From: Dokdonia sp.
Lineage (GTDB): Bacteria; Bacteroidota; Bacteroidia; Flavobacteriales; Flavobacteriaceae
Length of the DNA stretch: 64,000 nucleotides
Reading direction: 5' to 3'
Assembly: GCA_047630395.1 (NCBI GenBank)
Contig: JBLHXM010000004.1
Location: forward strand, 867-64,866
This document shows positions 1 through 64,000 of this stretch, piece after piece. The number at the start of each line of letters is the position of its first letter. Positions within the stretch are counted from its first letter, which is position 1. Both the position numbers and the translations under genes were made by a program. The notes beneath the pieces were generated by a model. That model saw only the letters and a list, made by a program, of their open reading frames with translations, was not told the DNA's origin and did no database searches.

Positions 1-452
1 ACGCGCAAGATCCGGTAAAGGCGATTACCGCAATGATGGATGAAAATACGTCTCTAAAGAAGCAAGTAGAAGCATTGATCAAGGAAAAGGCACAAAACCT
101 GAGTGGTGATCTTGCAAATGAATTTGAGATTGTGAACGGTGTTCAGTTCTTGGCGAAGAAAGTAGATTTAGATGCAGGAGCGATTAAAGATTTGGCGTTC
201 AAATTAGGAGAAAATAAAACCGATGTTTTTATATTGTTTGGAACTGAGCAAGGTGGTAAAGCATTATTGAGCTGTTATATTTCTAAGGAACTGGTCGCTA
301 GTAAAGGTCTGAATGCAGGGACAGTGGTTCGCGAACTAGGAAAGCACATTCAAGGCGGCGGCGGCGGACAACCATTTTTTGCAACGGCAGGAGGAAAAAA
401 TCCAGATGGAATTGAAGCTGCGCTTAATGCTGCTGCAGATTTCTTGGCCTAA
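1..452 (+). CDS. alaS: alanine--tRNA ligase, C-terminal fragment (5' end lies outside the window)
   Basis: The frame is open from the window edge. The tail '[27 protein letters not shown]' is the glycine-rich DHHA1-type C-terminus typical of AlaRS. Confidence 0.8.
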
Positions 453-494
453 GCAAAATTGACCGGAGATAGGGTAGCTTTGAATGATCAAAGG

Positions 495-524
495 CTCCTT
501 CCTCTCTGGGGAAGGTCTTTTTTC
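495..524 (+). terminator. putative rho-independent terminator after alaS
   Basis: Stem CCTTCC (497-502) / GGAAGG (510-515), 7-nt loop, followed by CTTTTTT. Confidence 0.5.
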
Positions 525-620
525 CAGCACTCAAAAGACAATGGAAAAAAAGGAAGAAGTCTAGGATCAGAGCATCAATAGTTATCTATAATAATCACCT
601 TTTTCTTTGCAAGCAAATCG

Positions 621-1565
621 ATGAAACTACACACCCAAATTCCATTCTTGCCTTCTAAAACCCAATTTGGGTATGAAGATAAACTCTTGATGCTGGGATC
701 TTGTTTTGCCGAGAATATGGGTGAGCAATTAGAGCATCATAAATTTCAAGTGGAGGTCAATCCTTTTGGTATTCTCTTTCATCCATTGGCCATAGAACGT
801 GTGTTGCACGATGCGCATGTAGGCGCTATATATGACAAAAATTCTGTGTTTGAGCTTGACGGTGTCTGGAAATCTTTCCTTGCTCATAGTCGGTTGAATA
901 CGGTATCACAAGGAGCTATTCTCGATAAATTGAGGATGGCACAAAAACAGTTGAGACAAGCTGTTGAAGATGCATCTCATATTTTTATCACCTTAGGGAC
1001 GGCCTGGGTGTATCAAGATATTGCTTCTGGGACGCCAGTGGCCAATTGTCATAAAGCACCCCAAAAAGCCTTTGTCAAAGGGCTCATGCCAGTGGAGCAA
1101 ATTGTAGCCAGTTTAGAACGGCAACGAGCACTTATTGCTGAAATGAATCCCAAAGCTCAGGTAGTTTTTACGGTATCACCCGTGCGTCATCTCAAGGACG
1201 GGATGGTAGAAAATAACAGGAGTAAAGCGCATTTAATTTCAGGGGTACATGCCTTAGTAAATGGCACAGATACCCATTATTTTCCGGCCTATGAATTGAT
1301 GATGGATGAGCTCAGAGACTATCGATTCTATGCATCAGATATGCTGCATCCTTCAGGGCAGGCAATTCAATATATCTGGCAGCGTTTTGTAGAGGTGTAT
1401 GCTTTCGCGAAAGCGGAATCTACTCTTAAAGAGATCACCGTGATTCAAGCAGGATTGCAACATCGCCCTTTTAACGGTAGTGGTAAGGAACATCAGACTT
1501 TTCTTCAAAAAATTCACAAACGAATTAGCGCGATTCAAGCGAGATATCCGCATATTGAATTCTAA
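621..1565 (+). CDS. GSCFA-domain protein
   Basis: 314-aa ORF with the eponymous 'LGSCFAENMG' motif near the N-terminus. It contains one exact palindrome copy (1401-1414). Confidence 0.8.
   Translation: MKLHTQIPFLPSKTQFGYEDKLLMLGSCFAENMGEQLEHHKFQVEVNPFGILFHPLAIERVLHDAHVGAIYDKNSVFELDGVWKSFLAHSRLNTVSQGAILDKLRMAQKQLRQAVEDASHIFITLGTAWVYQDIASGTPVANCHKAPQKAFVKGLMPVEQIVASLERQRALIAEMNPKAQVVFTVSPVRHLKDGMVENNRSKAHLISGVHALVNGTDTHYFPAYELMMDELRDYRFYASDMLHPSGQAIQYIWQRFVEVYAFAKAESTLKEITVIQAGLQHRPFNGSGKEHQTFLQKIHKRISAIQARYPHIEF
1401..1414. repeat. palindrome GCTTTCGCGAAAGC, exact
   Basis: Inside the GSCFA CDS, read as A-F-A-K-A. Confidence 0.95.
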
Positions 1566-1669
1566 TAGAAAGGCTCATCTTTTGACGATGTAGCATCATA
1601 GCTTAAAACACAGGACGGACTCCCTGATCAAGAGGTATTGATCTTTGAGAGTATCTATTTTTTCTACGT

Positions 1670-1990
1670 TCACGATTCTATTTTTTGATGCAAACGAAGC
1701 CAACTGCTTCCTTTTATTGCTTCGACACCTTGCCTTTTTTATTAAAGCGCGAGCAGATTCACTGCACATATCACTGGCACAGCAAGTTATCAGAGTAGGG
1801 TTCCATTTTTTATTTGATTGATCTTGGAACCAATTTCTTGCAACGGAATATACTTGGATCCAGAGATAGCACCTTGTGCATATTCTGCCGCAGTGCGAAC
1901 GTCAATAATACTAGCGTCTCTCGATTGAAAATTCTTGTTTTTTTTGTTTTTTTGCCAAAAATAGATGGAGTAATCCCCTGCTGTTGTTTT
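1670..1990 (-). pseudogene. decayed single-domain rhodanese (frameshifted)
   Basis: ORF 1790-2098(-) encodes 'ASIIDVRTAAEYAQGAISGSKYIPLQEI' but stops before the active-site loop. The loop 'ITCCASDMCSESARALIKK' and a tail 'IKGSSWLRLHQKIES*' are readable just downstream, but only in the other two frames. There is no convincing ATG. Confidence 0.4.
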
Positions 1991-2084
1991 TGGGTAAAGA
2001 TATAATAGGATCTCTAATAATAGGGAGCGGGAGGCGATTTCTTGACGATATGCAGAACGTTTTTGTTTTAGATTCAAAACCAAA

Positions 2085-2678
2085 ATGAGTATCTTCAACC
2101 CAATGAAGGCTTTAAAATCTGACCGAAAATCCGAAATTATTCATGTTGCCGCTCGCCTTTTTCGAGAACGAGGTTATAGCGCGGTGACCATGCGTGACCT
2201 TGCAACCGATCTAGGGATTAAAGCGGCGAGTCTTTACAATCATATTACCTCAAAACAGCAAATCCTAAGTGAAATCATCCTCGTAATTGCCGAAGAATTT
2301 ACGGACGGGATAGAAGAGATTGCCGCCATGGATGCGGATGCTACTGTAAAATTGAAAAAGGTAGTTGCCCAGCATATTAGCTTGACTTCTGAAAATCCTT
2401 TTGGGATGGCAGCACTTAACAATGACTGGATGCATCTTGAGGATAAACTGGAGTATTATCAGCAGTTACGTAATCAATATGAGAAACGCTTTCGCGAAAT
2501 TGTGTTAGCCGGGCAACAAGCCGGAGAATTGAAAGGGGTCAGTCATGAAATCCTCCTATTCTCTATACTCAGTACATTGCGGAATCTTTATCTATGGATT
2601 CCTAAGAAAGAGGACCTTAAAAAGGATAAATTGATCGAAGATCTAAGTGAGATTTTGCTACAAGGAGTTGTACGTTAG
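2085..2678 (+). CDS. TetR/AcrR-family transcriptional regulator, probable regulator of the paa cluster
   Basis: N-terminal HTH 'RGYSAVTMRDLATDLGIKAASLYNHITSKQQIL'. 197 aa, located directly upstream of paaE. Confidence 0.8.
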   Translation: MSIFNPMKALKSDRKSEIIHVAARLFRERGYSAVTMRDLATDLGIKAASLYNHITSKQQILSEIILVIAEEFTDGIEEIAAMDADATVKLKKVVAQHISLTSENPFGMAALNNDWMHLEDKLEYYQQLRNQYEKRFREIVLAGQQAGELKGVSHEILLFSILSTLRNLYLWIPKKEDLKKDKLIEDLSEILLQGVVR

Positions 2679-2745
2679 TATTTTAACAAATTTTATTTGC
2701 CAATGTAGCTAACAATCGTTAGTTTTGATTGATCAAAACAGATTT

Positions 2746-3819
2746 ATGGCCCAATTCTACGACCTTCATGTCAAAGATATTTACAAGGAAACTTCAGATT
2801 GTTCTGTGGTTACTTTTGACGTTCCTGAGGACTTATACTCAGATTTTGATTTCCAACAAGGACAGCATTTAACCTTGAAAGCCACGATTGACGGCCAAGA
2901 GGCTCGGCGCTCGTACAGTCTATGTTCTAGTCCTGTGGAGAAGGCATGGAAAGTGGCTGTGAAGCAAATTCCTGGAGGCTTGTTTTCAACCTTTGTTAAT
3001 GAAACCTTGAAAAAAGGAGATCGAATGGAAGTGATGGCGCCAAGTGGTAAATTTGGTGTACCCATAGATGCAGATCGCAAAAAAGAGTATGTAGTGTTTG
3101 CTGCGGGCAGTGGAATTACGCCTATTCTATCTATTATAAAAACACATTTGGCTTTGGAGCCCAATGCAACATTCAAGCTCTTCTACTTGAACCGCACTGT
3201 AAAATCTATTATCTTTAAGGAGGAGATAGAGCAGCTGCGAAATCAATATTTTGGAAGGCTTGAAATATTTTATTTCCTGACCAGAGAACAGCGTGATATT
3301 GAGCTTTTTAATGGTCGCTTTACAAGCGAAAAGCTTCAGGTACTGACCAAAACTTTAATTGATGTCGAAAGTACAGATGCTGTGTTTATCTGTGGTCCTG
3401 AAGAAATGATTTTCTTGATTAGAGATGAGCTTGTCGCTGCTGGATTAGAAAAAGAAAAAGTCCATTATGAGTTATTTGTAACAGGGCTTTCAGAAGAAGA
3501 TAAACAACGCGTCGCCCGACTTGCAGAACAGCAAGTTGAGGGGATAGAGGTAACGATCATCGATGGAGGGAAAGAATTCCATTTTACGATGACCGATGAA
3601 TATGATAATATCCTTGATGCAGCGCTTGGCGCTGGTGCCGATTTACCATTTGCATGTAAAGGGGGTGTTTGTAGTACGTGTAAATGTAGAGTAGAAGGAG
3701 GTAGTGTGGAGATGAAGGTAAACTATGCCCTGGAGGAAAAGGAGGTGGCTCAAAACTTAGTACTTAGTTGTCAAGCCGTCCCAACTTCAGATACTGTGAA
3801 AGTTAATTTTGATGTATAA
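2746..3819 (+). CDS. paaE: 1,2-phenylacetyl-CoA epoxidase reductase subunit PaaE
   Basis: FNR-like 'RRSYSL' FAD motif, 'AAGSGITP' NAD(P) motif and C-terminal plant-type 2Fe-2S '[11 protein letters not shown]...LSC'. ATG at 2746 is preferred over the TTG at 2725. Confidence 0.85.
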
Positions 3820-3911
3820 TACGCTGTTTTGAGAATATCCGTTTTCTCTCCCCGTTGGAGAGATGCCTGAAGGGCAGAGAGGGTTTTCGCGATAGCAAAA
3901 AGAATACAGCC

Positions 3912-4871
3912 ATGAGTGAGAAAGAAGTAAAAAATTTAGAAGACATCTTCGATGCTCGTATTGAACGAGATGAAAAGATTGAACCGAAAGATTGGATGCC
4001 GGAAAAGTATCGCAAGACACATATCCGTCAGATTAGTCAGCATGCACATTCCGAAATTGTCGGGATGCTACCGGAAGGAAATTGGATTTCAAGAGCACCA
4101 TCCCTGCGCCGTAAAGTAGCGCTACTTGCCAAGGTACAGGATGAAGCTGGCCATGGATTGTATCTGTATTCGGCATGTGAAACCTTAGGGATTTCTCGTA
4201 ATGAACTCTATGAACAATTGCATTCTGGGAAAGCTAAGTATTCCTCTATTTTTAATTACCCATCTGTTACTTGGGCAGACATGGGTGCGATAGGATGGCT
4301 TGTAGATGGTGCTGCTATCATAAATCAAGTGCCATTGTGTAGCACGTCCTATGGGCCCTACGCACGCGCAATGATTCGTGTTTGTAAGGAGGAGAGTTTT
4401 CATCAACGTCAAGGGTTTGAAATTATGCTCAAACTAGCCAATGGATCTCCAGAGCAAAAGGCAATGGCACAAGACGCCTTAAATCGATGGTGGTGGCCAT
4501 CATTAATGATGTTAGGTCCTACAGATGCAGAATCGGTGCATACGGATCAATCGATGAAATGGAAGCTCAAACGTAAGACGAATGATGAATTACGTCAGCA
4601 GTTTATAGATCAAACAGTGCCTCAAGCAGACTTGCTCGGGCTTACAATTCCTGATTCCGATTTAACATGGAATGAAGAGAAGGGTCACTATGATTTTGGT
4701 GAGATTGATTGGGATGAATTTTGGCAGGTAGTCAAAGGACATGGTCCATGTAATAAAGAAAGAATGAAAGCACGTGTTGGAGCTTGGGAAGAGGGGACAT
4801 GGGTGCGTGATGCGGCCATGGCATATGCTGATAAAAAGGAAGCGCGTAAAAAAATATCAAAAGCTAGTTAA
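3912..4871 (+). CDS. paaA: 1,2-phenylacetyl-CoA epoxidase catalytic subunit PaaA
   Basis: Di-iron ligand motifs 'DEAGHGLY' and 'EESFHQRQG'. Followed by paaBCD. ATG at 3912 is preferred over the upstream ORF extension. Confidence 0.9.
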
Positions 4872-4946
4872 TTATCAGGCATGTAGTCTTGCGTTTTTTT
4901 GCGCAGCGGTCACTGATGAATAATCTAAAACATAAATCAAAAGATA

Positions 4947-5237
4947 ATGTCGGAAAAGAAAAACTGGCCCCTTTGGGAAGTCTTCGTGCGAAGTAAGAAC
5001 GGATTAGAACATAGACATTTTGGAAGCCTGCACGCTGCTGATGCAGAGATGGCCCTCGAAAATGCTCGAGACGTATACACGCGCCGAAGTGAAGGAGTGA
5101 GTATTTGGGTGGTAGAAAGTAATAATATCACCGCCAGTAATCCAGAGCATAATGGCGAAATGTTTGATCCAGCAAATGATAAAGTATATCGTCATCCAAC
5201 TTTTTATGATTTGCCAGATGAGGTGAAGCACATGTAA
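4947..5237 (+). CDS. paaB: 1,2-phenylacetyl-CoA epoxidase subunit PaaB
   Basis: 96-aa protein with 'WPLWEVFVRSKNGLEHRHFGSLHA', the typical PaaB size and sequence. Confidence 0.9.
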   Translation: MSEKKNWPLWEVFVRSKNGLEHRHFGSLHAADAEMALENARDVYTRRSEGVSIWVVESNNITASNPEHNGEMFDPANDKVYRHPTFYDLPDEVKHM

Positions 5238-5345
5238 GGATTTACGATTTCAGAATGTTGATTTTTGATTGGCGAACATACAGTTCGAAAATTGCCAATC
5301 GTTCCTCTCCAGTCTATTTTGACTTCCTTTTCAAAAAATAATCGA

Positions 5346-6104
5346 ATGAATAATAAAGATTTATATAACTACATTCTCAACATCGCAGACAACTCCTTAA
5401 TTTTAGGTCAACGTCTTGGTGAACTATGTGGTCATGGCCCTAGTTTGGAAACAGACATCGCCTGCACCAATATTTCCTTGGATTTATTTGGGCAAGTTCG
5501 TAGCTATTACCAATACGCAGCGCAGCTTAGTGATGATGAAAATGCATCAGAAGACAGTATTGCCTTTTTGCGTTTAGAGCGTCAGTATAAAAATGTATTG
5601 CTGGTAGAACAACCGAATACAGATTTTGGGTACACGATAGCACGTCAGTTCTTTTTTGATGCGTATCATTTGCTTTTTTTAACTGAATTAGAGAAAAGCG
5701 CCGATGCTACACTGAAGGCAATCGCTAAAAAGTCCATAAAGGAAGTGAGCTACCACTGGCGGTTTTCTTCAGATTGGATGCGACGTTTGGGTGATGGAAC
5801 TCCAGAAAGCCACGAGCGTATTCAAGAGGTTGTTGGGGAATTATGGATGTACACAGACGAACTCTTCCATCATACGGATGCAGATGAGGCGATGCTCAAA
5901 GAAAACATAGGTGTAGATCTTTCCAAGCTGAAAGAGATCTACTACAAAAAGATAACAGCGGTACTGGAAGAGGCAACGATCACAGTGCCTGAGGGTAAGT
6001 ACTTCCATAAAGGAGGGAAGCAAGGGATTCATTCTGAACATATGGGCTACATTCTTTCAGATATGCAGTTTATGCAGCGTACGTATCCCAATATGCAGTG
6101 GTAA
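5346..6104 (+). CDS. paaC: 1,2-phenylacetyl-CoA epoxidase subunit PaaC
   Basis: Ferritin-like PaaA paralogue in the canonical position. Start taken at ATG 5346 (MNNKDLYNY...). Confidence 0.8.
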   Translation: MNNKDLYNYILNIADNSLILGQRLGELCGHGPSLETDIACTNISLDLFGQVRSYYQYAAQLSDDENASEDSIAFLRLERQYKNVLLVEQPNTDFGYTIARQFFFDAYHLLFLTELEKSADATLKAIAKKSIKEVSYHWRFSSDWMRRLGDGTPESHERIQEVVGELWMYTDELFHHTDADEAMLKENIGVDLSKLKEIYYKKITAVLEEATITVPEGKYFHKGGKQGIHSEHMGYILSDMQFMQRTYPNMQW

Positions 6105-6144
6105 CCAAGATTAATATTCGATAGGCGACAATGCTCCAATAGTC

Positions 6145-6642
6145 ATGACAGAAACGCAACACATAGCTCCACAATTCCTCGACATCTTGACATCTGTTTC
6201 GGATCCGGAAATTCCTGTGCTGAGCATTATGGATATGGGCGTCGTACGGGAGGCGATTGAAGTGGATGGTGTTGTAAAAGTTACGATTACACCGACGTAT
6301 TCTGGCTGTCCTGCGATGGATGTCATCGGGGATGATATTGTTACAGCTTTCGCGAAAGCGGGATTAAAAGCGACAATAACCCTTGTGCTCAGTCCCGCAT
6401 GGACCACGGACTGGATCACTCCTCGCGGCCGAAAAGCACTCGAAGATTATGGTATCGCCGCACCTTTATCGCCAGACGCGGATAAGGAAGCGTTGCTAGG
6501 AAATAAGAAAATTGTAAAATGTACAAACTGTGGCTCTACGGAAACACATTTAGTGAGTCAGTTTGGTTCAACTGCATGTAAAGCATTGTTTAAATGCGAT
6601 GTATGCCAAGAACCTTTTGATTATTTTAAATGCCTTAAATAA
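6145..6642 (+). CDS. paaD: phenylacetate degradation protein PaaD (DUF59/FeS-assembly-like)
   Basis: 'SDPEIPVLSIMDMGVVR' DUF59 motif plus a C-terminal CxxC...CxxC zinc ribbon. Contains an exact palindrome copy. Confidence 0.85.
   Translation: MTETQHIAPQFLDILTSVSDPEIPVLSIMDMGVVREAIEVDGVVKVTITPTYSGCPAMDVIGDDIVTAFAKAGLKATITLVLSPAWTTDWITPRGRKALEDYGIAAPLSPDADKEALLGNKKIVKCTNCGSTETHLVSQFGSTACKALFKCDVCQEPFDYFKCLK
6346..6359. repeat. palindrome GCTTTCGCGAAAGC, exact
   Basis: Inside paaD, read as A-F-A-K-A. Confidence 0.95.
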
Positions 6643-6643
6643 T

Positions 6644-6672
6644 TCTCCCGAAGGCGGGAATCTTGTTTTGTT
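6644..6672 (+). terminator. weak hairpin/attenuator after paaD
   Basis: Stem TCCCG (6646-6650) / CGGGA (6655-6659), loop AAGG, followed by the T-rich run TCTTGTTTTG. Confidence 0.3.
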
Positions 6673-6720
6673 AAGATATACTGTTTAATTAAAAAATACA
6701 CGCCTACGCTGGCATTAAAA

Positions 6721-7503
6721 ATGACACAACCCATACTTACCAACATAGAGAACGGTGTTGCGACTCTCAGATTAAACCGCCCAGAAGTTTTCAATAGCTT
6801 TAATCGAGAAATGGCATTATCTCTTCAGGATGAACTCGATGCCTGTGCTTCAAACGACAGTGTGAGAGCCGTCGTTCTTACAGGAAATGGTAAAGCCTTT
6901 TGTGCAGGACAAGACCTTAAAGAAGTTACAGATCCAGCATTGAATCCTGGGTTTAAGAAAATACTCGAAGAGCATTACAATCCAATCATAACAAAAATTC
7001 GCGCGATCAACAAGCCGGTGATCGCAGCGGTAAACGGTGTTGCTGCAGGGGCGGGTGCTAATATCGCATTAGCGTGTGATATTGTGATCGCTCACGAAAA
7101 AGTAAGTTTTATACAGGCATTTAGTAAAATCGGTTTGGTGCCTGATAGCGCTGGCACCTTTTTTTTACCAAGATTGATTGGCTTTGCTAAAGCGAGCGCC
7201 TTGATGATGCTTGGCGATAAAGTCTCTGCAACAGAAGCAGAAAGACTTGGAATGATATACAAAGTAACCAGCCTAGAAGATTTTGAGGTCGAGGTTCAGG
7301 CCATCGCAGGAAGGCTGGCTCAAATGCCAACCAAAGCATTAGGGATGACAAAACAATTACTCAATACATCCATGAGTAATACCTTAGAAGCTCAGCTTAC
7401 TTTAGAATCAAAATTACAAATTGAAGCTGCACAAAGTGAAGATTACGAGGAAGGTGTAGCGGCATTTGTTGGAAAAAGAAAGCCTATTTTTAAAGGTAAA
7501 TAA
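6721..7503 (+). CDS. paaG: crotonase-family enzyme, probable 1,2-epoxyphenylacetyl-CoA isomerase PaaG
   Basis: 260-aa enoyl-CoA hydratase/isomerase fold ('FCAGQDLKE', 'AAVNGVAAGAGA') immediately after paaD. Confidence 0.7.
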   Translation: MTQPILTNIENGVATLRLNRPEVFNSFNREMALSLQDELDACASNDSVRAVVLTGNGKAFCAGQDLKEVTDPALNPGFKKILEEHYNPIITKIRAINKPVIAAVNGVAAGAGANIALACDIVIAHEKVSFIQAFSKIGLVPDSAGTFFLPRLIGFAKASALMMLGDKVSATEAERLGMIYKVTSLEDFEVEVQAIAGRLAQMPTKALGMTKQLLNTSMSNTLEAQLTLESKLQIEAAQSEDYEEGVAAFVGKRKPIFKGK

Positions 7504-7510
7504 ACGAACG

Positions 7511-7580
7511 GTCACCCGGAGCTTGTCGAAGGGTTTCTATATCAAAATCAATACTACGCTTCGACAGGCTCAGCGTGACA
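7511..7580. repeat. REP/MITE-like intergenic hairpin element, copy A
   Basis: Arms GTCACCCGGAGCTTGTCGAAG (7511-7531) and CTTCGACAGGCTCAGCGTGAC (7559-7579) are an imperfect 21-bp inverted repeat. The element fills the paaG-paaH spacer. Confidence 0.8.
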
Positions 7581-7590
7581 ATGAACTACT

Positions 7591-8772
7591 ATGATAAAAA
7601 ATGTTGGAATTATAGGAGCAGGAACTATGGGTTCTGGAATCGCACAAGTAGCCGCTACGGCTGGATGCTTGGTCAAGCTCTTTGACTTAAATGAGTCGGC
7701 GCTAGAGAAAGCAAAAAAGAGTTTAGAAAAAATACTAGATCGTTTGGTTGAAAAAGGCCGTATCAATACCGATGAAAAATCGCGCATTCAAGGGAATATT
7801 TTGTATATAAATTCCCTGAAAGATCTTGCTGATGCCGACATGACGATTGAAGCTATTGTTGAAAACCTCGAGGTCAAGAGAAAAGTCTTTGCAGAATTAG
7901 AAACCTACGTCTCTGATGATTGTATTATTGCTTCAAATACCTCTAGTCTATCCATTGCTTCCATTGCTGCTTCTTTACAAAAGCCAAAGCGATGCGTTGG
8001 GATTCATTTTTTCAATCCCGCGCCATTGATGAGACTCGTTGAGGTGATTCCAGCCATTCAAACGTCCTATGAAGTGCTTGAAAAGTCAATAGATACGATT
8101 GCGAATTGGAAAAAAACAGTCGCGGTTGCTAAAGATACCCCTGGTTTTATTGTAAACCGTGTAGCAAGACCATTTTATGGAGAAGCATTGCGAATTTATG
8201 AAGAAGGAGTTGCTGATTTTGCAGCGATAGACAATGCGATGAAGAGTATCGGTGGTTTCCGAATGGGACCATTTGAATTGATGGATTTTATAGGAAATGA
8301 TGTGAATTATACGGTTACAGAAACGGTATTTGAAGCGTTCTATTTCGACCCAAGATACAAACCCTCATTTACACAAAAGCGTTTTTCAGAAGCAGGTTAC
8401 TTAGGTCGAAAATCCGGAATAGGCTATTACGAATATGATGAAAACGGAAAGAAAGTGGAGCCTTCAGTGGACAACCTGAACATCGTTGATGCGTCGATAC
8501 AAGAACAAATTTTTAATCGCATATTAGTCATGCTTATCAATGAAGCCGCAGATGCATTATTTTTAAATATCGCTTCCCCAGAAGATATAGATACTGCAAT
8601 GACCAAAGGTGTTAATTATCCCAAAGGACTACTGGCCTGGGCAGATGAAAAAGGAATCGATTGGTGCGTGAATACAATGGATGTGCTCTATGATGAATAT
8701 CGTGAGGATAGATATAGATGTTCTCCTTTGTTAAGAAGGATGAATACGGAAGGAAAGCAGTTTTTTAACTAA
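7591..8772 (+). CDS. paaH: 3-hydroxyacyl-CoA dehydrogenase (PaaH-type)
   Basis: Rossmann motif 'IGAGTMGSGIA' and HCDH N- and C-terminal domains, in paa cluster context. Confidence 0.8.
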   Translation: MIKNVGIIGAGTMGSGIAQVAATAGCLVKLFDLNESALEKAKKSLEKILDRLVEKGRINTDEKSRIQGNILYINSLKDLADADMTIEAIVENLEVKRKVFAELETYVSDDCIIASNTSSLSIASIAASLQKPKRCVGIHFFNPAPLMRLVEVIPAIQTSYEVLEKSIDTIANWKKTVAVAKDTPGFIVNRVARPFYGEALRIYEEGVADFAAIDNAMKSIGGFRMGPFELMDFIGNDVNYTVTETVFEAFYFDPRYKPSFTQKRFSEAGYLGRKSGIGYYEYDENGKKVEPSVDNLNIVDASIQEQIFNRILVMLINEAADALFLNIASPEDIDTAMTKGVNYPKGLLAWADEKGIDWCVNTMDVLYDEYREDRYRCSPLLRRMNTEGKQFFN

Positions 8773-8780
8773 ATAGAAAG

Positions 8781-8852
8781 GGCACCCTGAGCCTGTCGAT
8801 GGGAGTCTATCTGATACAATTAGCAATACGCTTTGATAGGCTCAGCGTCACA
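8781..8852. repeat. REP/MITE-like intergenic hairpin element, copy B
   Basis: GGCACCCTGAGCCTGTCGATGGG...TACGCTTTGATAGGCTCAGCGTCACA. The arms are 80-88% identical to copy A by eye and the loop is divergent. The element fills the paaH-paaI spacer. Confidence 0.75.
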
Positions 8853-8862
8853 AAATAATGCT

Positions 8863-9270
8863 ATGGAAGGAACTAAAATACCCTATAAAATGCTTTCTCA
8901 AGACGCCTATAGTCAATGGTTGGGCATAGAGATTATTGAAGCGCGATTAGGCTACGTCAAAGTAGGAATGACCATTCGTAAGGAAATGCTCAATAGCATG
9001 GACAAAGCTCATGGTGGAATTAGTTATTCACTAGCCGACACTGCTTTTGGATTTACAGCAAATACCCATGGAAAATATGCCGTTTCTATTGAGACGAGTA
9101 TCAATCATATAGAGGCTTTGGAAGAAGGTGATTATATCACGGCTGAAGCTACTGTAAACATTCAGAAGACGAAGGTAGGGTTCAATATTGTTGAAGTAAA
9201 ACGAGGCGAAGAACTCGTAGCTTTGTTTAAAGGCGTTGTATACAGAACCAGTAAAGATTGGGAAGAATAA
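8863..9270 (+). CDS. paaI: hotdog-fold acyl-CoA thioesterase PaaI
   Basis: 'KAHGGISYSLADTAFG' PaaI/4HBT-type motif. ATG at 8863 lies just after the repeat element. Confidence 0.8.
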   Translation: MEGTKIPYKMLSQDAYSQWLGIEIIEARLGYVKVGMTIRKEMLNSMDKAHGGISYSLADTAFGFTANTHGKYAVSIETSINHIEALEEGDYITAEATVNIQKTKVGFNIVEVKRGEELVALFKGVVYRTSKDWEE

Positions 9271-9342
9271 CGATTGAAGAGTATGGGTTTGAGCGGTGAG
9301 AATTGCTTTTGAAATCAGTAATTATCAATCAAATAAATCATT

Positions 9343-10554
9343 ATGGAAGCATATATCATAGACGGAGTAAGAACTCCAATAGGAAGTTATAAAGGAACCC
9401 TAAGTGCTGTACGTACAGATGATCTAGGAGCGCATGTTATACGCGAAGTCGTAAAACGAAATCCAAATATTCCTAAAGAAGCTTATGATGATGTCATCAT
9501 GGGCTGTGCAAATCAAGCGGGTGAGGACAATCGCAATGTAGCGCGTATGAGTTTGCTACTTGCAGGTCTGCCATTTTCTGTTCCTGGAGAAACTGTCAAT
9601 CGTTTATGTAGTAGCGGACTTTCTGCCATTATTCATGCGAATCGTGCGATTAAGGCTGGTGATGGAGATCTCTTTATTTCAGGAGGTGTTGAAAATATGA
9701 CCCGCGGACCCTATGTGATGGCGAAGCCAAGTTCAGCGTTTGGGGGGGATTCACAGATGTACGATTCTACCTTCGGATGGCGATTTATCAATCCAAAAAT
9801 GCGCGAATTATATGGCGTTGATGGTATGGGGAATACCGCTGAAAACCTAGTGGAGAAATATAATATCTCGCGAGAAGATCAAGATACATTTGCCTATAAC
9901 AGTCAGATGAAAGCCGCCAAGGCGCAAGCGAGCGGCCGACTAGCAAGAGAAATTATTCCCGTAGAAATTGCACAACGAAAAAAGGAGCCTCTTGTTTTTG
10001 CAAATGATGAATTCATAAAACCAAATAGCTCCAAAGAAATATTGGCAAAGCTACGCCCTGCCTTCAAAAAAGAAGGCGGAAGTGTTACAGCCGGAAACAG
10101 TTCAGGATTGAATGATGGTGCTGCGGCAACAATCATTGCTTCTGAAGCTGCAGTAAAAAAATACAATCTCAAACCATTGGCTCGCATTGTGAGTTCCGCG
10201 GTGGTAGGTGTAGAGCCTCGTATTATGGGAATTGGTCCTGTGCAAGCTTCAAATACAGCGTTGAAAAAGGCTGGATTAACAATGGCAGACATGGATGTGA
10301 TTGAGCTTAACGAAGCTTTTGCTTCGCAGGCGCTCGCATGTATTCGTGAATGGGGTCTCGCAGATGATGATGCACGTATCAATCCTAACGGAGGAAGTAT
10401 CGCTATTGGACATCCATTGGGTGTTACTGGAGCGCGTATTGCATATTCAGCGGCACTGGAGTTAAAAGAGAAAGGAAAGCGCTATGCTTTAATTACCATG
10501 TGTATTGGTGTCGGGCAAGGATATGCAGCTATTATTGAAAATGTGAATATGTAG
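9343..10554 (+). CDS. paaJ: 3-oxoadipyl-CoA / 3-oxo-5,6-dehydrosuberyl-CoA thiolase
   Basis: Thiolase signatures 'NRLCSSGL', 'GHPLGVTGAR' and 'CIGVGQG'. Confidence 0.85.
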   Translation: MEAYIIDGVRTPIGSYKGTLSAVRTDDLGAHVIREVVKRNPNIPKEAYDDVIMGCANQAGEDNRNVARMSLLLAGLPFSVPGETVNRLCSSGLSAIIHANRAIKAGDGDLFISGGVENMTRGPYVMAKPSSAFGGDSQMYDSTFGWRFINPKMRELYGVDGMGNTAENLVEKYNISREDQDTFAYNSQMKAAKAQASGRLAREIIPVEIAQRKKEPLVFANDEFIKPNSSKEILAKLRPAFKKEGGSVTAGNSSGLNDGAAATIIASEAAVKKYNLKPLARIVSSAVVGVEPRIMGIGPVQASNTALKKAGLTMADMDVIELNEAFASQALACIREWGLADDDARINPNGGSIAIGHPLGVTGARIAYSAALELKEKGKRYALITMCIGVGQGYAAIIENVNM

Positions 10555-10560
10555 CAGTTC

Positions 10561-10598
10561 GCTTTCCGACCTTCGCAAGAGCTTCGGTCGGCGAAAGC
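10561..10598. repeat. palindrome copy split by a 24-nt nested insert
   Basis: GCTTTC + CGACCTTCGCAAGAGCTTCGGTCG + GCGAAAGC. The outer halves rebuild the 14-mer exactly and the insert has its own CGACC/GGTCG termini. The element starts 7 nt after the paaJ stop. Confidence 0.85.
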
Positions 10599-10653
10599 AA
10601 AAACAACCAAAAGAAATCGAATTTGAATTCGATTTCTAAAAGGAATATAATTT

Positions 10654-13188
10654 ATGATTCTAGAATCTTATATCAATGGCAAGTGGGTGAGCGGTGACAA
10701 CACCAACACCCGATCTATGTACGATGCGATTACTGGTGAAGTGATTGGTCTTACAAGTACAGAAGGGTTAGATGTTGCTGGAGCGTTGCAATACGGTCGT
10801 GAGCACGGTCATATATTACGCAAAATGACTTTCCAGCAGCGAGGGAATATGATTAAAAAACTCGCGCTCTATCTCAATAAACGGAAAGAACATTTTTATG
10901 ATGTCAGCTATAGAACAGGAGCTACCCGTGTTGATAGTTGGATCGATATTGAAGGAGGTTTTGGTAATCTGTTTGCCAATGCAAGTCTGCGGAAGTTATT
11001 TCCAGATCAATCCTACGCTGTAGAAGGAGATCCCATAGATCTATCGCGTGGCGGTCGGTTTATGGCACACCATATCCTAGTACCAAAAAAAGGAGTTGCT
11101 GTTCATATCAATGCCTTTAATTTTCCAGTTTGGGGGATGCTCGAGAAGTGTGCTGTAAATTGGATGGCAGGTATGCCAGCCGTGGTGCTTCCCGCACCAC
11201 AGACCGCATTTTTAACGGAGGTTGTGGTCAAAGAAATTATCAAAAGTGGGATTCTTCCAGAAGGTGCTTTACAACTTTTGTCTGGACTGACGACCAATAT
11301 TCTAGATACTACAGAAAGTCAAGATGTTGTGACATTCACAGGAAGTGCACACACAGGGCTCAAGCTACGTGTACATCCTAGATTAATACAAGAAAGCGTT
11401 CCGTTTACAATGGAGGCAGATAGTTTGAATGCTTCTGTTCTCGGGCCGGATGCCGTGCCGGGTACTCCGGAGTTTGATCTGTTTGTAAAGGAAGTTCGTA
11501 AAGAAATGACAGTCAAATGTGGTCAGAAATGTACCGCCATTCGCCGGGCTATTGTTCCTGAAAATTTGATGGAAGATGTGCAAATTGCGCTCGCAAAACA
11601 ATTGGCAAGAACGGTGATAGGAGACCCCAAACTCAAAGAAGTGAGAATGGGAGCGCTTATCAATACCGATCATCGTGACGCGATTAAAAGCCAAATTGAA
11701 AAACTAACGACCACTGCACAAATTGTATACGGTTCCTTGGATACTGTGGAAGCCATGGGTGGCAATGATACCGTGGGTGCATTTATGAGCCCGATCTTAC
11801 TTCGAGAAGACGAACCGTTCAAGAATATACAGGTGCATGATGTAGAGGCCTTTGGTCCTGTAGCGACCTTGATGCCCTATAAAAATTTAGAGGATGCGAT
11901 TACGTTGGCACAAATGGGGAAAGGTTCTTTAGTGAGCTCGGTGGTTACGGCAGATGATGCTTTCGCGAAAGCATACACCATAGAAGCTGCGTCTCATCAT
12001 GGACGTATCTTAACCTTAAACAGAGAAAGTGCACCAGAAAGTACAGGTCACGGCTCACCATTACCTTTATTGGTACATGGCGGACCCGGACGTGCTGGAG
12101 GAGGAGAAGAAATGGGCGGTGTACGCGGAATCAAACATTTTATGCAGCGTTGTGCCGTGCAAGGAAGTCCGACAACACTTTCAGAAATTACAGGAATTTA
12201 TCAGCCTAACGGTGCGTATACGGAAGCAGAAAAACACCCATTTTCATATCACTATGAGGATATCAAACCAGGAATGAGTTTGAAAACACATAAACGTACG
12301 CTTACCGATAGCGATATTCAAAATTTTGCCAATCTGACGTGGGATCATTTCTATGCTCATACGGATATTACAAGCCTAGACGGGAGCATTTTCAAAAAAC
12401 GTACTGCCCACGGATATTTCATTATTTCGGCGGCAGCGGGATTGTTTGTGTACCCTAATAAAGGGCCAGTGAGTGCAAACTATGGACTGGAAGATATTCG
12501 TTTCCTACGTCCACTCTATCATAATGATACGATCTCTGTACGTTTGACCTGTAAGGAGAAACGCGAACGTGATGTAAGCGGACGCGAGCATCCAAGTGGC
12601 ATTGTAAAATGGTATGTAGAAGTTTTTGATGCAGAACCGGTCGACTATGAAAATGGAAAGACAGATGAAGAAGCCACGGCACTTGTAGCCGTCGCAACCA
12701 TCCTCACGATGGTAGAGAAAAAACAAACAACTTTTGTGGAGATGACTGATACTTCTATTGAAGATTGTCTATCTAAACTGACCGTAGACTCAAAACCAGC
12801 TTGGGGCGCTATGACGCCGCAACAAATGGTTGAGCATTTGGAATATAGCTATCGCATTGCCGCAGGAGAGGTGCAGGATTTTGAAGTGGCGACACCTGAT
12901 ACAATATTGGAAAAAGTAGCCGCAACGCTGTGGGATTACAATAAAATGCCCAAAGACTATAATTTTCCGCTATACGAAGCTGGCATTCAACCTGCTTTGA
13001 AACATGAAAATCTCGCTTTTGCGAAAGCGGCATTACTCAAAGCCCGTCAAGAGTATCTTGATTTTTATAAGAAAAGCCCAAAAGCAACTACGAAAAATGC
13101 TGTTTTTGGAGCACTCAATAAATATGAATGGTACTTGATGGAGCGAAAGCACCTAAATCATCATTTTGAACAATTTAATCTACTGTAA
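10654..13188 (+). CDS. paaZ: bifunctional PaaZ (aldehyde dehydrogenase + MaoC hydratase) with an extra C-terminal DUF1569/DinB-like domain
   Basis: ALDH catalytic 'GQKCTAIRR' and the MaoC region 'LTDSDIQNFANLTWDHFYAHTD'. The last ~155 aa ('WGAMTPQQMVEHLEY...KHLNHHFEQF') parallel the stand-alone DUF1569 protein at 47398-47838. Confidence 0.85.
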   Translation: MILESYINGKWVSGDNTNTRSMYDAITGEVIGLTSTEGLDVAGALQYGREHGHILRKMTFQQRGNMIKKLALYLNKRKEHFYDVSYRTGATRVDSWIDIEGGFGNLFANASLRKLFPDQSYAVEGDPIDLSRGGRFMAHHILVPKKGVAVHINAFNFPVWGMLEKCAVNWMAGMPAVVLPAPQTAFLTEVVVKEIIKSGILPEGALQLLSGLTTNILDTTESQDVVTFTGSAHTGLKLRVHPRLIQESVPFTMEADSLNASVLGPDAVPGTPEFDLFVKEVRKEMTVKCGQKCTAIRRAIVPENLMEDVQIALAKQLARTVIGDPKLKEVRMGALINTDHRDAIKSQIEKLTTTAQIVYGSLDTVEAMGGNDTVGAFMSPILLREDEPFKNIQVHDVEAFGPVATLMPYKNLEDAITLAQMGKGSLVSSVVTADDAFAKAYTIEAASHHGRILTLNRESAPESTGHGSPLPLLVHGGPGRAGGGEEMGGVRGIKHFMQRCAVQGSPTTLSEITGIYQPNGAYTEAEKHPFSYHYEDIKPGMSLKTHKRTLTDSDIQNFANLTWDHFYAHTDITSLDGSIFKKRTAHGYFIISAAAGLFVYPNKGPVSANYGLEDIRFLRPLYHNDTISVRLTCKEKRERDVSGREHPSGIVKWYVEVFDAEPVDYENGKTDEEATALVAVATILTMVEKKQTTFVEMTDTSIEDCLSKLTVDSKPAWGAMTPQQMVEHLEYSYRIAAGEVQDFEVATPDTILEKVAATLWDYNKMPKDYNFPLYEAGIQPALKHENLAFAKAALLKARQEYLDFYKKSPKATTKNAVFGALNKYEWYLMERKHLNHHFEQFNLL
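11957..11974. repeat. palindrome, exact, extended to 18 bp (ATGCTTTCGCGAAAGCAT)
   Basis: Inside paaZ, read as D-A-F-A-K-A-Y. Confidence 0.95.
13014..13029. repeat. palindrome variant CGCTTTTGCGAAAGCG (one central C->T)
   Basis: Inside the DUF1569-like tail of paaZ, read as A-F-A-K-A. Confidence 0.9.
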
Positions 13189-13191
13189 TCG

Positions 13192-13944
13192 ATGTCTGAT
13201 CCACACGTAAAACAACATATAGAAAACGGAATTTCAACCATAGAATTTTTTCATCCTGCACACAATAGTTTGCCAGGGGATATTCTAGCAAAACTGGCTG
13301 GAACCATTACCGAAGCCGGAGAAAATGATGCCGTAAAAGTAATTATTCTAAAATCTGGCGGCGATCGGACCTTTTGTGCTGGAGCCAGTTTTAAGGAACT
13401 CATTAGTATCAATGATGCAGAAACGGGGCGTGTGTTTTTCTCAGGCTTTGCAAACGTGATTAATGCGATGCGCAAGTGCCCCAAGTTTATCATAGGACGT
13501 GTGCAAGGAAAAACTGTGGGTGGAGGTGTAGGTGTTGCCAGTGCAACCGACTACTGTATGGCAAGCAAGTTTGGAAGTATTAAGTTGAGCGAACTCAACA
13601 TAGGGATTGGTCCTTTTGTAGTTGGGCCTGCAGTAGAGCGCAAATTAGGGCTAACAGGAATGTCGCAGATTGCTATTGATGCAAATACCTTTTATGACGC
13701 CGAATGGGCAAGACAGAAAGGACTGTATGCTCAGGTATTTGAAAGTACCGAAGCCTTAGATGAAGGAGTGCAAGCTTTTGCTGAAAATTTATGCAACTAC
13801 AATCCCGAAGCCATGCGTGAGATGAAAAAGATCATGTGGGCGGGTACTGAAAATTGGGACGAACTGCTCGCCGAGCGCGCAGCGATTTCGGGACGATTGG
13901 TACTGAGTGCGTTTACAAAAGAGACACTGAAACGTTTTAAGTAG
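13192..13944 (+). CDS. enoyl-CoA hydratase/isomerase family protein (PaaF-like role possible)
   Basis: 250-aa crotonase fold ('FCAGASFKEL', 'GKTVGGGVG'). The start is 3 nt after the paaZ stop. Confidence 0.75.
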   Translation: MSDPHVKQHIENGISTIEFFHPAHNSLPGDILAKLAGTITEAGENDAVKVIILKSGGDRTFCAGASFKELISINDAETGRVFFSGFANVINAMRKCPKFIIGRVQGKTVGGGVGVASATDYCMASKFGSIKLSELNIGIGPFVVGPAVERKLGLTGMSQIAIDANTFYDAEWARQKGLYAQVFESTEALDEGVQAFAENLCNYNPEAMREMKKIMWAGTENWDELLAERAAISGRLVLSAFTKETLKRFK

Positions 13945-13986
13945 TGACCGATTTTAGATGGAAAGATCAATAATTCCAGAACTCAT

Positions 13987-14586
13987 ATGATTTATAGTTT
14001 CAAAGGACATATTCCCGTTGTACACGAATCTAGCTTTGTACATCCGCTAGCTGCAGTGACAGGTAATGTTATTATAGGTAAAAACTGTTATATAGGGCCA
14101 GGAGCAGCCATACGAGGAGATTGGGGTGAGATCATTCTAGAGGATGGTGTCAATGTACAGGAGAACTGTACGGTTCATATGTTTCCAGGAAAATCGATTG
14201 TACTCAAAGAAGGGGCTCATGTGGGGCATGGTGCCGTCATTCATGGTGCCAATCTCGGTAGAAATTGTCTCATAGGGATGAATAGTGTTATCATGGATGA
14301 TGCACAAATAGGAGACGAATGTATCATAGGCGCGATGGCTTTTGTGAAAGCCGAAAGTATTATTCCCAACCGGAGCCTTGTCGTTGGGAATCCTGGCAAA
14401 ATTATAAAAGAAGTGTCAGATGAGATGATCGCATGGAAAACTGCCGGCACCAAACTCTATCAACAACTTCCTGCCGACTGCCATGCATCTTTAAGGGCGG
14501 TAGAACCATTACGTACGGTTCCAGAAAATAGACCTGCTCAGGAAGATTTTTACATGACACTGCAAGCAATGAAAAAGGATACATAA
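13987..14586 (+). CDS. paaY: hexapeptide-repeat (gamma-carbonic-anhydrase-like) protein PaaY
   Basis: Left-handed beta-helix repeats and a C-terminal 'AWKTAGTKLYQQL...AVEPLRTV' resembling E. coli PaaY (recalled from memory). Confidence 0.8.
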   Translation: MIYSFKGHIPVVHESSFVHPLAAVTGNVIIGKNCYIGPGAAIRGDWGEIILEDGVNVQENCTVHMFPGKSIVLKEGAHVGHGAVIHGANLGRNCLIGMNSVIMDDAQIGDECIIGAMAFVKAESIIPNRSLVVGNPGKIIKEVSDEMIAWKTAGTKLYQQLPADCHASLRAVEPLRTVPENRPAQEDFYMTLQAMKKDT

Positions 14587-14661
14587 TATTTTGTTTAACG
14601 AATTCGAATAAAGCATAAACATTTTGTATCTTTGACGTGTACCTTTTTAACTATCAGTATC

Positions 14662-15327
14662 ATGCGTGTTTATTTTTTGTTGTTTGTTGTTGTTTTATTT
14701 AGTTTTAGTGCGTGTGATTCAAGTGATGATACTTCCGAAATGGAGGACATGGAAGAAGTCATGGATCAAGATAATGAAGTTGTGCGTACGGCTATTCCAG
14801 ATCCTATATTTGAGGCCTATCTTATTGGACTCAACGCTGATGACGAGATAGATGGTTTTGTAGATACCCAAAACTTGCTTTTGGTGGATCAAATCGTAGT
14901 AGACGATCTCGGGATATCGGATCTTACAGGTATTCAGGATTGTCCAAATCTATACAATTTATGGTTGCAGAATAATAGTGTTTCAACACTTGATGTTTCC
15001 AAAAATCCCAAACTACAATTCATCTATGCAGACGGTAATAATCTGAACGACATTAATATGAGTGGCCTTCCGCTTCTGGAGAAATTAAGCCTACGTTCAA
15101 ATGCTTTTACGCAGTTGGATGTTAGCGCAAACACATTACTACAATTGCTTGAGCTAAGTGGTAATGTTATTTCTGAAATCTCGCTAGTTACAAATGAAGT
15201 TTTATTTCGTTTGGATATCACTGAAAATCCGTTAACCTGTATTGAAGTCAACGAAGATCAGCTAAGTAATCAAGACTTGGAATGGACACTAGACATTGAT
15301 GATCGTCTTGCTTTAGATTGTAATTAA
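14662..15327 (+). CDS. leucine-rich-repeat lipoprotein
   Basis: Lipobox 'LFSFSAC'. Repeated 'LxxLxLxxNxL' units such as 'NLYNLWLQNNSVSTLDVS' and 'LEKLSLRSNAFTQLDVS'. Confidence 0.65.
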   Translation: MRVYFLLFVVVLFSFSACDSSDDTSEMEDMEEVMDQDNEVVRTAIPDPIFEAYLIGLNADDEIDGFVDTQNLLLVDQIVVDDLGISDLTGIQDCPNLYNLWLQNNSVSTLDVSKNPKLQFIYADGNNLNDINMSGLPLLEKLSLRSNAFTQLDVSANTLLQLLELSGNVISEISLVTNEVLFRLDITENPLTCIEVNEDQLSNQDLEWTLDIDDRLALDCN

Positions 15328-15363
15328 AAGCGTAACCCTATTTTCGCGAAAGCGCAAATAAGG

Positions 15364-16998
15364 CTAGGCGTCGTATTTGCTGTTTACATAATCCATCAAG
15401 TCTACATCTTGTCCTAAAAGTACATCTGTAGGGTTAATACGTCCTTTCTCCGGTCCATTCTCTAGTTTCAAAACGCCACGCGGACAAACCGCTGAACATA
15501 CACCACATCCTACACAACTTGAGCGAACAATATTTTCACCTTTTTGAGCATAAGCTCTCACGTCGATTCCTTGTTCACAATAGGTAGAACAGTTTCCACA
15601 AGAGATACATTGCCCTCCATTGGTGGTAATTCGAAATCTAGATTTGAAACGTTGTACAAAACCTAAGTAGGCTGCCAAAGGACATCCAAAACGACACCAC
15701 ACTCTGTTTCCAAAAATAGGATAGAAACCAGTACCTATTACACCTGCAAACCAAGAACCAATGAGAACACTATACACATTTTTAATCCATTCCGCGGGGA
15801 TCCCAATAAAAGAGGATGCTCCTGTAAAATAGCAATAAAGCACGACAAGAGTCATTACTAAAGAGAAAACTAAAACGGAGTGAATTAACCATCTTTCTAA
15901 TTTCCATGAAATCATTTTCTTGCTAGAATGTTGTCTGTATGGATCTCCGAGTGTTTCTGCAAGACCACCACAACCACATACCCAGCTGCAATACCATCTT
16001 TTTCCAAAGAAATAAACCATTACAGGTACGATAACCAGCGTAAGAACGATACCCCACACTAGTATAAATAATCCTATCCCGCCACTATTTATTAAGGTCT
16101 CTAAATTCCATTCAAAAAAGAAATCATAATCTAAGGGAAATGCATTTTTAAAATCATATGCAGGCATATTAAGGCTTGTCATAATTTCAGGGATCAAGAA
16201 TGCAATTACAATCTGAAAGAAAAGAACGGATGTGGTTCTAACAATCTGATATTTATTGTGTCGATATTTGATATACATACGTACTGCCATGACTATCATA
16301 AGAACACAATAAAGGAAGCCATAAACAAACCATTGACTTGCTTCTCCACCACTAAGTGCTTTGCTGATAGGGTCGAGTATAAAAGTCCAGTTCACGATAT
16401 AATCTGCCATAAAGTATAACGTGAGATAAAAGATCACGAGATAAACAAGAACTAACCATGCTATCCAACCACGGTTGGTTGCAGAATTATGATAAATGCC
16501 ATCATTCTTTATCCCCTTTGGGCCTAGTAATTTTAATTGAGGAAAAATAAACAAAAGAGATCCTAGAATACCTAAACCAAATGTGAGAAACCACATCAAT
16601 CCCTTGTTTTCTACGACAAATCCCTGTCCAGCTTTTTTTGCAAGAGAGAAACTCATCGTCCGGAAATCTTTTTCATTAATTCTAAACTGATATTGCTCGC
16701 CTTTCTTTGTCCAGTCTTTAGCAGCATCGTACTTTGCTATGAGTTTATCAAAATGGTTGTTGTTTTTTTCTAGCGCACCTCTTACGCTACTAGAAAAGGT
16801 GAAAATGTCCATTTGCTCTCCTGTAATTACAGCATCTTGTAATTCTTTTTGAAGCAATTCATTTTCTATTCCTTTGTCTTCAAGAAAAGAGGTTAGGTCG
16901 ACTTGTTTAAGTTCAAAACTTCCTAAAAAGATGGATCCCGTAAATATGGCAAGTCCGCAAAGGAATATTATTAAACCTGTATATGTTAATGCTTTCAT
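15364..16998 (-). CDS. membrane-bound 4Fe-4S polyferredoxin-like protein
   Basis: Multiple TM helices and C-terminal 'CISCGNCSTYC' and 'CVGCGVCSAVCP' ferredoxin motifs. ATG at 16998 is preferred over the TTG at 17040. Confidence 0.7.
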   Translation of the reverse strand: MKALTYTGLIIFLCGLAIFTGSIFLGSFELKQVDLTSFLEDKGIENELLQKELQDAVITGEQMDIFTFSSSVRGALEKNNNHFDKLIAKYDAAKDWTKKGEQYQFRINEKDFRTMSFSLAKKAGQGFVVENKGLMWFLTFGLGILGSLLFIFPQLKLLGPKGIKNDGIYHNSATNRGWIAWLVLVYLVIFYLTLYFMADYIVNWTFILDPISKALSGGEASQWFVYGFLYCVLMIVMAVRMYIKYRHNKYQIVRTTSVLFFQIVIAFLIPEIMTSLNMPAYDFKNAFPLDYDFFFEWNLETLINSGGIGLFILVWGIVLTLVIVPVMVYFFGKRWYCSWVCGCGGLAETLGDPYRQHSSKKMISWKLERWLIHSVLVFSLVMTLVVLYCYFTGASSFIGIPAEWIKNVYSVLIGSWFAGVIGTGFYPIFGNRVWCRFGCPLAAYLGFVQRFKSRFRITTNGGQCISCGNCSTYCEQGIDVRAYAQKGENIVRSSCVGCGVCSAVCPRGVLKLENGPEKGRINPTDVLLGQDVDLMDYVNSKYDA

Positions 16999-17071
16999 AG
17001 TTGATGTTTTCGGTAGGTAAGCTTTTGCGAAAACGCACAAAGCCTTTTATGAGGTGAAATAGGTTTTTAGA

Positions 17072-18418
17072 TTACGCTTTACTAAATATGCGGGCCCAGC
17101 TTTTAGCTTTTACCTTGATGTTCTTATTATTTTCTGAATTGTACTGAGATACAATGGATGCTTCGTGAAGTTTGTAAAATTCCGGATCGAAATTGGCATC
17201 CTTCAGATGTTCCATCACATAATCCGTATCGCGTTCTTCTGTGAGCCAGCGATCAAAAATCTCGTGTCTCATTCGTATTCCAAAGGTGTTAATACCTATA
17301 AATTTTCCGGTAGTGCTATCAGAATTCACCGTAATACACTTAGAGTCATCTGCATGTTTCCAGTGGAAATGTGTTTCATTTTCTCTAGGTTTTGCATATA
17401 CCCAACCGTAGGTCTGATACTCAATATCAAAAAACTTAGCACTATTAAACCAGTGTCCAGGGTTGTAGGCTGTGGGTCTCCCACAAATAGTTTGAGCCAA
17501 CGCTTCTCCCATCATACGCCCTGTGTACCAAACCGCTTCTATCGGACGACGGCCATTGATGCCTTCATGCTGTTCTGCACAGTCTCCTATGGCATAGATG
17601 TCAGGAATATTAGTTTCGAGCATAGGATTTACCTTAATACCACGACCTAGTTCGATACCACTCTCTTTTAAGAAATCAATATTGGGTGATACCCCTGCAG
17701 TAAGCCCTACCACATCGCAGGCAAGTTCTTCTCCCGTTTCTTCAATAATTACAGCGCGCGCATTGCCATTCTCGTCAGCGAGAATTTGTTTAAGATTGGT
17801 TCCTAAACGTAAATCAATATGGTGACTTTTAATATGCCGATTGAGCATTTCGCTTTCTCCCGATGGCAATACACCACTCCAGAAACTGTCTTCTCTTACG
17901 AGGAAGGTTACGGGGATTTTACGAGTTGCAAGCATTTCTGCCATCTCAATTCCTATAAGTCCGCCACCTACTATGACTGCGCGTTTACATACTTCTTTAT
18001 TAGGAGCGTTATCTTCCAGTTTCTGAAGATCTTGTGCGCTGTATAGGCCTTGGACGCCTCCTAAGTCTTGCCCAGGCCAACCAAATTTATTAGGCTTTGA
18101 ACCCACTGCTAGAATGAGTTTGTCATATGCCATCGATTCCCCATCAGCAAAGCGAAGTGTCTTTTGTGCGTGATCCACTTTCTGTACAAATGCTCGTTTG
18201 AGTTCGATACGATTTTTCTTCCAGAAATACGCTTCATACGGTTGTGTATGCTCAAACTTCATATGTCCCATATACACATACATTAAGGCAGTGCGTGAGA
18301 AAAAATAATCAGTTTCAGCAGAAATAATGGTGATGCGTTTATCAGAATTCTTTCGAATGTGTCGGGCGGCCGTCACACCTGATACCCCGTTTCCAATAAT
18401 GACAATATGTTCTTCCAT
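17072..18418 (-). CDS. NAD(P)/FAD-dependent pyridine-nucleotide-disulfide-type oxidoreductase
   Basis: Two dinucleotide-binding motifs, 'IVIIGNGVSGVTAA' and 'VIVGGGLIGIEMA'. Located 73 nt upstream of the polyferredoxin gene on the same strand. Confidence 0.8.
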   Translation of the reverse strand: MEEHIVIIGNGVSGVTAARHIRKNSDKRITIISAETDYFFSRTALMYVYMGHMKFEHTQPYEAYFWKKNRIELKRAFVQKVDHAQKTLRFADGESMAYDKLILAVGSKPNKFGWPGQDLGGVQGLYSAQDLQKLEDNAPNKEVCKRAVIVGGGLIGIEMAEMLATRKIPVTFLVREDSFWSGVLPSGESEMLNRHIKSHHIDLRLGTNLKQILADENGNARAVIIEETGEELACDVVGLTAGVSPNIDFLKESGIELGRGIKVNPMLETNIPDIYAIGDCAEQHEGINGRRPIEAVWYTGRMMGEALAQTICGRPTAYNPGHWFNSAKFFDIEYQTYGWVYAKPRENETHFHWKHADDSKCITVNSDSTTGKFIGINTFGIRMRHEIFDRWLTEERDTDYVMEHLKDANFDPEFYKLHEASIVSQYNSENNKNIKVKAKSWARIFSKA

Positions 18419-18435
18419 GAAGTTAGTTTTGGTTG

Positions 18436-18451
18436 CGCTTTTGCGAAAGCG
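18436..18451. repeat. palindrome variant CGCTTTTGCGAAAGCG (same central C->T)
   Basis: Intergenic, 18 nt upstream of the start codon of the FAD oxidoreductase gene. Confidence 0.9.
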
Positions 18452-18673
18452 TATAAAAGATACGTAACGCTTTGCATGGCTCTTGTGTCGTTTTAAAGAT
18501 AGTAAACTTAATTACAGGGGATATATTTAGAATCATTTTAAATACAGCATGAAGATGTAAGGATTTCCATGTTTTGGTATTTGGGTCTCCTTTGTGTTTA
18601 AAGAAATATTTTATCAAATAAAATGTAAGTCTAATATAAGCTTGTCGACCTACAGTACATCCAAAAATAAACC

Positions 18674-19384
18674 ATGAAAACGATTAAAATAATTTTTGTA
18701 TTTCTATGTGTAGCAAAACTTTCGGCGCAAGACACCGACGCTTATTTTGCAGATGCTGATATTTTCTTTGCTGCGCATGTAACCAATGGACGTGTCGATT
18801 ATAAAACGATTAAAAATGATCCTTCATCCTTAGATGCATTGCTTGTGCAGGCAGCTGCCATCAGAGTAACAACGGCTAATGCCGATTCCTACAAGGCTTT
18901 TTGGATCAATACGTATAACTTAGCTGTTATCAAGGGTGTTATCTCCAAATACCCTGTGAAATCACCGCTAAAAATTGGTGGCTTTTTTGATAATATGAAA
19001 TATGAGGTGGGAGGTATACATACAACGCTTAATGATATTGAAAATAAACTCTTACGGGCTAAATTTCCTTCCGAACCTCGCTTTCACTTTACCCTGGTAT
19101 GTGCGGGTCTTGGATGTCCTCCTATTATTGGAGAAGCATACGCGCCAGCCAAACTCGAAGCGCAATTACAACGCCAAACAGTCATCGCTTTAAACAATCC
19201 TAACTTTATTAGAGTGAAAGGAAATAAAGTCCAACTCTCGCAAATATTTGAGTGGTATAAAGAAGATTTCATACAAAATGGGAGTGAAGTTGAATACATT
19301 AACACCTTCCGAAAAGAGGCGATTCCTGTCAAAGCAAAAGTATCCTATTACCCATATGACTGGACGCTCAACGCTTCTAAATAA
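18674..19384 (+). CDS. DUF547-domain secreted protein
   Basis: Signal peptide, and the 'FWINTYNLAVIKG' and 'RFHFTLVCAGLGCPPI' motifs typical of DUF547. Confidence 0.7.
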   Translation: MKTIKIIFVFLCVAKLSAQDTDAYFADADIFFAAHVTNGRVDYKTIKNDPSSLDALLVQAAAIRVTTANADSYKAFWINTYNLAVIKGVISKYPVKSPLKIGGFFDNMKYEVGGIHTTLNDIENKLLRAKFPSEPRFHFTLVCAGLGCPPIIGEAYAPAKLEAQLQRQTVIALNNPNFIRVKGNKVQLSQIFEWYKEDFIQNGSEVEYINTFRKEAIPVKAKVSYYPYDWTLNASK

Positions 19385-19412
19385 ACACAGATCTAAATTT
19401 TAAGTATTCCTG

Positions 19413-19439
19413 CCTGAACCAATTAGCGTCAGGTTCAGG
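19413..19439 (+). terminator. hairpin after the DUF547 gene (weak terminator)
   Basis: Stem CCTGAACC (19413-19420) / GGTTCAGG (19432-19439) with an 11-nt loop. The T tract is poor. Confidence 0.3.
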
Positions 19440-19494
19440 AAGGACAATTTTCAAAACTACAACAGTCGCGAAAGCGAAAATTAAAACTCAAAAA

Positions 19495-20370
19495 ATGAAG
19501 AAAACTATTATTTTAGGACTTATGGCGTTGTTCACAATAAGCGCAATAGCCCAGGAAGAAGAAGCACAGGAAGAGACAGGATCAGTAATCCAGACACTGA
19601 CTCCTTCAAAACTCATTGGTAAAGGACAATTTGATATTAAATGGTTTAATAACTTGTACACGCAAACGGAAAGTACTTTTTCTGAAGGAATTGAACCAAG
19701 ACAAACATTCTTTACCTCTACCTTAGAAGTATACACAGGTGTGACGGAAAATAAAAGAGTAAACGTAGGTCTTATTTTAGAGGCAAGATCTAATGTTATT
19801 GCAGATCGTAATGCATTGGACGTTTTTAGTTTTGATGGGGAAAGAGGAACCGCAAGAAGTGGTTTGACCTCTATTGCGCCATCTATTAAGTTTGTGCCTT
19901 TTGGCACTGTAAAGAATTTCTCTATTCAGAGTTCTCTTTTTATTCCTTTAGTAGATAACGAAAGCGAAGAAGGAGTGTTCTTGGATCAGAATGGATTCAC
20001 ATGGCAAAACCGCTTTTTCTTGGATCATACTTTTGGTGGTGGAGATTGGCAAGTTTTCGGAGAGCTTAATACCGAGTTACATTTTGGAGATGAAGACAAA
20101 AGTTTTGCAAACAATAGTTTGAGCCTTACGCCCGGCGTATTTTTAAGTTATTTTCCATCATCAAAATTTACGGTTCTCGCTTTGGCGCAGCATTCACAGC
20201 GTATCGATTTAGGAAATGAGTTTTCGCAAGATTTTACTGCCGTAGGGGGTGGTGCTAAATATCAGCTCACAGATTCATTAAACATAGAGGCCTTATACAC
20301 TAACTTCATTCGAGGGAATGATACAGGTTTAGGTGAAACCTTCAATATAGGTCTACGCGCAGTATTTTAG
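19495..20370 (+). CDS. putative outer-membrane beta-barrel protein, function unknown
   Basis: Signal peptide 'LFTISAIAQ', an alternating beta-strand pattern and a C-terminal aromatic residue ('GLRAVF'). Confidence 0.45.
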   Translation: MKKTIILGLMALFTISAIAQEEEAQEETGSVIQTLTPSKLIGKGQFDIKWFNNLYTQTESTFSEGIEPRQTFFTSTLEVYTGVTENKRVNVGLILEARSNVIADRNALDVFSFDGERGTARSGLTSIAPSIKFVPFGTVKNFSIQSSLFIPLVDNESEEGVFLDQNGFTWQNRFFLDHTFGGGDWQVFGELNTELHFGDEDKSFANNSLSLTPGVFLSYFPSSKFTVLALAQHSQRIDLGNEFSQDFTAVGGGAKYQLTDSLNIEALYTNFIRGNDTGLGETFNIGLRAVF

Positions 20371-20512
20371 AAATAGGATAGTGACTTAGGATGTTATAAT
20401 CCTAAGACCCTATTTGTAAATGTCCCGCCTTGCTTTAATGTCGACTAGATAAGTAGTGCGGGCATTGTTTTTTTAACGTTTTGCTATGAAAAAAATAGAG
20501 TAATTTCAAGAA

Positions 20513-21529
20513 ATGAAAAGATATACGGGAATCAGTGTGATTCGATTATGTGTTCTATTATTTTTATTCCAAAGTTGTACGGCGCAATCGTCGAAGATCA
20601 ACGGGATTAGTTTTGTAGCTTCTCGAGAAAAAGCGACACAAGTTCATGTAGAGCCTGTTAAAGATTTGGGCGCAAACCATGCAGCTGTAATGCCGTTTGG
20701 GTTCATTCGCAGCACTGAAAACCCAAAGATCATGTATAATACAGATAGGCAATGGTATGGCGAGCGCAGGGATGGGGCCAAGGATTATATAGAGCTGCTT
20801 CACACAAATAATGTGTCGGTCATGTTAAAACCTCAAATTTGGATTTCGCACGGCGAATTCACTGGCTATCTCAAGATGGAAGATGAAGCAGGTTGGAAAG
20901 TGCTGGAAGATTCGTATCGAAGTTTTATCCTAGAATATGCCGAACTGGCTCAAGAGACTAGTGTGGCGCTTTTTTCTATTGGTACTGAGATGGAGCAGTT
21001 TGTTGTAAACAGACCGAGCTACTGGAAGGATTTAATTAAAGATATAAAGACAATTTACAAAGGGAAGCTAACCTATGCAGCCAATTGGGATGAATACAAA
21101 AAAGTACCTTTTTGGGATGAGATGGATTTGGTAGGTATTGATGGGTATTTCCCCCTTTGTGATAAAGTGACACCTACTGTTGAAAGTGCACGAGCTGGAT
21201 GGCAGCAGTGGAAGCTGGAATTGTCCACTTTCGCGAAAGCACAATCCAAAAAAATTCTTTTTACCGAGTGGGGATACCGCAGTGTGGACTATGCAGGAAA
21301 AGAGCCTTGGACGTCTGATCGATCTATGACAAGTGTTAACCTAGAAGCGCAAGCAAATGTAACACGGGCGACCTTTGAAGAGTTATGGTCTGAAGATTGG
21401 TTTGCAGGCGGTTTTGTATGGAAGTGGTTCATTCATCATGATCGTGCGGGTGGTCTAGAGAACAATCGATTTACGCCTCAAAATAAACCCGCAGAAGCGG
21501 TCATCAAAGAATATTATGCGGTACACTAG
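20513..21529 (+). CDS. clan GH-A (TIM-barrel) glycoside hydrolase-like lipoprotein
   Basis: Lipobox 'LFQSC'. Candidate catalytic glutamates in 'SIGTEMEQF' and 'ILFTEWGY'. The family cannot be assigned by eye. Confidence 0.5.
   Translation: MKRYTGISVIRLCVLLFLFQSCTAQSSKINGISFVASREKATQVHVEPVKDLGANHAAVMPFGFIRSTENPKIMYNTDRQWYGERRDGAKDYIELLHTNNVSVMLKPQIWISHGEFTGYLKMEDEAGWKVLEDSYRSFILEYAELAQETSVALFSIGTEMEQFVVNRPSYWKDLIKDIKTIYKGKLTYAANWDEYKKVPFWDEMDLVGIDGYFPLCDKVTPTVESARAGWQQWKLELSTFAKAQSKKILFTEWGYRSVDYAGKEPWTSDRSMTSVNLEAQANVTRATFEELWSEDWFAGGFVWKWFIHHDRAGGLENNRFTPQNKPAEAVIKEYYAVH
21227..21240. repeat. palindrome, one mismatch (ACTTTCGCGAAAGC)
   Basis: Inside the GH-like CDS, read as T-F-A-K-A. Confidence 0.9.
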
Positions 21530-22262
21530 ACTTTATTTTTGTTGTATGTTATTCTTCTTTGTCGCTTGTGCTTCTTCCGATGAGCCAGGAGATATTGTAA
21601 CCGAACAACAGACCCTAGCAATCTTAGTGGCGCAAAGCGCCTTTGAAATTGATACTGTAATTGCCTGTGCATCGGGATCATCAAATTCAAATGAAATTGT
21701 TGTCTACGTCTATCCTAGAGCAAATGCTACTGCCCTGAAATACTTTGAAACCGAAGATGCCTCGGTAGATGAAAATGACTATAATGCTTATACGGAGGTG
21801 ACGCTTCCTGCGGAAGATTTCTTTAACGGATACCTCAAAACCTTTACCCGTGAAACGGAGGTTGAGCGGTGGGTAATTATAAGCTTTCGCGAAAGCGGAA
21901 AGCTACACCTTTCAGGTCCCATTCGCTTGAAGCATATATCCCAAAACACAGTGTTTTCAAGTGCCGTTACTATTGATCAATCGATATTAGGGTCTCCGGT
22001 ATTTAGTTGGAGTACGCTTGCAAGTGCTCAGAACGCTATTTATTTTCAGGTAGTGTCTAATGGAATGAATGATCTTCTGTCCGGCACCTACACCACCGAA
22101 ACTGATTTTCAATATTATGAGGTGGATAATGTGGTGCTTAATATCACGACAGAGACCCCTCCTGATCTTAGTTTGGGAAATGAATATGGTTTTACCTTAA
22201 TGGGTGTGAGTGAGGATAACTGGGTGAACGATCTCGTACAAATTCCTTTTGTAGCAAATTAG
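21516..22262 (+). CDS. hypothetical lipoprotein
   Basis: Lipobox 'FFVAC'. No recognisable domain. An alternative ATG lies at 21546. Confidence 0.45.
   Translation: MRYTRLYFCCMLFFFVACASSDEPGDIVTEQQTLAILVAQSAFEIDTVIACASGSSNSNEIVVYVYPRANATALKYFETEDASVDENDYNAYTEVTLPAEDFFNGYLKTFTRETEVERWVIISFRESGKLHLSGPIRLKHISQNTVFSSAVTIDQSILGSPVFSWSTLASAQNAIYFQVVSNGMNDLLSGTYTTETDFQYYEVDNVVLNITTETPPDLSLGNEYGFTLMGVSEDNWVNDLVQIPFVAN
21883..21896. repeat. palindrome GCTTTCGCGAAAGC, exact
   Basis: Inside CDS 21516-22262, read in the second frame as S-F-R-E-S. Confidence 0.95.
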
Positions 22263-22407
22263 TTGTTTGTATTGTAATTCCGTACTTTTTTTCTCGTCCT
22301 ATGATGGGTTGATCGCTTTTTAGATTAGGAAAATATCAGACTGATATTCAATGACTCCTAATCCAGAATAATAATCCTATTTTAGTTTTCTTAATATAAA
22401 TCCTACA

Positions 22408-23670
22408 ATGCCTTTACGATATTTAATTCTTGTCTTAGTATTTTTTGCGAATCAAAGCTATGGGCAGGAAGCGCGGGTCTTAGATTTGAAAGTGCAAGGA
22501 AATAAGCGATTAAAGACTTCTTTTGTTCGCTTAATTAGCGAACTTAAACCGGGCGCTGTTTTAGACTCGGCGATTATTGAGCAAGACATCATTCGATTGA
22601 AGCGACTGCCTTCTGTGAGTCATGCGTATTATCAGGTGTTTGAGTCTGAGCCCAATGTCTTCAATGTTTTTTATACTATTCAGGAAAATTTCACGCTCAT
22701 TCCTCAGCTCAATGTGTATACGACCAATAATGATGAATTTGCGTATCGCGTAGGATTGTATGAATACAATACTTTAGGTCGTAGCGTGGCCTTTGGAGGC
22801 TTTTATCAAAAGGATATTTACGATTCCTATGGTGTGAACGTACGTGCCCCATTTCTATTTAATAATAAAGTAGGGATTGCCCTCAATTTTCAAGACTTGA
22901 CAACCCAAGAGCCTGTTTTTTTGGATGAAGGTGTTGCCAATTATAAATATAACAATACCTCTTTTGAGGTGTTGGGGTTATATGCCTTCAATTTTAAGCA
23001 TCGGGTAGAGTTAGGAGTTACTTTTTTTAATGAAGATTACTCGTTTTTGACGGGCGCTACTAATCCATCTATTCCGCAAGACTTTAATATTGACAAAGAG
23101 TTGTATAAAGCGATTTATGAGTACAATGGATTGGACTATTCCTATCAATTTACGTCTGGATTTAAGAGTACGTTCAATTTTCAGTATGTGATTTCTTCAG
23201 ATGCGACCTTGCCTGACTTTTTAATAGGATGGAATGATTTTCAGTATTTTGCGAGAGTAGGAGATTTTGGAAATTGGGCCAGTCGTTTGCGATTGGGTTT
23301 GGCGTCCAATAGGGATTCTCCATTTGCTCCTTTTTCGGTAGATAATAATTTGAATATTAGGGGGGTTGGAAATACGATCGACAGAGGCACGGGCGCTATT
23401 GTTTTAAATACGGAATACCGACATACAGTATATGAGAAAGATTGGTTTATTCTGCAAGCGAATGCCTTTATTGATGGAGGTACTTGGCGTAATCCAGGAG
23501 GAGATTTCGGTGATTTTAGTGATGATCAGAACCTAAGAATCTATCCAGGGATTGGTGTACGCTTTATTCATAAACAGATATTCAATGCTACGTTTCGAGT
23601 AGATTATGGTTACGGGATTACGCCCGGAGCCACCAGCGGATTGGTCTTTGGTATTGGTCAGTATTTCTAG
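22408..23670 (+). CDS. Omp85/BamA-family outer-membrane protein with a single POTRA domain
   Basis: Signal peptide, POTRA-like 'VLDLKVQGNKRLKTSFVRLISELKPGAVLD', a beta-barrel-like remainder and a terminal 'GIGQYF'. Confidence 0.6.
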   Translation: MPLRYLILVLVFFANQSYGQEARVLDLKVQGNKRLKTSFVRLISELKPGAVLDSAIIEQDIIRLKRLPSVSHAYYQVFESEPNVFNVFYTIQENFTLIPQLNVYTTNNDEFAYRVGLYEYNTLGRSVAFGGFYQKDIYDSYGVNVRAPFLFNNKVGIALNFQDLTTQEPVFLDEGVANYKYNNTSFEVLGLYAFNFKHRVELGVTFFNEDYSFLTGATNPSIPQDFNIDKELYKAIYEYNGLDYSYQFTSGFKSTFNFQYVISSDATLPDFLIGWNDFQYFARVGDFGNWASRLRLGLASNRDSPFAPFSVDNNLNIRGVGNTIDRGTGAIVLNTEYRHTVYEKDWFILQANAFIDGGTWRNPGGDFGDFSDDQNLRIYPGIGVRFIHKQIFNATFRVDYGYGITPGATSGLVFGIGQYF

Positions 23671-24353
23671 GAAACAATGTGTTTTTGATAATACTGGAAT
23701 AATTCTTTTGGCGAAGCTCCAAACCATTTTTTGACATAGATCACCCAAAAATGATATTGTAATTTCCAAGTGCCACTACTTTGATAACGCCTCGCTGAGG
23801 TGATTATCCGTTCCTGAATAACTACGAACTCTCCGCGCTCGTAGAGTTTGTTGATGAGGTCATTGTCTTCGTAAATCATATAAGATTCATCAAAACCTCC
23901 TAGTTCATTGAATAATTTTTTGGTAATAAACTGACTCTGATCTCCACCGCGGCAGGCTCTCCATTCGAATTTTGTAAGCCATCCTGCTAAGCGAAGCCAC
24001 CAGTGCGAACTGTCAAATTGCATTCTAAAGCATCCAGCTTCATTCCATTGTTTCACTTCCTTTTGGATGAGGGTGTCATAATTTTCCGGAGGAAAAGAAT
24101 CGGCATGTAGAAAGTAGAGGATTTCATGTTGTGCTATACGAGCACCGGCATTCATTTGTACAGCTCTGCCCTTACTAGCTGAAATTACGGTGATATTGTG
24201 CGCTTTCGCGAAAGCGATTGTCTCATCACTACTTCCGCCATCCACAACAATAATTTCTGGTTTGATGACACTGCATTCTTTTAAATGATCTAACAAACGA
24301 CCAATGTTTTCAGCTTCGTTTAAGGTTGGGATGATCACCGAAATTTTGGACAT
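23667..24353 (-). CDS. family-2 glycosyltransferase (TIGR04283-like, rSAM/selenodomain-associated type)
   Basis: 'ISVIIPTLNEAENI' and 'VVDGGSSDET' GT2 motifs. ATG at 24353 sits 5 nt after the upstream DUF547 stop. Confidence 0.7.
   Translation of the reverse strand: MSKISVIIPTLNEAENIGRLLDHLKECSVIKPEIIVVDGGSSDETIAFAKAHNITVISASKGRAVQMNAGARIAQHEILYFLHADSFPPENYDTLIQKEVKQWNEAGCFRMQFDSSHWWLRLAGWLTKFEWRACRGGDQSQFITKKLFNELGGFDESYMIYEDNDLINKLYERGEFVVIQERIITSARRYQSSGTWKLQYHFWVIYVKKWFGASPKELFQYYQKHIVS
24201..24216. repeat. palindrome, exact, 16 bp (CGCTTTCGCGAAAGCG)
   Basis: Inside the minus-strand GT2 gene, read as A-F-A-K-A. Confidence 0.95.
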
Positions 24354-24357
24354 GTTT

Positions 24358-25272
24358 TTAGTTGTTAAGTGTCCAGTCATAGTCCTTGTATCGTTTCTTT
24401 GCTTTTGGCGAGATCGCCGTATCTGAATATTTGTTCAGGAAATCGATAAGTGAACCATTTGTTTTGAAATCTTTGGAAAACCAATTAAATATTTTAGAAA
24501 CTTCAATGCTATTTGTGGTAATCGTGTTGCGTTGCGTATCGTTTACAAAGGTGCGAGAGAGCCTGTCTAGTTGTGCGTCGACATCCTGAGCGGTAAAGGC
24601 TTCATTAAGTAATGGTGGGCAAGAAAAAGAAGCGCAGTTGATTCCAAAATGAATTCTAGGATCTCCCATTTTACGTAAAATTTGGTGCTCGATTTCGTTG
24701 AGGTTATACCATTTGTCGCCTAATTTCCAAAGCCGTTGATCCCAAGGATCTTTAATGTCTTTAATACTTGCAAGTGGGTAATTTCTCAAAATAAGATCCA
24801 CCGTCATGGCGTTATAGGCATTCATCCAGTAGGCGAGTTTATTTAGTTGACCCCAACGGTGTGGATCTGGCATGTTCTCACCAAGATATTTAATGTAATC
24901 TCTTAAAACCTTCCATTCTTTTTTAATACCATCGTAATCAACATTTCCTGAAGCAGAAATATGTTTTTTAAGTAGCGCATCAAAGTTAGAATGATTTACA
25001 AATTCGACAGGGATATCTGTCACGATATATACTTCTTCGTCAACAGTATCTTCTATGACTTCCTGAGCAGGAATTTCATTAGTCACAGCGGGTAATTCAG
25101 GAGTTTCTATAATTTCCGTTTCTACCTTCGGCGTCGTTTTGGGAGCTGCTGCAATGATCACTTTTTCTTCAATAACCGTTACGGGGACTGGGGTAGTTGT
25201 TGCAATATTTTTTGATCCGCCGCAGGAGGTCAAAAGAGCTATAAGTACTAGAAGATATAGACTGTTTTTCAT
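24358..25272 (-). CDS. DUF547-domain lipoprotein (second paralogue)
   Basis: Lipobox 'LLTSCGG', and 'YWMNAYNAMTVDLI' and 'RIHFGINCASFSCPPL' DUF547 motifs. Confidence 0.7.
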   Translation of the reverse strand: MKNSLYLLVLIALLTSCGGSKNIATTTPVPVTVIEEKVIIAAAPKTTPKVETEIIETPELPAVTNEIPAQEVIEDTVDEEVYIVTDIPVEFVNHSNFDALLKKHISASGNVDYDGIKKEWKVLRDYIKYLGENMPDPHRWGQLNKLAYWMNAYNAMTVDLILRNYPLASIKDIKDPWDQRLWKLGDKWYNLNEIEHQILRKMGDPRIHFGINCASFSCPPLLNEAFTAQDVDAQLDRLSRTFVNDTQRNTITTNSIEVSKIFNWFSKDFKTNGSLIDFLNKYSDTAISPKAKKRYKDYDWTLNN

Positions 25273-25444
25273 GTGCGTGTTTGTTTCGGTAATCTAACAG
25301 TTTTTGTCGTGATTGGTTTTATGATGCTCATACCAAGTACTTAAACTTAGTCCAATGTTTACATCATACTTTACAGGTACGGACAATTATTTTGTTTGAA
25401 AAACATTAGATCTACAGATGGCTAGCGGCATCAATGTACGAAAC

Positions 25445-25477
25445 AAAAAGGCACAGAAATCTATCTGTGCCTTTTTG
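25445..25477 (-). terminator. bidirectional rho-independent terminator after arsM
   Basis: Stem AGGCACAGA (25449-25457) / TCTGTGCCT (25464-25472), 6-nt loop, with an A-run and a T-run on the flanks. Confidence 0.8.
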
Positions 25478-25493
25478 TTTATACTCTCTTTAC

Positions 25494-25507
25494 GCTTTCG
25501 CGAAAGC
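25494..25507. repeat. palindrome GCTTTCGCGAAAGC, exact
   Basis: The only exact intergenic copy. It abuts the arsM stop codon (25508-25510). Confidence 0.95.
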
Positions 25508-26476
25508 TTAACAACATCCACCGCCATCATAGTGGAAGGTAGACTCACTAATGAAAATATCGCTACGTTCTAAGGCAGCAAGATGTCCTGCAGTTTTGTC
25601 ACAAATCGCAAGCGGTTGATTCTTTATAAGTACGTGTCCTGACTTGTCATCAAAGTAATCTCCTGAACCGTAATAGATGGCTGCTTTTCCTGTGAAGATA
25701 CAAGGGCCATCTGCTGGCATTGGATCTTTAATGGCTGCAATCTCAATCGATTCGATATAGATCAACTCATCTGTTGGGTAATCTTCCGTATTTAAAATAC
25801 GGTAAGGTTTTCTTGCTCTGATTTCAATCGTTCCAAAGCCCTCATCGGTTAGCGCTTTGATATAGTCGGCAATAGGAAGACTACCACTTAGGCAAAGTGC
25901 GCGAAGTGTCGGGTCATTGCGAAGTTCATCGTTCATTTCTTGTTCGCAAGTGGGATCACTCATCACTAAGCGTCCGTGTGGTTTTAATACACGATACATT
26001 TCTTGAACGGCACGTTTTAAGTCTTCAGCTTTGAAGATGTTGAAAAGGCAGTTTTGAGCAGCCACATCAATAGAATTGTCCTCTACAGGTAAGTTCAGTG
26101 CATCTCCTTTTTTAAGTGCTACAAAGTCACTTTTGAACCAAGGGTTCATTTTCTCTGCTTCCATAAAATTTTTACGAGAAGCCTCTAGCATTTCGTCTAC
26201 AACGTCCACCCCTACAACACCGCCTTTGTTACGGTTGAAATAGGCAAACTGAAGCAATTCCATACCGCCTCCTACACCTACGTAGAGCATTCTTGGTTCG
26301 TTGGTTAGATCTCGTGCATTTACGGTGCTTCCGCAGCCGTAATTCATCTCTTGCATGATCTTTGGAATCTTCAAGCCTGGTAGCTCCCAAATTGGATTGG
26401 TTGTACAACAAAGTCCAATGTCTGGAGTTAAAGCGGCTTCTTTATAAACGTCAACTGTCGTATCTAAGTAACTCAT
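25508..26476 (-). CDS. arsM: ArsM-type SAM-dependent arsenite methyltransferase (arsenosugar-cluster type)
   Basis: 322 aa. N-terminal cysteine pair 'GLCCTTNP', 'MNYGCGS', SAM motif 'LYVGVGGGMEL' and a C-terminal 'DGGGCC'. It is the last gene of the rSAM operon. Confidence 0.7.
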   Translation of the reverse strand: MSYLDTTVDVYKEAALTPDIGLCCTTNPIWELPGLKIPKIMQEMNYGCGSTVNARDLTNEPRMLYVGVGGGMELLQFAYFNRNKGGVVGVDVVDEMLEASRKNFMEAEKMNPWFKSDFVALKKGDALNLPVEDNSIDVAAQNCLFNIFKAEDLKRAVQEMYRVLKPHGRLVMSDPTCEQEMNDELRNDPTLRALCLSGSLPIADYIKALTDEGFGTIEIRARKPYRILNTEDYPTDELIYIESIEIAAIKDPMPADGPCIFTGKAAIYYGSGDYFDDKSGHVLIKNQPLAICDKTAGHLAALERSDIFISESTFHYDGGGCC

Positions 26477-26544
26477 ATATTCTATTTGTGGTTTGCCTCA
26501 ATCGCGACCGTCTGTATAGGCTTAGCTGCAATTTGGCGTACGCT

Positions 26545-27357
26545 TTATAAATTTTTTATTAATTCACTAAATAAGCTAATCATTGCAGGTTCTGCTTTAC
26601 CAGCCATTGCAATAATTTCTGATATATCAACAGGTTTTAGATGTTCTGGGTCGCATTCATCTGTGATTACTGACACAGCAATCACAGGGAGTTTTAAATG
26701 GTTGGCCACAATGACTTCTGGGACGGTACTCATTCCAACAGCATCGGCGCCAATTATTTTTAAGTAGCGATACTCTGCACGTGTTTCCAGTTGCGGGCCC
26801 ACTACAGAAGCATACACTCCTTTATGCAGTTGGATGCCTTTTTCTTGAGCAATTTTTTCCAAGGCAGCATTCATAGTTACATCATAGGGTGCGCTCATAT
26901 CTGTAAAGCGCTCTCCTAGCTTTTCAACGCCTTTAAACGCAAGTGGAGAACCTCCTTGCAGATTGATGTGATCGTCGATGAGCATTAAGGATCCCTTCTT
27001 AAAGTCAAGGTTGATGGCTCCTGCTGCATTCGATACTAATAATTTCTGAACGCCCAAGGCATGCATAATACGCACTGGGAAGGTCACATCTGTTAAACTA
27101 TAGCCTTCATACAAGTGGAAACGTCCTTGCATAACAATGACCTTTTTTCCTTCCAAATTTCCATAGATAAGTTTCCCTTTATGGAACTCAACAGTTGCTG
27201 TGGGGAAATTTGGAATATGGTTATAACTCACCGTTTTCAAAACATCAATTTTATCAACCAGTTGGCCAAGGCCTGTGCCTAATATGATTCCTATTTCAGG
27301 AGCTTGAAAGCCTTTCTGTTGTAAATATTCGGTGGTTTCTTGAATGAATTTCTGCAT
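26545..27357 (-). CDS. purine nucleoside phosphorylase (trimeric PNP-I type)
   Basis: 'ILGTGLGQLV', 'MQGRFHLYEGY' and 'GADAVGMSTVPE' motifs. Confidence 0.85.
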   Translation of the reverse strand: MQKFIQETTEYLQQKGFQAPEIGIILGTGLGQLVDKIDVLKTVSYNHIPNFPTATVEFHKGKLIYGNLEGKKVIVMQGRFHLYEGYSLTDVTFPVRIMHALGVQKLLVSNAAGAINLDFKKGSLMLIDDHINLQGGSPLAFKGVEKLGERFTDMSAPYDVTMNAALEKIAQEKGIQLHKGVYASVVGPQLETRAEYRYLKIIGADAVGMSTVPEVIVANHLKLPVIAVSVITDECDPEHLKPVDISEIIAMAGKAEPAMISLFSELIKNL

Positions 27358-27363
27358 ATATTC

Positions 27364-28068
27364 CTATTGGATAATCAATTTCTGTGTAATCTGTTGTCCT
27401 TGAGACATAATCCTTAAGAGATACAATCCTGTTTTTAAATCAGTAATATTTACTGGATTTGTATCACTTACTTGTTGTGCTAGTACCCGTTTTCCAAGGA
27501 TGTCAAAAATAGCAATTTCAGCAGGGTTTTGTAGTCCGCTGATATGGAAATTATCACTTGCAGGATTTGGATAAACATTTACGTGGTCAAGGTTATTTTC
27601 AACAAGACTCAAGGTCGAACAATCCGGCCCTTGGTTGCTTCCTAAATCGGCACGGCCCCATAAAACATCTGCCTGTACACATTGGATTATAATGTAGTCA
27701 AAATCACTCAGATTTACAGCTGCGGGCACATCAAAGGTTTTCATCCCTGTAATTGGGTCATTCATATCTTGACCTCCATTGTCATCTTGTAAAGGTTCGG
27801 TCGTTACCTCTATTTCATTACCGCCTTGTGCAAGTCGGGGAGTGCTAGAAAGAAATACGCGCAATTCAATTCCTTGAACCGTTACGAAGTCGTCTGCAAA
27901 AACAACTTGTTTGCTGCCATCGGTTTGAAACTCTAAAGAAGCCGTTCCTGCAACTGGATATTGTGCAGGATCATCAATAGCTTCAAATTGATCTTCTCGA
28001 GAACATTGTGCCTGACTGATAGTGGTAAATGCAAAGATTGCTAAAAATAATGTAAGTGTAATTTTCAT
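27364..28068 (-). CDS. DM13-domain protein with a T9SS C-terminal sorting domain
   Basis: Signal peptide, DM13-like 'GTASLEFQTDGSKQVVFADDFVTVQGIELRVFLS', and the C-terminal 'VYPNPASDNFHI...GLYLLRIMSQGQQITQKLIIQ'. Confidence 0.6.
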   Translation of the reverse strand: MKITLTLFLAIFAFTTISQAQCSREDQFEAIDDPAQYPVAGTASLEFQTDGSKQVVFADDFVTVQGIELRVFLSSTPRLAQGGNEIEVTTEPLQDDNGGQDMNDPITGMKTFDVPAAVNLSDFDYIIIQCVQADVLWGRADLGSNQGPDCSTLSLVENNLDHVNVYPNPASDNFHISGLQNPAEIAIFDILGKRVLAQQVSDTNPVNITDLKTGLYLLRIMSQGQQITQKLIIQ

Positions 28069-28086
28069 ATCATATATAGGATTTAA

Positions 28087-28689
28087 TTAGTCTTTTAAAT
28101 ACTTTTCAAAGGCAGGGTATCCCTGTAAATCTTCAGCGTGATCAATATCATTTAAGGTTTCTAGTTGGTGTATTGAGTACCCTTCTAGATCTTTCATTGT
28201 CGTTTCAAAAACAGTATCCCCTCCCCAGGTTTTTTTGTAGAATACGTCTTTTAGTAGGCTCCGCATTCCTAGTAAGTAATAGCCTCCATCTTGGGCGGGT
28301 CCAATCACTACGTCATGGGTCTCCAATGCTTCGAAGGCATCTTCAATATGTTTTGGACATAGATCATATAAATCACTCCCTACGATTAGTACTTTGGTGT
28401 AGTTGTCTTGGTATGCTTTCGCGAAAGCGTGATACATCCTATCTCCTAAATCTTCCCCTTCTTGCAGAAACTTTTCGAAGATGCCTGCTTCCCAAATGTC
28501 GTTTGGTCGCACTTTCACCGAATACCCTACACGCTTGGTGCAATTTATTTGCGAAACCACATTTTTAGTATGTTCCAATAAGGTTTTATAGATGGTCAAT
28601 GCATTTTCAGCACCTACACCTTTGGCAAGGCGAGTTTTAACTTTTCCTAGTTCAGGGTTGCGCGTGAATATGAGAAGGATATCAGACAT
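28087..28689 (-). CDS. DUF2064 / TIGR04282-like transferase (rSAM/selenodomain-associated type)
   Basis: N-terminal 'LIFTRNPELGKVKTRLA' and 'GPAQDGGYYLLG' nucleotidyltransferase-like motifs. Confidence 0.7.
   Translation of the reverse strand: MSDILLIFTRNPELGKVKTRLAKGVGAENALTIYKTLLEHTKNVVSQINCTKRVGYSVKVRPNDIWEAGIFEKFLQEGEDLGDRMYHAFAKAYQDNYTKVLIVGSDLYDLCPKHIEDAFEALETHDVVIGPAQDGGYYLLGMRSLLKDVFYKKTWGGDTVFETTMKDLEGYSIHQLETLNDIDHAEDLQGYPAFEKYLKD
28415..28428. repeat. palindrome GCTTTCGCGAAAGC, exact
   Basis: Inside the TIGR04282-like gene (minus strand), read as A-F-A-K-A. Confidence 0.95.
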
Positions 28690-28712
28690 TTATCTCTTTT
28701 TGATGGACAGCG

Positions 28713-29198
28713 CTAATGCACTTTGATTCCCGTGGTGAGGTATTTTCCCCACCGCCGACTATAAACATGCACACTATCTGTCATTTTTTCACTACGGTTG
28801 TATACAGGATAGCCGTTGTCTTTCCATGCAAAAATACTTCCGTATAAATTTTTTATATTGGTATAGCCAAGTGCTTGTAAGCGTTCACCAAAATCTTCTG
28901 AACGAATACCTACTGAGCAATAGACAACGATGGGCTGGGATTTGTTGGGATACGCTTTCGCGAAAGCGGAATCAACCATCCCGCTCACCCAAACGGCATT
29001 AGGTAGATGACTTACGAGGTATTCCTGTTTTTCTCGAGTGTCGAGCACAAGGTAGTCGCAGGAATGCTGTTTCAAATCTTGCACAGAAATATAGGGAACC
29101 GTGCCCTGGTTGTATTCTTTTAGAAGCATATCAATATCTGCTTGTGCAGCTACTTGTGCTGAAAACAGAAAGACTATTATTCTTAATATCCACGGCAT
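28713..29198 (-). CDS. secreted rhodanese-domain protein
   Basis: Active-site loop 'VVYCSVGIRS'. The signal peptide begins at ATG 29198 ('MPWILRIIVFLFSAQVAAQ'). Confidence 0.7.
   Translation of the reverse strand: MPWILRIIVFLFSAQVAAQADIDMLLKEYNQGTVPYISVQDLKQHSCDYLVLDTREKQEYLVSHLPNAVWVSGMVDSAFAKAYPNKSQPIVVYCSVGIRSEDFGERLQALGYTNIKNLYGSIFAWKDNGYPVYNRSEKMTDSVHVYSRRWGKYLTTGIKVH
28953..28968. repeat. palindrome, exact, 16 bp
   Basis: Inside the rhodanese gene (minus strand), read as A-F-A-K-A. Confidence 0.95.
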
Positions 29199-29275
29199 TC
29201 CTACTTTTGAGCAAGAGGATGTTTTGGATGGTATATTAAGAATTTGGAGCATATAAGTTGTGGGTCGTTATTCAA

Positions 29276-30331
29276 TTATGCAACGGTTCCTTGACAGCTA
29301 CTTCCTGCGCCAGCGGTACAGCCATAGCAATGTTGTGAAATCACGATATCTCTGTTATTGAGCAGATCTTCGTTATAGTCTGAGATATGCTTGACAGGAC
29401 TATTTACAGGTAAGCCGAGCATTTGATTGAAATCACAGTCAAATATCTTACCATCCCAGCTGATAGAAATAGTGTTGGTACACATTACACTTTGAACGGC
29501 CATTGGGTTATACGCTTCTACAAGCGAGTACATATAGTCTTCATAGTTTTCTGAAGCAATTAAGTAGTCCAGAAAACGTGCGATAGGTAGGTTGGTAATC
29601 GCAAATAAGTTATGAAACTGAATATCGAAATCGTCAAGTAAAGCGCTTTTAAAATCTTTTTGCATGCTCGCTTGGTCTCCGGGTAAGAAGGCACCTGATG
29701 GATTATAGACAAGATCCAATCGCAGGTCACTTCCTGGCATTCCATAGCCTATTGCGTTCAAGTCCTGTAAGGCTCTAATAGATTTATCAAAAACACCCTC
29801 ACCACGCTGCTTATCCGTTTTTCCCCGTGTCCAATGTGGCATAGAGGAAATAACATGTATGTTGTGTTTTTTAAAGAATTCGGGTAGATCGTAGTATTTT
29901 TTATTGGCACGGATGATCGTTAGATTCGAACGTACGATAAAATCTTTGATGCCCGCTTTGGCAGCTTCTTCGACAAACCAGCGAAAATCAGGATTCATTT
30001 CTGGGGCACCTCCGGTCAAATCTAGCGTATGTGCTCCTGTAGTTTTAATGATATCAAGACACTGTCGCATTGTATCTCGTGTCATAATCTCTTTACGATC
30101 GGGTCCAGCATCTACGTGGCAGTGATCACAAACCTGGTTGCACATGTATCCTACATTGATTTGCAGGATTTCAAGGGTACTAGGGCGCAATGGAAACTGA
30201 TGTGTTTCCTTGATTTTTTTGGCAAAGGTGGGTAGTTCTCCATTGGCAAAGATGCCATTGGATAATATCTCTAATTGCTTATTTGTGTTGGCAAGTTCGT
30301 TGCCTAATTTTTGTAACGATTTTGTAGCCAT
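29276..30331 (-). CDS. arsS: ArsS-type radical SAM enzyme (arsenosugar biosynthesis; TIGR04167-like)
   Basis: 'GYMCNQVCDHC' CX3CX2C cluster motif and the Cys-rich tail 'SQHCYGCTAGAGSSCQGTVA', which is the Cys form of the so-called selenodomain. Confidence 0.75.
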   Translation of the reverse strand: MATKSLQKLGNELANTNKQLEILSNGIFANGELPTFAKKIKETHQFPLRPSTLEILQINVGYMCNQVCDHCHVDAGPDRKEIMTRDTMRQCLDIIKTTGAHTLDLTGGAPEMNPDFRWFVEEAAKAGIKDFIVRSNLTIIRANKKYYDLPEFFKKHNIHVISSMPHWTRGKTDKQRGEGVFDKSIRALQDLNAIGYGMPGSDLRLDLVYNPSGAFLPGDQASMQKDFKSALLDDFDIQFHNLFAITNLPIARFLDYLIASENYEDYMYSLVEAYNPMAVQSVMCTNTISISWDGKIFDCDFNQMLGLPVNSPVKHISDYNEDLLNNRDIVISQHCYGCTAGAGSSCQGTVA

Positions 30332-30388
30332 ATACGAATGCTCAGCGAGCGAATATCTTATTGGATAAGGAATGTTTCGATTGCGAAT

Positions 30389-30724
30389 CTAACCATCCAA
30401 TTTATTTACTTTATTCATCATCATGGTCGCATGAACAAGGGTGGCTCCGCTTTTAATAGCGGCACCTACGTGCACAGCTTCCATCATTTCTTCTTTAGTG
30501 ACTCCGCGCTGTAAACCATCTTTGGTATACGCATCTATGCAATACGGACATTGTTCTGTATGTGCTACGGCGAGGGCAATTAACGATTTTTCACGAGCGG
30601 TAAGAGCGCCTTCTTGAAAAACGCTACCATAGTAATCAAAGAATTTTGTTCCTAGTTCTTCACTCCATTCGGTTATTTTACCGAAGTTCCGAAGATCCTT
30701 AGGATCATAATATTGGTCTGCCAT
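30389..30724 (-). CDS. carboxymuconolactone-decarboxylase-fold, peroxidase-like protein (arsenosugar-associated type)
   Basis: 111 aa with an AhpD/CMD-like 'HTEQCPYCIDAY' CxxC motif. It is the first gene of the operon. Confidence 0.7.
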   Translation of the reverse strand: MADQYYDPKDLRNFGKITEWSEELGTKFFDYYGSVFQEGALTAREKSLIALAVAHTEQCPYCIDAYTKDGLQRGVTKEEMMEAVHVGAAIKSGATLVHATMMMNKVNKLDG

Positions 30725-30916
30725 AATCGAATTTATTTAACTCGCTAAAGATATATTTAATCGTAAAGCTCTCCAATAACTTACGAAATTATTGTGATAA
30801 AGGTTATGAATAAAAATTTGAAGGTGTAAGCCCTTGATTTTGTGGGGTCGCGCAGCCGGTGACTATTAACTTTTATTTTTTCATAAAAAGTTGTTGGTCG
30901 TAACTAAGAAAGGTTT

Positions 30917-30924
30917 TATATTTG
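30917..30924 (+). promoter_or_regulatory. Bacteroidota-type -7 box (TAnnTTTG) for tRNA-Phe
   Basis: TATATTTG, 16 nt upstream of the tRNA 5' end. Confidence 0.4.
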
Positions 30925-30939
30925 CAACCGCTTACGCGA

Positions 30940-31012
30940 GGTGCCTTAGCTCAGTTGGTAGAGCAATGGACTGAAAATCCATGTGTCCCTGGTTCGATTC
31001 CTGGAGGCACCA
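30940..31012 (+). tRNA. tRNA-Phe (anticodon GAA)
   Basis: Manual cloverleaf: 7-bp acceptor stem GGTGCCT/AGGCACC, D arm GCTC/GAGC, anticodon arm ATGGA-CTGAAAA-TCCAT, and T arm CCTGG-TTCGATT-CCTGG with one U-U mismatch. CCA is not encoded. Confidence 0.85.
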
Positions 31013-31019
31013 CCTTATA

Positions 31020-31046
31020 ACCCGATCTTTTAGATCGGGTTTTTTG
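31020..31046 (+). terminator. rho-independent terminator after tRNA-Phe
   Basis: Stem ACCCGATCT (31020-31028) / AGATCGGGT (31032-31040), followed by TTTTTTG. Confidence 0.75.
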
Positions 31047-31060
31047 TTTTTAGGAACGTT

Positions 31061-31558
31061 TTATTTACTCCCAGTCACCAACAATATCTCATTTTTTTGT
31101 AATCCCGTATTAACTAAAGTGCCAAAAGCGTTTTCGTCCGTTCCTACTACGGCCAAAAAACGTGTAGGCATACGACTCGATCCGAGATAAGCAAAAATAG
31201 CGTCAGACTCTTGAGAGATGTGTAAACCATTCCGTACTGAGCCATGTGACACCTTTGCTTGACTGTTGAGTTGAGTAAAATGAACCGTTATGCCCGCAGG
31301 AATATTTTGTTTTCCACTGTTCCAAGCCATATCATGTTCATCCAAACCAAAGCGATTTCCATTCCATTCACTATCTGTGAACCTGATGATGGTGTGTGCG
31401 GGAATATTAGTCATCATTTCTAGGGCAAAGCGGTCCTGTAGCTGTCCGTTCATGGAAACAAAACGCAGATCACCTGTCTCAAGTGAAGGAGGAAGAGTAA
31501 ATACAATAATCAATGCGACCAAAGCGCCAATCAAAAAAGGAATTTCAAAGGTTTTCAT
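31061..31558 (-). CDS. hypothetical membrane-anchored protein
   Basis: 165-aa ORF with an N-terminal TM helix 'IPFLIGALVALIIVF'. No recognisable domain. Confidence 0.4.
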   Translation of the reverse strand: MKTFEIPFLIGALVALIIVFTLPPSLETGDLRFVSMNGQLQDRFALEMMTNIPAHTIIRFTDSEWNGNRFGLDEHDMAWNSGKQNIPAGITVHFTQLNSQAKVSHGSVRNGLHISQESDAIFAYLGSSRMPTRFLAVVGTDENAFGTLVNTGLQKNEILLVTGSK

Positions 31559-31707
31559 GAAGTTTTTTTTTCTTCCTTAAAATTAGATAGCATTGGTTTG
31601 CATATTGTAAAGTATTTATTATCCCTGTATGAATATTGAGAATAGAGAAGTATATAAATGTTAGTTTTTGGTTAAGAAAATATGACTAAGACGTTTCAAT
31701 CGCTTTT

Positions 31708-32529
31708 TTGTCATTTGCCATCTTTGATTTACCTTCACATTTTAAACGAAATTGGATGGGATTAGGTTTCGGTTTACTATTTTTTTTATTGGTCATATTT
31801 GCGATCTATGGGATGTTTACGCTTTCGCGAAAGCGTAAACCACAACCCATTCCAACGCATTGGCATAATGACCTACTTAAGAATGTGGCTTTCTACAAAA
31901 AACTGACGCCTCCAGAACAAACGATATTTAGAAATCGTATGATGGCATTTTTAGCCGAAATCCATATGGAGTCCGTGCAATTTGAATTGACAGATAAAGA
32001 TCGAATGCTGGTCGCGGCAAGTGCTGTAATTCCGGTGTTTAATTTTTTGGAATGGCAGTATAATAATCTGAGTACGGTGCTTATTTATCCAAACCATTTC
32101 AATGAAGACCTCGGCTTTGCACAAACCGATGACAATCGACGTATCGCGGGTATGGTAGGTACTGGACGTTATGAAAATCAAATGATCTTGTCTCGAAAAG
32201 CCCTTTATCACGGTTTTAGCAATGCTACTGATAAAGGCAATACTGCCGTCCATGAGTTTGTACACCTTTTAGATAAAACGGATGGCATGACAGATGGTAT
32301 TCCCGAACGCCTTTTGGAACACCAATACATCACTCCCTGGCTCAAACTGATGCATCAGGAAATGGAAGCTATTAATAAGGATACTTCAGATATTCGAGCC
32401 TATGGAGCAACCAATCAAGCCGAATTCTTCGCCGTAGCTTCGGAGTATTTCTTTGAGCGTCCGGATCTTTTTAAACGGAAACACCCGGCCTTATATCAAA
32501 TGTTGGAACAGTGTTTTCAAAAGCGCTAA
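31708..32529 (+). CDS. M90-family (MtfA-like) zinc metallopeptidase with an N-terminal TM anchor
   Basis: 'HEFVHLLD' zinc motif and 'NQAEFFAVASEYFFERP'. The start is uncertain (TTG 31708 or ATG 31756). Contains the 26-bp perfect palindrome. Confidence 0.7.
   Translation: MSFAIFDLPSHFKRNWMGLGFGLLFFLLVIFAIYGMFTLSRKRKPQPIPTHWHNDLLKNVAFYKKLTPPEQTIFRNRMMAFLAEIHMESVQFELTDKDRMLVAASAVIPVFNFLEWQYNNLSTVLIYPNHFNEDLGFAQTDDNRRIAGMVGTGRYENQMILSRKALYHGFSNATDKGNTAVHEFVHLLDKTDGMTDGIPERLLEHQYITPWLKLMHQEMEAINKDTSDIRAYGATNQAEFFAVASEYFFERPDLFKRKHPALYQMLEQCFQKR
31815..31840. repeat. palindrome, exact, 26 bp (GTTTACGCTTTCGCGAAAGCGTAAAC), the longest copy
   Basis: Inside the M90 peptidase gene, read in the third frame as F-T-L-S-R-K-R-K. 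Confidence 0.95.
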
Positions 32530-32530
32530 G

Positions 32531-33130
32531 CTATTTCTCGGCAATCTCACTCAAGATATCTTCAGATTGCTTTAAGAGGCCGCAACTAAATTTTGAGATG
32601 TAGCGAATCATTAAAAAGAAGAGTAAGAAGCAAATGGGTAAGGCGATGAGAAGCTTTGTATCTAAGGATTCAAATAAATTTTCATCGTTGATTAATTTCC
32701 CAGTGACCGGAATGGTAAGTAACATAAAAAAGAAACTACCAATCATATTCATTTTTTGAAAATTTACAAAACGCTTTTTGGCTCTGGCATAGCTCGCCAT
32801 CATTTTAGAATACGGGTCCGACAATGAGATGCTTTGCAGGCCATGAACGCTTTTGAGTGAGAGTATAGGAGCGATTATTAAGATCACCACACACAATACT
32901 CCACAAATCTGTAAGAGCAATGTGTCGAGTTTACTAAAATGGAATAACAAAGCGAATACTACGCCATAACTAACCACGGCACTTATTTTCTCTGCGATCC
33001 CAATTTTATTCCATGGCTTTGAGAATTTATCCTGTGTCATTTTCATAATGATCTCATCAGTAAGCTTCTTTTGTGTTTCTAGTTGGTCACTCATTTGCGA
33101 CCAAGCTGCCTGCATTTCTTCTAGTTCCAT
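32531..33130 (-). CDS. membrane protein, possible anti-sigma factor
   Basis: Four predicted TM helices. The start is 5 nt downstream of the ECF sigma gene stop. Confidence 0.35.
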   Translation of the reverse strand: MELEEMQAAWSQMSDQLETQKKLTDEIIMKMTQDKFSKPWNKIGIAEKISAVVSYGVVFALLFHFSKLDTLLLQICGVLCVVILIIAPILSLKSVHGLQSISLSDPYSKMMASYARAKKRFVNFQKMNMIGSFFFMLLTIPVTGKLINDENLFESLDTKLLIALPICFLLFFLMIRYISKFSCGLLKQSEDILSEIAEK

Positions 33131-33134
33131 ATCG

Positions 33135-33620
33135 CTAATTTTGATGCATTTCTTTTTTTAATTTGTCTTTGATACGAGAGATTCGGGTGCCCACCGTGGT
33201 TCGCGTTAAGCCCGTAATTTCTGAGATTTCCTCGTATTTCTTTCCTTCGAGCAACAAGAGCATGATTCCCTTTTCAAGATCACTCAAACGACGAATTTGC
33301 GTGTACATTTCTTTGATCCTTTCCTCCTGTATTGGATCATGGGGCTCATAGGTCAGTTGGATATCATCAAGAGTTACCGCATGTCCTCTTCGTTTTTCCT
33401 TTCGGAGAAATGAAAAGGCAGTATTTAAGGCAACGCGGTACATCCAAGTACTCGCTTTGGAGTCCCCTCGGAAACTATCAAACCCCTTCCATAATTGGAA
33501 TACGATTTCTTGATAGAGATCTTTCTGATCTTCGTAGCTATCGCAATACGCCCGCGATAGTTTAAAAATGATCCCCTCGTTGTTTTTAATCATTGCTGTA
33601 AAAGCAGCTTCTTTGCGCAT
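33135..33620 (-). CDS. ECF (sigma-70 family) RNA polymerase sigma factor
   Basis: Region 2 'DLYQEIVFQLWKGFDSFRGDSKASTWMYRVALN' and the region 4 HTH 'YEEISEITGLTRTTVGTRISR'. Confidence 0.85.
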   Translation of the reverse strand: MRKEAAFTAMIKNNEGIIFKLSRAYCDSYEDQKDLYQEIVFQLWKGFDSFRGDSKASTWMYRVALNTAFSFLRKEKRRGHAVTLDDIQLTYEPHDPIQEERIKEMYTQIRRLSDLEKGIMLLLLEGKKYEEISEITGLTRTTVGTRISRIKDKLKKEMHQN

Positions 33621-33743
33621 GTATGATTCTGTTTACGGGCTATTAGTATCGCTTTCGCGAAATAGTCACAGAAGTTCGCGATTTTTTTTCAAAAGTAGGT
33701 TGTATTGAGATTTTGTAATTTCGCTTTAAGCAAAAACACACCT

Positions 33744-34349
33744 ATGAGTTGGATTAAAACCATTGACTATGACGAAGCCGAAGGCCCTTTAAAACCTATC
33801 TATAATCGTGTAAAAGGCCCGGATAACAGTATAGATAATGTGTTGAGTATTCACAGTTTGCGACCGCATACATTGACAGGGCATATGACCTTGTATAAAA
33901 GTGTTTTACACAATACAAATAATACCTTGCCTAAGTGGTACCTCGAAGCTTTGGGTGTTTATGTAAGTCATTTAAACCAATGTGATTATTGCGAGCAACA
34001 TCATTTTGCAGGATTTAGTAGACTCCTCGAAGATGCTGAAAAGGCTACAGTATTTATGAACGCGGTCAAAGCAGATGATGTAGCGCCTTTTTTTAGCGAT
34101 CAATATGCTGCAGGCGCTGCCTATGCTCGAAAACTCACACGTGCGCATGCTACTATCGTTAAAGCCGATATTGAGCACCTTAGTACTGTAGGTTTTTCAG
34201 ATGGAGCAGTATTGGAGATCAATCAAGTGACGAGTTATTTCAACTATGTCAATCGCATGGTCGTTGGCCTCGGAGTACATACCGATGGTGATATTATCGG
34301 ATTGTCTCCTGGGAATAGTGCTTCACCTAACGATTGGGAGCACCTTTAA
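33744..34349 (+). CDS. CMD/AhpD-fold peroxidase-related protein
   Basis: 'LNQCDYCEQHH' CxxC motif. ATG at 33744 is preferred over the upstream extension. Confidence 0.65.
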   Translation: MSWIKTIDYDEAEGPLKPIYNRVKGPDNSIDNVLSIHSLRPHTLTGHMTLYKSVLHNTNNTLPKWYLEALGVYVSHLNQCDYCEQHHFAGFSRLLEDAEKATVFMNAVKADDVAPFFSDQYAAGAAYARKLTRAHATIVKADIEHLSTVGFSDGAVLEINQVTSYFNYVNRMVVGLGVHTDGDIIGLSPGNSASPNDWEHL

Positions 34350-34574
34350 ATAGAGCCGGCAACTGTATACCAAAACGACTTTGTTTATTAGAACTTTCAG
34401 CAGTCGTATACCTGCGATTTTTAGAAATGCTTTGACGATCGGTATACTATTTAGGTGCCAGGTTTGTTTTTGCGATGGTGCGTCGAACACCTTAAAACCC
34501 CTGTTCCTAATTCTTGGCAAGACCCATATAGAATGCGCTTTTTGTAGTATCTTGTCGGGGTAAAATCAATCTAA

Positions 34575-35846
34575 ATGAGTGCATTTCTTATAATTACCAT
34601 TTTGGTGGCGATCGCTGCAATTTTTGGCTATATCAACGTTCGTTTTTTAAAACTACCCAATACCATTGGTTTGATGCTCATCACCATCGTTTTTACACTG
34701 GTCGTAGTTGGGATTGGTTACTTTTTTGATGACACGTTACTCGAAGCCGAACGGTCCATAATTTCTCAAATAGATTTTAAAACAGTGCTCATGGATGGTA
34801 TGTTGAGCTTCTTGCTCTTTGCAGGAGCGTTGCATACAAATTTCGCGCAGCTTAAGGTACAGCGTTGGCCTGTCTTGGCCTTTTCTACCTTAGGAGTTTT
34901 GATCTCCACGTTCTTGGTAGGGACCGCTATGTTTTATGTCTTACCACTCATTGGATTACAGGTGAGTTTTATTCATTGTTTGCTCTTTGGAGCATTGATT
35001 TCTCCTACAGACCCGATTGCGGTCTTAGGGATTCTCAAAAAAGTGGGTGCTCCCAAAAAATTGGAGACTAAGATCGTTGGAGAGTCCTTGTTTAATGATG
35101 GCGTTGGAGTTGTAGTATTCCTAACCATTTTTCAAATTGCAGAGGTGGGGACGGGCAATATTCAAATCCTTGATATTGCAACGCTTTTTGTGCACGAGGT
35201 ATTTGGGGGAATTATTCTGGGAGGAATTATCGGATGGATTACGTATCGCTTGATGAGATCGATAGACGATTATGATATCGAAGTAATCATCACATTAGCG
35301 GCGGTTATGACAGGGACAGCAGTTGCACAAAAATTACATGTTTCGGCGCCATTGGCAATGGTGACAGCAGGATTGATTGTGGGTAATGATACGGTTAGAG
35401 GCTCAGCCATGTCTAAAATCACAGAAAATTATGTAGACAAGTTCTGGGAGCTCATTGACATTTTGTTAAACACCGTCCTCTTTGTTCTTATAGGAATGGA
35501 AATGCTTGTTCTTGCCTTTGAGGGACAGTATATCATCGCTGGACTATTAGCAATTCCAATTACCTTATTATGTCGTTATGCCTCTTTACAATTGCCCATT
35601 AGTTTTTTCAAAAAGCGTTTGGATTTTGTTCCGAGAACCAATCTCATAATGACTTGGGGAGGTCTGCGTGGAGGAATTTCAATAGCCTTGGCCTTAGGTC
35701 TCACGGAAGTTATGGAGCGCGATTTGTTTTTGGTGATTACCTATGTGATTGTAGTTTTCTCCATCATCGTACAGGGACTTACAGTTGGATCGCTCATTCG
35801 AAAGATCACAGGTGGAAAAGGAGACCAAGAGAAAAGCGCCCATTAG
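34575..35846 (+). CDS. Na+/H+ antiporter, CPA1 (NhaP) family
   Basis: 423 aa with about 11 TM helices, plus 'FGALISPTDPIAV' and 'ESLFNDGVGVV' exchanger motifs. Confidence 0.85.
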   Translation: MSAFLIITILVAIAAIFGYINVRFLKLPNTIGLMLITIVFTLVVVGIGYFFDDTLLEAERSIISQIDFKTVLMDGMLSFLLFAGALHTNFAQLKVQRWPVLAFSTLGVLISTFLVGTAMFYVLPLIGLQVSFIHCLLFGALISPTDPIAVLGILKKVGAPKKLETKIVGESLFNDGVGVVVFLTIFQIAEVGTGNIQILDIATLFVHEVFGGIILGGIIGWITYRLMRSIDDYDIEVIITLAAVMTGTAVAQKLHVSAPLAMVTAGLIVGNDTVRGSAMSKITENYVDKFWELIDILLNTVLFVLIGMEMLVLAFEGQYIIAGLLAIPITLLCRYASLQLPISFFKKRLDFVPRTNLIMTWGGLRGGISIALALGLTEVMERDLFLVITYVIVVFSIIVQGLTVGSLIRKITGGKGDQEKSAH

Positions 35847-35858
35847 GCGCTTTTCTTT
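35831..35858 (+). terminator. terminator hairpin overlapping the antiporter stop codon
   Basis: Stem GAAAAGCGCC (35831-35840) / GGCGCTTTTC (35846-35855). The loop CATTA contains part of the TAG stop. Followed by TTT. Confidence 0.6.
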
Positions 35859-35896
35859 AACTTCTAGGAAGTAAACTTGATCTTTCTGGAGTTTAT

Positions 35897-36319
35897 TTAT
35901 TTGGAAACCAAATATTCGTAGTCCTCAAAATCAATCTTTCCACCAAATATTATTATCGATTTTGCAATGATCTCATCGGCTTTGTCTTCTGAAAATCCAA
36001 GTCCTGTTGCATATCTATTGATCAATTTTAACTCTGGAGTATCAATGTTATGATCCGCATAGATGATTTTGAATAAATCATACAAGCGTTCTAAACGGAT
36101 ACTTGCCGAAGTAGGAGGATTGATAGGATAGTTGCTAGGTGATTTCATGACATCCTTCAGCTCACTTTCTGTAATGTCTAATTTTCGCGCAAAACGCTCT
36201 ATAAGCTTGTTTTCATTATCATTGATATCACCATCGGCAGCCGCCAGGTTTACAATAGCTGCAAAATGAGCCAATTGGTTACGGTGTTCTCCTGATTCGT
36301 AAAGGTCTACAAAAGACAT
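35897..36319 (-). CDS. TerB-like (tellurite-resistance-domain) protein
   Basis: Two repeats of an 'AAADGDINDNENKLI' / 'YADHNIDTPELKLI' helix pattern typical of the TerB fold. Confidence 0.5.
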   Translation of the reverse strand: MSFVDLYESGEHRNQLAHFAAIVNLAAADGDINDNENKLIERFARKLDITESELKDVMKSPSNYPINPPTSASIRLERLYDLFKIIYADHNIDTPELKLINRYATGLGFSEDKADEIIAKSIIIFGGKIDFEDYEYLVSK

Positions 36320-36524
36320 AATCTATTTTTTAAATTATTGAGCCACAAAGGACGATAATTTTTGTCAAATGGAATGAGAGATTCATCATATTTTAATGAT
36401 TTATTTCAGGGGGGTGCTTCGGTAAGCGAAGGATGTACATCAGAAAACGGAAAGCGTAAATATTTCCGATCCATACAACCGATACTTTGAAAATTGAATT
36501 GTGTCAATTCTTTCTTATTTAAAC

Positions 36525-36532
36525 TACCTTTG
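36525..36532 (+). promoter_or_regulatory. Bacteroidota-type -7 box upstream of era
   Basis: TACCTTTG matches TAnnTTTG, 15 nt upstream of the era ATG. Confidence 0.35.
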
Positions 36533-36546
36533 CACAAAATTACCAT

Positions 36547-37431
36547 ATGTCACATAGAGCAGGTTTTGTAAATATTATTGGGAATCCAAACGTAGGAAAA
36601 TCAACCTTGATGAATGCCTTTGTTGGAGAGCGATTGAGTATCATTACATCCAAAGCGCAAACTACAAGACACCGAATTCTCGGTATTGTCAATGGAGATG
36701 ATTTTCAGGTATTGTTAAGTGATACTCCCGGAATAATCAAGCCAGCCTATCGACTTCAAGCTTCTATGATGGACTTTGTGAAAAGTGCCTTTGAAGATGC
36801 TGATATTCTTTTATACCTTGTTGAACTTGGAGAAAGAGAACTAAAGGACGAAGCTTTTTTTGAAAAAATCCGAACAGCTAAAATTCCAGTGTTGTTACTG
36901 ATAAATAAAATTGATACGGGTAATCAAGAACTTTTAGAGGATTCCATTGGTCTGTGGAGTGAAAAAGTTCCAAATGCTGAGATATTTGCCATTTCGGCCC
37001 TTGAGAATTTCGGCGTGATTGAAGTATTTAATCGCATCGTAGAATTACTCCCGGAATCTCCGGCATTTTATCCAAAGGATCAACTTACAGACAAGCCAGA
37101 GCGCTTTTTTGTGAATGAAATTATTCGTGAAAAGATTCTAATTCATTACAAAAAGGAAATTCCGTATTCTGTAGAAATTGATACAGAGGAATTCTTTGAA
37201 GAAGAAGAAATCATTCGTATGCGTGCAGTGATTATGGTTGAACGCGATAGCCAGAAAGGAATTATTATTGGACATAAAGGAGCTGCTCTGAAAAGAGTAG
37301 GTGTGGAGGCTCGTAAGGACTTAGAGAAGTTCTTTGGCAAGCAAGTTCACCTAGAACTATATGTCAAAGTAAATAAGAACTGGAGAAGCGATCAACGACA
37401 ACTACGTCGTTTTGGATACAATCAGAAATAA
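36547..37431 (+). CDS. era: GTPase Era
   Basis: G1 'GNPNVGKST', G3 'DTPG', G4 'NKID' and a C-terminal KH domain. Confidence 0.9.
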   Translation: MSHRAGFVNIIGNPNVGKSTLMNAFVGERLSIITSKAQTTRHRILGIVNGDDFQVLLSDTPGIIKPAYRLQASMMDFVKSAFEDADILLYLVELGERELKDEAFFEKIRTAKIPVLLLINKIDTGNQELLEDSIGLWSEKVPNAEIFAISALENFGVIEVFNRIVELLPESPAFYPKDQLTDKPERFFVNEIIREKILIHYKKEIPYSVEIDTEEFFEEEEIIRMRAVIMVERDSQKGIIIGHKGAALKRVGVEARKDLEKFFGKQVHLELYVKVNKNWRSDQRQLRRFGYNQK

Positions 37432-37449
37432 CGGAAGCAGTATTTCCTT

Positions 37450-37977
37450 ATGAGTAGAAAGTTAAAAAACAATGAACTCCACCGAAAGAATATTGAGGAA
37501 TTTAAAGGGTCTGCTAAGACACCTTTAATTATTGTCTTGGATAATATTCGGAGTTTGAATAATATCGGTTCTGTCTTTAGAACCGCCGATGCTTTTCTTA
37601 TTGAAAAAATATATCTCTGTGGGATTACGGCACAACCACCACATAAGGATATTCAAAAGACCGCTTTAGGGGCTACTGATTCCGTGGCATGGGAACATGT
37701 GGAAAGTACAGATGAGCTTGTCGCCAACTTACAAAAAGACGGTGTCCATGTTTGTTCCATCGAACAAGCAGAGAACGCCGTGATGTTAGATGCATTTCAT
37801 CCAGCAAAGGAGGGTAGGTATGCTATTGTATTTGGTAATGAAGTAAAAGGCGTGCAGCAATCAGTCGTTTCAGCGAGTGATGCTGTGATAGAGATTCCAC
37901 AATATGGAACGAAGCATTCACTCAATATATCGGTGAGTTGTGGCGTTGTAGTATGGGACTTCTTTACTAAGCTATAG
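37450..37977 (+). CDS. SpoU/TrmH-family RNA 2'-O-methyltransferase
   Basis: 'NIGSVFRTADAF', 'FGNEVKGV' and 'IPQYGTKHSLNISVS' SPOUT motifs. Confidence 0.8.
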   Translation: MSRKLKNNELHRKNIEEFKGSAKTPLIIVLDNIRSLNNIGSVFRTADAFLIEKIYLCGITAQPPHKDIQKTALGATDSVAWEHVESTDELVANLQKDGVHVCSIEQAENAVMLDAFHPAKEGRYAIVFGNEVKGVQQSVVSASDAVIEIPQYGTKHSLNISVSCGVVVWDFFTKL

Positions 37978-37982
37978 TTTAT

Positions 37983-38774
37983 ATGCGATTGTTTCGTATC
38001 CTTTTTCAGTGTGGACTTATTATTTTTTTTACACTGCTGACCCAAATAGGAGGGGTCTTGTATGCGATCTCATTTGCTGGCTTTCGCCAAAGTAAAATCA
38101 AACGCTGGCTATGCTTTATAGGCCTATATGTATTGTGTACCTTTTTTGTATTGCCGTATTTGGCACCGTTATTTGGCCGCGAAAAAATTGCCACGAATGA
38201 TCAGATCAAAGTACACTCATTTTTTACGCTCCTTTGCAATCGTAATTACGTCGTTCCAGAAATGAACGCAGTGCTTTCAAATACACTGAATACAATCGCC
38301 AAAAAACATCCTTCTTTGGAAATTCACTGCTTGGATGCTAATTTCCCTTTTTGGAATGGCTTTCCCCTTTTACCGCATTTGAGCCATGTCGATGGTAAGA
38401 AATTAGATATTTCTTTAGTATATATGGATGCGGAAGGGATACCTACCAATAACAAACCGACACGATCAGGTTATGGTGCATTTGTAGAGCCCAAGCCCAA
38501 TGAGTATAATCAAATAGAAGTCTGCAAAGCCAAAGGGTATTGGCAATATGACTTTCCTAAGTATTTGACATTTGGAACGATCCATCAGGATTTGATATTT
38601 GGAAAAGAAGGTACTCGTGAGCTATTAACGGCAATACTTCAGCAGTCTGCTGTGTCTAAGGTATTTATTGAGCCTCATTTGCGAACGAGATTAAACGTAC
38701 AGCATGCCAAGTTGCGTTACCATGGTTGCAGAGCAGTGCGTCACGATGATCATATTCATCTACAAGTAAAATAG
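37983..38774 (+). CDS. LAS-superfamily zinc peptidase-like membrane protein (MepA/VanY-like metal site)
   Basis: Hx6D ('HVDGKKLD') and a C-terminal 'HDDHIH' HxH metal-ligand pattern. N-terminal TM helices. Confidence 0.45.
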   Translation: MRLFRILFQCGLIIFFTLLTQIGGVLYAISFAGFRQSKIKRWLCFIGLYVLCTFFVLPYLAPLFGREKIATNDQIKVHSFFTLLCNRNYVVPEMNAVLSNTLNTIAKKHPSLEIHCLDANFPFWNGFPLLPHLSHVDGKKLDISLVYMDAEGIPTNNKPTRSGYGAFVEPKPNEYNQIEVCKAKGYWQYDFPKYLTFGTIHQDLIFGKEGTRELLTAILQQSAVSKVFIEPHLRTRLNVQHAKLRYHGCRAVRHDDHIHLQVK

Positions 38775-38779
38775 CTAGC

Positions 38780-39454
38780 TTAAACGGTAGCCGCCTCCCT
38801 TAGATATCTTCTAAAAGGTAACATTTCAAGATACACTTCTTCTATATAGGCTGTAAAGTTCGATAATGATCCCTCTTTGCGCAGATCAGCATGACCCTTC
38901 GGAAGTAAGCGGCACTCAACACCAAATGTTTTTAAGCGAAGTAAATCAATATGCATATGCTCCTGCGAGAATCCTTTTGGTGCCGTTTTTAATGAGGCAT
39001 CTTCACATAATGACCCAAACATCTTTTTGAAAGAAGGCTTTTCTAGGATAGCGACGAGTTCCTCTCCATTATAATCAATAGCATTTCGAATACTCGCTAA
39101 AACTTTGGGTTCTGGGCGCCAATATCCTCCAGCTAGCAAACAATTTTTTAGGCCAATTTCTACATAAAAATCACCTTGTTTTGTGCGTTGATCTAGACCG
39201 GCAGCAAAGTGATCTTTATACACCGGTTTATGGGGTGCAAACATCAGATTATTATTAATGCGATTGATGCCTTTTTTTCCAGGCGTATCAAAGTATTCTG
39301 GGTCCATTTGTGCCAGACGTGCATTAAGGCTATCTAGCCAAGAGATAAAGAAAGAACGGGCAGCCTGATACTCTTTGCGATGTGCATCCATCCATTCTTT
39401 ACTATTGTTTTGCTGTAAACGCTGTAGAAAATGAAAGAGTTCAGAAAAACCCAT
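38780..39454 (-). CDS. DUF2461 (TIGR02453-like) protein
   Basis: 224 aa. 'NNSKEWMDAHRKEYQ', 'GGYWRPEP' and 'LKTAPKGF' resemble the DUF2461 family. The start overlaps the upstream stop (TAATG). Confidence 0.65.
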   Translation of the reverse strand: MGFSELFHFLQRLQQNNSKEWMDAHRKEYQAARSFFISWLDSLNARLAQMDPEYFDTPGKKGINRINNNLMFAPHKPVYKDHFAAGLDQRTKQGDFYVEIGLKNCLLAGGYWRPEPKVLASIRNAIDYNGEELVAILEKPSFKKMFGSLCEDASLKTAPKGFSQEHMHIDLLRLKTFGVECRLLPKGHADLRKEGSLSNFTAYIEEVYLEMLPFRRYLREAATV

Positions 39455-40224
39455 TATGTATTTAAATTGTTGATTTGACTTTTTAATTCCAGCATAGATT
39501 GCTGTAATTCTTTTAGCAAATTGTTTTCAGAATTAGCCTCTAGATTGAAAGTAAGCTTACTATTCACCTGCCATATTTCTTGGATGTCACTAATGTCGAC
39601 TTCATATGGAATATACTCTTGGTTGAGAGAAATCAATAACACCCTTGAAGCGTTGGGGAGTTTTTGGAGTTTCTTAACAACTACAGCATCTTGCATGACT
39701 ACAACATACACTTTATTATCATTTGCATAGTCCAAGCTCTCTACGCCCTTTGCAAGCACCCAGTCATCAGGTCTGAAGTTGGGAAGCATACTATCACCTT
39801 CCACTTGAAAACCTCTATAAGTTGCATTGCGATATTGTGGTAAAGGCAGGTCAAAGGCTGGTAGTTTCTGATACCACTCTACATCTTGAATATTATTGGG
39901 ATAGCCGGCTGCCGCTTTTTGATTTACTAAAATCATATTCTCGTTGTCCTCCTTGTCGACAATAACGACCTTAGGACTAACATCCCCTTTAGCTGTATTT
40001 AGCTGTTTTTGATTGCTGAAACCATAAACCCACAATGGATTTACTTGAAATAATCGTAGCAATTCTGTTACCACGCGCCCAGAGAGCTTGGTGCGCCCAC
40101 GTTCGATATCAGCAGTCGAATTTTTGATTCCCAGCTGTTCCGCAAATTCAGACTGTGTAAAGTTATGATCTTCTCTTATTTCCTTAAATCTACGTATTTC
40201 TGAAGGTAAGTCGTTTATTCCCAT
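39454..40224 (-). CDS. LexA/CI-like repressor (XRE HTH + S24 peptidase domain)
   Basis: HTH 'HNFTQSEFAEQLGIKNSTADIERG', with S24 catalytic 'GDSMLPNF' (Ser) and 'VVKKL' (Lys). Confidence 0.8.
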   Translation of the reverse strand: MGINDLPSEIRRFKEIREDHNFTQSEFAEQLGIKNSTADIERGRTKLSGRVVTELLRLFQVNPLWVYGFSNQKQLNTAKGDVSPKVVIVDKEDNENMILVNQKAAAGYPNNIQDVEWYQKLPAFDLPLPQYRNATYRGFQVEGDSMLPNFRPDDWVLAKGVESLDYANDNKVYVVVMQDAVVVKKLQKLPNASRVLLISLNQEYIPYEVDISDIQEIWQVNSKLTFNLEANSENNLLKELQQSMLELKSQINNLNT

Positions 40225-40241
40225 ATGGTAAATCTATGAAA

Positions 40242-40260
40242 AATAGGAATAATTCCTATT
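40242..40260. promoter_or_regulatory. candidate operator of the LexA-like repressor
   Basis: Perfect 9-1-9 palindrome AATAGGAAT-A-ATTCCTATT, 18-36 nt upstream of the repressor ATG. A related site, GATATT-CCT-AATATC, lies at 40281-40295. Confidence 0.4.
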
Positions 40261-40482
40261 AGATTTTGTAAATGTTATTAGATATTCCTAATATCGTCAA
40301 GTCTAAGAGTTGATTTAGAACGTATATGAAGTAATTCTGATCAAAAAAAAATGATTTAATGCCTGTAGAAGGGTTTTCTGGGCATTTTGCCGATATTTTT
40401 TTAATTTTCATCTAACTAAAGTTGGTTGAAAGTTAATAAATGTTAATTTTGGTACGAACTAATCACTAATCTAATCTTTATT

Positions 40483-40857
40483 ATGAAACGAATTATTTTA
40501 AATGTTGTGGCTTTGGCCCTAATCGTAAGTGCTACTTCTTGTCGTGAAGTAGAAGAGAAAGCAAATGATGCTGGAAATGCTGTAGAAAATGCTGCAAATG
40601 CTGCTGGTGATGCTGTGAACGATGCTGCAAATGCTGCTGGTGATGCTGTGAACGATGCTGCAAATGCTGCTGGTGATGCTGTTGAAGATGCTGCAAATGC
40701 CGCTGGTGATGCTGTTGAAGATGCTGCAGACGGATTGAAAGATGCCGCTGGTGACGCTGCTGATAAAGCTGGAGATGCTGCAAATGCTGCTGCTGATGCT
40801 GCTGCTGCTAAAGTGAAAGCTGGAGCTGATAAATTAAAAGCTGCTACAGATCACTAA
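40483..40857 (+). CDS. Ala/Asp-rich repeat lipoprotein
   Basis: Lipobox 'VSATSC'. The mature part is almost entirely 11-aa 'DAANAAGDAVN/E' repeats. Confidence 0.6.
   Translation: MKRIILNVVALALIVSATSCREVEEKANDAGNAVENAANAAGDAVNDAANAAGDAVNDAANAAGDAVEDAANAAGDAVEDAADGLKDAAGDAADKAGDAANAAADAAAAKVKAGADKLKAATDH
40588..40719 (+). repeat. tandem repeat, 4 x 33 bp (in-frame, inside the lipoprotein gene)
   Basis: Units at 40588, 40621, 40654 and 40687 are near-identical (GATGCTGCAAATGCTGCTGGTGATGCTGTGAAC). Degenerate units flank them. Confidence 0.9.
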
Positions 40858-40874
40858 TCAGATCTGACTACTTA

Positions 40875-40909
40875 TAAAAAAATCCCGATAGTTGCTATCG
40901 GGATTTTTT
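40875..40909. terminator. bidirectional terminator between convergent genes
   Basis: AAAAAAA-TCCCGATAG (40883-40891), loop TTG, CTATCGGGA (40895-40903)-TTTTTT. Confidence 0.8.
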
Positions 40910-40924
40910 ATGCTCTTAAATGTC

Positions 40925-41812
40925 TTATTCATTAATAACTGCACTCGAGGCTTGTGCGTCACGGTTGATTTTACGCACCAATCCTTGAAGTACTTTTCCT
41001 GGGCCAACTTCAATAAATTGAGTAGCACCATCGGCGATCATGTGTTCAACACTCTGGGTCCATTTTACAGGAGCCGTTAATTGAGCGATGAGATTTTTTT
41101 GAATTTCTTTTGGATCTATAACCGCTGTGGTACTTACATTTTGGTAAATAGGACAGCTTGGCTTAGAAAATTTGGTGTTTGCTATAGCTGCTGCCAATTC
41201 TTCACGTGCAGGCTCCATAAGTGGAGAGTGGAAAGCACCTCCTACTGGTAATACAAGCGCACGTCTGGCACCTTGCTCTTTCATAGCTTCACAAGCGGCA
41301 TGAATAGCTTTCATTTCTCCCGATATAACGAGTTGTCCTGGACAGTTGTAATTGGCCGCTACAACAATTCCAGGGGTGGCAGCACAAATTTCTTCAACTT
41401 TTTCGTCTGCAAGTCCTAACACGGCAGCCATTGTAGACTGTTGTGCTTCACAAGCTTTTTGCATCGCCTTGGCGCGCTTAGATACTAGTTTAAGGCCGTC
41501 TTCAAAATTCAAGGCGCCATTGGCAACCAAAGCAGAAAACTCTCCTAGTGAGTGTCCAGCTACCATTTCAGGCTTGAATGCTGTACCTAAAACCTTACTT
41601 AAAATAACAGAATGTAAGAAGATCGCTGGTTGCGTCACTTTTGTCTGCTTTAAATCTTCAGCTTCGCCTTCAAACATAATATCAGTGATATTAAACTCGA
41701 GGATATCATTGGCCTTTAAGAAAAGCTCTTGGGCTGCTGGGTAGGTCTCAAAAAGATCCAATCCCATACCCGAAAACTGAGCACCTTGACCTGGAAAAAT
41801 ATATGCATTCAT
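40925..41812 (-). CDS. fabD: malonyl-CoA:ACP transacylase
   Basis: 'GHSLGEFSA' active-site motif, 295 aa. Confidence 0.9.
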   Translation of the reverse strand: MNAYIFPGQGAQFSGMGLDLFETYPAAQELFLKANDILEFNITDIMFEGEAEDLKQTKVTQPAIFLHSVILSKVLGTAFKPEMVAGHSLGEFSALVANGALNFEDGLKLVSKRAKAMQKACEAQQSTMAAVLGLADEKVEEICAATPGIVVAANYNCPGQLVISGEMKAIHAACEAMKEQGARRALVLPVGGAFHSPLMEPAREELAAAIANTKFSKPSCPIYQNVSTTAVIDPKEIQKNLIAQLTAPVKWTQSVEHMIADGATQFIEVGPGKVLQGLVRKINRDAQASSAVINE

Positions 41813-41886
41813 AATTGTCAGTTGTTAAGATTGAAACAAAAATACAAATACTATTTCTCAATGATTTAATGAAAGAATGATTCTTT

Positions 41887-42372
41887 CTAGCTCTTTTTGA
41901 TCCATGTTTCGTAGGTAAAGCCTACTGCATGTCGATGGTCCTTTTCGTGGAATTCGGATGTTTGAATTTTCCAATGAGAAGGGTCAATACTTGGAAAAAA
42001 TGCATCAGCCTCAAAGGTCCCGTGGACGCGTGTAAGTTCGATATGCGTGGCAAAGTCGAGCCCAATCTTATAAATCTCTCCGCCGCCAATAATAAAGGTG
42101 TTTGGGTCTTCTTTCGCGAAAGCGAGCGCATCTTCCATATCATGAACGACTACTGCTCCCTCAGCGATATACGCAGTGTTTCGGGTAATTACAATATGTG
42201 TGCGGTTGGGCAAAGGACTAGGGAAAGATTCCCAAGTTTTTCGTCCCATAATAATGTGATGCCCAGTAGTGAGCTTCTTAAATCGTTTGAAGTCGTCTGG
42301 AAGGCGCCATACAAGTTGGTTGTCTTTGCCTAAGGCATTATTTTCTGCCGCAGCGGCGATCATTGTAATCAT
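41887..42372 (-). CDS. folA: dihydrofolate reductase
   Basis: 'IAAAAENNALGKDNQLVWRLPDDFKRFKKLTTGHHIIMGRKTWES', 161 aa. Confidence 0.9.
   Translation of the reverse strand: MITMIAAAAENNALGKDNQLVWRLPDDFKRFKKLTTGHHIIMGRKTWESFPSPLPNRTHIVITRNTAYIAEGAVVVHDMEDALAFAKEDPNTFIIGGGEIYKIGLDFATHIELTRVHGTFEADAFFPSIDPSHWKIQTSEFHEKDHRHAVGFTYETWIKKS
42110..42123. repeat. palindrome, one mismatch (TCTTTCGCGAAAGC)
   Basis: Inside folA (minus strand), read as A-F-A-K-E. Confidence 0.9.
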
Positions 42373-42815
42373 AGGGGAGTATTCTGGTCTGTAATGGGAG
42401 GTATTTGTTTCGTCAGATCTGGACTTTTTTTTTCCAGTGTTGGAGATGTTTCCAATATTTTATCTTCCAGTTTGCTAATTCTATTTTTCTGCTTCTGTAC
42501 GAGTTTGTCTATTTGGGCTTGTTCCCAAACGTTACCCATAAATCGGTTAAGGATAAACACATTGATAAAATGTACTAAGAAAAAGAAAACCCATAGGAGA
42601 ATCGCCCAAACGGACCAATCCTGATTGAATAAGGTAAAATCTTTTCCAATGCCAAGGACGAGGTTTATAATGATGAGTAAGATGGCTCCCGCAACAAATA
42701 AGACTAAGTGATGATACAATCTTTTCTTTTGACGCACACGAGCTTGGGCGTTTTCAAAGAGCTCTCTTAGTTCTGGATCAATTGTAGGTTCTGTTTTCTT
42801 TGAGAATAGCGACAT
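42369..42815 (-). CDS. 2TM-domain membrane protein
   Basis: Two TM helices, then a coiled 'QKQKNRISKLEDKILE' tail. ATG at 42815 is preferred because the longer ORF would overlap the divergent gene. The stop overlaps the folA start (ATGA). Confidence 0.5.
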   Translation of the reverse strand: MSLFSKKTEPTIDPELRELFENAQARVRQKKRLYHHLVLFVAGAILLIIINLVLGIGKDFTLFNQDWSVWAILLWVFFFLVHFINVFILNRFMGNVWEQAQIDKLVQKQKNRISKLEDKILETSPTLEKKSPDLTKQIPPITDQNTPL

Positions 42816-42875
42816 AAATACGATCTTTATAACGGTCATATAAAAGTACCATTTTCTAATCAAAATCTGCCGTCC

Positions 42876-43955
42876 ATGAAGAATTTTAGTAAGATATTCC
42901 CCGTTTTGAAACAGTACACTTATCTCAATACAGCGGCTTCTGGACTTTTGTCTACGCCCGTTTTGGAATGGCGTCAAGAACACGACTTGGACTTTTTAGT
43001 GATGGGAAGTAAATTAAAGGATCATCAAGCAAAATTGCTGAGCGGTGTTCGGGAAAAAGTGGGGGAACTATTCTCCTGTGCTCCCAATCGCGTGGCTTTG
43101 GTACCTAATTTTTCCTACGGTATGAATACGCTATTGGAAGGGATTTCAACGACCCAAAAAGTATTGCTTTTGAAGGAGGATTATCCTTCTGTAAATTGGC
43201 CGTTTACAGCTAGAGATTTTGCCGTGAGCTATACTCATATTGATGGAAACCTCGAGGAGAATGTAAAGACCGCTTTCGCGAAAGCGCAACCCGACATCTT
43301 TGCATTTTCATTAGTCCAATGGCTCAACGGAATAAAAATAAGCCATGACTTCTTGCGCCAACTCAAAGCAGATTACCCCGAGACCCTGCTCATTGCCGAT
43401 GGGACACAGTATCTAGGAACCGAAGCTTTTGATTTTGATAATTCACCGTTGGATGTGGTAGGCGGAAGTACCTATAAATGGATGAACGCCGGTTATGGCA
43501 ATGCACTCTTTTTATTTAAGGAAGGCGTCGCTCAGAAAGTAGCGCCAAAAACAACAGGTTTTAATTCGGTGCAAGGAAAATACAAGCCGCAAGAGGGTAG
43601 CTTTTTAGGGCATTTTGAGCCAGGACATCAGGATACATTGAATTTTGGAAGTTTGGGAGCTGCTATTGATTTGATCCGTCAAATAGGAATGTCAACCATT
43701 CAAGAACGTATTGCAGCCATCGCTCAAAAAGCTAAAACCGCCTTTATTGAACGTGGATTGTTGGAAGATTCAGTCGTGCAACGCTCTGAGCATAGTTCTA
43801 TTTTTAATCTAAAGGGAGGTCAGAGCCTTGTTCAGCGTTTAGAGGATAAGGATATTTTATGTGTGGCTCGAGGTCCAGGAGTTCGTGTGAGTTTTCACTA
43901 TTTCAATACCGAAAAGGACTTGGAACAGTTGCTCGCTGTTTTGGATGCAAAATAA
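42876..43955 (+). CDS. class-V aminotransferase (cysteine desulfurase / selenocysteine lyase-like)
   Basis: 359 aa with PLP-lysine context 'GGSTYKWMNAG' and 'LIADGTQYLG'. Confidence 0.7.
   Translation: MKNFSKIFPVLKQYTYLNTAASGLLSTPVLEWRQEHDLDFLVMGSKLKDHQAKLLSGVREKVGELFSCAPNRVALVPNFSYGMNTLLEGISTTQKVLLLKEDYPSVNWPFTARDFAVSYTHIDGNLEENVKTAFAKAQPDIFAFSLVQWLNGIKISHDFLRQLKADYPETLLIADGTQYLGTEAFDFDNSPLDVVGGSTYKWMNAGYGNALFLFKEGVAQKVAPKTTGFNSVQGKYKPQEGSFLGHFEPGHQDTLNFGSLGAAIDLIRQIGMSTIQERIAAIAQKAKTAFIERGLLEDSVVQRSEHSSIFNLKGGQSLVQRLEDKDILCVARGPGVRVSFHYFNTEKDLEQLLAVLDAK
43271..43286. repeat. palindrome, exact, 16 bp
   Basis: Inside the class-V aminotransferase gene, read as A-F-A-K-A. Confidence 0.95.
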
Positions 43956-44133
43956 CATTTTTTCTGAGCAATTATCGACAAAAATAGTTTTCTAAACAGC
44001 TAAGACGCCATGATTTTCATAATGGAAAACGTTTGCGTGTTACCATATTGTAAATGAGCGGAGGCTAATTTTATCAAATTGTAAAAAATGAGGTTAACAT
44101 GTTGACTTTAGGGTATTTAATATAAACTACTAG

Positions 44134-44141
44134 TATCTTTG
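44134..44141 (+). promoter_or_regulatory. Bacteroidota-type -7 box
   Basis: TATCTTTG, 25 nt upstream of the ATG at 44166. Confidence 0.35.
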
Positions 44142-44165
44142 ATATAAAAATTAAATCCTTTTATT

Positions 44166-44459
44166 ATGCCTGTAACAAAGAAATATCTAAAGTCAAAACC
44201 TGTTTGTAAGGTAACTTTTGCTGTGCCAGCAGAAAATGCTCAAACGGTTGCTGTTTCGGGAGATTTCAACAATTGGAATACCACAACAGCCTTAAAAAAA
44301 TTAAAAAACGGAACCTTTAAAGGAACCTTGGATCTCTCTACCGATACTTCATACGAATTCCGCTATATCGTAGATGGGGAGTGGGTAAATGAAACAGAAG
44401 CAGACCGTTTCCAATGGAACGACTTTGCAGCTGCAGAGAACAGCGTGCTTGAATTATAA
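44166..44459 (+). CDS. stand-alone CBM48 / early-set (glycogen-binding-like) domain protein
   Basis: 97 aa. 'VAVSGDFNNWN...GTFKGTLDL...YEFRYIVDGEWVNE' resembles the AMPK-beta / isoamylase N-terminal domain. Confidence 0.5.
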   Translation: MPVTKKYLKSKPVCKVTFAVPAENAQTVAVSGDFNNWNTTTALKKLKNGTFKGTLDLSTDTSYEFRYIVDGEWVNETEADRFQWNDFAAAENSVLEL

Positions 44460-44489
44460 GAAGAAGGCAGGGATATTTTACCTGTTTGG

Positions 44490-44521
44490 AAGCTGTTTGT
44501 GTATGACAAACAGCTTTTTTT
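44490..44521 (+). terminator. rho-independent terminator
   Basis: Stem AGCTGTTTGT (44491-44500) / ACAAACAGCT (44506-44515), followed by TTTTTTT. Confidence 0.8.
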
Positions 44522-44600
44522 ATGCTTCAATCTTATGAGGGTGGTCTAAAGTGCACTTTGAATATCGCTGACTCATTACGAAGTCTTATCTTTGCTTTCT

Positions 44601-45233
44601 ATGACGAAAGAAGCAATAAAATCACGCGTCGACTTGGGCGAACTATTACCCTTAATGGAGGAGTTTTATACCATTCAAGGTGAGGGAGCTCACACTGGGA
44701 AAAGTGCTTACTTTATACGTATCGGTGGTTGCGATGTCGGTTGCCATTGGTGTGATGTGAAAGAAAGTTGGGATGCAGCAATCCATCCACCTACTGAAGC
44801 AGATGCCATTGTTGCAAATGCCGTAAAATATAGTGATACCATTGTTATTACAGGTGGTGAGCCTCTAATGTGGGATATGGAGCCGCTTACGCGAAAACTG
44901 AAAGCTAAGAATCTTCAGGTGCACATTGAGACCTCAGGAGCATATCCACTATCAGGTACTTGGGATTGGATTTGCTTATCTCCTAAAAAACGAATGCCTC
45001 CAAAAGCCGAAGTGCTCGAAAAGGCAAACGAATTGAAAGTCATCATATTTAATAAAAATGATTTTGATTTTGCCGAAGAACATGCAGCAAAAGTGGGTCC
45101 AAACTGCACTCTTTTTCTGCAGCCAGAATGGAGTGTGCGTGAAAAAATGATTCCCTTAATAGTAGATTACGTCATGGCACATCCCAAATGGAAAGTGTCG
45201 CTGCAAACGCATAAGTATTTAAATATACCGTAG
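44601..45233 (+). CDS. queE: 7-carboxy-7-deazaguanine synthase (radical SAM)
   Basis: 'EEFYTIQGEG' and 'GGCDVGCHWCD' cluster motifs, about 210 aa. Confidence 0.75.
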   Translation: MTKEAIKSRVDLGELLPLMEEFYTIQGEGAHTGKSAYFIRIGGCDVGCHWCDVKESWDAAIHPPTEADAIVANAVKYSDTIVITGGEPLMWDMEPLTRKLKAKNLQVHIETSGAYPLSGTWDWICLSPKKRMPPKAEVLEKANELKVIIFNKNDFDFAEEHAAKVGPNCTLFLQPEWSVREKMIPLIVDYVMAHPKWKVSLQTHKYLNIP

Positions 45234-45353
45234 CATAGGAAGAGTTGCCATTCTAAAGGATGGAAAGAGGTAGAAATTTACCTTGAAATTAGATCCGCAG
45301 GTGGAGAATACGACTTACGATTTTTATAAACAGTAGATTAAGAATACGATTTT

Positions 45354-46706
45354 ATGCGCGTACATTTTATAGCAATAGGAGGAAGTGCCATGCACAATTT
45401 GGCTTTAGCTTTACATCATAAAGGAGAAACAGTAACGGGTAGTGATGATACCATTTTTGAACCTTCAAAATCGCGTTTGGAGAAATATGGTTTGCTGCCA
45501 GGAGCTTTTGGCTGGTATCCGGACAAAGTCACGTCCGATATTGATGCCGTTATCCTAGGTATGCACGCCAAAGAGGATAACCCGGAACTTTTAAAAGCTC
45601 AAGAATTGGGGCTGTCTATTTTCTCCTACCCAGAATACCTATACGAGCAAGCAAAGAATAAAACCAGAGTAGTGATTGGAGGATCGCACGGGAAGACGAC
45701 CATTACTTCCATGATTTTGCATGTCATGCATTATTGGGATAAGGAAGTAGATTATATGGTGGGGGCGCAATTGGAAGGTTTTGATACCATGGTCCGTCTC
45801 ACTGAAGATGCAGATTTTATGATTCTGGAAGGGGATGAGTACCTAAGTAGCCCGATTGACCGTAGGCCTAAATTTCATCTCTATAAACCCAATATTGCGC
45901 TATTAAGTGGTATCGCATGGGATCATATCAACGTATTTCCCACCTTCGAAAACTATGTAGAACAGTTTCAGATCTTTGTTGATAGCATGACTAATGGGGG
46001 TGCACTTATTTACAATACTGAAGATGAAGCGGTGGTTCAAGTAGTGGAAAATACTACAACCCATATTAAACGATACCCTTACGAAACGCCTAACTATACC
46101 GTGGAAGATGGAGAAACCTTATTGGAAACTCCAGATGGTCCAATGCCGATTGAAGTGTTCGGAAAACACAACCTTAATAATTTGGCTGGTGCCAAATGGA
46201 TCTGTCAACATATGGGCATTGTTGAAGCTGATTTTCATGAGGCTATTGCAACCTTCAAAGGAGCGAGCAAACGTCTAGAAAAGATCGCTGAAAGCACGAC
46301 AAATGTCGCCTATAAAGATTTTGCACACAGTCCGTCGAAAGTAGCGGCAACCACAAAAGCGGTAAAAGAGCAATATGCAAATCGTCAGCTCCTAGCTTGC
46401 CTTGAATTGCATACCTATAGCAGTTTGAATCCTGAATTTTTAAAAGAATACAAAGGAGCGCTCGATGACGCCGATACAGCAGTAGTTTTTTATTCTCCGC
46501 ATGCCGTGGAGATTAAAAAACTAGAAGCAATTAGTGCGGAACAGATAGCAAATGCCTTTGATAGAGATGATCTCATCATCTATACGGACCCAGCAGCCTT
46601 TAAAGATTTTCTCTTTAGCCAGAAAATGGAAAATACCGCGCTCTTACTCATGAGTAGCGGAGATTACGGAGGCTTGGACTTTGAAGAGGTGAAAGAGCTA
46701 CTATGA
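45354..46706 (+). CDS. mpl: UDP-N-acetylmuramate:L-Ala-gamma-D-Glu-meso-DAP ligase (murein peptide ligase)
   Basis: Mur-ligase P-loop 'GGSHGKTTITSM'. The N-terminal 'HFIAIGGSAMHNLALAL' is typical of Mpl. Confidence 0.75.
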   Translation: MRVHFIAIGGSAMHNLALALHHKGETVTGSDDTIFEPSKSRLEKYGLLPGAFGWYPDKVTSDIDAVILGMHAKEDNPELLKAQELGLSIFSYPEYLYEQAKNKTRVVIGGSHGKTTITSMILHVMHYWDKEVDYMVGAQLEGFDTMVRLTEDADFMILEGDEYLSSPIDRRPKFHLYKPNIALLSGIAWDHINVFPTFENYVEQFQIFVDSMTNGGALIYNTEDEAVVQVVENTTTHIKRYPYETPNYTVEDGETLLETPDGPMPIEVFGKHNLNNLAGAKWICQHMGIVEADFHEAIATFKGASKRLEKIAESTTNVAYKDFAHSPSKVAATTKAVKEQYANRQLLACLELHTYSSLNPEFLKEYKGALDDADTAVVFYSPHAVEIKKLEAISAEQIANAFDRDDLIIYTDPAAFKDFLFSQKMENTALLLMSSGDYGGLDFEEVKELL

Positions 46707-47359
46707 GAAAAGGGGTTGGCATTATAGTATTGTTTTTTGCTATCGGGAGTTGTCTTGGACAAACGCAGTATACCTTTGATCATATCGTGATTAAGGAGAT
46801 TTTAAACAGTGAAGATTCAGAAGCCAATGAAGGACAAACGGGAAAGCGCTTCTATCTTGTCAACGCTTCCACAGATGATTACGGCGCTGAGGTTGGTTTA
46901 CTGCCATCGGGGAAATATTTTATTCAACTAAAGGATAAGAAACATAATATTTTTGGTAGAGGAATTATTTCTAAGGATGCTTTTTTAAATAACGAAACCT
47001 ATGTGATAAAGGGCTCCTATACATCTAAATTCCCCAGAGTAAATGGTCGTATGAGACGATCCAAACGCACTATCGATTCAATAAGTCCAAGTCAAACACT
47101 GTGGCAATTTTCGCGTAAGCTTACATCCAAAAAAAACACAAGGGTCATAGACGAATACAGGATAGATACGGAGCGTTTTAAAACCTTTCAATCTAAAGGC
47201 TTTGATCGATTCAAGCGTCGCGGAAATCGTAGGTTTGATGGCTGGGTTACTTCCTATAGATGTTTAGAAGAAGAAGGCGAGGTGCTATCACATTGGGTAG
47301 TAGACACGATTATACCTGTAAAACGTATTGTTTCTTATGATCTAGTACTCAATAATTAA
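46703..47359 (+). CDS. hypothetical lipoprotein
   Basis: Signal/lipobox 'FFAIGSC'. The start overlaps the mpl stop (ATGA). No recognisable domain. Confidence 0.4.
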   Translation: MRKGVGIIVLFFAIGSCLGQTQYTFDHIVIKEILNSEDSEANEGQTGKRFYLVNASTDDYGAEVGLLPSGKYFIQLKDKKHNIFGRGIISKDAFLNNETYVIKGSYTSKFPRVNGRMRRSKRTIDSISPSQTLWQFSRKLTSKKNTRVIDEYRIDTERFKTFQSKGFDRFKRRGNRRFDGWVTSYRCLEEEGEVLSHWVVDTIIPVKRIVSYDLVLNN

Positions 47360-47397
47360 TCATTTGTAATATGCTTTAAAAGCCTTAGGGAGTTTTC

Positions 47398-47838
47398 TTA
47401 AACGCCAAATTGTGTAAGGTGATGGTCTAAATGCTTGTATTCTAGCTTGCCCCACTGCTCCGGTGTAAATTTCCCAAACATAGGATGTGTTTGCCATTCG
47501 GTCTGTGTTCGCTTTTCATAAAATGCATCTATCATAGAAACCAAGGTGTCACGTTCGGTATTGAGTACGCGCTCATCTGTAATCTTAGCCAAAGGAGCGG
47601 TAGGTAAGTTTTTGCGCCAAGGTTTGTCAGTGTAGAGCGATTTCTTAAACAATAACGGTAAAGGATTCAACATGCGCTTGCGTGGTTTATCGCTCAAGGC
47701 CACTTTCAATGGGAATTGACAATGTGCTACCATTTGTCCCACGTTCATCTTTCCCCAACTGGGCGTATGCTCATTTGTGAGGGTGTTGATACGCGTTTTG
47801 ATTTCTTGATACACAGTTTCTTCAAAAAGGGATTTCAT
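47398..47838 (-). CDS. DUF1569 (DinB-superfamily) protein
   Basis: 'WGKMNVGQMVAHCQFP' and a C-terminal 'KHLDHHLTQFGV' His-rich motif. It is a paralogue of the PaaZ C-terminal extension. Confidence 0.65.
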   Translation of the reverse strand: MKSLFEETVYQEIKTRINTLTNEHTPSWGKMNVGQMVAHCQFPLKVALSDKPRKRMLNPLPLLFKKSLYTDKPWRKNLPTAPLAKITDERVLNTERDTLVSMIDAFYEKRTQTEWQTHPMFGKFTPEQWGKLEYKHLDHHLTQFGV

Positions 47839-47950
47839 AGGTGGGTACGGTTAAAGCGAGTACTTTCATGAATATTCCATTACTCATCTGTCGATATGGT
47901 ATGTCTCGGATATTTCTCTGTTAAATTTACAACCTTTATCGTAAAGATTC

Positions 47951-48649
47951 ATGACAAGAACAAAGGCATCTTTTACTATTAAGGACTGGTCTCAAAACGA
48001 TCGGCCCAGAGAGAAATTACTCGACAAAGGACGCAGTGCTTTGACAGATGCCGAGTTGGTAGCCATCTTAATTGCCTCTGGAAGTAGAAAGGAAAGCGCG
48101 GTGGATTTGAGTCGGCGTATCTTGGCTTCCGTTGACAATAATTTGTCGGAGTTGGGAAAGCTTTCGGTAGAGGATTTGCAGCAGTTTAATGGAATTGGTA
48201 TGGCCAAAGGAGTCACTATTGTGGCGGCTTTAGAATTGGGGCGCAGAAGGAGGGATGGAGTTGCGCTTTCGCGAAAGCGTATATCTTCAAGTAAATCTGT
48301 CTTCGACCTACTACAACCTATCTTGGGAGATTTACCACATGAAGAGTTTTGGATTCTTTATTTAAATAATTCAAACAAGGTTCTTCAAAAGCAACAACTC
48401 AGTAAAGGCGGGATTACTGGAACATTGGTTGATCCCCGATTAGTGCTTAAAGTAGCTTTGGCATTGGGAGCTGTAGCCCTGATTTTGGCACATAATCATC
48501 CTTCGGGAACATTAAAGCCCAGTACTTCCGACAAGCAACTTACCGCTAAATTGAAGAAGGCGGCAGAGAGTCTGGATATCCGAGTTTTGGACCATGTAAT
48601 TGTAACGGAAAAGGCGTATTTTAGCTTTGCCGATGAAGGCTTGCTATAA
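47951..48649 (+). CDS. radC: RadC-family JAB-domain protein
   Basis: HhH region 'LQQFNGIGMAKG' and JAMM motif 'ILAHNHPSGTLKPSTSD'. Confidence 0.85.
   Translation: MTRTKASFTIKDWSQNDRPREKLLDKGRSALTDAELVAILIASGSRKESAVDLSRRILASVDNNLSELGKLSVEDLQQFNGIGMAKGVTIVAALELGRRRRDGVALSRKRISSSKSVFDLLQPILGDLPHEEFWILYLNNSNKVLQKQQLSKGGITGTLVDPRLVLKVALALGAVALILAHNHPSGTLKPSTSDKQLTAKLKKAAESLDIRVLDHVIVTEKAYFSFADEGLL
48264..48279. repeat. palindrome, exact, 16 bp
   Basis: Inside radC, read as L-S-R-K-R. Confidence 0.95.
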
Positions 48650-48665
48650 TCTGTCCAACCACTTC

Positions 48666-49952
48666 ATGCTTCTTGTTTATACCCACAAAATTACACCGCG
48701 ACTGACCTATGTTTTTAAGCATATCTGTGGCCGTATGTTGGGTATGTCTGTAGGGTTTACGACAAAAGTGGAGGAAGTCGTTGCTCATGATGGTCCTAAG
48801 CTGTCGTATACACACAAACGTCTGGGCAATGAACTGCATATAAAAAGTAGCGAGCTGCTCTTTGAGCAAGGTATTATGGATGCGCAGATAAAAATTGGAG
48901 ATTGGGAAGGAATTCCTGCCTTTTTTACAACGAGTGAAGCGAGTGTTTTGCCTTACGATATTTTTGCAGCAAGTTTTTACTTGTTGAGTCGATATGAAGA
49001 ATACTTACCGCATGTTAAAGATGAATTAGGAAGATATCCTGCCACAGAAAGTCTCGCCTACGCTCATAAATTTTTAGACACACCAATTATTGATGAATGG
49101 GTGCAGCGTTTTCGTTTGGCACTTCAAACGGCCTACCCCGATGCCACGTTTACAGTACCCAAAATGAAATCCATGGTCCTCATTGAGGTGGCACAGGCAT
49201 TTGCATTCAAAAAACTGGGTTTTCTCCGAACAGTAGCAGGATTTTGGGCCGATTTTTTTAAGTTTCGCTTAAAGCGAAATTTTACGCGTGTCAATGTACT
49301 CTTAGGATTGCGAAAGGATCCTTCAGATACCTTTACTTGGTTAAATAATGTCCAAAAACAAAGCGCTATTCCTTTTCAGTACTTTTTTGAGTTAGGCGAT
49401 TTCTCACAGGAAAGTCGAAACATCAAATACAGCAAAGCGACTTTTCAATCGCTGATTAAAATGGTAGGCGATTATAGCCGTGTTGGATTGCTTATATCGC
49501 AGCTGGCAGGAAAAGAAATGGATCAATTAAAAGTTGAAAAAGGGAGGTTAGAGGGTATCGTTAATAGGAATTTGAAGAGTGTCCAAGTAGCTCATAAACT
49601 CCTGCAGCTTCCCGATACCTATCGCAATAGTATCGATCAAGAAATCACTGAAGATTATAGTATGGCCTATGCAAAGCAACCTGGGTTTAGAGCAGGAACG
49701 TGTACGCCTTTTTTGTTTTATGACCTCGACTACGAAATTCAAACGCCGCTACTGTTGTATCCGTTATGTATAGAAGATCATCACATTGTTGATGGAAGTC
49801 GAGGGATAGTAGACACTGTTACCTTTGAAGCCTTACGAGCGAAAGTTCGCGCGGTAGGAGGTGTATTTATAGTAGGTTTCTCTAACACCTCCTTTACAAA
49901 TTTACAGAGCAAAGAATTGTTTAAAAAAATAGTATTCCATGAAACTGACTAA
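48666..49952 (+). CDS. conserved hypothetical protein (possibly polysaccharide-deacetylase-like)
   Basis: 428-aa ORF. The N-terminal 'LLVYTHKITPRLTYVFKHI' and 'LPYDIFAASFYLLSRYEEYLP' motifs look familiar from Bacteroidota proteins, but I cannot verify the family. Confidence 0.35.
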   Translation: MLLVYTHKITPRLTYVFKHICGRMLGMSVGFTTKVEEVVAHDGPKLSYTHKRLGNELHIKSSELLFEQGIMDAQIKIGDWEGIPAFFTTSEASVLPYDIFAASFYLLSRYEEYLPHVKDELGRYPATESLAYAHKFLDTPIIDEWVQRFRLALQTAYPDATFTVPKMKSMVLIEVAQAFAFKKLGFLRTVAGFWADFFKFRLKRNFTRVNVLLGLRKDPSDTFTWLNNVQKQSAIPFQYFFELGDFSQESRNIKYSKATFQSLIKMVGDYSRVGLLISQLAGKEMDQLKVEKGRLEGIVNRNLKSVQVAHKLLQLPDTYRNSIDQEITEDYSMAYAKQPGFRAGTCTPFLFYDLDYEIQTPLLLYPLCIEDHHIVDGSRGIVDTVTFEALRAKVRAVGGVFIVGFSNTSFTNLQSKELFKKIVFHETD

Positions 49953-50628
49953 CGTTGATCACGTATTTTTTGATTTGGACCATACCTTATGGGATTTTGA
50001 TAAAAATTCTGGTTTGGCCTACGCCAAAATTTTTGAAAAACATGCCATTCAGGCTGACCTGGCTACTTTTTTAAGTATTTATGAGCCTATAAATTTTCAG
50101 TATTGGAAATGGTATCGCGAAGATCGAGTTACTAAAAAACAGCTGCGTTATGGTAGGCTGAAAAAAACCTTTGAAGTGCTTAAAATGAAGGTAAATGATA
50201 CGCTCATAGATCGCCTTTCTGAAGATTATATTACCTTTCTTCCAGATCATAACCATTTGTTTGAAGGGACGCTTGAAATCTTGGACTATTTGAATGAAAG
50301 GTATACGTTGCATATAATCACAAATGGTTTTCACGAGGTTCAGCATCAAAAATTAAATAATTCAAATATTGCACCCTATTTTGAGACTGTTACCTCTAGT
50401 GAAGCGGTAGGCGTTAAAAAGCCTAATCCAAAAATTTTCCATCATGCTTTGCAGGTGGCAGGTGCAAATTCGGAGCAAAGTGTAATGATCGGTGATACGT
50501 ATGAGGCTGATATTCTTGGAGCACATAGTGTAGAAATGCGCAGTATTTGCTTCAATTATCACAAGGCGAGTATGCCTTCTGAGCAGCGCGTGATTGACAA
50601 ACTTATAGAGATCAAGAAGTATCTTTAA
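49939..50628 (+). CDS. HAD-superfamily hydrolase (YjjG-like nucleotidase type)
   Basis: Motif I 'VFFDLDHTLWDF' (DxDxT), motif III 'KKPNPKIF' and motif IV 'IGDTYEADILG'. Confidence 0.75.
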   Translation: MKLTNVDHVFFDLDHTLWDFDKNSGLAYAKIFEKHAIQADLATFLSIYEPINFQYWKWYREDRVTKKQLRYGRLKKTFEVLKMKVNDTLIDRLSEDYITFLPDHNHLFEGTLEILDYLNERYTLHIITNGFHEVQHQKLNNSNIAPYFETVTSSEAVGVKKPNPKIFHHALQVAGANSEQSVMIGDTYEADILGAHSVEMRSICFNYHKASMPSEQRVIDKLIEIKKYL

Positions 50629-50675
50629 CAATATTTGACACGTTGATGGCGTTGTTTGTTTAAATACCCTTCATT

Positions 50676-51233
50676 ATGAAATCCTACCTCCATCTCAAAC
50701 TCATCTTAGGGGTTCTTAGCCTTATTATATGTGTTTCTTGTGTTAAAGATGTCGATTTTGACCAGGCAGAGGAGATCATAATTGCTCCAAAAGTAGATCT
50801 GGATCTTGTCTTTTTTAACCTCGGTACAGATAACTTCGTAGCCTCTGATGCTGGAATACCCGTGACTGTTATTCGTGATACTACACGCCTTGAATTTCTG
50901 GACGATACTTTTGTAAGAGAGAACCTCCTGGAAATAGATTTTGTGTTCCGATATGATAATAGTTTTCCACAAGTCTTTGAACATCGAGCACTTTTCCTAG
51001 ATGAGGAAGATGAGGTGCTATATGCCGTCACCTTTGATGTAGATCCATCTCTGGACGGAATGGTAACTACAACCCTCTATACACAAACCGTGGCCGAGCC
51101 TGATTTAGATGCGATTCGGAACTCCATAAAAATGCTAATCGAACTGACATTAGAACCCAATGGTGATCCTGTTGTTGGTGCGCTAAGGCATCAAAGCAAA
51201 GCCTTGTATTCCCTTGAATTTGGAGATCTGTAG
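50676..51233 (+). CDS. hypothetical lipoprotein
   Basis: Lipobox 'IICVSC'. It is the first gene of a tightly packed four-gene envelope unit. Confidence 0.4.
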   Translation: MKSYLHLKLILGVLSLIICVSCVKDVDFDQAEEIIIAPKVDLDLVFFNLGTDNFVASDAGIPVTVIRDTTRLEFLDDTFVRENLLEIDFVFRYDNSFPQVFEHRALFLDEEDEVLYAVTFDVDPSLDGMVTTTLYTQTVAEPDLDAIRNSIKMLIELTLEPNGDPVVGALRHQSKALYSLEFGDL

Positions 51234-51234
51234 G

Positions 51235-52626
51235 ATGAGATTTCTTCTACTCCTAGGGGCTATGTGCTTCACGTTCACAGCCATTGCTCAAAACAAGCAG
51301 CTTTTGTATAATGTTGATGATTTGCCTCAGACCTTGCTTTTAAATCCTGGCGCAGAAATATCTTTTGAAAAGCATATTGGCATTCCTTTTTTCTCTGGAG
51401 TTTCTCTTACGGTTGGTTCATCAGGAGTAAGTGTGTATGATATCTTTCAAGAAGGTGGAGATATCAATACACGTATTGCGACCGCCATTCGTTCTCTCGA
51501 TAAAAAGGATTTTTTTACAGTGAATCAACAACTTGAAATATTTTCTTTTGGATGGAAACCGGCCTTTAAGGAGCATTACTTCTCTGTTGGGGTTTACCAA
51601 GAGTTGGATGCGATTGTATACTTTCCTAAAGATCTGGCGGTACTTGCCTATGAGGGTAACGCAGGTTATATCAATACCCCTTTTACATTTAATGACCTCT
51701 CTGTTGCTGCCGAGGCGTTGACCGTGTATCATTTTGGGGTGAGTAAACCCATCAATAAGAAACTGCGTTTGGGAGCTCGCTTAAAATTGTATTCAAGTAT
51801 CATCAATGTGAATAGTACAAATAACCAAGGTCAATTTATTACAAGAACGACCCCAGATGGACCTAATTTTTATAGTCACGAAGTGCAAAATGCCAATGTA
51901 GTGGCCAATACTTCAGGAATACTATCCTTAACGGAAGGAAATGGAAGTCCAATCACAGCAGCAGTGTTGAGTGGTAACATAGGAATGGGTTTAGATGTAG
52001 GCGGTACATATCGAGTAAATGATCGATGGACTGTGACAGCGAGCGTTTTAGATTTTGGAGCCGTGCGTCATGCTAAAGATCTACGTAATTATGAATTCAA
52101 AGGCGATTATGCTTTAGAGGGAATAGAATTTGAATTTCCTGCTATTTTGGATGGCACTGTGACGACACCTTATTGGCAAAATTTGGAAGATGAAATTGAG
52201 GCGCAACTTCCTTTCAAGGACGAGCTTACGCGGAAATATGTCACTTGGCGTCCACTCAAAGTCAATGCCTCCTTAAATTATGGTTTTGGAACCAATCTCT
52301 ATGGGGATTGTGATTGTACTAATGGGGGGGAGAACAAACACGAAAATAATGTCGGGATTCAACTGTATGCTGTCAAACGTCCGCAGGCGCCCCAAACGGC
52401 AATTACGGCCTATTATGATCGGCGGTGGACAGGCTATTTAAGATCCAAAGTGACCTATACAGCAGATGCCTTTTCAAAACGTAATGTAGGCCTCTTGCTT
52501 TCGGCGAACATTAACAAATTTAATGTTTATCTTGCAGCAGATAATTTGTTGGAATATCCCAATCTAGCCAAGGCATACAACGCTTCTTTGCAAATTGGAT
52601 TCCAATTGACGTTTGACCCTAATTGA
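51235..52626 (+). CDS. putative outer-membrane beta-barrel protein
   Basis: Signal peptide 'FTFTAIAQ' starting at ATG 51235 (1-nt gap after the upstream stop). Beta-strand-rich with a terminal 'GFQLTFDPN'. Confidence 0.4.
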   Translation: MRFLLLLGAMCFTFTAIAQNKQLLYNVDDLPQTLLLNPGAEISFEKHIGIPFFSGVSLTVGSSGVSVYDIFQEGGDINTRIATAIRSLDKKDFFTVNQQLEIFSFGWKPAFKEHYFSVGVYQELDAIVYFPKDLAVLAYEGNAGYINTPFTFNDLSVAAEALTVYHFGVSKPINKKLRLGARLKLYSSIINVNSTNNQGQFITRTTPDGPNFYSHEVQNANVVANTSGILSLTEGNGSPITAAVLSGNIGMGLDVGGTYRVNDRWTVTASVLDFGAVRHAKDLRNYEFKGDYALEGIEFEFPAILDGTVTTPYWQNLEDEIEAQLPFKDELTRKYVTWRPLKVNASLNYGFGTNLYGDCDCTNGGENKHENNVGIQLYAVKRPQAPQTAITAYYDRRWTGYLRSKVTYTADAFSKRNVGLLLSANINKFNVYLAADNLLEYPNLAKAYNASLQIGFQLTFDPN

Positions 52627-52634
52627 TATTTTAA

Positions 52635-53480
52635 ATGAAGCATTTTATTATTACCGTGCTAACAATTTTTGTTAGCTTTTCTTCTGTCGCACAAAGCATC
52701 CATGATTATGAATATGTCCTTGTGCCTGTCCAGTATGATTTCTTAAGTTACGCGGATAAATATCAACTCAATTCGCTAACGGTCTTTCTATTCAAGAGAG
52801 AAGGATTTAAGGTGTATAATAACACTATCGAAAATCTTCCTGCAGCGGTTGCCGCTAATAAATGCAAAGCCCTTTATGCAAATGTCAAAGATAACTCTGG
52901 CGTTATACGTACTCGTTTACAAATCGAACTCAAGGATTGTGACGGTACTGTGATTTTTGTTTCAGAGGTAGGTGATAGCAAATTAAAGGATTTCACAAAA
53001 GCTCATCATCAAGCATTACGAGAAGCTTTTATGTCTGTTGAAGATTTGAATTATACATTTAAACCCAAGACTTCAGAAGCTCCTAAGGTACAGAGTGCTG
53101 TCACAGATGTTGCTTCCATAACAAAGAAGGAAGTGAAAAAAAAGGAGAAAGAAACAGTGGTCACTCGCCAAAATGTCCCAATTACAATTACGCATAAATC
53201 TTCACCACAAGTGCTGGATGTTCCGTCAAAAACGATAGAGACTCCTGTCATCTACAAGAGTGAGAATAGTAACTATAGCCTCGTTAAAAAAGAGGAGAAC
53301 TATGTTATTTATGATGATTCATTCATTATAGGAAAAGCCGAAGCAACTTCGGAAGGTCAATTTTTAATCAGTACGTCATCCTTTAATGGTGTGGGACGCT
53401 TAGAAGGCGATTCCTTTATTATAGATCGTCAAATTAAAGGCGTTAATGGACTGGTACAAATGATTTTTACAAAGGAATAA
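52635..53480 (+). CDS. hypothetical secreted protein
   Basis: Signal peptide 'VSFSSVAQ'. No recognisable domain. Confidence 0.4.
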   Translation: MKHFIITVLTIFVSFSSVAQSIHDYEYVLVPVQYDFLSYADKYQLNSLTVFLFKREGFKVYNNTIENLPAAVAANKCKALYANVKDNSGVIRTRLQIELKDCDGTVIFVSEVGDSKLKDFTKAHHQALREAFMSVEDLNYTFKPKTSEAPKVQSAVTDVASITKKEVKKKEKETVVTRQNVPITITHKSSPQVLDVPSKTIETPVIYKSENSNYSLVKKEENYVIYDDSFIIGKAEATSEGQFLISTSSFNGVGRLEGDSFIIDRQIKGVNGLVQMIFTKE

Positions 53481-56400
53481 TGAAAAAAGTATTCGGTCTC
53501 ATCGCTTTAGGTCTCATGCTAAGCTGTGGGGAGAATTCCACCGAAAAGGCGGTTTCAGAAGACAGCCCAACGGTAATTCAGGAGGTTGCTAACCTCTTTG
53601 AACAAATACCTTCCTCCCAAAGTGGAATTACCTTTGCCAATACACTTAAGGAAAACGTCGGTACTTTAGAAAATCTATTTGATTTTGATTATTTCTATAA
53701 CGGAGCTGGTGTTGGCATAGTCGACGTTAATAACGACGGACTACAAGATCTTTTCTTTACAGGTAACCAGGTTGAAAACAAACTTTATCTCAATAAAGGA
53801 AACTTGCAATTCGAAGATATTTCCGAAAGCGCAGGAGTCAACGTAGGTAAGCAATGGGCAAATGGTGTCACCTTTGCCGATGTCAATAATGACGGATGGA
53901 TGGATATCTACGTATCCCAAGGTGGTCCCAAACAAGCTATAGATAGAAAAAATGTATTATACCTCAATGAGGAAGGGGTACGCTTTCGCGAAAGCGCACA
54001 AAGTCTCAATATTGCCGATGATGGTATCAGTACCCAGTCCATATTCTTTGATTATGATAATGATGGCGATTTGGATCTTGTAGTGTCCAACGAAAATGAA
54101 TTTTATGGTCTCGATCCTCAACGCTTCTTTAAAACAATGGAGATCGAAAAGAACCTCGCCAAGAGTTCTGTTCAGCTCTATGAAAATACAGGGAATTCAT
54201 ATGTAAAAGTGACTAAAAAAGCGGGTCTGCTAAAACCTTCTTTTGGCTTAGGTCCCATTGTAAGTGATATTAATAATGATGGCTGGTTGGATATTTATGT
54301 AGCCAATGATTATTATGTGCCTGACGTGATGTACATCAATAATGGAGATGGCACGTTTACCGATAAAATAAAAGAACAAACCAAGCAAGTTTCCTTCTAC
54401 GGTATGGGTGTAGATATTGCAGATATCAACAACGATAATCTACAAGATATCTTTGTGCTGGACATGGCTGCCAGTGATCATGTGCGCTCCAAAACCTTAA
54501 TGGCAAGCATGAATGAAGATCGCTTTAATATGCTCGTAGATGATTTTGGATTTGCACACCAGTATATGTTCAATTCGTTGCAATTGAATCAAGGAAATGG
54601 GAAATTTCATAATGTGGTGCAACAAGCACACATGGCAAAAACCGACTGGAGTTGGGCAGGCCTTATCGCCGATTTGGATAATGATAGTTGGCGAGATGTT
54701 TATGTAACCAATGGCTATCGTCGATATGCATTGGATAATGATTTACAAGGTCAAGTACGAGAAACCCAACGGGCTTTTCAAGGCAAAGTGCCCTTGGACG
54801 TAAAGCAGAAATTGTATGATGCGATGCCCACTGAGAAACTGAGTAACATCATGTTTCACAACAAAGGCGATATCAACTTTAAAAATGTAGCTTACCAATG
54901 GGGCTTGGCGGCTCCTTCCTATTCTAATGGTGGTGCTTACGCCGATTTAGACAATGATGGAGATCTTGAGTTGGTTGTGAGTAATATCGACGACGAAGCA
55001 TTCTTATTTAAAAACAATGCTTCCGAGAAGAAAATAGGAAATTATGTGCGTGTAAATCTCAAAGGAAGCACCTCAGAACCCTTTGCTAAAATTACGATAC
55101 AGTATGGGGCCGAAGAACAAGTGTATGAAGTAAAGAGAACCAAAGGGTATCTTTCGGCGACGGAGAACGTGGCGCATTTTGGATTGGGAACGATTACGTC
55201 AATAGATAAAATTAAGGTGCATTGGTTGTCCGGAAAAGTGGAAGAACGAACGAATGTAGATGTAAATAGAGTATTACTATTTGATGAGGTAGATGCGACA
55301 GGGAATGCGCTTGCTGTCTTTGGAAAAAAAATCTATACAGAAGGTTCGTACGCTTTCGCGAAAGCAACTCCAATAGGATTACAATTCACACACAAAGAGA
55401 ATACGTATAATGACTTCTCGCTAGAAGTTTTATTGCCGTACAAACAATCTACTTTAGGGCCAGCGATGGCCAAAGGAGATGCGAATGGTGACGGATTGGA
55501 AGACATATATGTAGGTGGTGCGTCGGGACAAGCTGGCGTGTTGTTTCTACAAAACGCGACTGGATTTAAGAAATCCTTGCAGCCCGCTTTTGCAAAGAGT
55601 GCGGCATCTGAAGATATGGAATCCTTGTTTTTTGATGCCGATGGTGATGGCGATCAAGACTTGGTCGTCGTGAGTGGTGGAAATACTTTGGAAGATGGCG
55701 CCGCAGCGTATAAAAATCGCTTGTATTTGAACACAGAGGGAGTATTTAAATCGTCTGACCTAGGGGACGATGCTACCAGCAGTAAATCGATCGCTGCTAT
55801 TGATTACGATGCCGATGGTGATGCAGATCTCATTGTGGGGAATCGTATACAACCGCATCACTTTCCGGTGAGTGCACCGTCAATCATATATCGAAATGAT
55901 AGTGGCGTTTTTACCGATGTAACAGAGCGTGTTGCGCCAGGATTGAAGGACTTTGGAATTGTCAATAAGGTTATTCAAACCGACTTTGATGCTGATGGAG
56001 ATCCTGATTTTATGGTGGTAGGGGAGTGGACGCATATTGGAATGTTTCAGAATAACAATGGTGTTTTTGAAGAGGTTTCAAAGGAGTATGGCGTAGATCA
56101 ACAAAAAGGGTGGTGGTTTACAATCACTGAGACGGATGTTAATAAAGATGGTTTGCCAGATTATATTGTTGGTAATATTGGAGCCAATGTCAAGTATAAA
56201 GCAAGTGTAGCGAAACCTTTTAAAGTTTTTGCTAGTGATTTTGATGATAATGGCACCTTTGACCTTGTATTGAGCAATGAGTATAATGGGAATTACGTGC
56301 CTGCTCGTGGAAAAGAATGTAGCACACAACAGATGCCTTTTGTCTCTGATAAGTTTGAAACCTACGCCGATTTTGCCAATGCCACTTTGAGTGATATTTA

Positions 56401-56818
56401 CGGGGATAAATTGTTGACTTCGTATCAGAGGGATGTGACTACTTTTGAATCAAAACTTTTACTCAACAGGGGAAAAGGAGGTTTTGAGGTAATGGCCTTG
56501 CCTGCACTTGCGCAAACGGCTCCTATATTGGACATTATCAAAGAAGATCTCAACGCCGATGGATATGAAGATCTTGTCGTTGTGGGTAATATCTATGAGT
56601 CTGAGGTAGAGACACCACGCTATGATACGGGATCTGGAATACTGTTATTTTCAGATACTAAAGGAGGGTACACGGCTGTAAGCCCTGCTTCTAATGGCTT
56701 GTATATTGATGGTAATGCAAAGAGTTTATTGAAACTTCAGCATACAGGTACTGCCAAGAATTTAGTACTGGTTGGCATAAATAATGGGCCGCTTCAAGCC
56801 TATGAGATCAAAAGATAG
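53480..56818 (+). CDS. VCBS/FG-GAP repeat lipoprotein with ASPIC/UnbV domain (CRTAC1 family)
   Basis: Lipobox 'MLSCG'. More than 10 'D(V/I)NNDGxxD(L/I)' FG-GAP calcium-binding repeats, and the UnbV-like 'VRVNLKGSTSEPFAKITIQYG...KGYLSATENVAHFGLG'. Confidence 0.8.
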   Translation: MKKVFGLIALGLMLSCGENSTEKAVSEDSPTVIQEVANLFEQIPSSQSGITFANTLKENVGTLENLFDFDYFYNGAGVGIVDVNNDGLQDLFFTGNQVENKLYLNKGNLQFEDISESAGVNVGKQWANGVTFADVNNDGWMDIYVSQGGPKQAIDRKNVLYLNEEGVRFRESAQSLNIADDGISTQSIFFDYDNDGDLDLVVSNENEFYGLDPQRFFKTMEIEKNLAKSSVQLYENTGNSYVKVTKKAGLLKPSFGLGPIVSDINNDGWLDIYVANDYYVPDVMYINNGDGTFTDKIKEQTKQVSFYGMGVDIADINNDNLQDIFVLDMAASDHVRSKTLMASMNEDRFNMLVDDFGFAHQYMFNSLQLNQGNGKFHNVVQQAHMAKTDWSWAGLIADLDNDSWRDVYVTNGYRRYALDNDLQGQVRETQRAFQGKVPLDVKQKLYDAMPTEKLSNIMFHNKGDINFKNVAYQWGLAAPSYSNGGAYADLDNDGDLELVVSNIDDEAFLFKNNASEKKIGNYVRVNLKGSTSEPFAKITIQYGAEEQVYEVKRTKGYLSATENVAHFGLGTITSIDKIKVHWLSGKVEERTNVDVNRVLLFDEVDATGNALAVFGKKIYTEGSYAFAKATPIGLQFTHKENTYNDFSLEVLLPYKQSTLGPAMAKGDANGDGLEDIYVGGASGQAGVLFLQNATGFKKSLQPAFAKSAASEDMESLFFDADGDGDQDLVVVSGGNTLEDGAAAYKNRLYLNTEGVFKSSDLGDDATSSKSIAAIDYDADGDADLIVGNRIQPHHFPVSAPSIIYRNDSGVFTDVTERVAPGLKDFGIVNKVIQTDFDADGDPDFMVVGEWTHIGMFQNNNGVFEEVSKEYGVDQQKGWWFTITETDVNKDGLPDYIVGNIGANVKYKASVAKPFKVFASDFDDNGTFDLVLSNEYNGNYVPARGKECSTQQMPFVSDKFETYADFANATLSDIYGDKLLTSYQRDVTTFESKLLLNRGKGGFEVMALPALAQTAPILDIIKEDLNADGYEDLVVVGNIYESEVETPRYDTGSGILLFSDTKGGYTAVSPASNGLYIDGNAKSLLKLQHTGTAKNLVLVGINNGPLQAYEIKR
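53981..53996. repeat. palindrome, exact, 16 bp
   Basis: Inside the VCBS/CRTAC1 gene, read as R-F-R-E-S. Confidence 0.95.
55352..55365. repeat. palindrome GCTTTCGCGAAAGC, exact
   Basis: Second copy inside the VCBS/CRTAC1 gene, read as A-F-A-K-A. Confidence 0.95.
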
Positions 56819-56819
56819 C

Positions 56820-58097
56820 CTAGTAGTCGTACTTATCCTTCCAGCGAGATTTTAAATAATCTCGAAGTGCATTCTCTCGAGCGCTGTGACCAGGGTCGTA
56901 TAATTTTGTGTTTTGGATAGCTTCTGGTAAAAACTCTTGGGCCACGAAATTACCAGGATAATCATGAGAATATTTGTAGTTATTACCATACCCAATCTCT
57001 TTCATTAAGGTTGTAGGGGCATTTCTAAGCGGTAGGGGTACTGGAAGATCACCTGTCTCCTTTACGAGCTTCTGGGCCTTCCCAATAGCCAAGTACGAGG
57101 CGTTACTCTTTGCCGATGAGGCTAAATAGGTAACACATTGACTCAGTATGATGCGAGCTTCGGGATATCCTATGGTGTTTACAGCCTGAAAACAATTAGT
57201 AGCGACGACTAAAGCGGTAGGGTTTGCATTTCCAATATCTTCAGATGCAGTAATAATCAAACGACGTGCTATAAATTTCACATCTTCCCCACCTTCAATC
57301 ATTCGGGCAAGCCAATAGACGGCTGCATTGGGATCACTACCTCGGATCGACTTGATAAAGGCAGATATAATATCGTAATGTTGTTCGCCAGTTTTGTCAT
57401 AGAGTACCGTGTTTTGCTGTACTTTAGACATAACCATGTCATTGGTGATCGTTACTTTCTGATTAGATTCTGTAGTGATAATAAGCTCAAAAATATTGAG
57501 AAGTTTTCGTGCATCACCACCGCTAAGGCGCAATAAGGCTTCGGTTTCTTTGAGTATAATTTCTTTGTTCTGTAATACGGTGTCCGTTTTAATCGCACGT
57601 TGCAATAGCGCTTCAAGATCTGCCTTGTCAAAAGGTTTTAGAATATATACCTGACATCGAGACAGCAAGGCGGGAATTACTTCAAAACTCGGATTTTCAG
57701 TGGTGGCACCTATAAGCGTTACCCAACCTTTTTCGACGGCACCTAAGAGCGAGTCTTGCTGCGATTTGCTAAATCGATGGATCTCATCGATAAAGAGAAT
57801 TGGGTTCTTTTGTGTAAAAAGTCCTCCGCTTTGTTTCGCTTTGTCGATTACATCTCTTATGTCTTTTACGCCACTGTTAATAGCACTTAAAGTATAAAAT
57901 GGACGTTTTGATTCATTCGCAATAATGGTCGCTAAAGTGGTTTTTCCAATGCCGGGAGGTCCCCATAAAATTAACGAAGGAATCACTCCAGCTCTAATGA
58001 CCTGGGTTAGGGAGCCTTCAGGCCCAATTAGGTGGTGCTGACTAAGATAATCGTCGAGTGTTTTTGGGCGTAAACGTTCCGCAAGAGGTGCATTCAT
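56820..58097 (-). CDS. rarA: replication-associated recombination protein A (AAA+ ATPase)
   Basis: Walker A 'GPPGIGKTT', Walker B 'LFIDEIHRF' and a MgsA C-terminal domain. Confidence 0.9.
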   Translation of the reverse strand: MNAPLAERLRPKTLDDYLSQHHLIGPEGSLTQVIRAGVIPSLILWGPPGIGKTTLATIIANESKRPFYTLSAINSGVKDIRDVIDKAKQSGGLFTQKNPILFIDEIHRFSKSQQDSLLGAVEKGWVTLIGATTENPSFEVIPALLSRCQVYILKPFDKADLEALLQRAIKTDTVLQNKEIILKETEALLRLSGGDARKLLNIFELIITTESNQKVTITNDMVMSKVQQNTVLYDKTGEQHYDIISAFIKSIRGSDPNAAVYWLARMIEGGEDVKFIARRLIITASEDIGNANPTALVVATNCFQAVNTIGYPEARIILSQCVTYLASSAKSNASYLAIGKAQKLVKETGDLPVPLPLRNAPTTLMKEIGYGNNYKYSHDYPGNFVAQEFLPEAIQNTKLYDPGHSARENALRDYLKSRWKDKYDY

Positions 58098-58198
58098 GTT
58101 GTAAAAATAGGTATTTTGACTATGGATAATATGACAATATTACTTCTAAAGCAGATTTGGAAAGTATTTTGTATACATAAATCGGAAACTTAAAGTAT

Positions 58199-58966
58199 AT
58201 GAAAAAGGAACAGGAGCCATTTCAATTTAGTTTAGGGGTATTAATTTACCCTATGCTTTTTGTGCTAACTATTTGGACGATCTTATCCATAGAGGTTAAT
58301 TTTGGAATGAATTTTACTACTTGGGGAGTGCGTCCGCGTACTGGTTTGGGATTGCGAGGGATCTTGTTTTCTCCCTTCATTCATTCAGGTGTCACGCATT
58401 TATGGCATAATACAGGGCCTTTGTTAATCCTGAGTATGGCCTTGTTTTATTTCTACAGACCTATCGCATGGAAAGTATTGCTTTTGATTCTTCTCATGAG
58501 TGGCTTTGGAACGTGGCTCATCGGTAGGCCATCCTATCACATTGGCATGAGTGGGGTGATATATGGTTTAGTTTCCTTTCTCTTTTTGAAAGGAGTTGTG
58601 GCCAAGCACAAACGGCTTATCGCCTTATCGCTGGTGGTGGTTTTTTTGTACGGTAGTCTTATTTGGGGAACGATGCCTATGAAGGATGGTGTTTCTTGGG
58701 AAGGTCATCTCTCTGGTTTTATTGCTGGTGGATTGTTGGCATTATACTTTCGTAAAAGCATACCGAAACCACAAAAGTACATTTGGGAATCTCCAGAGTA
58801 TAAGGAAGAGGAAGATCCGTTTATGCAGCACTTTGATGCTGATGGGAATTTTATAGAAACCCAGCCAGAAGAGGGGCTGTTAGATGAAGCGCCAGATGTG
58901 TTGCCATCCGTGAAAATTCATTATGTCTTTCGTCCTAAAAACACTTCTAAAGAGAATGATTTATAG
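58199..58966 (+). CDS. rhomboid-family intramembrane serine protease
   Basis: 'GMSGVIYGL' GxSG motif, the catalytic His in 'WEGHLSGFIAG', and six TM helices. Confidence 0.8.
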   Translation: MKKEQEPFQFSLGVLIYPMLFVLTIWTILSIEVNFGMNFTTWGVRPRTGLGLRGILFSPFIHSGVTHLWHNTGPLLILSMALFYFYRPIAWKVLLLILLMSGFGTWLIGRPSYHIGMSGVIYGLVSFLFLKGVVAKHKRLIALSLVVVFLYGSLIWGTMPMKDGVSWEGHLSGFIAGGLLALYFRKSIPKPQKYIWESPEYKEEEDPFMQHFDADGNFIETQPEEGLLDEAPDVLPSVKIHYVFRPKNTSKENDL

Positions 58967-59704
58967 CCGTTGTCTAAGAACTTCGTACAAAAAGGCGCCA
59001 CAGGCAACAGATACATTCAAAGATGAAATTTCACCATGTAAAGGTAGTTTTGCTTTGTGATCGGCAATTTTTAGTACGCCAGACGACACTCCGCTGTCTT
59101 CACGTCCCATCACAATGGCAATGGGTGTAGTAAGAGTGATGTCGTAGATGACTTTATCACTTTTTTCTGACGCAGCTACTACTTGAATCCCTGAACCTTG
59201 TAAATAGTAAATCGCATCTTTGATATGATCTACTTTGGCGATCGGCACATTAAATGCAGCACCTGCAGATGTCTTTACGGCAACTCCATTTAGTGGTGCG
59301 CCTCCTTTTTTGGCGATAATGATACCGTGAACACCTGTACATTCAGCGGTACGGATAATAGCACCAAAATTACGCACATCAGACAACTGGTCCAAAATGA
59401 CAAAGAGTGGGGTTTCACCGGACTCTAACGTCTTCGTAACGAGGTCTTCGAAATCGTGAAAGCTAATAGGAGAAATCGTAGCAACTGCACCTTGGTGGTT
59501 CTGTTGCGTAAGTCGGTTCAGTTTTTCAATAGGCACGTAGGACGAATTGAGGCCATTCTTCTTAATAAGCGTATTTAACTCACTCGTAAGGGCGTTGTTA
59601 AGTTCGCGTTGTAAGAAGATCTTGTCTATTTCTTTACCGGCTTGTATTGCTTCAATAATGGCTCTGGTGCCAAATATTTGTGTTTCATTCTCCATAGTGC
59701 GCAA
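58961..59704 (-). CDS. rlmB: 23S rRNA (guanosine-2'-O)-methyltransferase RlmB-type
   Basis: N-terminal 'FGTRAIIEAI' substrate-binding domain and SPOUT motifs 'NFGAIIRTAE', 'MGREDSGVS' and 'SLNVSVACG'. An alternative ATG lies at 59695. Confidence 0.8.
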   Translation of the reverse strand: MRTMENETQIFGTRAIIEAIQAGKEIDKIFLQRELNNALTSELNTLIKKNGLNSSYVPIEKLNRLTQQNHQGAVATISPISFHDFEDLVTKTLESGETPLFVILDQLSDVRNFGAIIRTAECTGVHGIIIAKKGGAPLNGVAVKTSAGAAFNVPIAKVDHIKDAIYYLQGSGIQVVAASEKSDKVIYDITLTTPIAIVMGREDSGVSSGVLKIADHKAKLPLHGEISSLNVSVACGAFLYEVLRQRL

Positions 59705-59756
59705 AGATACAGTATAATATTAAAGTATGGAGCCACAATGATCGGTTAGAAATACA

Positions 59757-59783
59757 AAAGCCACTCGAAGGAGTGGCTTTTTA
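59757..59783 (-). terminator. rho-independent terminator after the ASST-like gene
   Basis: Stem AGCCACTC (59759-59766) / GAGTGGCT (59771-59778), loop GAAG, with T-runs on both strands. Confidence 0.7.
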
Positions 59784-59799
59784 AAAACGGTATTCTGTA

Positions 59800-61455
59800 T
59801 TATTTTTTTATAAATTTCCGAATGCTAGTTTGTTGGTCTGAATGGATTTGCAGTAAGTATATTCCAGCAGAAAGAGTACGGACATCTATTCGAGTTTCAG
59901 AATGTGAAGACAATTGACGGCCATTGAGATCATAGATTTCAAAGCGACTTTCAGTATCTGTGCCTTGAACCGTAAGGAAGTCTGTCGTGGGATTTGGATA
60001 CATTGTTATCGCTATGGCGGTAAATGCTTCTGTGCTTAATAGCTCACAGCCATCTGCGGCAGGATTTTGCTCAATAACACCTGTAGGTGTTAAATCACGG
60101 CCATCAAACGCTGCGTAATCAGGCGCGTATCTCAACGCTCGAAAAAGGCGTGTTTGAAAATCGGCAGCATCTTCTCCATCAGACAGTATCTGACTATTAC
60201 CCAAAGGGCTTTGATATTCCCAAACAGTTTCTCCATCAGGTGTTACTTCGAAAAGAAAGCCAAAGGGACCGTTAGCGATTAAGATATTACCATTAGGCAA
60301 TTGTTGGCTACCTGATAAGAAGGAGGCAAAGAAGTTTGTAGGATCTGTAGGATCCGTATATTCAAAATCAATAGTATCTGGGCCATATGCACCGCCATCA
60401 TATACGTAGTTATTGGTAGTCGTGTCAAATTCAGGATCAATAATTTGAATGGCTGTAAAGCCAAAATCGGGACCATTATTAAAGATCTGAATCTTTCCAG
60501 CGTCTGGGAAGCCTGCTGTTATAAAGTGAACATCGTGCATGGCACTTAGTACTTGGTCATCAACGGTTCCTTGTTTGTATGAAGCTGGATTTCCATAACG
60601 ATAGAGAATATCACCTCCTCGATTACTAAGTCCGCCAGAAGAGGTTGCTGCTTCAGCTGTGGTGGTGGAGTGATCAATGATGATGAATTCATCTAGATTT
60701 CTATTACTGATAGATATTTGATCGCGTTCGACATTATAGCTCATCGAATTAGAATGTAACCAGTCGGCCTCGCCGAGGCTAGTTCCGAAATTAAAATCTA
60801 GAAGCTCGGGGTGATCACCAACAATCCCAAAATTGGCTTTGGTGGCATCGAAGTCTTGGACAAGGTGATCCCAAGCGCGCCATTCCCAAACAATAGTGTA
60901 GTCACTAGTACCCTGTGGTTGGATTTCAATAGCCGTTTCCTCATAAAGTTCATTTGTGGACATCGTTAGGGGATCTCGGCCTTGGGCGATGGCTTCTGTG
61001 TCTGACATTCGCTCTGCGACGAGCAATAGGATGTTGCCGTTTTCTAAAACGACAAAATCGTGATGGAAGCTAGCGTCTGTAGATGATATGGTCGCTGCCC
61101 AAATAAGGTTGCCATCCCAATCGAGATGTTCTATGCGGCCCGTGTTTCCAGGATAGGCTAAGGTAGATTGATTATCTACTACAGAACGATATAAAGAGCC
61201 ATCTTCCATGAGATAGTCTGTACTGAATAGTGGAAAGGGCGATTCCCATTGATTGATTGTTTCACCACAGTTATTGATAAGGTAGGTGTATCGCGGTGTG
61301 ATGGACGTTCTAGGTGAAAAGAGGGTATACCCAGCAAATGAATCTGAGGTATTAGTTAGCGTTCCTACTGTATTCTGGCCTGATACGTCAGGGAATGAAG
61401 CGAGTATAACAAGCGTTAGTAGTATGTTAGTTTTGAGATACTGAATAAGGGACAT
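59800..61455 (-). CDS. arylsulfotransferase (ASST)-like beta-propeller protein with a T9SS C-terminal sorting domain
   Basis: 'FHHDFVVLENGNILLL' and 'ADWLHSNSMSYN' ASST-like motifs. C-terminal 'MYPNPTTDFLTVQG...GIYLLQIHSDQQTSIRKFIKK'. Confidence 0.65.
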   Translation of the reverse strand: MSLIQYLKTNILLTLVILASFPDVSGQNTVGTLTNTSDSFAGYTLFSPRTSITPRYTYLINNCGETINQWESPFPLFSTDYLMEDGSLYRSVVDNQSTLAYPGNTGRIEHLDWDGNLIWAATISSTDASFHHDFVVLENGNILLLVAERMSDTEAIAQGRDPLTMSTNELYEETAIEIQPQGTSDYTIVWEWRAWDHLVQDFDATKANFGIVGDHPELLDFNFGTSLGEADWLHSNSMSYNVERDQISISNRNLDEFIIIDHSTTTAEAATSSGGLSNRGGDILYRYGNPASYKQGTVDDQVLSAMHDVHFITAGFPDAGKIQIFNNGPDFGFTAIQIIDPEFDTTTNNYVYDGGAYGPDTIDFEYTDPTDPTNFFASFLSGSQQLPNGNILIANGPFGFLFEVTPDGETVWEYQSPLGNSQILSDGEDAADFQTRLFRALRYAPDYAAFDGRDLTPTGVIEQNPAADGCELLSTEAFTAIAITMYPNPTTDFLTVQGTDTESRFEIYDLNGRQLSSHSETRIDVRTLSAGIYLLQIHSDQQTSIRKFIKK

Positions 61456-61483
61456 AGGGAAGGGATTTAAAATTTAGGCTAAA

Positions 61484-61514
61484 ATAAAAAAAGCATCCCG
61501 AAAGGGATGCTTTT
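61484..61514 (-). terminator. rho-independent terminator after the lipoprotein gene
   Basis: Stem GCATCCC (61493-61499) / GGGATGC (61504-61510), loop GAAA, with a long T-run on the minus strand. Confidence 0.75.
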
Positions 61515-61537
61515 AATATAATTAAAATGGGATTTTA

Positions 61538-62545
61538 TTACTGCTTACTCCAGTTTAGAGTAGTCTGAATTGCACCACCACAATCACCTGTTTCGTCATC
61601 TGTAAAGTTTAAAACAAATGCACTATCATCTTGGAAATCATATGCACCAAACTCACCTGTTGGTGGGCCTACTGTGATTCCAGCTGAGCACTGTAAACCA
61701 GTACCACTTCCTGGAGGAAAAGAAACTGCACCACAAATATAATTTAAGGTGTAAGTTCTAGTATTTCCAAACCCTAAAGCTGCAAGATAGTCAGCGTCAA
61801 AAAGACGTTGCGTTTCGTCAAGAACAGTTTCTGTTCCTGGGATGTTACCATCTTCATCATTTTCAATTAGCGTCAAAATTACGCCACCACCATCTGGATC
61901 GAAAGTATCGTATCCAAAGATAGAAGGAGTTACTTGCTCAACATTGTAGCCACCTACAAATGTTTCGTCCTCAACTGGACAAACCACTGGAGTTGAATAC
62001 TGGAATGGAGAAGCAAAGAAACCTCCTGTAATGATTCCCCCTGCGTTATCAGAAGAGAATACACGACCATCTGTTAAGTTAAGAACTAAACGAGTTGTAA
62101 ATCTATCTCCTCCGAAAATGTTTTCATCAGAAAGATTTACTAAAGATAGCATCTCAGTTAAAGGAATAGTCAAAGTGTAACGAGGTAGGCCAAAAGGACC
62201 CGTAGTCCACTCACTAGCAGGTACAGACTTTACAGCAACTTCAGTACCTACGATACCACCAGTAGAATCTCCAACAGCATCTGAACCATCAGTAAACGTA
62301 AGAAATACGTCCATACTTTCAAGTAAAGCTCCGCCCTGTGCATCTTGCTCTTCAAGAAGAACAGAGAATTGAGCATCAGCAACGCCAATCGGTAGAGAGT
62401 TTGAGATGATACTCACCCCTCTTAAAACAGCACCTCTCTCAACAGTTTCCTGTACTAGATCAGTAACATTTTGTTCATCATCGTCACAGGATGCCATTCC
62501 TAAAAGAACGGCACTGACTGCGATATATTTAAATATGTTTTTCAT
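61538..62545 (-). CDS. PUL-associated surface lipoprotein, function unknown
   Basis: Lipobox 'LGMASCDDD'. Located immediately downstream of the SusD-like gene. Confidence 0.45.
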   Translation of the reverse strand: MKNIFKYIAVSAVLLGMASCDDDEQNVTDLVQETVERGAVLRGVSIISNSLPIGVADAQFSVLLEEQDAQGGALLESMDVFLTFTDGSDAVGDSTGGIVGTEVAVKSVPASEWTTGPFGLPRYTLTIPLTEMLSLVNLSDENIFGGDRFTTRLVLNLTDGRVFSSDNAGGIITGGFFASPFQYSTPVVCPVEDETFVGGYNVEQVTPSIFGYDTFDPDGGGVILTLIENDEDGNIPGTETVLDETQRLFDADYLAALGFGNTRTYTLNYICGAVSFPPGSGTGLQCSAGITVGPPTGEFGAYDFQDDSAFVLNFTDDETGDCGGAIQTTLNWSKQ

Positions 62546-62566
62546 AATTATTTAGACGTTTTGATA

Positions 62567-64000
62567 TTAATTAGCAACAGGGAATCCGCCTGACGCTGAA
62601 GATGCTGGGTTATTATCCCAAAATACTTGAACGGCTTGGTTCGCTTTCTGTGCAATGTTTGGATTTGCATTTACAGCACCAGCAGCATAAGGGAAAGAGC
62701 GTGGGAACCCACCTGGATCCGGCTCTAAGTTAGGCTGTAGTGTTGTAGGGTATCCAGTTCTTCTGTAGAAGTTATAAGCTTCTGCACCACCACCGAACAT
62801 TGTTATCCAGTATTGTGTTGCAAGAACATCCCATCTATCATCACCTGTAGAGGTGTTGAAGTCAGCTACCTGATCTGCAATAAAATCAGAAACATCACCA
62901 GCATCTGGATCAAATGAAGTATCGTGGTTCGCATCAAGTGCCCCGAAAGATTGAACTTTAGCGATTGACTTTTCTAAACCAGCTTGTAAGAAACCAGCAG
63001 CTAAACCAGGATTACCTCCTGCTAAAGCAGCTTCTGCTCTCATGAAATCAACATAAGAAGCAAGAATCATTGGCTCAATACCAGCACCTGCTCCACCAAG
63101 ACCAAGACCTACACCACCAAATGTATCATCATCAAATAAACCTCCAGCAGGATAAACACCTGAAGCAGTTCTAAAGAAGTTATCAGGAGGAGTACCATCG
63201 TCATCACCATGATCACGTCCCCAGTATCCATTTTCAAGGAAACAGTAAGTGAAACCACCGTCAGTATAATGAACTGGAGGTGTCTCTAAAGAACATGAAA
63301 TAGTTTCACCGTTACCATCTGGCTCACATGATGCACCAGGAGTACAGCTAGCTTGACGATAGAAGTAATAACGAAGACGAGGATCATTTGATTCTTGCAT
63401 CGTGTTCATCATCCAGTTAGACTGGTATCTGTTCGCTCCTGAAGGAGTGTAATCTGAAAAGTAATCGGGGTGTTGTGTATTAGGTAATAACAACTGAGAT
63501 CCATATTGGAATACTAAATCATCATCAGAACTAGAAATAAAGTTTCCAGCCGTAACGAGTGCATTGAAAGTTCCTAAGTCTCCTGTTGTAAGAGCCGCTT
63601 TCATTTTAAGCGTATTGATCATTTTTAACCATTTTGCAGTGTCTCCATCGTAGAATACATCTACACCAAGACCTGGAGCTAAACCTGCTCCGTCTACTTG
63701 CATTAATGCAGCAGCGGTATCAAGAAGAGCAATAGCAGCAGTATACACTGTAGCACCTGGATCTAAACTTGGATCTGGAAATTCTGCAGGATTAACAGCT
63801 TCAGAAAAAGGAATATCTCCGATGTAATCTACCATTAAAAGTAGCGCATGTGCAGACATAGCTTTAGAAGCTCCTAATTGAAAGCTTAAATTAACTTCTG
63901 GAGAGGCGGCAGCAACAGTTTCGATCTCTTTACTGTTGATCAAAATATTACTGTACAATCTGTTCCAGTTGCCATTTAAACTGTTTCCTGTAAGTCCTGC
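62567..64000 (-). CDS. SusD/RagB-family nutrient-binding outer-membrane lipoprotein (5' end outside the window)
   Basis: The frame remains open to the window edge upstream of the tracked ORF. 'YWITMFGGGAEAYNFYRRTGYP' is a SusD-like C-terminal motif. Confidence 0.75.
   Translation of the reverse strand, partial: AGLTGNSLNGNWNRLYSNILINSKEIETVAAASPEVNLSFQLGASKAMSAHALLLMVDYIGDIPFSEAVNPAEFPDPSLDPGATVYTAAIALLDTAAALMQVDGAGLAPGLGVDVFYDGDTAKWLKMINTLKMKAALTTGDLGTFNALVTAGNFISSSDDDLVFQYGSQLLLPNTQHPDYFSDYTPSGANRYQSNWMMNTMQESNDPRLRYYFYRQASCTPGASCEPDGNGETISCSLETPPVHYTDGGFTYCFLENGYWGRDHGDDDGTPPDNFFRTASGVYPAGGLFDDDTFGGVGLGLGGAGAGIEPMILASYVDFMRAEAALAGGNPGLAAGFLQAGLEKSIAKVQSFGALDANHDTSFDPDAGDVSDFIADQVADFNTSTGDDRWDVLATQYWITMFGGGAEAYNFYRRTGYPTTLQPNLEPDPGGFPRSFPYAAGAVNANPNIAQKANQAVQVFWDNNPASSASGGFPVAN

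What the first reader, a model, noticed from the sequence alone, without database searches (positions are those of the whole stretch)
1401..55365. Hyper-abundant 14-26 bp palindrome (TAC)GCTTTCGCGAAAGC(GTA) scattered through coding sequence: a HIP1-like genome-wide DNA signal
What the sequence shows: the perfect palindrome GCTTTCGCGAAAGC occurs 13 times exactly, at 1401, 6346, 11959, 21883, 24202, 25494, 28415, 28954, 31821, 43272, 48265, 53982 and 55352. Four more copies have one mismatch (13015, 18437, 21227, 42110). Degenerate or half copies lie at 2488, 3883, 15340, 17021, 19466 and 33651, and there is one split copy at 10561. A given 14-mer is expected about 64000/4^14, roughly 2e-4 times, in this window, so the excess is enormous (about 1 copy per 5 kb). 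The flanks often extend the symmetry toward TACGCTTTCGCGAAAGCGTA. Twelve of the 13 exact copies lie inside unrelated ORFs on either strand. They are read in all three frames: A-F-A-K-A (8 times), F-R-E-S (2) and L-S-R-K (2). No frame contains a stop codon, and because the sequence is a palindrome the same holds for both strands. AFAKA could be encoded 256 ways but always uses the same codons, so the constraint acts on the DNA and not on the protein. In paaD and in the VCBS protein the motif appears to replace ordinary residues rather than add a block. That pattern suggests in-place convergence, as described for cyanobacterial HIP1 (GCGATCGC), rather than MITE insertion. The function is unknown. 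Candidate explanations, all inference: a methyltransferase or repair-linked site (the core TCGCGA is the NruI-type hexamer), a nucleoid or segregation protein binding site, a DNA-uptake-type signal, or biased gene conversion.
Basis: partly seen in the sequence, partly recalled or inferred. Interest (0 to 1): 0.85.

Follow-up and report, generated by a model that had tools for sequence, protein, structure and literature searches.

The report
Genus-wide iterated 50-bp palindromic DNA signal
A marine Dokdonia-lineage flavobacterium carries an exact 14-base palindrome about every 3-5 kb, inside ordinary genes and still more often between them; it arose in place, is kept at the DNA level, and resembles cyanobacterial HIP1 and DNA-uptake sequences but seems undescribed.

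Summary
GCTTTCGCGAAAGC occurs 13 times exactly in the window (0 expected) and 25 times within 2 mismatches (0.33 expected), at the stated coordinates and reading frames.

Orthologues align without gaps. The peptide AFAKA occurs 34 times in 76.5k residues of this lineage and never in 490k residues of other Flavobacteriaceae, and always with the same spelling. The motif stays exact in 38-54% of orthologous comparisons whose flanks are only 64-74% identical.

It is present at 0.2-0.4 copies per kb in all nine independent Dokdonia-lineage loci examined, including D. sinensis, D. ponticola and PRO95. It is absent from 76 loci (about 1.4 Mb) of other genera.

Four things are new:
- The unit is a 50-bp two-fold-symmetric composite. 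On each strand the 15 bases from -18 to -4 are depleted of C, with a sharp edge, one unconstrained position (-8) and a T phased every 3 nt.
- The arms co-evolve with the core.
- Copies are 4-10 times denser in non-coding DNA than in genes.
- Spacing is far more even than random.

The function is unproven. My best guess is a selected recognition site for a symmetric DNA-processing protein, marking self DNA for uptake or recombination.

The parts
1401..1414 (.). exact copy in the GSCFA-family gene (621..1565, +), frame AFAKA; full footprint about 1383-1432
6346..6359 (.). exact copy in paaD (6145..6642, +), frame AFAKA
11959..11972 (.). exact copy in paaZ-like aldehyde dehydrogenase/MaoC gene (10654..13188, +), frame AFAKA
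21883..21896 (.). exact copy in a gene with no Pfam match (21516..22262, +), frame FRES; also exact in relative L131
24202..24215 (.). exact copy in the GT2 glycosyltransferase gene (23667..24380, -), frame AFAKA; exact in L131 and L139, decayed to GCTTTGGCAAAAGC in L132
25494..25507 (.). exact non-coding copy abutting the stop codon of the methyltransferase gene (25508..26476, -); same position in L131 and L132
28415..28428 (.). exact copy in the TIGR04282/DUF2064 transferase gene (28087..28689, -), frame AFAKA; no indel against 77 outgroup orthologues that read AFxxAF/GF
28954..28967 (.). exact copy in the rhodanese gene (28713..29252, -), frame AFAKA; decayed to GATTTTGCAAAAGC in the 90%-identical relative L131
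31821..31834 (.). exact copy near the N-terminus of the M90 peptidase gene (+), frame LSRK; the only full 24-bp palindrome in the window (TTTACGCTTTCGCGAAAGCGTAAA)
43272..43285 (.). exact copy in the class-V aminotransferase gene (42876..43955, +), frame AFAKA
48265..48278 (.). exact copy in radC (47951..48649, +), frame LSRK, between the N-terminal and JAB domains
53982..53995 (.). exact copy in the FG-GAP/ASPIC-UnbV protein gene (53480..56818, +), frame FRES
55352..55365 (.). exact copy in the same FG-GAP protein gene, frame AFAKA
13015..13028 (.). one-mismatch copy GCTTTTGCGAAAGC (C6>T, synonymous) in paaZ
18437..18450 (.). one-mismatch copy GCTTTTGCGAAAGC (C6>T), just upstream of the annotated ATG of the pyridine-nucleotide oxidoreductase gene (17072..18418, -)
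21227..21240 (.). one-mismatch copy ACTTTCGCGAAAGC in the GH113 gene (TFAKA); exact in relative L139; ungapped against 37 outgroup orthologues
42110..42123 (.). one-mismatch copy TCTTTCGCGAAAGC in the DHFR gene (41887..42372, -), AFAKE; aligns ungapped to solved DHFRs
2488..2501 (.). two-mismatch copy GCTTTCGCGAAATT in the TetR-family regulator gene of the paa cluster
3883..3896 (.). two-mismatch copy GTTTTCGCGATAGC at the start of paaA
14338..14351 (.). two-mismatch copy GCTTTTGTGAAAGC (both changes C>T at CpG)
15340..15353 (.). two-mismatch non-coding copy ATTTTCGCGAAAGC
17021..17034 (.). two-mismatch copy GCTTTTGCGAAAAC
33651..33664 (.). two-mismatch non-coding copy GCTTTCGCGAAATA
38080..38093 (.). 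two-mismatch copy GCTTTCGCCAAAGT
44885..44898 (.). two-mismatch copy GCTTACGCGAAAAC; the weakest, may be chance
10561..10598 (.). split copy: GCTTTC + 24-nt partly self-complementary insert (CGACCTTCGCAAGAGCTTCGGTCG) + GCGAAAGC, in the spacer after the thiolase gene (9343..10554, +)

Best explanation
The 14-mer is the core of a 50-bp, two-fold-symmetric genomic signal specific to the Dokdonia lineage of Flavobacteriaceae. Written on either strand it reads 5'-[15 nt rich in T/G, almost no C, one free position]-TAC-GCTTTCGCGAAAGC-GTA-[15 nt rich in A/C, almost no G]-3'.

Shown:
- Copies are made in place by point substitutions, at sites whose sequence was already close.
- They are then held at the DNA level against synonymous drift.
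- They are lost by decay, mostly at the outer CpG.
- They are spread far more evenly than chance, roughly one per 3-5 kb.
- They are denser in non-coding DNA, where the full 20-22-bp palindrome can be realised.

Inferred:
- The signal is read on double-stranded DNA by a symmetric (dimeric) sequence-specific protein. The reasons are that the half-site never accumulates on its own, the 14-mer hairpin is weak, and the arms do not pair with each other.
- Each monomer then engages one strand of the adjoining 15 nt, as the strand-specific, 3-nt-phased arms suggest.

My committed guess for the process is a 'self DNA' tag that a DNA-uptake or recombination machinery needs once per few kilobases. That would make it work like the USS/DUS of Pasteurellaceae and Neisseria, and like what is now proposed for HIP1.

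Approximate likelihoods: a real, selected, in-place DNA signal, 0.85; a dimeric protein reading duplex DNA, 0.6; the uptake/recombination role specifically, 0.3. The confidence of 0.5 given for this entry is for the statement as a whole, read as a selected protein-recognition signal with the uptake/recombination role as the leading but unproven function.
For: Excess and exactness. There are 13 copies against 0 expected in the window. In 222 kb of lineage DNA there are 61 exact, 9 one-mismatch and 15 two-mismatch copies.

Lineage limits. Density is 0.2-0.4 per kb in the window, L131, L132, D. sinensis, MAG MFD03250, Dokdonia SIP_700_Bin12, PRO95, D. ponticola and L219. It is zero in 76 loci of Kordia, Tenacibaculum, Polaribacter and others.

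In-place origin. Alignments are ungapped.

DNA-level constraint. See AFAKA statistics and codon usage. The motif stays exact in 54% and 38% of comparisons at 74% and 64% flank identity, against 1.5% and 0.2% expected.

Arms.
- In the window alone there are 29 C in 390 arm positions against 79 +/- 8 expected.
- In 470 half-sites from metagenomes C is 3-10% at -18..-4, 13% at -19 and 18% at -8.
- The same holds in 117 strictly non-coding sites and at all three codon positions.
- The arms shift with motif presence in 12 paired orthologous site groups: +3.5 and -3.7 G-minus-C per 30 nt.
- T is phased every 3 nt and the phase is anchored to the motif.

No hairpin logic. The arms pair no better than shuffled arms (z = 0.13). 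The 14-mer hairpin is worth -2.1 kcal/mol.

No excess of free half-sites.

Even spacing. One gap under 500 bp against 34.5 expected; 12 gaps under 1 kb against 56 expected; CV 0.58 against 0.98.

Precedent. HIP1 sites are conserved and taken to be under selection (PMC5861425). HIP1 has been linked to transformation (bioRxiv 10.1101/2024.09.10.611283 and 10.64898/2026.06.24.733823). Uptake sequences reshape proteomes (PMC2817400).
Against: - No protein, methylation, uptake or recombination data exist for this motif, so the functional part is inference.
- Natural competence is not known to me in Dokdonia.
- Known uptake sequences are 9-12 nt and not palindromic.
- Binding sites for architectural or regulatory proteins are usually degenerate, whereas here exact copies outnumber one-mismatch copies about 7:1.
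- Even spacing could partly reflect selection against deletions between close identical repeats rather than a need for one site per segment.
- I saw only about 1.1 Mb of lineage DNA in fragments, never a whole chromosome. Replichore, origin/terminus and genomic-island patterns are therefore unknown.
- The metagenome set was ascertained with the 20-mer, which inflates TAC/GTA frequencies and the non-coding share.
Confidence: 0.5

Rival explanations
1. Binding site of a lineage-specific nucleoid or chromosome-organisation protein, in the manner of Noc-NBS, SlmA-SBS, MatP-matS or ParB-parS, or of the chromosome-structure role proposed for HIP1. Sites would be kept by selection for chromosome folding, segregation or division control.
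For: An exact 14-20-bp palindrome suits a dimeric duplex binder. There are no free half-sites. Sites are conserved and evenly spaced. The distribution is lineage-specific. Xu et al. argue for this role for HIP1 (PMC5861425).
Against: About 900 sites per genome (extrapolated) is roughly ten times more than for known systems of this type (my own knowledge). Such sites are normally degenerate. The strand-specific, 3-nt-phased, C-free arms have no counterpart in those systems.
Confidence: 0.25
2. A recombination or repair signal acting on broken DNA. It would be either a two-way Chi-like stop signal for AddAB/RecBCD or a site of programmed cleavage. The 3'-ended single strand left beside the motif would then be the loading zone for RecA.
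For: The T/G-rich, C-poor strand is the top strand on the left and the bottom strand on the right. These are exactly the strands that would end 3' at the motif after resection or after Chi recognition from either side (geometry). The 3-nt phasing over about 15-18 nt matches the 3 nt per monomer and about 18 nt per turn of a RecA filament. From my own knowledge, RecA prefers GT-rich DNA and E. coli Chi lies in GT-rich islands (Tracy, Chedin and Kowalczykowski 1997). The density is close to that of E. coli Chi. Recognition is exact, as for an enzyme.
Against: Known Chi sites are 5-8 nt, asymmetric and read as single strands. On that logic the 7-mer half-site should be abundant alone, and it is not. 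There is no evidence of cleavage.
Confidence: 0.12
3. A neutral mutational drive linked to methylation. An orphan methyltransferase acts on the TCGCGA core, and a very-short-patch-type repair enzyme converts near-cognate sequences into the motif, with no selected function.
For: The core is the NruI-type hexamer. Decayed copies mostly carry C>T at the outer CpG (7 of 9 changes at that position), as expected for a methylated cytosine. Elhai proposed this kind of link for HIP1 (PMC4390886, abstract seen).
Against: A drive should place sites at random, but spacing is strongly even. Methyltransferase and repair sites span at most about 8 bp, not 14-50 bp. The arm constraint is about as strong at codon positions 1 and 2 as at position 3, which is not what mutation-selection balance predicts. 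The C6>T change is also the synonymous change in the commonest frame, so the CpG bias has a simpler explanation.
Confidence: 0.1
4. A miniature mobile element, in the manner of REP/REPIN, a MITE or the in-frame Rickettsia palindromic elements, that inserts copies of itself.
For: It is an abundant, short, palindromic repeat, commoner between genes. One copy is split by a 24-nt insert.
Against: Genic copies show no length difference from orthologues that lack them. There are no doublets or clusters; the closest pair is 223 bp apart. The origin of non-coding copies was not tested.
Confidence: 0.03
5. An RNA-level element: a hairpin acting as a terminator, an mRNA stabiliser or a processing site.
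For: Some copies abut stop codons. The 20-mer can form a hairpin of -6.3 kcal/mol.
Against: The flanks are T-rich upstream and A-rich downstream on both strands, the reverse of a terminator. Non-coding copies sit 31% between divergent genes and only 15% between convergent genes. Most window copies are in mid-gene on either strand. No Rfam family matches.
Confidence: 0.03

Closest known systems
HIP1 (GCGATCGC) of cyanobacteria
   Same: A hyper-abundant exact palindrome found in genes in all frames and between genes. It spreads by substitution rather than insertion, is conserved between species beyond neutral expectation, is lineage-specific with variants, contains a CpG-bearing hexamer that could be a methyltransferase target, and has a function still under debate (PMC5861425, PMC4390886).
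   Different: Different phylum and different sequence. It is 14-20 bp rather than 8 bp and about ten times rarer per kb. It has 15-nt strand-specific C-free arms with 3-nt phasing and a sharp edge, which to my knowledge is not reported for HIP1. Short-range spacing is even. No methyltransferase has been identified here.
DNA uptake sequences (USS of Pasteurellaceae, DUS of Neisseriaceae)
   Same: Hundreds to thousands of exact copies. They are taxon-specific, over-represented between genes yet common within them, read in several frames, and they imprint peptides on the proteome (PMC2817400). They have an extended weak flanking consensus around a strict core. Even spacing was reported for USS (my own knowledge).
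   Different: Those sequences are 9-12 nt and asymmetric, and their hosts are proven to be competent with biased uptake. Here competence is unknown and the signal is a perfect palindrome with symmetric arms.
REP/BIME and REPIN elements with RAYT transposases
   Same: Abundant short palindromic repeats enriched between genes.
   Different: REPs are imperfect 20-40-nt hairpins with a conserved tetranucleotide. They are strictly extragenic, occur as doublets or clusters, and spread by transposition. Here copies lie in genes without indels, never in doublets, and the hairpin is weak.
Palindromic sites of chromosome-organising proteins (parS, Noc NBS, SlmA SBS, matS)
   Same: Palindromes of 12-16 bp, often inside genes, read by dimers and scattered over the chromosome.
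   Different: Those number tens per genome, not an extrapolated 900 or so. They are degenerate and have no strand-specific arms. The TTTC/GAAA blocks lie one base closer to the centre here than in parS or NBS (sequence comparison from memory).
Chi sites
   Same: Density of about one per 4-5 kb, exact recognition, genus-specific sequence, and GT-rich surroundings on the strand that receives RecA (my own knowledge).
   Different: Chi is 5-8 nt, asymmetric, biased to one strand and read as single-stranded DNA. Here only the full palindrome is enriched.

Membership tests
HIP1 / highly iterated palindromes | Sequence GCGATCGC (or a close octamer variant) in a cyanobacterium | tested here: not met
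   The motif is GCTTTCGCGAAAGC in a Flavobacteriaceae lineage. It is therefore an analogue, not a member.
HIP1 / highly iterated palindromes | Exact palindrome far above Markov or shuffle expectation, in genes and between them | tested here: met
   13 against 0.00 in the window; 61 in 222 kb of lineage DNA; all frames plus non-coding positions.
HIP1 / highly iterated palindromes | Sites conserved between genomes more than comparable sequence | tested here: met
   38-54% exact retention where flanks are 64-74% identical, against 0.2-1.5% expected.
HIP1 / highly iterated palindromes | Spread by substitution, not insertion | tested here: met
   Ungapped orthologue alignments for 11 of 12 genic site groups and for DHFR. 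Not tested for non-coding copies.
HIP1 / highly iterated palindromes | Core recognised by orphan DNA methyltransferases | not testable with these tools
   No methylome and no whole genome to search. The only hint is C>T decay at the outer CpG.
DNA uptake sequences (USS/DUS) | Genome-wide excess of one exact oligomer, taxon-specific, with an extended weak flanking consensus | tested here: met
DNA uptake sequences (USS/DUS) | Genic copies in several frames that bias the peptide content of the proteome | tested here: met
   AFAKA at 44 per 100k residues against 0 in outgroups; FRES and LSRK also raised.
DNA uptake sequences (USS/DUS) | Host is naturally competent and takes up motif-bearing DNA preferentially | not testable with these tools
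   This needs an uptake or transformation experiment. No literature on competence in Dokdonia turned up in the searches made, which were not aimed at competence.
REP / REPIN (RAYT-associated) | Strictly extragenic location | tested here: not met
   12 of 13 window copies and 53-63% of lineage 14-mers are in genes.
REP / REPIN (RAYT-associated) | Occurs as inverted doublets or clusters forming long hairpins | tested here: not met
   The closest pair is 223 bp apart and gaps under 500 bp are nearly absent. The arms do not pair.
REP / REPIN (RAYT-associated) | A RAYT (Y1 transposase) gene in the genome, flanked by the repeats | not tested
   No such gene among the roughly 40 window ORFs scanned against Pfam. 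The rest of the genome was not available.
MITE / Rickettsia-type in-frame palindromic element | Presence adds a block of sequence relative to empty orthologous sites | tested here: not met
   No length change at genic sites.
Chi | Short asymmetric oligomer enriched on its own | tested here: not met
   The 7-mer half-site outside full or decayed copies occurs 7 times against 5.7 expected.
Intrinsic terminator | G+C-rich hairpin followed by a T run; located at the 3' ends of genes | tested here: not met
   The downstream 10 nt are 45% A and 19% T on both strands. Non-coding copies are 31% between divergent genes.
parS / NBS / SBS-type partition or occlusion sites | Palindrome bound by a ParB/Noc/SlmA-family dimer; tens of sites per genome with a regional distribution | tested here: inconclusive
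   The palindrome criterion is met. The copy number, extrapolated from 0.2-0.4 per kb, is far higher. Binder and regional distribution could not be tested.

The most novel reading that the evidence does not exclude
Dokdonia marks its own DNA about every 3 kb with a 50-bp composite signal. A symmetric protein docks on the 14-20-bp palindrome. Then, on each side, a filament-forming single-strand DNA protein (RecA- or DprA-like, binding 3 nt per subunit) is loaded on the C-free, T-phased arm. This would be the first uptake-sequence or Chi-type self-recognition system in Bacteroidota. Its architecture (duplex anchor plus two phased single-strand arms) has not been described for any such signal.
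Probability: 0.2. Interest if true: 0.92.

Novelty: new variant of a known kind. Interest (0 to 1): 0.8.

Why it matters
Genome-wide iterated signals (HIP1, USS/DUS, Chi) are few, and they have been informative about how cells recognise and repair their own DNA. HIP1's function is still argued over after 30 years.

This is an independent case in another phylum, in a cultivable and much-studied marine genus (MED134, PRO95, DSW-1). It offers sharper handles than HIP1:
- a long exact core;
- a sharply bounded 50-bp footprint with an internal negative-control position (-8);
- strand-specific arms;
- even spacing;
- a clean phylogenetic on/off boundary that should allow the responsible gene to be found by phylogenetic profiling.

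It also matters practically. The motif forces AFAKA/FRES/LSRK peptides and skewed codons into hundreds of proteins. It is a diagnostic marker for Dokdonia-lineage contigs in metagenomes. It could also affect the design of genetic tools for these bacteria.

Tried and rejected
- **Arms as an extended hairpin.** Rejected: duplex energy of the arms equals that of composition-preserving shuffles.
- **Arm skew as a codon or protein-context artefact.** Rejected: it is present in 117 strictly non-coding sites and at all codon positions, it is anchored to the motif rather than to the reading frame, and it is absent from orthologues that lack the motif.
- **Arm skew as a pure deamination footprint of exposed single strands.** Net changes fit C>T plus A>G. 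However, the phased T comes at the expense of A and G, not C, and depletion is not concentrated at synonymous positions. Selection on sequence therefore fits better.
- **Population polymorphism at sites.** Not possible: ten contigs encoding the same protein are clonal with the window, with 0-1 differences.
- **Phage angle.** The 14-mer scan of IMG/VR returned mostly single chance hits, many in high-GC contigs. The 18-mer occurs in only 3 viral contigs. No cultured phage carries it beyond chance. Uninformative.
- **Candidate reader or enzyme gene in the window.** None found: paa operon, arsenosugar cluster, DHFR, RadC, MgsA and similar.
- **Literature.** No hit for the 14-mer or 12-mer string, or for Dokdonia plus palindrome or methylome, in the held library. 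The MED134 genome paper was not held under the PMC id I tried.
- **Rfam.** Only one tRNA in the window (30940-31012).
- **Analogous motifs in other genera.** None of this kind was seen in 20-kb samples. A different twin-hairpin repeat turned up instead.

Full report
**1. The observation**

The palindrome GCTTTCGCGAAAGC occurs 13 times exactly in the 64-kb window, at the coordinates given. One hundred dinucleotide-preserving shuffles never produced a copy. Allowing two mismatches gives 25 copies against 0.33 expected.

One copy (25494) lies outside any gene, directly against a stop codon.

The host genes are unrelated housekeeping genes. They include a phenylacetate (paa) operon, an arsenosugar-type radical-SAM cluster, DHFR, radC and an FG-GAP protein. 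The window is about 40% G+C. It is identical to contigs from several marine metagenomes.

**2. Whose genome, and how widespread the motif is**

The DUF2064/TIGR04282 protein that carries one copy is 70-74% identical to Dokdonia proteins and about 62% identical to those of Kordia. I fetched about 20 kb around its orthologue in eight further genomes of the lineage. These were two metagenomic relatives at 90% and 84% protein identity, D. sinensis, D. ponticola, Dokdonia sp. PRO95, and three MAGs. Each has 4-8 exact copies per 13-21 kb.

The three loci from Dokdonia-lineage MAGs carry the motif. One Leeuwenhoekiella locus has only the inner 10-mer. The other 76 loci have nothing in about 1.4 Mb; they come from Kordia, Tenacibaculum, Polaribacter, Lacinutrix, Aquimarina, Flagellimonas and other genera.

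The 12-mers of the motif are by far the most repeated words in every lineage locus and in no other. All hits were marine contigs of 30-42% G+C, and they hold 246 copies of the 14-mer in 913 kb. Extrapolating 0.2-0.4 copies per kb to a 3.3-Mb genome gives roughly 700-1200 copies. This is an inference; I never saw a whole chromosome.

**3. DNA-level constraint and in-place origin**

In the DUF2064 protein, AFAKA occupies a position where 77 outgroup orthologues read AF-x-x-(A/G)-F, with no gap. For 11 of 12 groups of orthologous genic sites, there are outgroup orthologues with no gap within 11 residues of the motif. The DHFR copy aligns ungapped to solved DHFR structures. Genic copies are therefore substitutions, not insertions.

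AFAKA occurs 34 times in 76.5k residues of lineage ORFs and never in 490k residues of outgroup ORFs. All 34 are spelled by the motif or a one-mismatch variant, although local codon usage gives that spelling a probability of about 0.9%. The DNA motif therefore imposes the peptide, not the reverse.

Where flanking DNA is only 74% or 64% identical between two lineage genomes, the motif is still exact in 54% or 38% of orthologous comparisons. If it drifted like its flanks, 1.5% or 0.2% would be expected. These comparisons are not all independent, but the gap is two orders of magnitude.

Sites are also lost. The rhodanese copy is GATTTTGCAAAAGC in the 90%-identical relative. Among 24 near-copies, mismatches concentrate at the two outermost bases and at position 6, where 7 of 9 changes are C>T at the outer CpG.

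**4.

Around the 59 lineage copies with enough flanking sequence, the 30 nt to the left on the + strand are G-rich and C-poor, and the 30 nt to the right are the mirror image. G minus C is +4.5 on the left and -3.9 on the right, against about 0 +/- 3.7 for random positions.

In the window alone, the 26 arms of the 13 exact copies contain 29 C in 390 positions against 79 +/- 8 expected. Five of those 29 are at one particular position.

With 235 dereplicated metagenomic sites the profile is sharp. On the 5' side of each strand, C is 3-10% from -18 to -4. It returns abruptly to 13-17% at -19, and is at background (18%) at -8.

Five checks bear on what the arms are:
- The pattern is the same in 117 sites that lie in no ORF of 80 codons or more in any frame, so it is not a codon effect.
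- In genes, the depletion is similar at all three codon positions.
- T peaks every third base (-4, -7, -10, -13, -16: 0.54 against 0.38 and 0.43). The phase is tied to the motif, not to the reading frame.
- In AFAKA-frame genes, the one free position (+8 on the sense strand) carries G in 44% of cases, as if proteins place their G-initial codons there.
- The two arms pair with each other no better than shuffled arms do (z = 0.13). The 14-mer alone is a weak hairpin (-2.1 kcal/mol as DNA; -6.3 for the 20-mer).

In 12 paired comparisons at the same orthologous position, motif-bearing sequences differ from motif-lacking ones by +3.5 on the left and -3.7 on the right in G minus C. The arms therefore evolve together with the core.

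**5. Where the copies sit**

The window is atypical in having 12 of 13 copies in genes. With a crude gene call (85% coding), the non-coding share is as follows:
- 37% of 14-mers in the lineage loci;
- 47% of the non-ascertained 14-mers in the metagenome contigs;
- 80% of the full 20-mers.

The element is thus 4-5 times (14-mer) to more than 10 times (20-mer) denser per base in non-coding DNA. One reason is visible in the consensus: TTAC...GTAA creates a TAA stop in the AFAKA frame.

Non-coding copies lie 31% between divergent genes, 54% between tandem genes and 15% between convergent genes. Their flanks are T-rich upstream and A-rich downstream on both strands. This is the opposite of a terminator.

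**6. Spacing**

Gaps between neighbouring copies avoid short distances. Against a null that keeps each locus's numbers of genic and non-coding copies, the figures are as follows:

| Measure | Observed | Expected | Lowest of 1000 simulations |
|---|---|---|---|
| Gaps under 500 bp (of 176) | 1 | 34.5 | 20 |
| Gaps under 1 kb (of 176) | 12 | 56 | 38 |
| Coefficient of variation | 0.58 | 0.98 | 0.82 |

The modal gap is 2-4 kb. A purely mutational process would give random spacing. One caveat applies: selection against deletions between close identical repeats could contribute to the lack of short gaps.

**7. Mechanism**

Shown: this is an exact, lineage-specific DNA signal that arises in place, is retained against drift, decays at its CpG, carries strand-specific arms with a sharp edge, and is evenly spread.

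Inferred: the signal is read as duplex DNA by a symmetric dimer. The full palindrome is enriched but the half-site alone is not (7 observed against 5.7 expected outside full or decayed copies), and hairpin logic fails. The arms then suggest that each half of the complex engages one strand over about 15 nt in 3-nt steps.

The T/G-rich strands are the top strand on the left and the bottom strand on the right. These are the strands that would end 3' at the motif if DNA were opened, cut or resected there. From my own knowledge, RecA-type filaments bind 3 nt per subunit and about 18 nt per turn and prefer GT-rich DNA, and E. coli Chi lies in GT-rich islands. This is a lead, not a test.

I therefore commit to a self-DNA tag serving uptake and/or recombination as the single most likely function, at about 0.3. 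It would work like USS/DUS and like the role now proposed for HIP1 (bioRxiv 10.1101/2024.09.10.611283; 10.64898/2026.06.24.733823). The rivals are:
- a chromosome-architecture binding site, about 0.25, as argued for HIP1 in PMC5861425;
- a Chi-like or cleavage-based recombination signal, about 0.12;
- a methylation and repair drive, about 0.1;
- a mobile element, about 0.03;
- an RNA element, about 0.03.

**8. Comparison with known systems, and novelty**

It works like HIP1 and USS/DUS but is a member of neither. The sequence, the phylum and the palindromic 14-20-bp core all differ, and competence and methylation are untested. It fails the defining tests for the following:
- REP/REPIN: it occurs in genes, forms no doublets, and its arms do not pair.
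- MITE or RPE insertions: there are no indels.
- Chi: there is no half-site excess.
- Terminators: the flanks and the gene context are wrong.

The exact strings are absent from 8.3 million full texts. Nothing relevant links Dokdonia or Flavobacteria with iterated palindromes. The original Dokdonia genome papers were not readable here, so a passing mention elsewhere cannot be excluded.

I class it as a new variant of a known kind of genome-wide signal, with features that are new for the kind: the 50-bp composite footprint, the phased strand-specific arms and the free position.

**9. Verdict**

The element is larger, more structured and more widespread than described, and it is preferentially non-coding outside this window. 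Interest is 0.8. A specialist would be surprised by a 14-bp exact palindrome imposed on hundreds of genes across a well-studied genus. The sharp footprint and the clean phylogenetic boundary make the long-standing question of what such palindromes do directly testable.

Noticed in passing
window 10561-10598: A copy of the motif split exactly in its centre by 24 nt: GCTTTC|CGACCTTCGCAAGAGCTTCGGTCG|GCGAAAGC. The insert is itself partly self-complementary. It lies in the spacer after the thiolase gene and is followed by an A run. It could be a nested hairpin or an insertion into a former copy.
   Followed up: partly
positions -8/+8 relative to every copy (e.g. window 11951, 25486, 28407; 43293, 54003): Within the C-free arms one position is unconstrained: C is at background level at -8. 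In AFAKA-frame genes the mirror position carries G in 44% of cases. It would serve as a built-in negative control for binding experiments.
   Followed up: yes
arms of all copies; metagenome loci L221-L340: T is phased every third base in the arms (-4, -7, -10, -13, -16), including in non-coding copies. A 3-nt period in non-coding DNA is unusual and unexplained.
   Followed up: partly
consensus TTAC-GCTTTCGCGAAAGC-GTAA: The ideal 22-mer creates a TAA stop two codons after AFAKA on both strands. This helps explain why the full form is 80% non-coding and why genic frame-0 copies read ...AFAKAY (TAC/TAT).
   Followed up: partly
L181:12432-13165; L206:17565-17810: Other Flavobacteriaceae (Autumnicola edwardsiae, Aequorivita soesokkakensis) carry a different repeat, twin hairpins of the form AAACCTGACAGGTTT-TCG-AAACCTGTCAGGTTT. 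It recurs within about 700 bp in Autumnicola and within about 230 bp in Aequorivita, and is unrelated to the Dokdonia motif.
   Followed up: no
window 23667-30724 (- strand): A conserved arsenosugar/arsenolipid-type cluster: CMD, DUF3641 radical SAM, rhodanese, TIGR04282 transferase, a T9SS-tailed protein, PNP phosphorylase, SAM methyltransferase, DUF547 and GT2. It carries 4 exact copies in about 5 kb. Gene order differs between the window's sub-lineage and D. sinensis/PRO95, where a SusC/SusD pair is inserted.
   Followed up: no
L124 and L126 versus window 23667-24380: The GT2 gene is called as 228 aa in two Logan contigs and 237 aa elsewhere, although the DNA is 100% identical to the window. 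This is a gene-calling difference, not a variant.
   Followed up: yes
L134 (D. sinensis) 8220, 11461, 16407, 18766: D. sinensis has several copies with the inner 10-mer TTTCGCGAAA intact but the outer GC of one half changed (11 inner cores against 6 full 14-mers in 20.6 kb). The outer dinucleotide seems less constrained in that species.
   Followed up: no
IMG/VR loci L054, L091, L116/L119: A few low-GC viral contigs carry 2-3 copies of the 14-mer within 11-13 kb. They may be prophages or phages of this lineage, but host and flank structure were not examined.
   Followed up: no

What the first reader, a model, noticed from the sequence alone, without database searches (positions are those of the whole stretch)
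25508..30724. Seven-gene ArsM/ArsS-type radical-SAM operon: a candidate complete organoarsenical (arsenosugar) pathway in a heterotrophic flavobacterium
The operon is on the minus strand with short gaps. In order it encodes a CMD/peroxidase-like CxxC protein, a radical SAM enzyme (CX3CX2C plus the Cys-rich tail CYGCTAGAGSSCQGTVA), a rhodanese, a DUF2064/TIGR04282-like transferase, a DM13+T9SS protein, a trimeric-type purine nucleoside phosphorylase, and a 322-aa methyltransferase with cysteine pairs at both ends (LCCTT and GGGCC). From memory, this co-occurrence is the 'rSAM/selenodomain-associated' neighbourhood (TIGR04167, 04169, 04282, 04283). It was later linked to arsenosugar synthesis through the cyanobacterial ArsM/ArsS pair. 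Proposed pathway (inference): ArsM makes dimethylarsenite. ArsS adds the 5'-deoxyadenosyl moiety. The co-transcribed PNP could remove adenine phosphorolytically. The TIGR04282-like enzyme and the nearby GT2 (23667-24353) could then activate and transfer the arsenoribose. To my knowledge the steps after ArsS have not been assigned experimentally, and this operon offers named candidates for them. The tail here has Cys at the position where some homologues have selenocysteine.
Basis: partly seen in the sequence, partly recalled or inferred. Interest (0 to 1): 0.7.

Follow-up and report, generated by a model that had tools for sequence, protein, structure and literature searches.

The report
Flavobacterial arsenosugar gene cluster with PNP
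This is an intact copy of a gene cluster that databases already label "arsenosugar biosynthesis" and that is common in marine flavobacteria; its only new lead is a co-located nucleoside phosphorylase and nucleotidyltransferase that could explain the still-unknown later steps of arsenic-sugar synthesis.

Summary
Seven tightly packed minus-strand genes (25508-30724) form one transcription unit, bounded by tRNA-Phe upstream and a strong terminator downstream. NCBI already names these families "arsenosugar biosynthesis", and near-identical clusters fill Flavobacteriaceae genomes. The cluster is therefore a new member of a known kind.

The purine nucleoside phosphorylase (PNP) is the part worth following up.
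- It is the fourth most frequent gene family near ArsS (40 of 81 Bacteroidota loci).
- It lies directly beside TIGR04282 in 37 of 40 loci, across several different gene orders.
- Its clade is mostly cluster-linked in PNP-anchored metagenome loci.
- It has Asp at human Asn243 and a hydrophobic residue at His257, as MTAP does. That signature also occurs in unlinked PNPs.

TIGR04282 folds like CofC/FbiD nucleotidyltransferases. This fits the route DDMAA → arsenoribose-1-phosphate → NDP-arsenoribose → β-riboside, which remains untested. The T9SS gene is a lineage-specific insertion, and its DM13 match is below threshold.

The parts
30940..31014 (+). tRNA-Phe (GAA), followed by a hairpin at 31019-31041. 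Marks the upstream boundary of the operon.
   Evidence: ARAGORN; hairpin; sequence.
30389..30724 (-). AhpD/CMD-like CxxC protein, the arsenosugar-associated peroxidase-like protein (TIGR04169).
   Evidence: 182.9 bits against cutoff 120. C59-P-Y-C62 is invariant in 65/65 homologues. The family lies next to ArsS in 65/81 loci. An ArsS-CMD fusion exists, P0165.
29276..30331 (-). ArsS, the radical SAM enzyme that adenosylates dimethylarsenite to DDMAA.
   Evidence: TIGR04167 429.4/300 and DUF3641. CX3CX2C (C64/C68/C71) and the tail cysteines C335/C338/C346 are conserved in 80-81/81 sequences. ArsS-ArsM fusions occur in both domain orders. The reaction is known from PMC13598754.
28713..29252 (-). 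Single-domain rhodanese with an N-terminal signal peptide (NF045521, 'rhodanese near glycosyltransferase').
   Evidence: 186/145 bits. The active-site Cys112 is conserved in 35/36. Signal-peptide-like N-termini occur in most family members inspected. Present in 35/81 loci.
28087..28689 (-). TIGR04282/DUF2064 protein, predicted to be a nucleotidyltransferase (CofC/FbiD-like fold).
   Evidence: 207.7/134 bits, plus CofC TIGR03552 at E 2.7e-11. PDB 3cgx matches at E 1.7e-27. The AF2 model has pLDDT 93.1. Foldseek gives CofC 2i5e, 7p97 and FbiD 6bwh at TM 0.65-0.76, against about 0.5 for GT-A glycosyltransferases. Present in 61/81 loci.
27364..28068 (-). Secreted protein with a T9SS C-terminal sorting domain and a sub-threshold DM13-like N-terminal domain. 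It is a lineage-specific insertion, not a core gene.
   Evidence: Por_Secre_tail 61.6/23 bits. DM13 17.7/25 bits. The family occurs in only 4/81 loci. Polaribacter L011 and L054 carry a 27-29% identical gene at the same site. It is absent in Dokdonia Hel_I_53.
26545..27357 (-). Trimeric-family purine nucleoside phosphorylase with Asp at the human-Asn243 position. Candidate DDMAA phosphorylase.
   Evidence: NF006054 346.1/218 bits. Present in 40/81 loci and adjacent to TIGR04282 in 37/40. Asp243 occurs in 40/40 and Ile/Val/Leu at position 257 in 40/40, with phosphate and ribose ligands conserved.
25508..26476 (-). Arsenosugar-type arsenite methyltransferase ArsM.
   Evidence: NF038099 557.9/400 bits. 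C48, C143 and C195 align with CmArsM C72, C174 and C224 and are invariant in 35/35.
25450..25471 (-). Intrinsic terminator: GGCACAGA-UAGAUU-UCUGUGCC followed by a U-run. Ends the seven-gene transcript.
   Evidence: dG -35.1 kcal/mol, z -8.2, 0/200 shuffles reach it; sequence.
24358..25272 (-). DUF547 lipoprotein, a conserved cluster member transcribed separately.
   Evidence: PF04784 86.3 bits. The N-terminus ends in LTSC, a lipobox-like motif. Present in 31/81 loci.
23667..24380 (-). TIGR04283 GT2 glycosyltransferase, the candidate arsenoribosyl transferase.
   Evidence: 258.3/182 bits. Present in 28/81 loci. It immediately follows PNP-TIGR04282 in L066, L069 and L081.
15364..18418 (-). Possibly associated redox module: a pyridine-nucleotide-disulfide oxidoreductase (17072-18418) and a NapH-like 4Fe-4S membrane protein (15364-17040).
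   Evidence: 71% and 47% identity to families f10 and f11. These lie within 10 kb of ArsS in 14 and 12 loci, including verrucomicrobial L079.

Best explanation
The region is an intact copy of the arsenosugar biosynthesis cluster that RefSeq already annotates, in a Dokdonia-like marine flavobacterium.

Step 1 is inferred from family membership and conserved catalytic cysteines. ArsM methylates As(III) twice to give dimethylarsenite.

Step 2 follows from equivalog membership, and the reaction itself has been shown for ArsS (the arsS gene role was established in Synechocystis). ArsS attaches the 5'-deoxyadenosyl group of SAM to arsenic, giving 5'-deoxy-5'-dimethylarsinoyl-adenosine (DDMAA).

Steps 3 to 5 are inferred from gene linkage, fold and stereochemistry. 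The operon's PNP cleaves DDMAA with phosphate to give adenine and alpha-5-deoxy-5-dimethylarsinoyl-ribose-1-phosphate. The TIGR04282 protein, which has a CofC/FbiD-like nucleotidyltransferase fold, converts that product with an NTP into an NDP-arsenoribose. The TIGR04283 GT2, an inverting family, transfers the sugar to an acceptor to give the beta-riboside found in natural arsenosugars. The acceptor might be glycerol-type or lipid-linked.

The CxxC AhpD-like protein, the exported rhodanese, the DUF547 lipoprotein and a nearby flavoprotein/4Fe-4S pair probably supply thiol or redox and envelope functions. The T9SS gene is an accessory insertion.

My sub-confidences are about 0.9 for the cluster's identity and the ArsM/ArsS chemistry, and about 0.4 for the PNP to TIGR04282 to GT2 chain.
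For: Identity:
- All family models score above curated cutoffs.
- The catalytic cysteines of ArsM, ArsS and the CMD protein are invariant.
- ArsS-ArsM, ArsS-CMD and flavin-reductase-ArsS fusions exist.
- MIP aquaglyceroporin and PiT phosphate-transporter genes sit in related clusters.
- The ArsS reaction is documented (PMC13598754; Xue 2019 as cited).

PNP:
- It is the fourth most frequent family near ArsS, in 40/81 loci, and in 28/49 loci that have at least 6 kb on both sides.
- It is immediately adjacent to TIGR04282 in 37/40 loci.
- The linkage survives at least five different gene orders. Examples are ArsS-PNP-T4282-GT2 in Parafilimonas L066, Chryseolinea L069 and L081; CMD-ArsS-PNP in L089 and L155; an opposite-strand arrangement in L053; and Rhod-T4282-PNP-DUF547-GT2 without ArsS in L104.
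- In PNP-anchored metagenome loci, 21/25 in the window's PNP clade are linked to ArsS or T4282 (12/16 if both flanks are at least 3 kb). In the outgroup clade 0/18 are linked.
- The phosphate ligands are conserved. Asp replaces Asn243 and Ile/Val/Leu replaces the 5'-OH-binding His257 in 40/40, as in MTAP D220 and V233.

TIGR04282: the model has pLDDT 93, and the closest characterised folds are guanylyl- and cytidylyltransferases.

Stereochemistry, from established knowledge: PNP gives an alpha-ribose-1-phosphate, nucleotidyl transfer keeps the anomer, and inverting GT2 gives a beta product. Natural arsenosugars are beta-ribofuranosides (title of PMC6656958).
Against: - No arsenic speciation data exist for any flavobacterium in the held literature.
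- PNP is absent within 10 kb of ArsS in 21/49 full-flank loci, including many that have TIGR04282. It is therefore not obligatory in the cluster.
- The Asp243/hydrophobic-257 signature is shared by all 80 PNP-anchored metagenome loci, most of them unlinked (26/38 with good flanks). It is not an adaptation specific to this pathway.
- The PNP may be the genome's only PNP and may serve general salvage.
- No PNP-ArsS fusion was seen among the 20 long ArsS proteins examined.
- A terminator separates the operon from DUF547-GT2.
- NCBI calls TIGR04282 a glycosyltransferase, and no biochemistry exists for it.
Confidence: 0.55

Rival explanations
1. The cluster makes DDMAA and arsenosugars as annotated, but the PNP is the organism's ordinary adenine-nucleoside phosphorylase. 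It would be kept in the operon for by-product or SAM-cycle salvage: adenosine from the two SAH produced per dimethylarsenite, or 5'-deoxyadenosine from uncoupled ArsS turnover. It would not act on DDMAA, and another enzyme or chemistry would remove the adenine.
For: D243-type PNPs are a broad subfamily, mostly found outside ArsS clusters (26/38 loci with good flanks). The best PDB relatives, 4lna and 4m1e, share the motif. The PNP passes the generic PNP equivalog models. 21/49 ArsS loci have no PNP within 10 kb.
Against: Adjacency is to TIGR04282 (37/40), not to ArsM or ArsS, and it persists through rearrangements. In L104 it persists even where ArsS and ArsM are absent. No SAH hydrolase, MetK or 5-deoxyribose-shunt genes were noted among the recurrent families.
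Confidence: 0.3
2. The PNP supplies arsenite. It would act as an arsenate reductase through arsenolysis, forming ribose-1-arsenate that thiols then reduce, and so feed ArsM in a cluster that lacks ArsC.
For: Mammalian PNP reduces arsenate in vitro with dithiols (Gregus & Nemeti 2002 and Radabaugh 2002, as cited in PMC12608789). No ArsC was found in the operon. PiT phosphate/arsenate transporters occur in some related clusters.
Against: The in vivo relevance of this activity is doubted even in mammals (same review). It does not explain the near-obligate adjacency to TIGR04282 and GT2. The rhodanese is exported, so it is not a cytosolic Acr2-like partner.
Confidence: 0.05
3. In Bacteroidota the cluster does not end in classical arsenosugars. 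It might make a different organoarsenical, such as an envelope arsenolipid, or act on another metalloid. In that case the 'arsenosugar' names are over-propagated annotation.
For: Function has been shown only for cyanobacterial ArsM/ArsS. Related clusters often carry a fatty-acid-hydroxylase-family membrane enzyme (18 loci), DUF547 lipoproteins and exported rhodanese. The GT2 is distantly similar to polyprenyl-phosphate GT2s.
Against: The As(III)-binding cysteines and all ArsS motifs are conserved. Scores are at equivalog level. An aquaglyceroporin sits beside ArsM in some clusters. An arsenolipid end product would still pass through the same early steps.
Confidence: 0.1

Closest known systems
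Synechocystis sp. PCC 6803 arsM-arsS pair (Xue et al. 2019; ArsS biochemistry in Cheng et al. 2021)
   Same: The same two enzyme families, co-transcribed. ArsM provides dimethylarsenite and ArsS makes DDMAA.
   Different: This is a nine-gene neighbourhood in a non-photosynthetic flavobacterium, with PNP, TIGR04282, TIGR04283, rhodanese, CMD and DUF547 genes. ArsS is only about 45-50% identical to the most similar representatives outside the Bacteroidota set. Nothing here has been tested experimentally.
NCBIfam/RefSeq 'arsenosugar biosynthesis' neighbourhood (TIGR04167, TIGR04169, TIGR04282, TIGR04283, NF038099, NF045521), formerly 'rSAM/selenodomain-associated'
   Same: All six models are matched above cutoff. 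Orthologous clusters in Algibacter, Winogradskyella, Dokdonia, Kordia and Aquimarina already carry these names.
   Different: No model or name covers the PNP, which is the fourth most common neighbour. The window adds a T9SS gene and lacks the FA_hydroxylase and SusC/SusD insertions of its relatives.
5'-methylthioadenosine phosphorylase (MTAP/MtnP) and 5'-deoxyadenosine salvage
   Same: The PNP has Asp at the adenine-recognising position and a hydrophobic residue where PNP binds the 5'-OH, as in MTAP D220 and V233. DDMAA is a 5'-substituted adenosine like MTA.
   Different: By sequence it is not an MTAP: TIGR01694 scores 92.8 against a cutoff of 274.85. It belongs to the PNP-I (PunA) lineage.
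CofC/FbiD and 3-phosphoglycerate guanylyltransferases of F420 biosynthesis
   Same: These are the best characterised structural matches to TIGR04282 (TM 0.65-0.76), and there is a profile hit to CofC. They perform NMP transfer onto a phosphorylated small molecule.
   Different: Sequence identity is 15-20%. The substrate here is unknown. The closest structure, 3cgx, is an uncharacterised DUF2064 protein.
Arsinothricin ArsL/ArsM pathway
   Same: A radical SAM enzyme forms a C-As bond and is paired with an ArsM-type methyltransferase.
   Different: ArsL transfers the 3-amino-3-carboxypropyl group, not the adenosyl group. The window ArsM scores only 101.6/500 on the arsinothricin ArsM model.

Membership tests
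ArsS (TIGR04167 equivalog) | Full-length HMM score above the curated cutoff | tested here: met
   429.4 bits against 300, covering profile positions 2-302 of 303.
ArsS (TIGR04167 equivalog) | Radical SAM CX3CX2C motif and the Cys-rich DUF3641 tail with GxxC/U | tested here: met
   C64/C68/C71 and C335/C338/C346 are conserved in 80-81/81. DUF3641 scores 180.4 bits. The GxxU motif is given in PMC13188914.
ArsS (TIGR04167 equivalog) | Adenosylation of dimethylarsenite to DDMAA | not testable with these tools
   Known only for the characterised ArsS enzyme (PMC13598754; arsS in Synechocystis).
Arsenosugar-type ArsM (NF038099) | HMM score above the curated cutoff | tested here: met
   557.9 bits against 400, full length.
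Arsenosugar-type ArsM (NF038099) | Three As(III)-binding cysteines (CmArsM C72, C174, C224) | tested here: met
   They align with window C48, C143 and C195 and are invariant in 35/35.
TIGR04169 peroxidase-like protein | HMM score above cutoff and the AhpD-type CxxC | tested here: met
   182.9/120 bits. CPYC is invariant in 65/65.
TIGR04282 (DUF2064) | HMM score above cutoff | tested here: met
   207.7/134 bits. 3cgx matches at E 1.7e-27.
TIGR04282 (DUF2064) | Glycosyltransferase activity, as implied by the NCBI name | tested here: inconclusive
   The fold is closer to nucleotidyltransferases (TM 0.65-0.76) than to GT-A glycosyltransferases (about 0.5). No biochemistry is available.
TIGR04283 GT2 | HMM score above cutoff | tested here: met
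   258.3/182 bits.
NF045521 rhodanese near glycosyltransferase | HMM score above cutoff and the catalytic Cys | tested here: met
   186/145 bits. Cys112 is conserved in 35/36.
Trimeric PNP family (NF006054) | HMM score above cutoff, with phosphate and ribose ligands conserved | tested here: met
   346.1/218 bits. H64 in 39/40; R84, H86, Y88, M219 and S220 in 40/40; S33 replaced by Thr in 39/40.
Inosine/guanosine-specific PNP I (TIGR01700) | Asn243, the determinant of 6-oxopurine specificity | tested here: not met
   Asp in 40/40 cluster PNPs. The HMM score is only marginally above cutoff, 296.7 against 293.35.
MTAP (TIGR01694) | HMM score above cutoff | tested here: not met
   92.8 bits against 274.85. 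Only two active-site positions resemble MTAP.
DM13 domain (PF10517) | Pfam gathering score | tested here: not met
   17.7 bits against 25, E 0.0056, although the match spans profile positions 8-105 of 105.
T9SS type A sorting domain (TIGR04183) | HMM score above cutoff at the C-terminus | tested here: met
   61.6/23 bits, residues 165-234. PDB CTD matches 8glk and 8glj.
Arsenosugar-producing system | Production of dimethylarsinoyl-ribosides that depends on the cluster | not testable with these tools
   No paper in the held library mentions arsenosugars together with flavobacteria and arsM.

The most novel reading that the evidence does not exclude
Marine Flavobacteriaceae make arsenosugars, or arsenosugar lipids, by a nucleotide-sugar route not described before. 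A PNP-family enzyme would phosphorolyse DDMAA. A DUF2064/TIGR04282 nucleotidyltransferase would form an NDP-5-deoxy-5-dimethylarsinoyl-ribose donor. An inverting GT2 would then install the beta-riboside. This would fill the gap left open since the Edmonds-Francesconi proposal and would make heterotrophic, algae-associated bacteria a source of oceanic arsenosugars.
Probability: 0.35. Interest if true: 0.75.

Novelty: new member of a known kind. Interest (0 to 1): 0.5.

Why it matters
Arsenosugars are the main arsenic species in seaweeds and a dietary exposure route. Only the first two enzymes, ArsM and ArsS, have been assigned. Adenine removal and glycoside formation have been hypothetical for decades.

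This cluster, and above all the conserved PNP-TIGR04282-GT2 linkage documented here, gives three named and clonable candidates. It also gives a stereochemically coherent scheme that can be tested in culturable strains such as Dokdonia sp. Hel_I_53 and Algibacter or Winogradskyella species.

The analysis also suggests that NCBI's name 'glycosyltransferase' for TIGR04282 is probably wrong, and that heterotrophic flavobacteria may contribute to marine organoarsenic cycling. The cluster itself is already annotated, so the value lies in the hypothesis and not in the discovery of the locus.

Tried and rejected
1. I considered the PNP's MTAP-like residues (Asp243, hydrophobic 257) as a pathway-specific adaptation. 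I rejected this because all 80 PNP-anchored metagenome loci have Asp243 and most are unlinked to ArsS. PDB 4lna and 4m1e share the motif too.
2. I considered the T9SS/DM13 gene as a core pathway member and rejected it. The family is in only 4/81 loci and absent in Dokdonia Hel_I_53, and the DM13 match is below threshold.
3. I looked for Rosetta-stone fusions of ArsS with PNP or TIGR04282. None appeared among the 20 long ArsS proteins examined. Only ArsM, CMD and flavin-reductase fusions were found.
4. The sigma-70 promoter scan was uninformative: 11 sites against 22.6 expected. Bacteroidota promoters differ from that consensus.
5. Literature searches for arsenosugars with PNP, with flavobacteria or with glycosyltransferase plus ArsS found nothing relevant. 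Subscription papers are not covered.
6. I hoped the diverse ArsS alignment would bring in cyanobacterial loci. The 80 best loci were all Bacteroidota apart from one verrucomicrobial MAG and one unclassified bacterial MAG, so conclusions about PNP linkage apply to that phylum only.
7. I did not attempt a GT2 structure model.

Full report
OBSERVATION

The quoted motifs are all in the translations: CPYC, CNQVCDHC, HCYGCTAGAGSSCQGTVA, LCCTT and GGGCC.

The unit has clear boundaries. Upstream lies a tRNA-Phe gene on the opposite strand (30940-31014), followed by a hairpin at 31019-31041. Immediately after the ArsM stop codon there is a textbook intrinsic terminator at 25450-25471 (dG -35.1 kcal/mol, z = -8.2, 0/200 shuffles reach it). 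The seven genes are therefore one transcription unit. The DUF547 gene (24358-25272) and the GT2 gene (23667-24380) follow on the same strand as a separate unit.

FAMILY ASSIGNMENT

- TIGR04169: 182.9/120
- TIGR04167 (ArsS): 429.4/300
- NF045521 (rhodanese): 186/145
- TIGR04282: 207.7/134
- NF006054 (PNP): 346.1/218
- NF038099 (arsenosugar-type ArsM): 557.9/400
- TIGR04283 (the GT2): 258.3/182

Pfam agrees.

The three As(III)-binding cysteines of the crystallised CmArsM (C72, C174, C224) align with window C48, C143 and C195. They are invariant in 35/35 cluster ArsMs. The radical-SAM and tail cysteines of ArsS, and the CxxC of the CMD protein, are likewise invariant.

The selenocysteine remark is right. 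A 2026 selenoproteome review lists TIGR04167 with the Sec motif GxxU (PMC13188914), which corresponds to window G343-S-S-C346. Five diverse homologues end exactly at '...GSS', as expected when UGA is read as a stop.

The DM13 call is not supported at threshold: 17.7 bits against 25, E 0.0056. The T9SS sorting domain is solid.

HOW NEW THE CLUSTER IS

It is not new. NCBIfam already describes these models as 'arsenosugar biosynthesis ...'.

ArsS has more than 8000 homologues in the word-indexed search. The best 120, at 84-100% identity, come from Algibacter, Winogradskyella, Dokdonia, Olleya, Postechiella and related genera, many already named ArsS. The TIGR04282 and PNP searches point to a Dokdonia-like source, with up to 94% identity to metagenome proteins and 88% to Dokdonia. 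PGAP's 'arsenosugar biosynthesis glycosyltransferase' labels are already quoted in genome papers (PMC13077682).

What is established experimentally is that arsS encodes the first committed step using ArsM's product (Xue 2019, as summarised), and that ArsS adenosylates DMAs(III) to DDMAA (PMC13598754). I found no paper in the held library that assigns later steps, or that links arsenosugars with flavobacteria or with a PNP in biosynthesis.

COMPARATIVE GENOMICS

An exhaustive search with ArsS found 4408 cluster representatives at E ≤ 0.001. These include ArsS-ArsM fusions in both orders, an ArsS-CMD fusion and a flavin-reductase-ArsS fusion. The fusions independently tie ArsM and the CMD protein to ArsS.

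A diverse ArsS alignment retrieved 80 genome loci. All are Bacteroidota apart from one verrucomicrobial MAG and one unclassified bacterial MAG, with ArsS 57-87% identical to the window's. I clustered all ORFs from these loci plus the window without presupposing which genes mattered. Families ranked by number of loci, out of 81:
- ArsS: 81
- CMD: 65
- TIGR04282: 61
- PNP: 40
- rhodanese: 35
- ArsM: 35
- DUF547: 31
- TIGR04283 GT2: 28
- a fatty-acid-hydroxylase-family membrane enzyme: 18
- the T9SS/DM13-like gene: 4

In Flavobacteriaceae the core order is CMD-ArsS-Rhod-T4282-PNP-ArsM-(FA hydroxylase)-DUF547-GT2. The window differs in two ways. It has the T9SS gene inserted between T4282 and PNP, as two Polaribacter loci also do with a 27-29% identical gene. 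It also lacks the FA hydroxylase. Dokdonia sp. Hel_I_53 has the cluster without the T9SS gene but with a SusC/SusD/transporter/metallophosphoesterase insertion.

Some related clusters carry a MIP aquaglyceroporin next to ArsM or a PiT phosphate transporter. These fit an arsenic-handling role.

THE PNP

In the forward direction, PNP lies within 10 kb of ArsS in 28 of 49 loci that have at least 6 kb on both sides. It is immediately adjacent to TIGR04282 in 37 of 40 cases. Two of the three exceptions are the T9SS insertions.

The linkage survives different architectures:
- ArsS-PNP-T4282-GT2 in Parafilimonas, Chryseolinea and L081
- CMD-ArsS-PNP in L089 and L155
- an opposite-strand arrangement in L053
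- ArsS-ArsM-Rhod-T4282-PNP in L011, L123 and related loci
- Rhod-T4282-PNP-DUF547-GT2 with no ArsS within 8 kb in L104

For the reverse direction I anchored 80 metagenome loci on PNP. In the window's PNP clade, 21 of 25 are linked to ArsS or T4282, or 12 of 16 if both flanks must be at least 3 kb. In the sister clade 0 of 18 are linked.

At residue level I used reference sequences recalled from memory and checked them against published numbering. All 40 cluster PNPs keep the phosphate and ribose ligands. All 40 have Asp at human Asn243, the 6-oxo versus 6-amino purine determinant. All 40 have Ile, Val or Leu at His257, the 5'-OH ligand. This is the pattern of MTAP (D220, V233).

That signature is also present in all 80 PNP-anchored loci, most of them unlinked, and in PDB 4lna and 4m1e. 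It shows the enzyme could accept a 5'-substituted adenosine. It does not show that the enzyme evolved for DDMAA. By HMM the protein is a PNP, not an MTAP (TIGR01694 92.8/274.85).

TIGR04282

By sequence it matches only the uncharacterised 3cgx. A high-confidence model (pLDDT 93.1, pTM 0.89) superposes best on CofC, 3-phosphoglycerate guanylyltransferase and FbiD (TM 0.65-0.76). IspD, KdsB, MobA and the heptose-1-phosphate guanylyltransferase HddC come next. Genuine GT-A glycosyltransferases score around 0.5. Together with the CofC profile hit, this favours nucleotidyl transfer onto a phosphorylated substrate over glycosyl transfer.

MECHANISM

The shown or strongly inferred part is As(III) → DMAs(III) by ArsM, then → DDMAA by ArsS.

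The inferred part runs as follows:
- PNP plus phosphate converts DDMAA to adenine and alpha-arsenoribose-1-phosphate.
- TIGR04282 plus an NTP converts that to an NDP-arsenoribose.
- The inverting GT2 then forms a beta-riboside.

From established enzymology the stereochemistry runs beta, alpha, alpha, beta. This matches the beta-ribofuranoside of natural arsenosugars (compound name in PMC6656958).

The rhodanese and DUF547 families mostly carry signal-peptide or lipoprotein-like N-termini, and the T9SS protein is secreted. Part of the system therefore acts in the envelope. Together with the FA-hydroxylase gene of relatives, this leaves open a lipid-linked end product.

RIVAL EXPLANATIONS

The main rival is that the PNP is simply the lineage's adenine-nucleoside phosphorylase, kept nearby for salvage of adenosine or 5'-deoxyadenosine. 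In its favour are the broad distribution of the subfamily and the PNP-less clusters. Against it are the specific and rearrangement-proof adjacency to TIGR04282 and GT2.

PNP as an arsenolytic arsenate reductase is unlikely. A non-arsenosugar end product cannot be excluded without chemistry.

VERDICT

The locus itself is an ordinary member of an already annotated, very common cluster. The residual interest is the PNP-nucleotidyltransferase-GT2 hypothesis for the unassigned steps, which is now backed by comparative and structural evidence and is directly testable.

Noticed in passing
window 15364-18418 (-) and 18674-19384 (+): A pyridine-nucleotide-disulfide oxidoreductase (17072-18418) and a NapH/MauN-like 4Fe-4S membrane protein (15364-17040) lie about 5 kb beyond the GT2. 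The same pair is within 10 kb of ArsS in 12-14 other loci, including a verrucomicrobial MAG (L079). It may be a dedicated reductant system. A second DUF547 copy sits at 18674-19384.
   Followed up: partly
window 32531-33620 (-); L161 11993-13089: An ECF sigma factor (65% identical) and a 199-aa membrane partner (30% identical) lie 2 kb upstream of the operon here. In Dokdonia sp. Hel_I_53 they sit inside the cluster, between two DUF547 genes. They are a candidate regulator pair.
   Followed up: partly
L002, L003, L008, L017, L054, L032, L161: In several Flavobacteriaceae a roughly 7.7 kb block is inserted between ArsS and the rhodanese-T4282-PNP module. The block holds SusC, SusD, an SSF-like transporter and a metallophosphoesterase. 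These loci also carry a second, 226-aa TIGR04282 paralogue right after ArsS.
   Followed up: partly
L001-L080 (18 loci), L161 9941-10834: A fatty-acid-hydroxylase-family (OlsE-like) membrane enzyme commonly sits between ArsM or PNP and DUF547. It is absent from the window, where only a 236-bp terminator-containing gap remains. It hints at a lipid-related product.
   Followed up: no
L057, L062, L063, L077 (MIP); L001, L020, L045 (PiT): Aquaglyceroporin (MIP) genes lie adjacent to ArsM or ArsS, and PHO4/PiT phosphate-transporter genes occur inside some related clusters. These are plausible arsenite and arsenate entry routes.
   Followed up: no
P0138-P0209 (ArsS representatives): Long ArsS proteins include ArsS-ArsM and ArsM-ArsS fusions, an ArsS-CMD fusion (P0165) and a flavin-reductase-ArsS fusion (P0166). 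Several others have 200-420 aa N-terminal extensions with no Pfam or NCBIfam match (P0138, P0149, P0150, P0159).
   Followed up: partly
window 33705-34349 (+): A second AhpD-like 'peroxidase-related enzyme' (TIGR01926, 90.8/81.8 bits) with a CDYC motif lies 3 kb upstream of the operon, next to the ECF sigma pair.
   Followed up: no
L104 (metagenome contig Ga0105052_10000781): A Rhod-T4282-PNP-DUF547-GT2 module occurs with no ArsS or ArsM detected within 8 kb on either side. The 'downstream' module can therefore exist apart from the C-As bond-forming genes.
   Followed up: no
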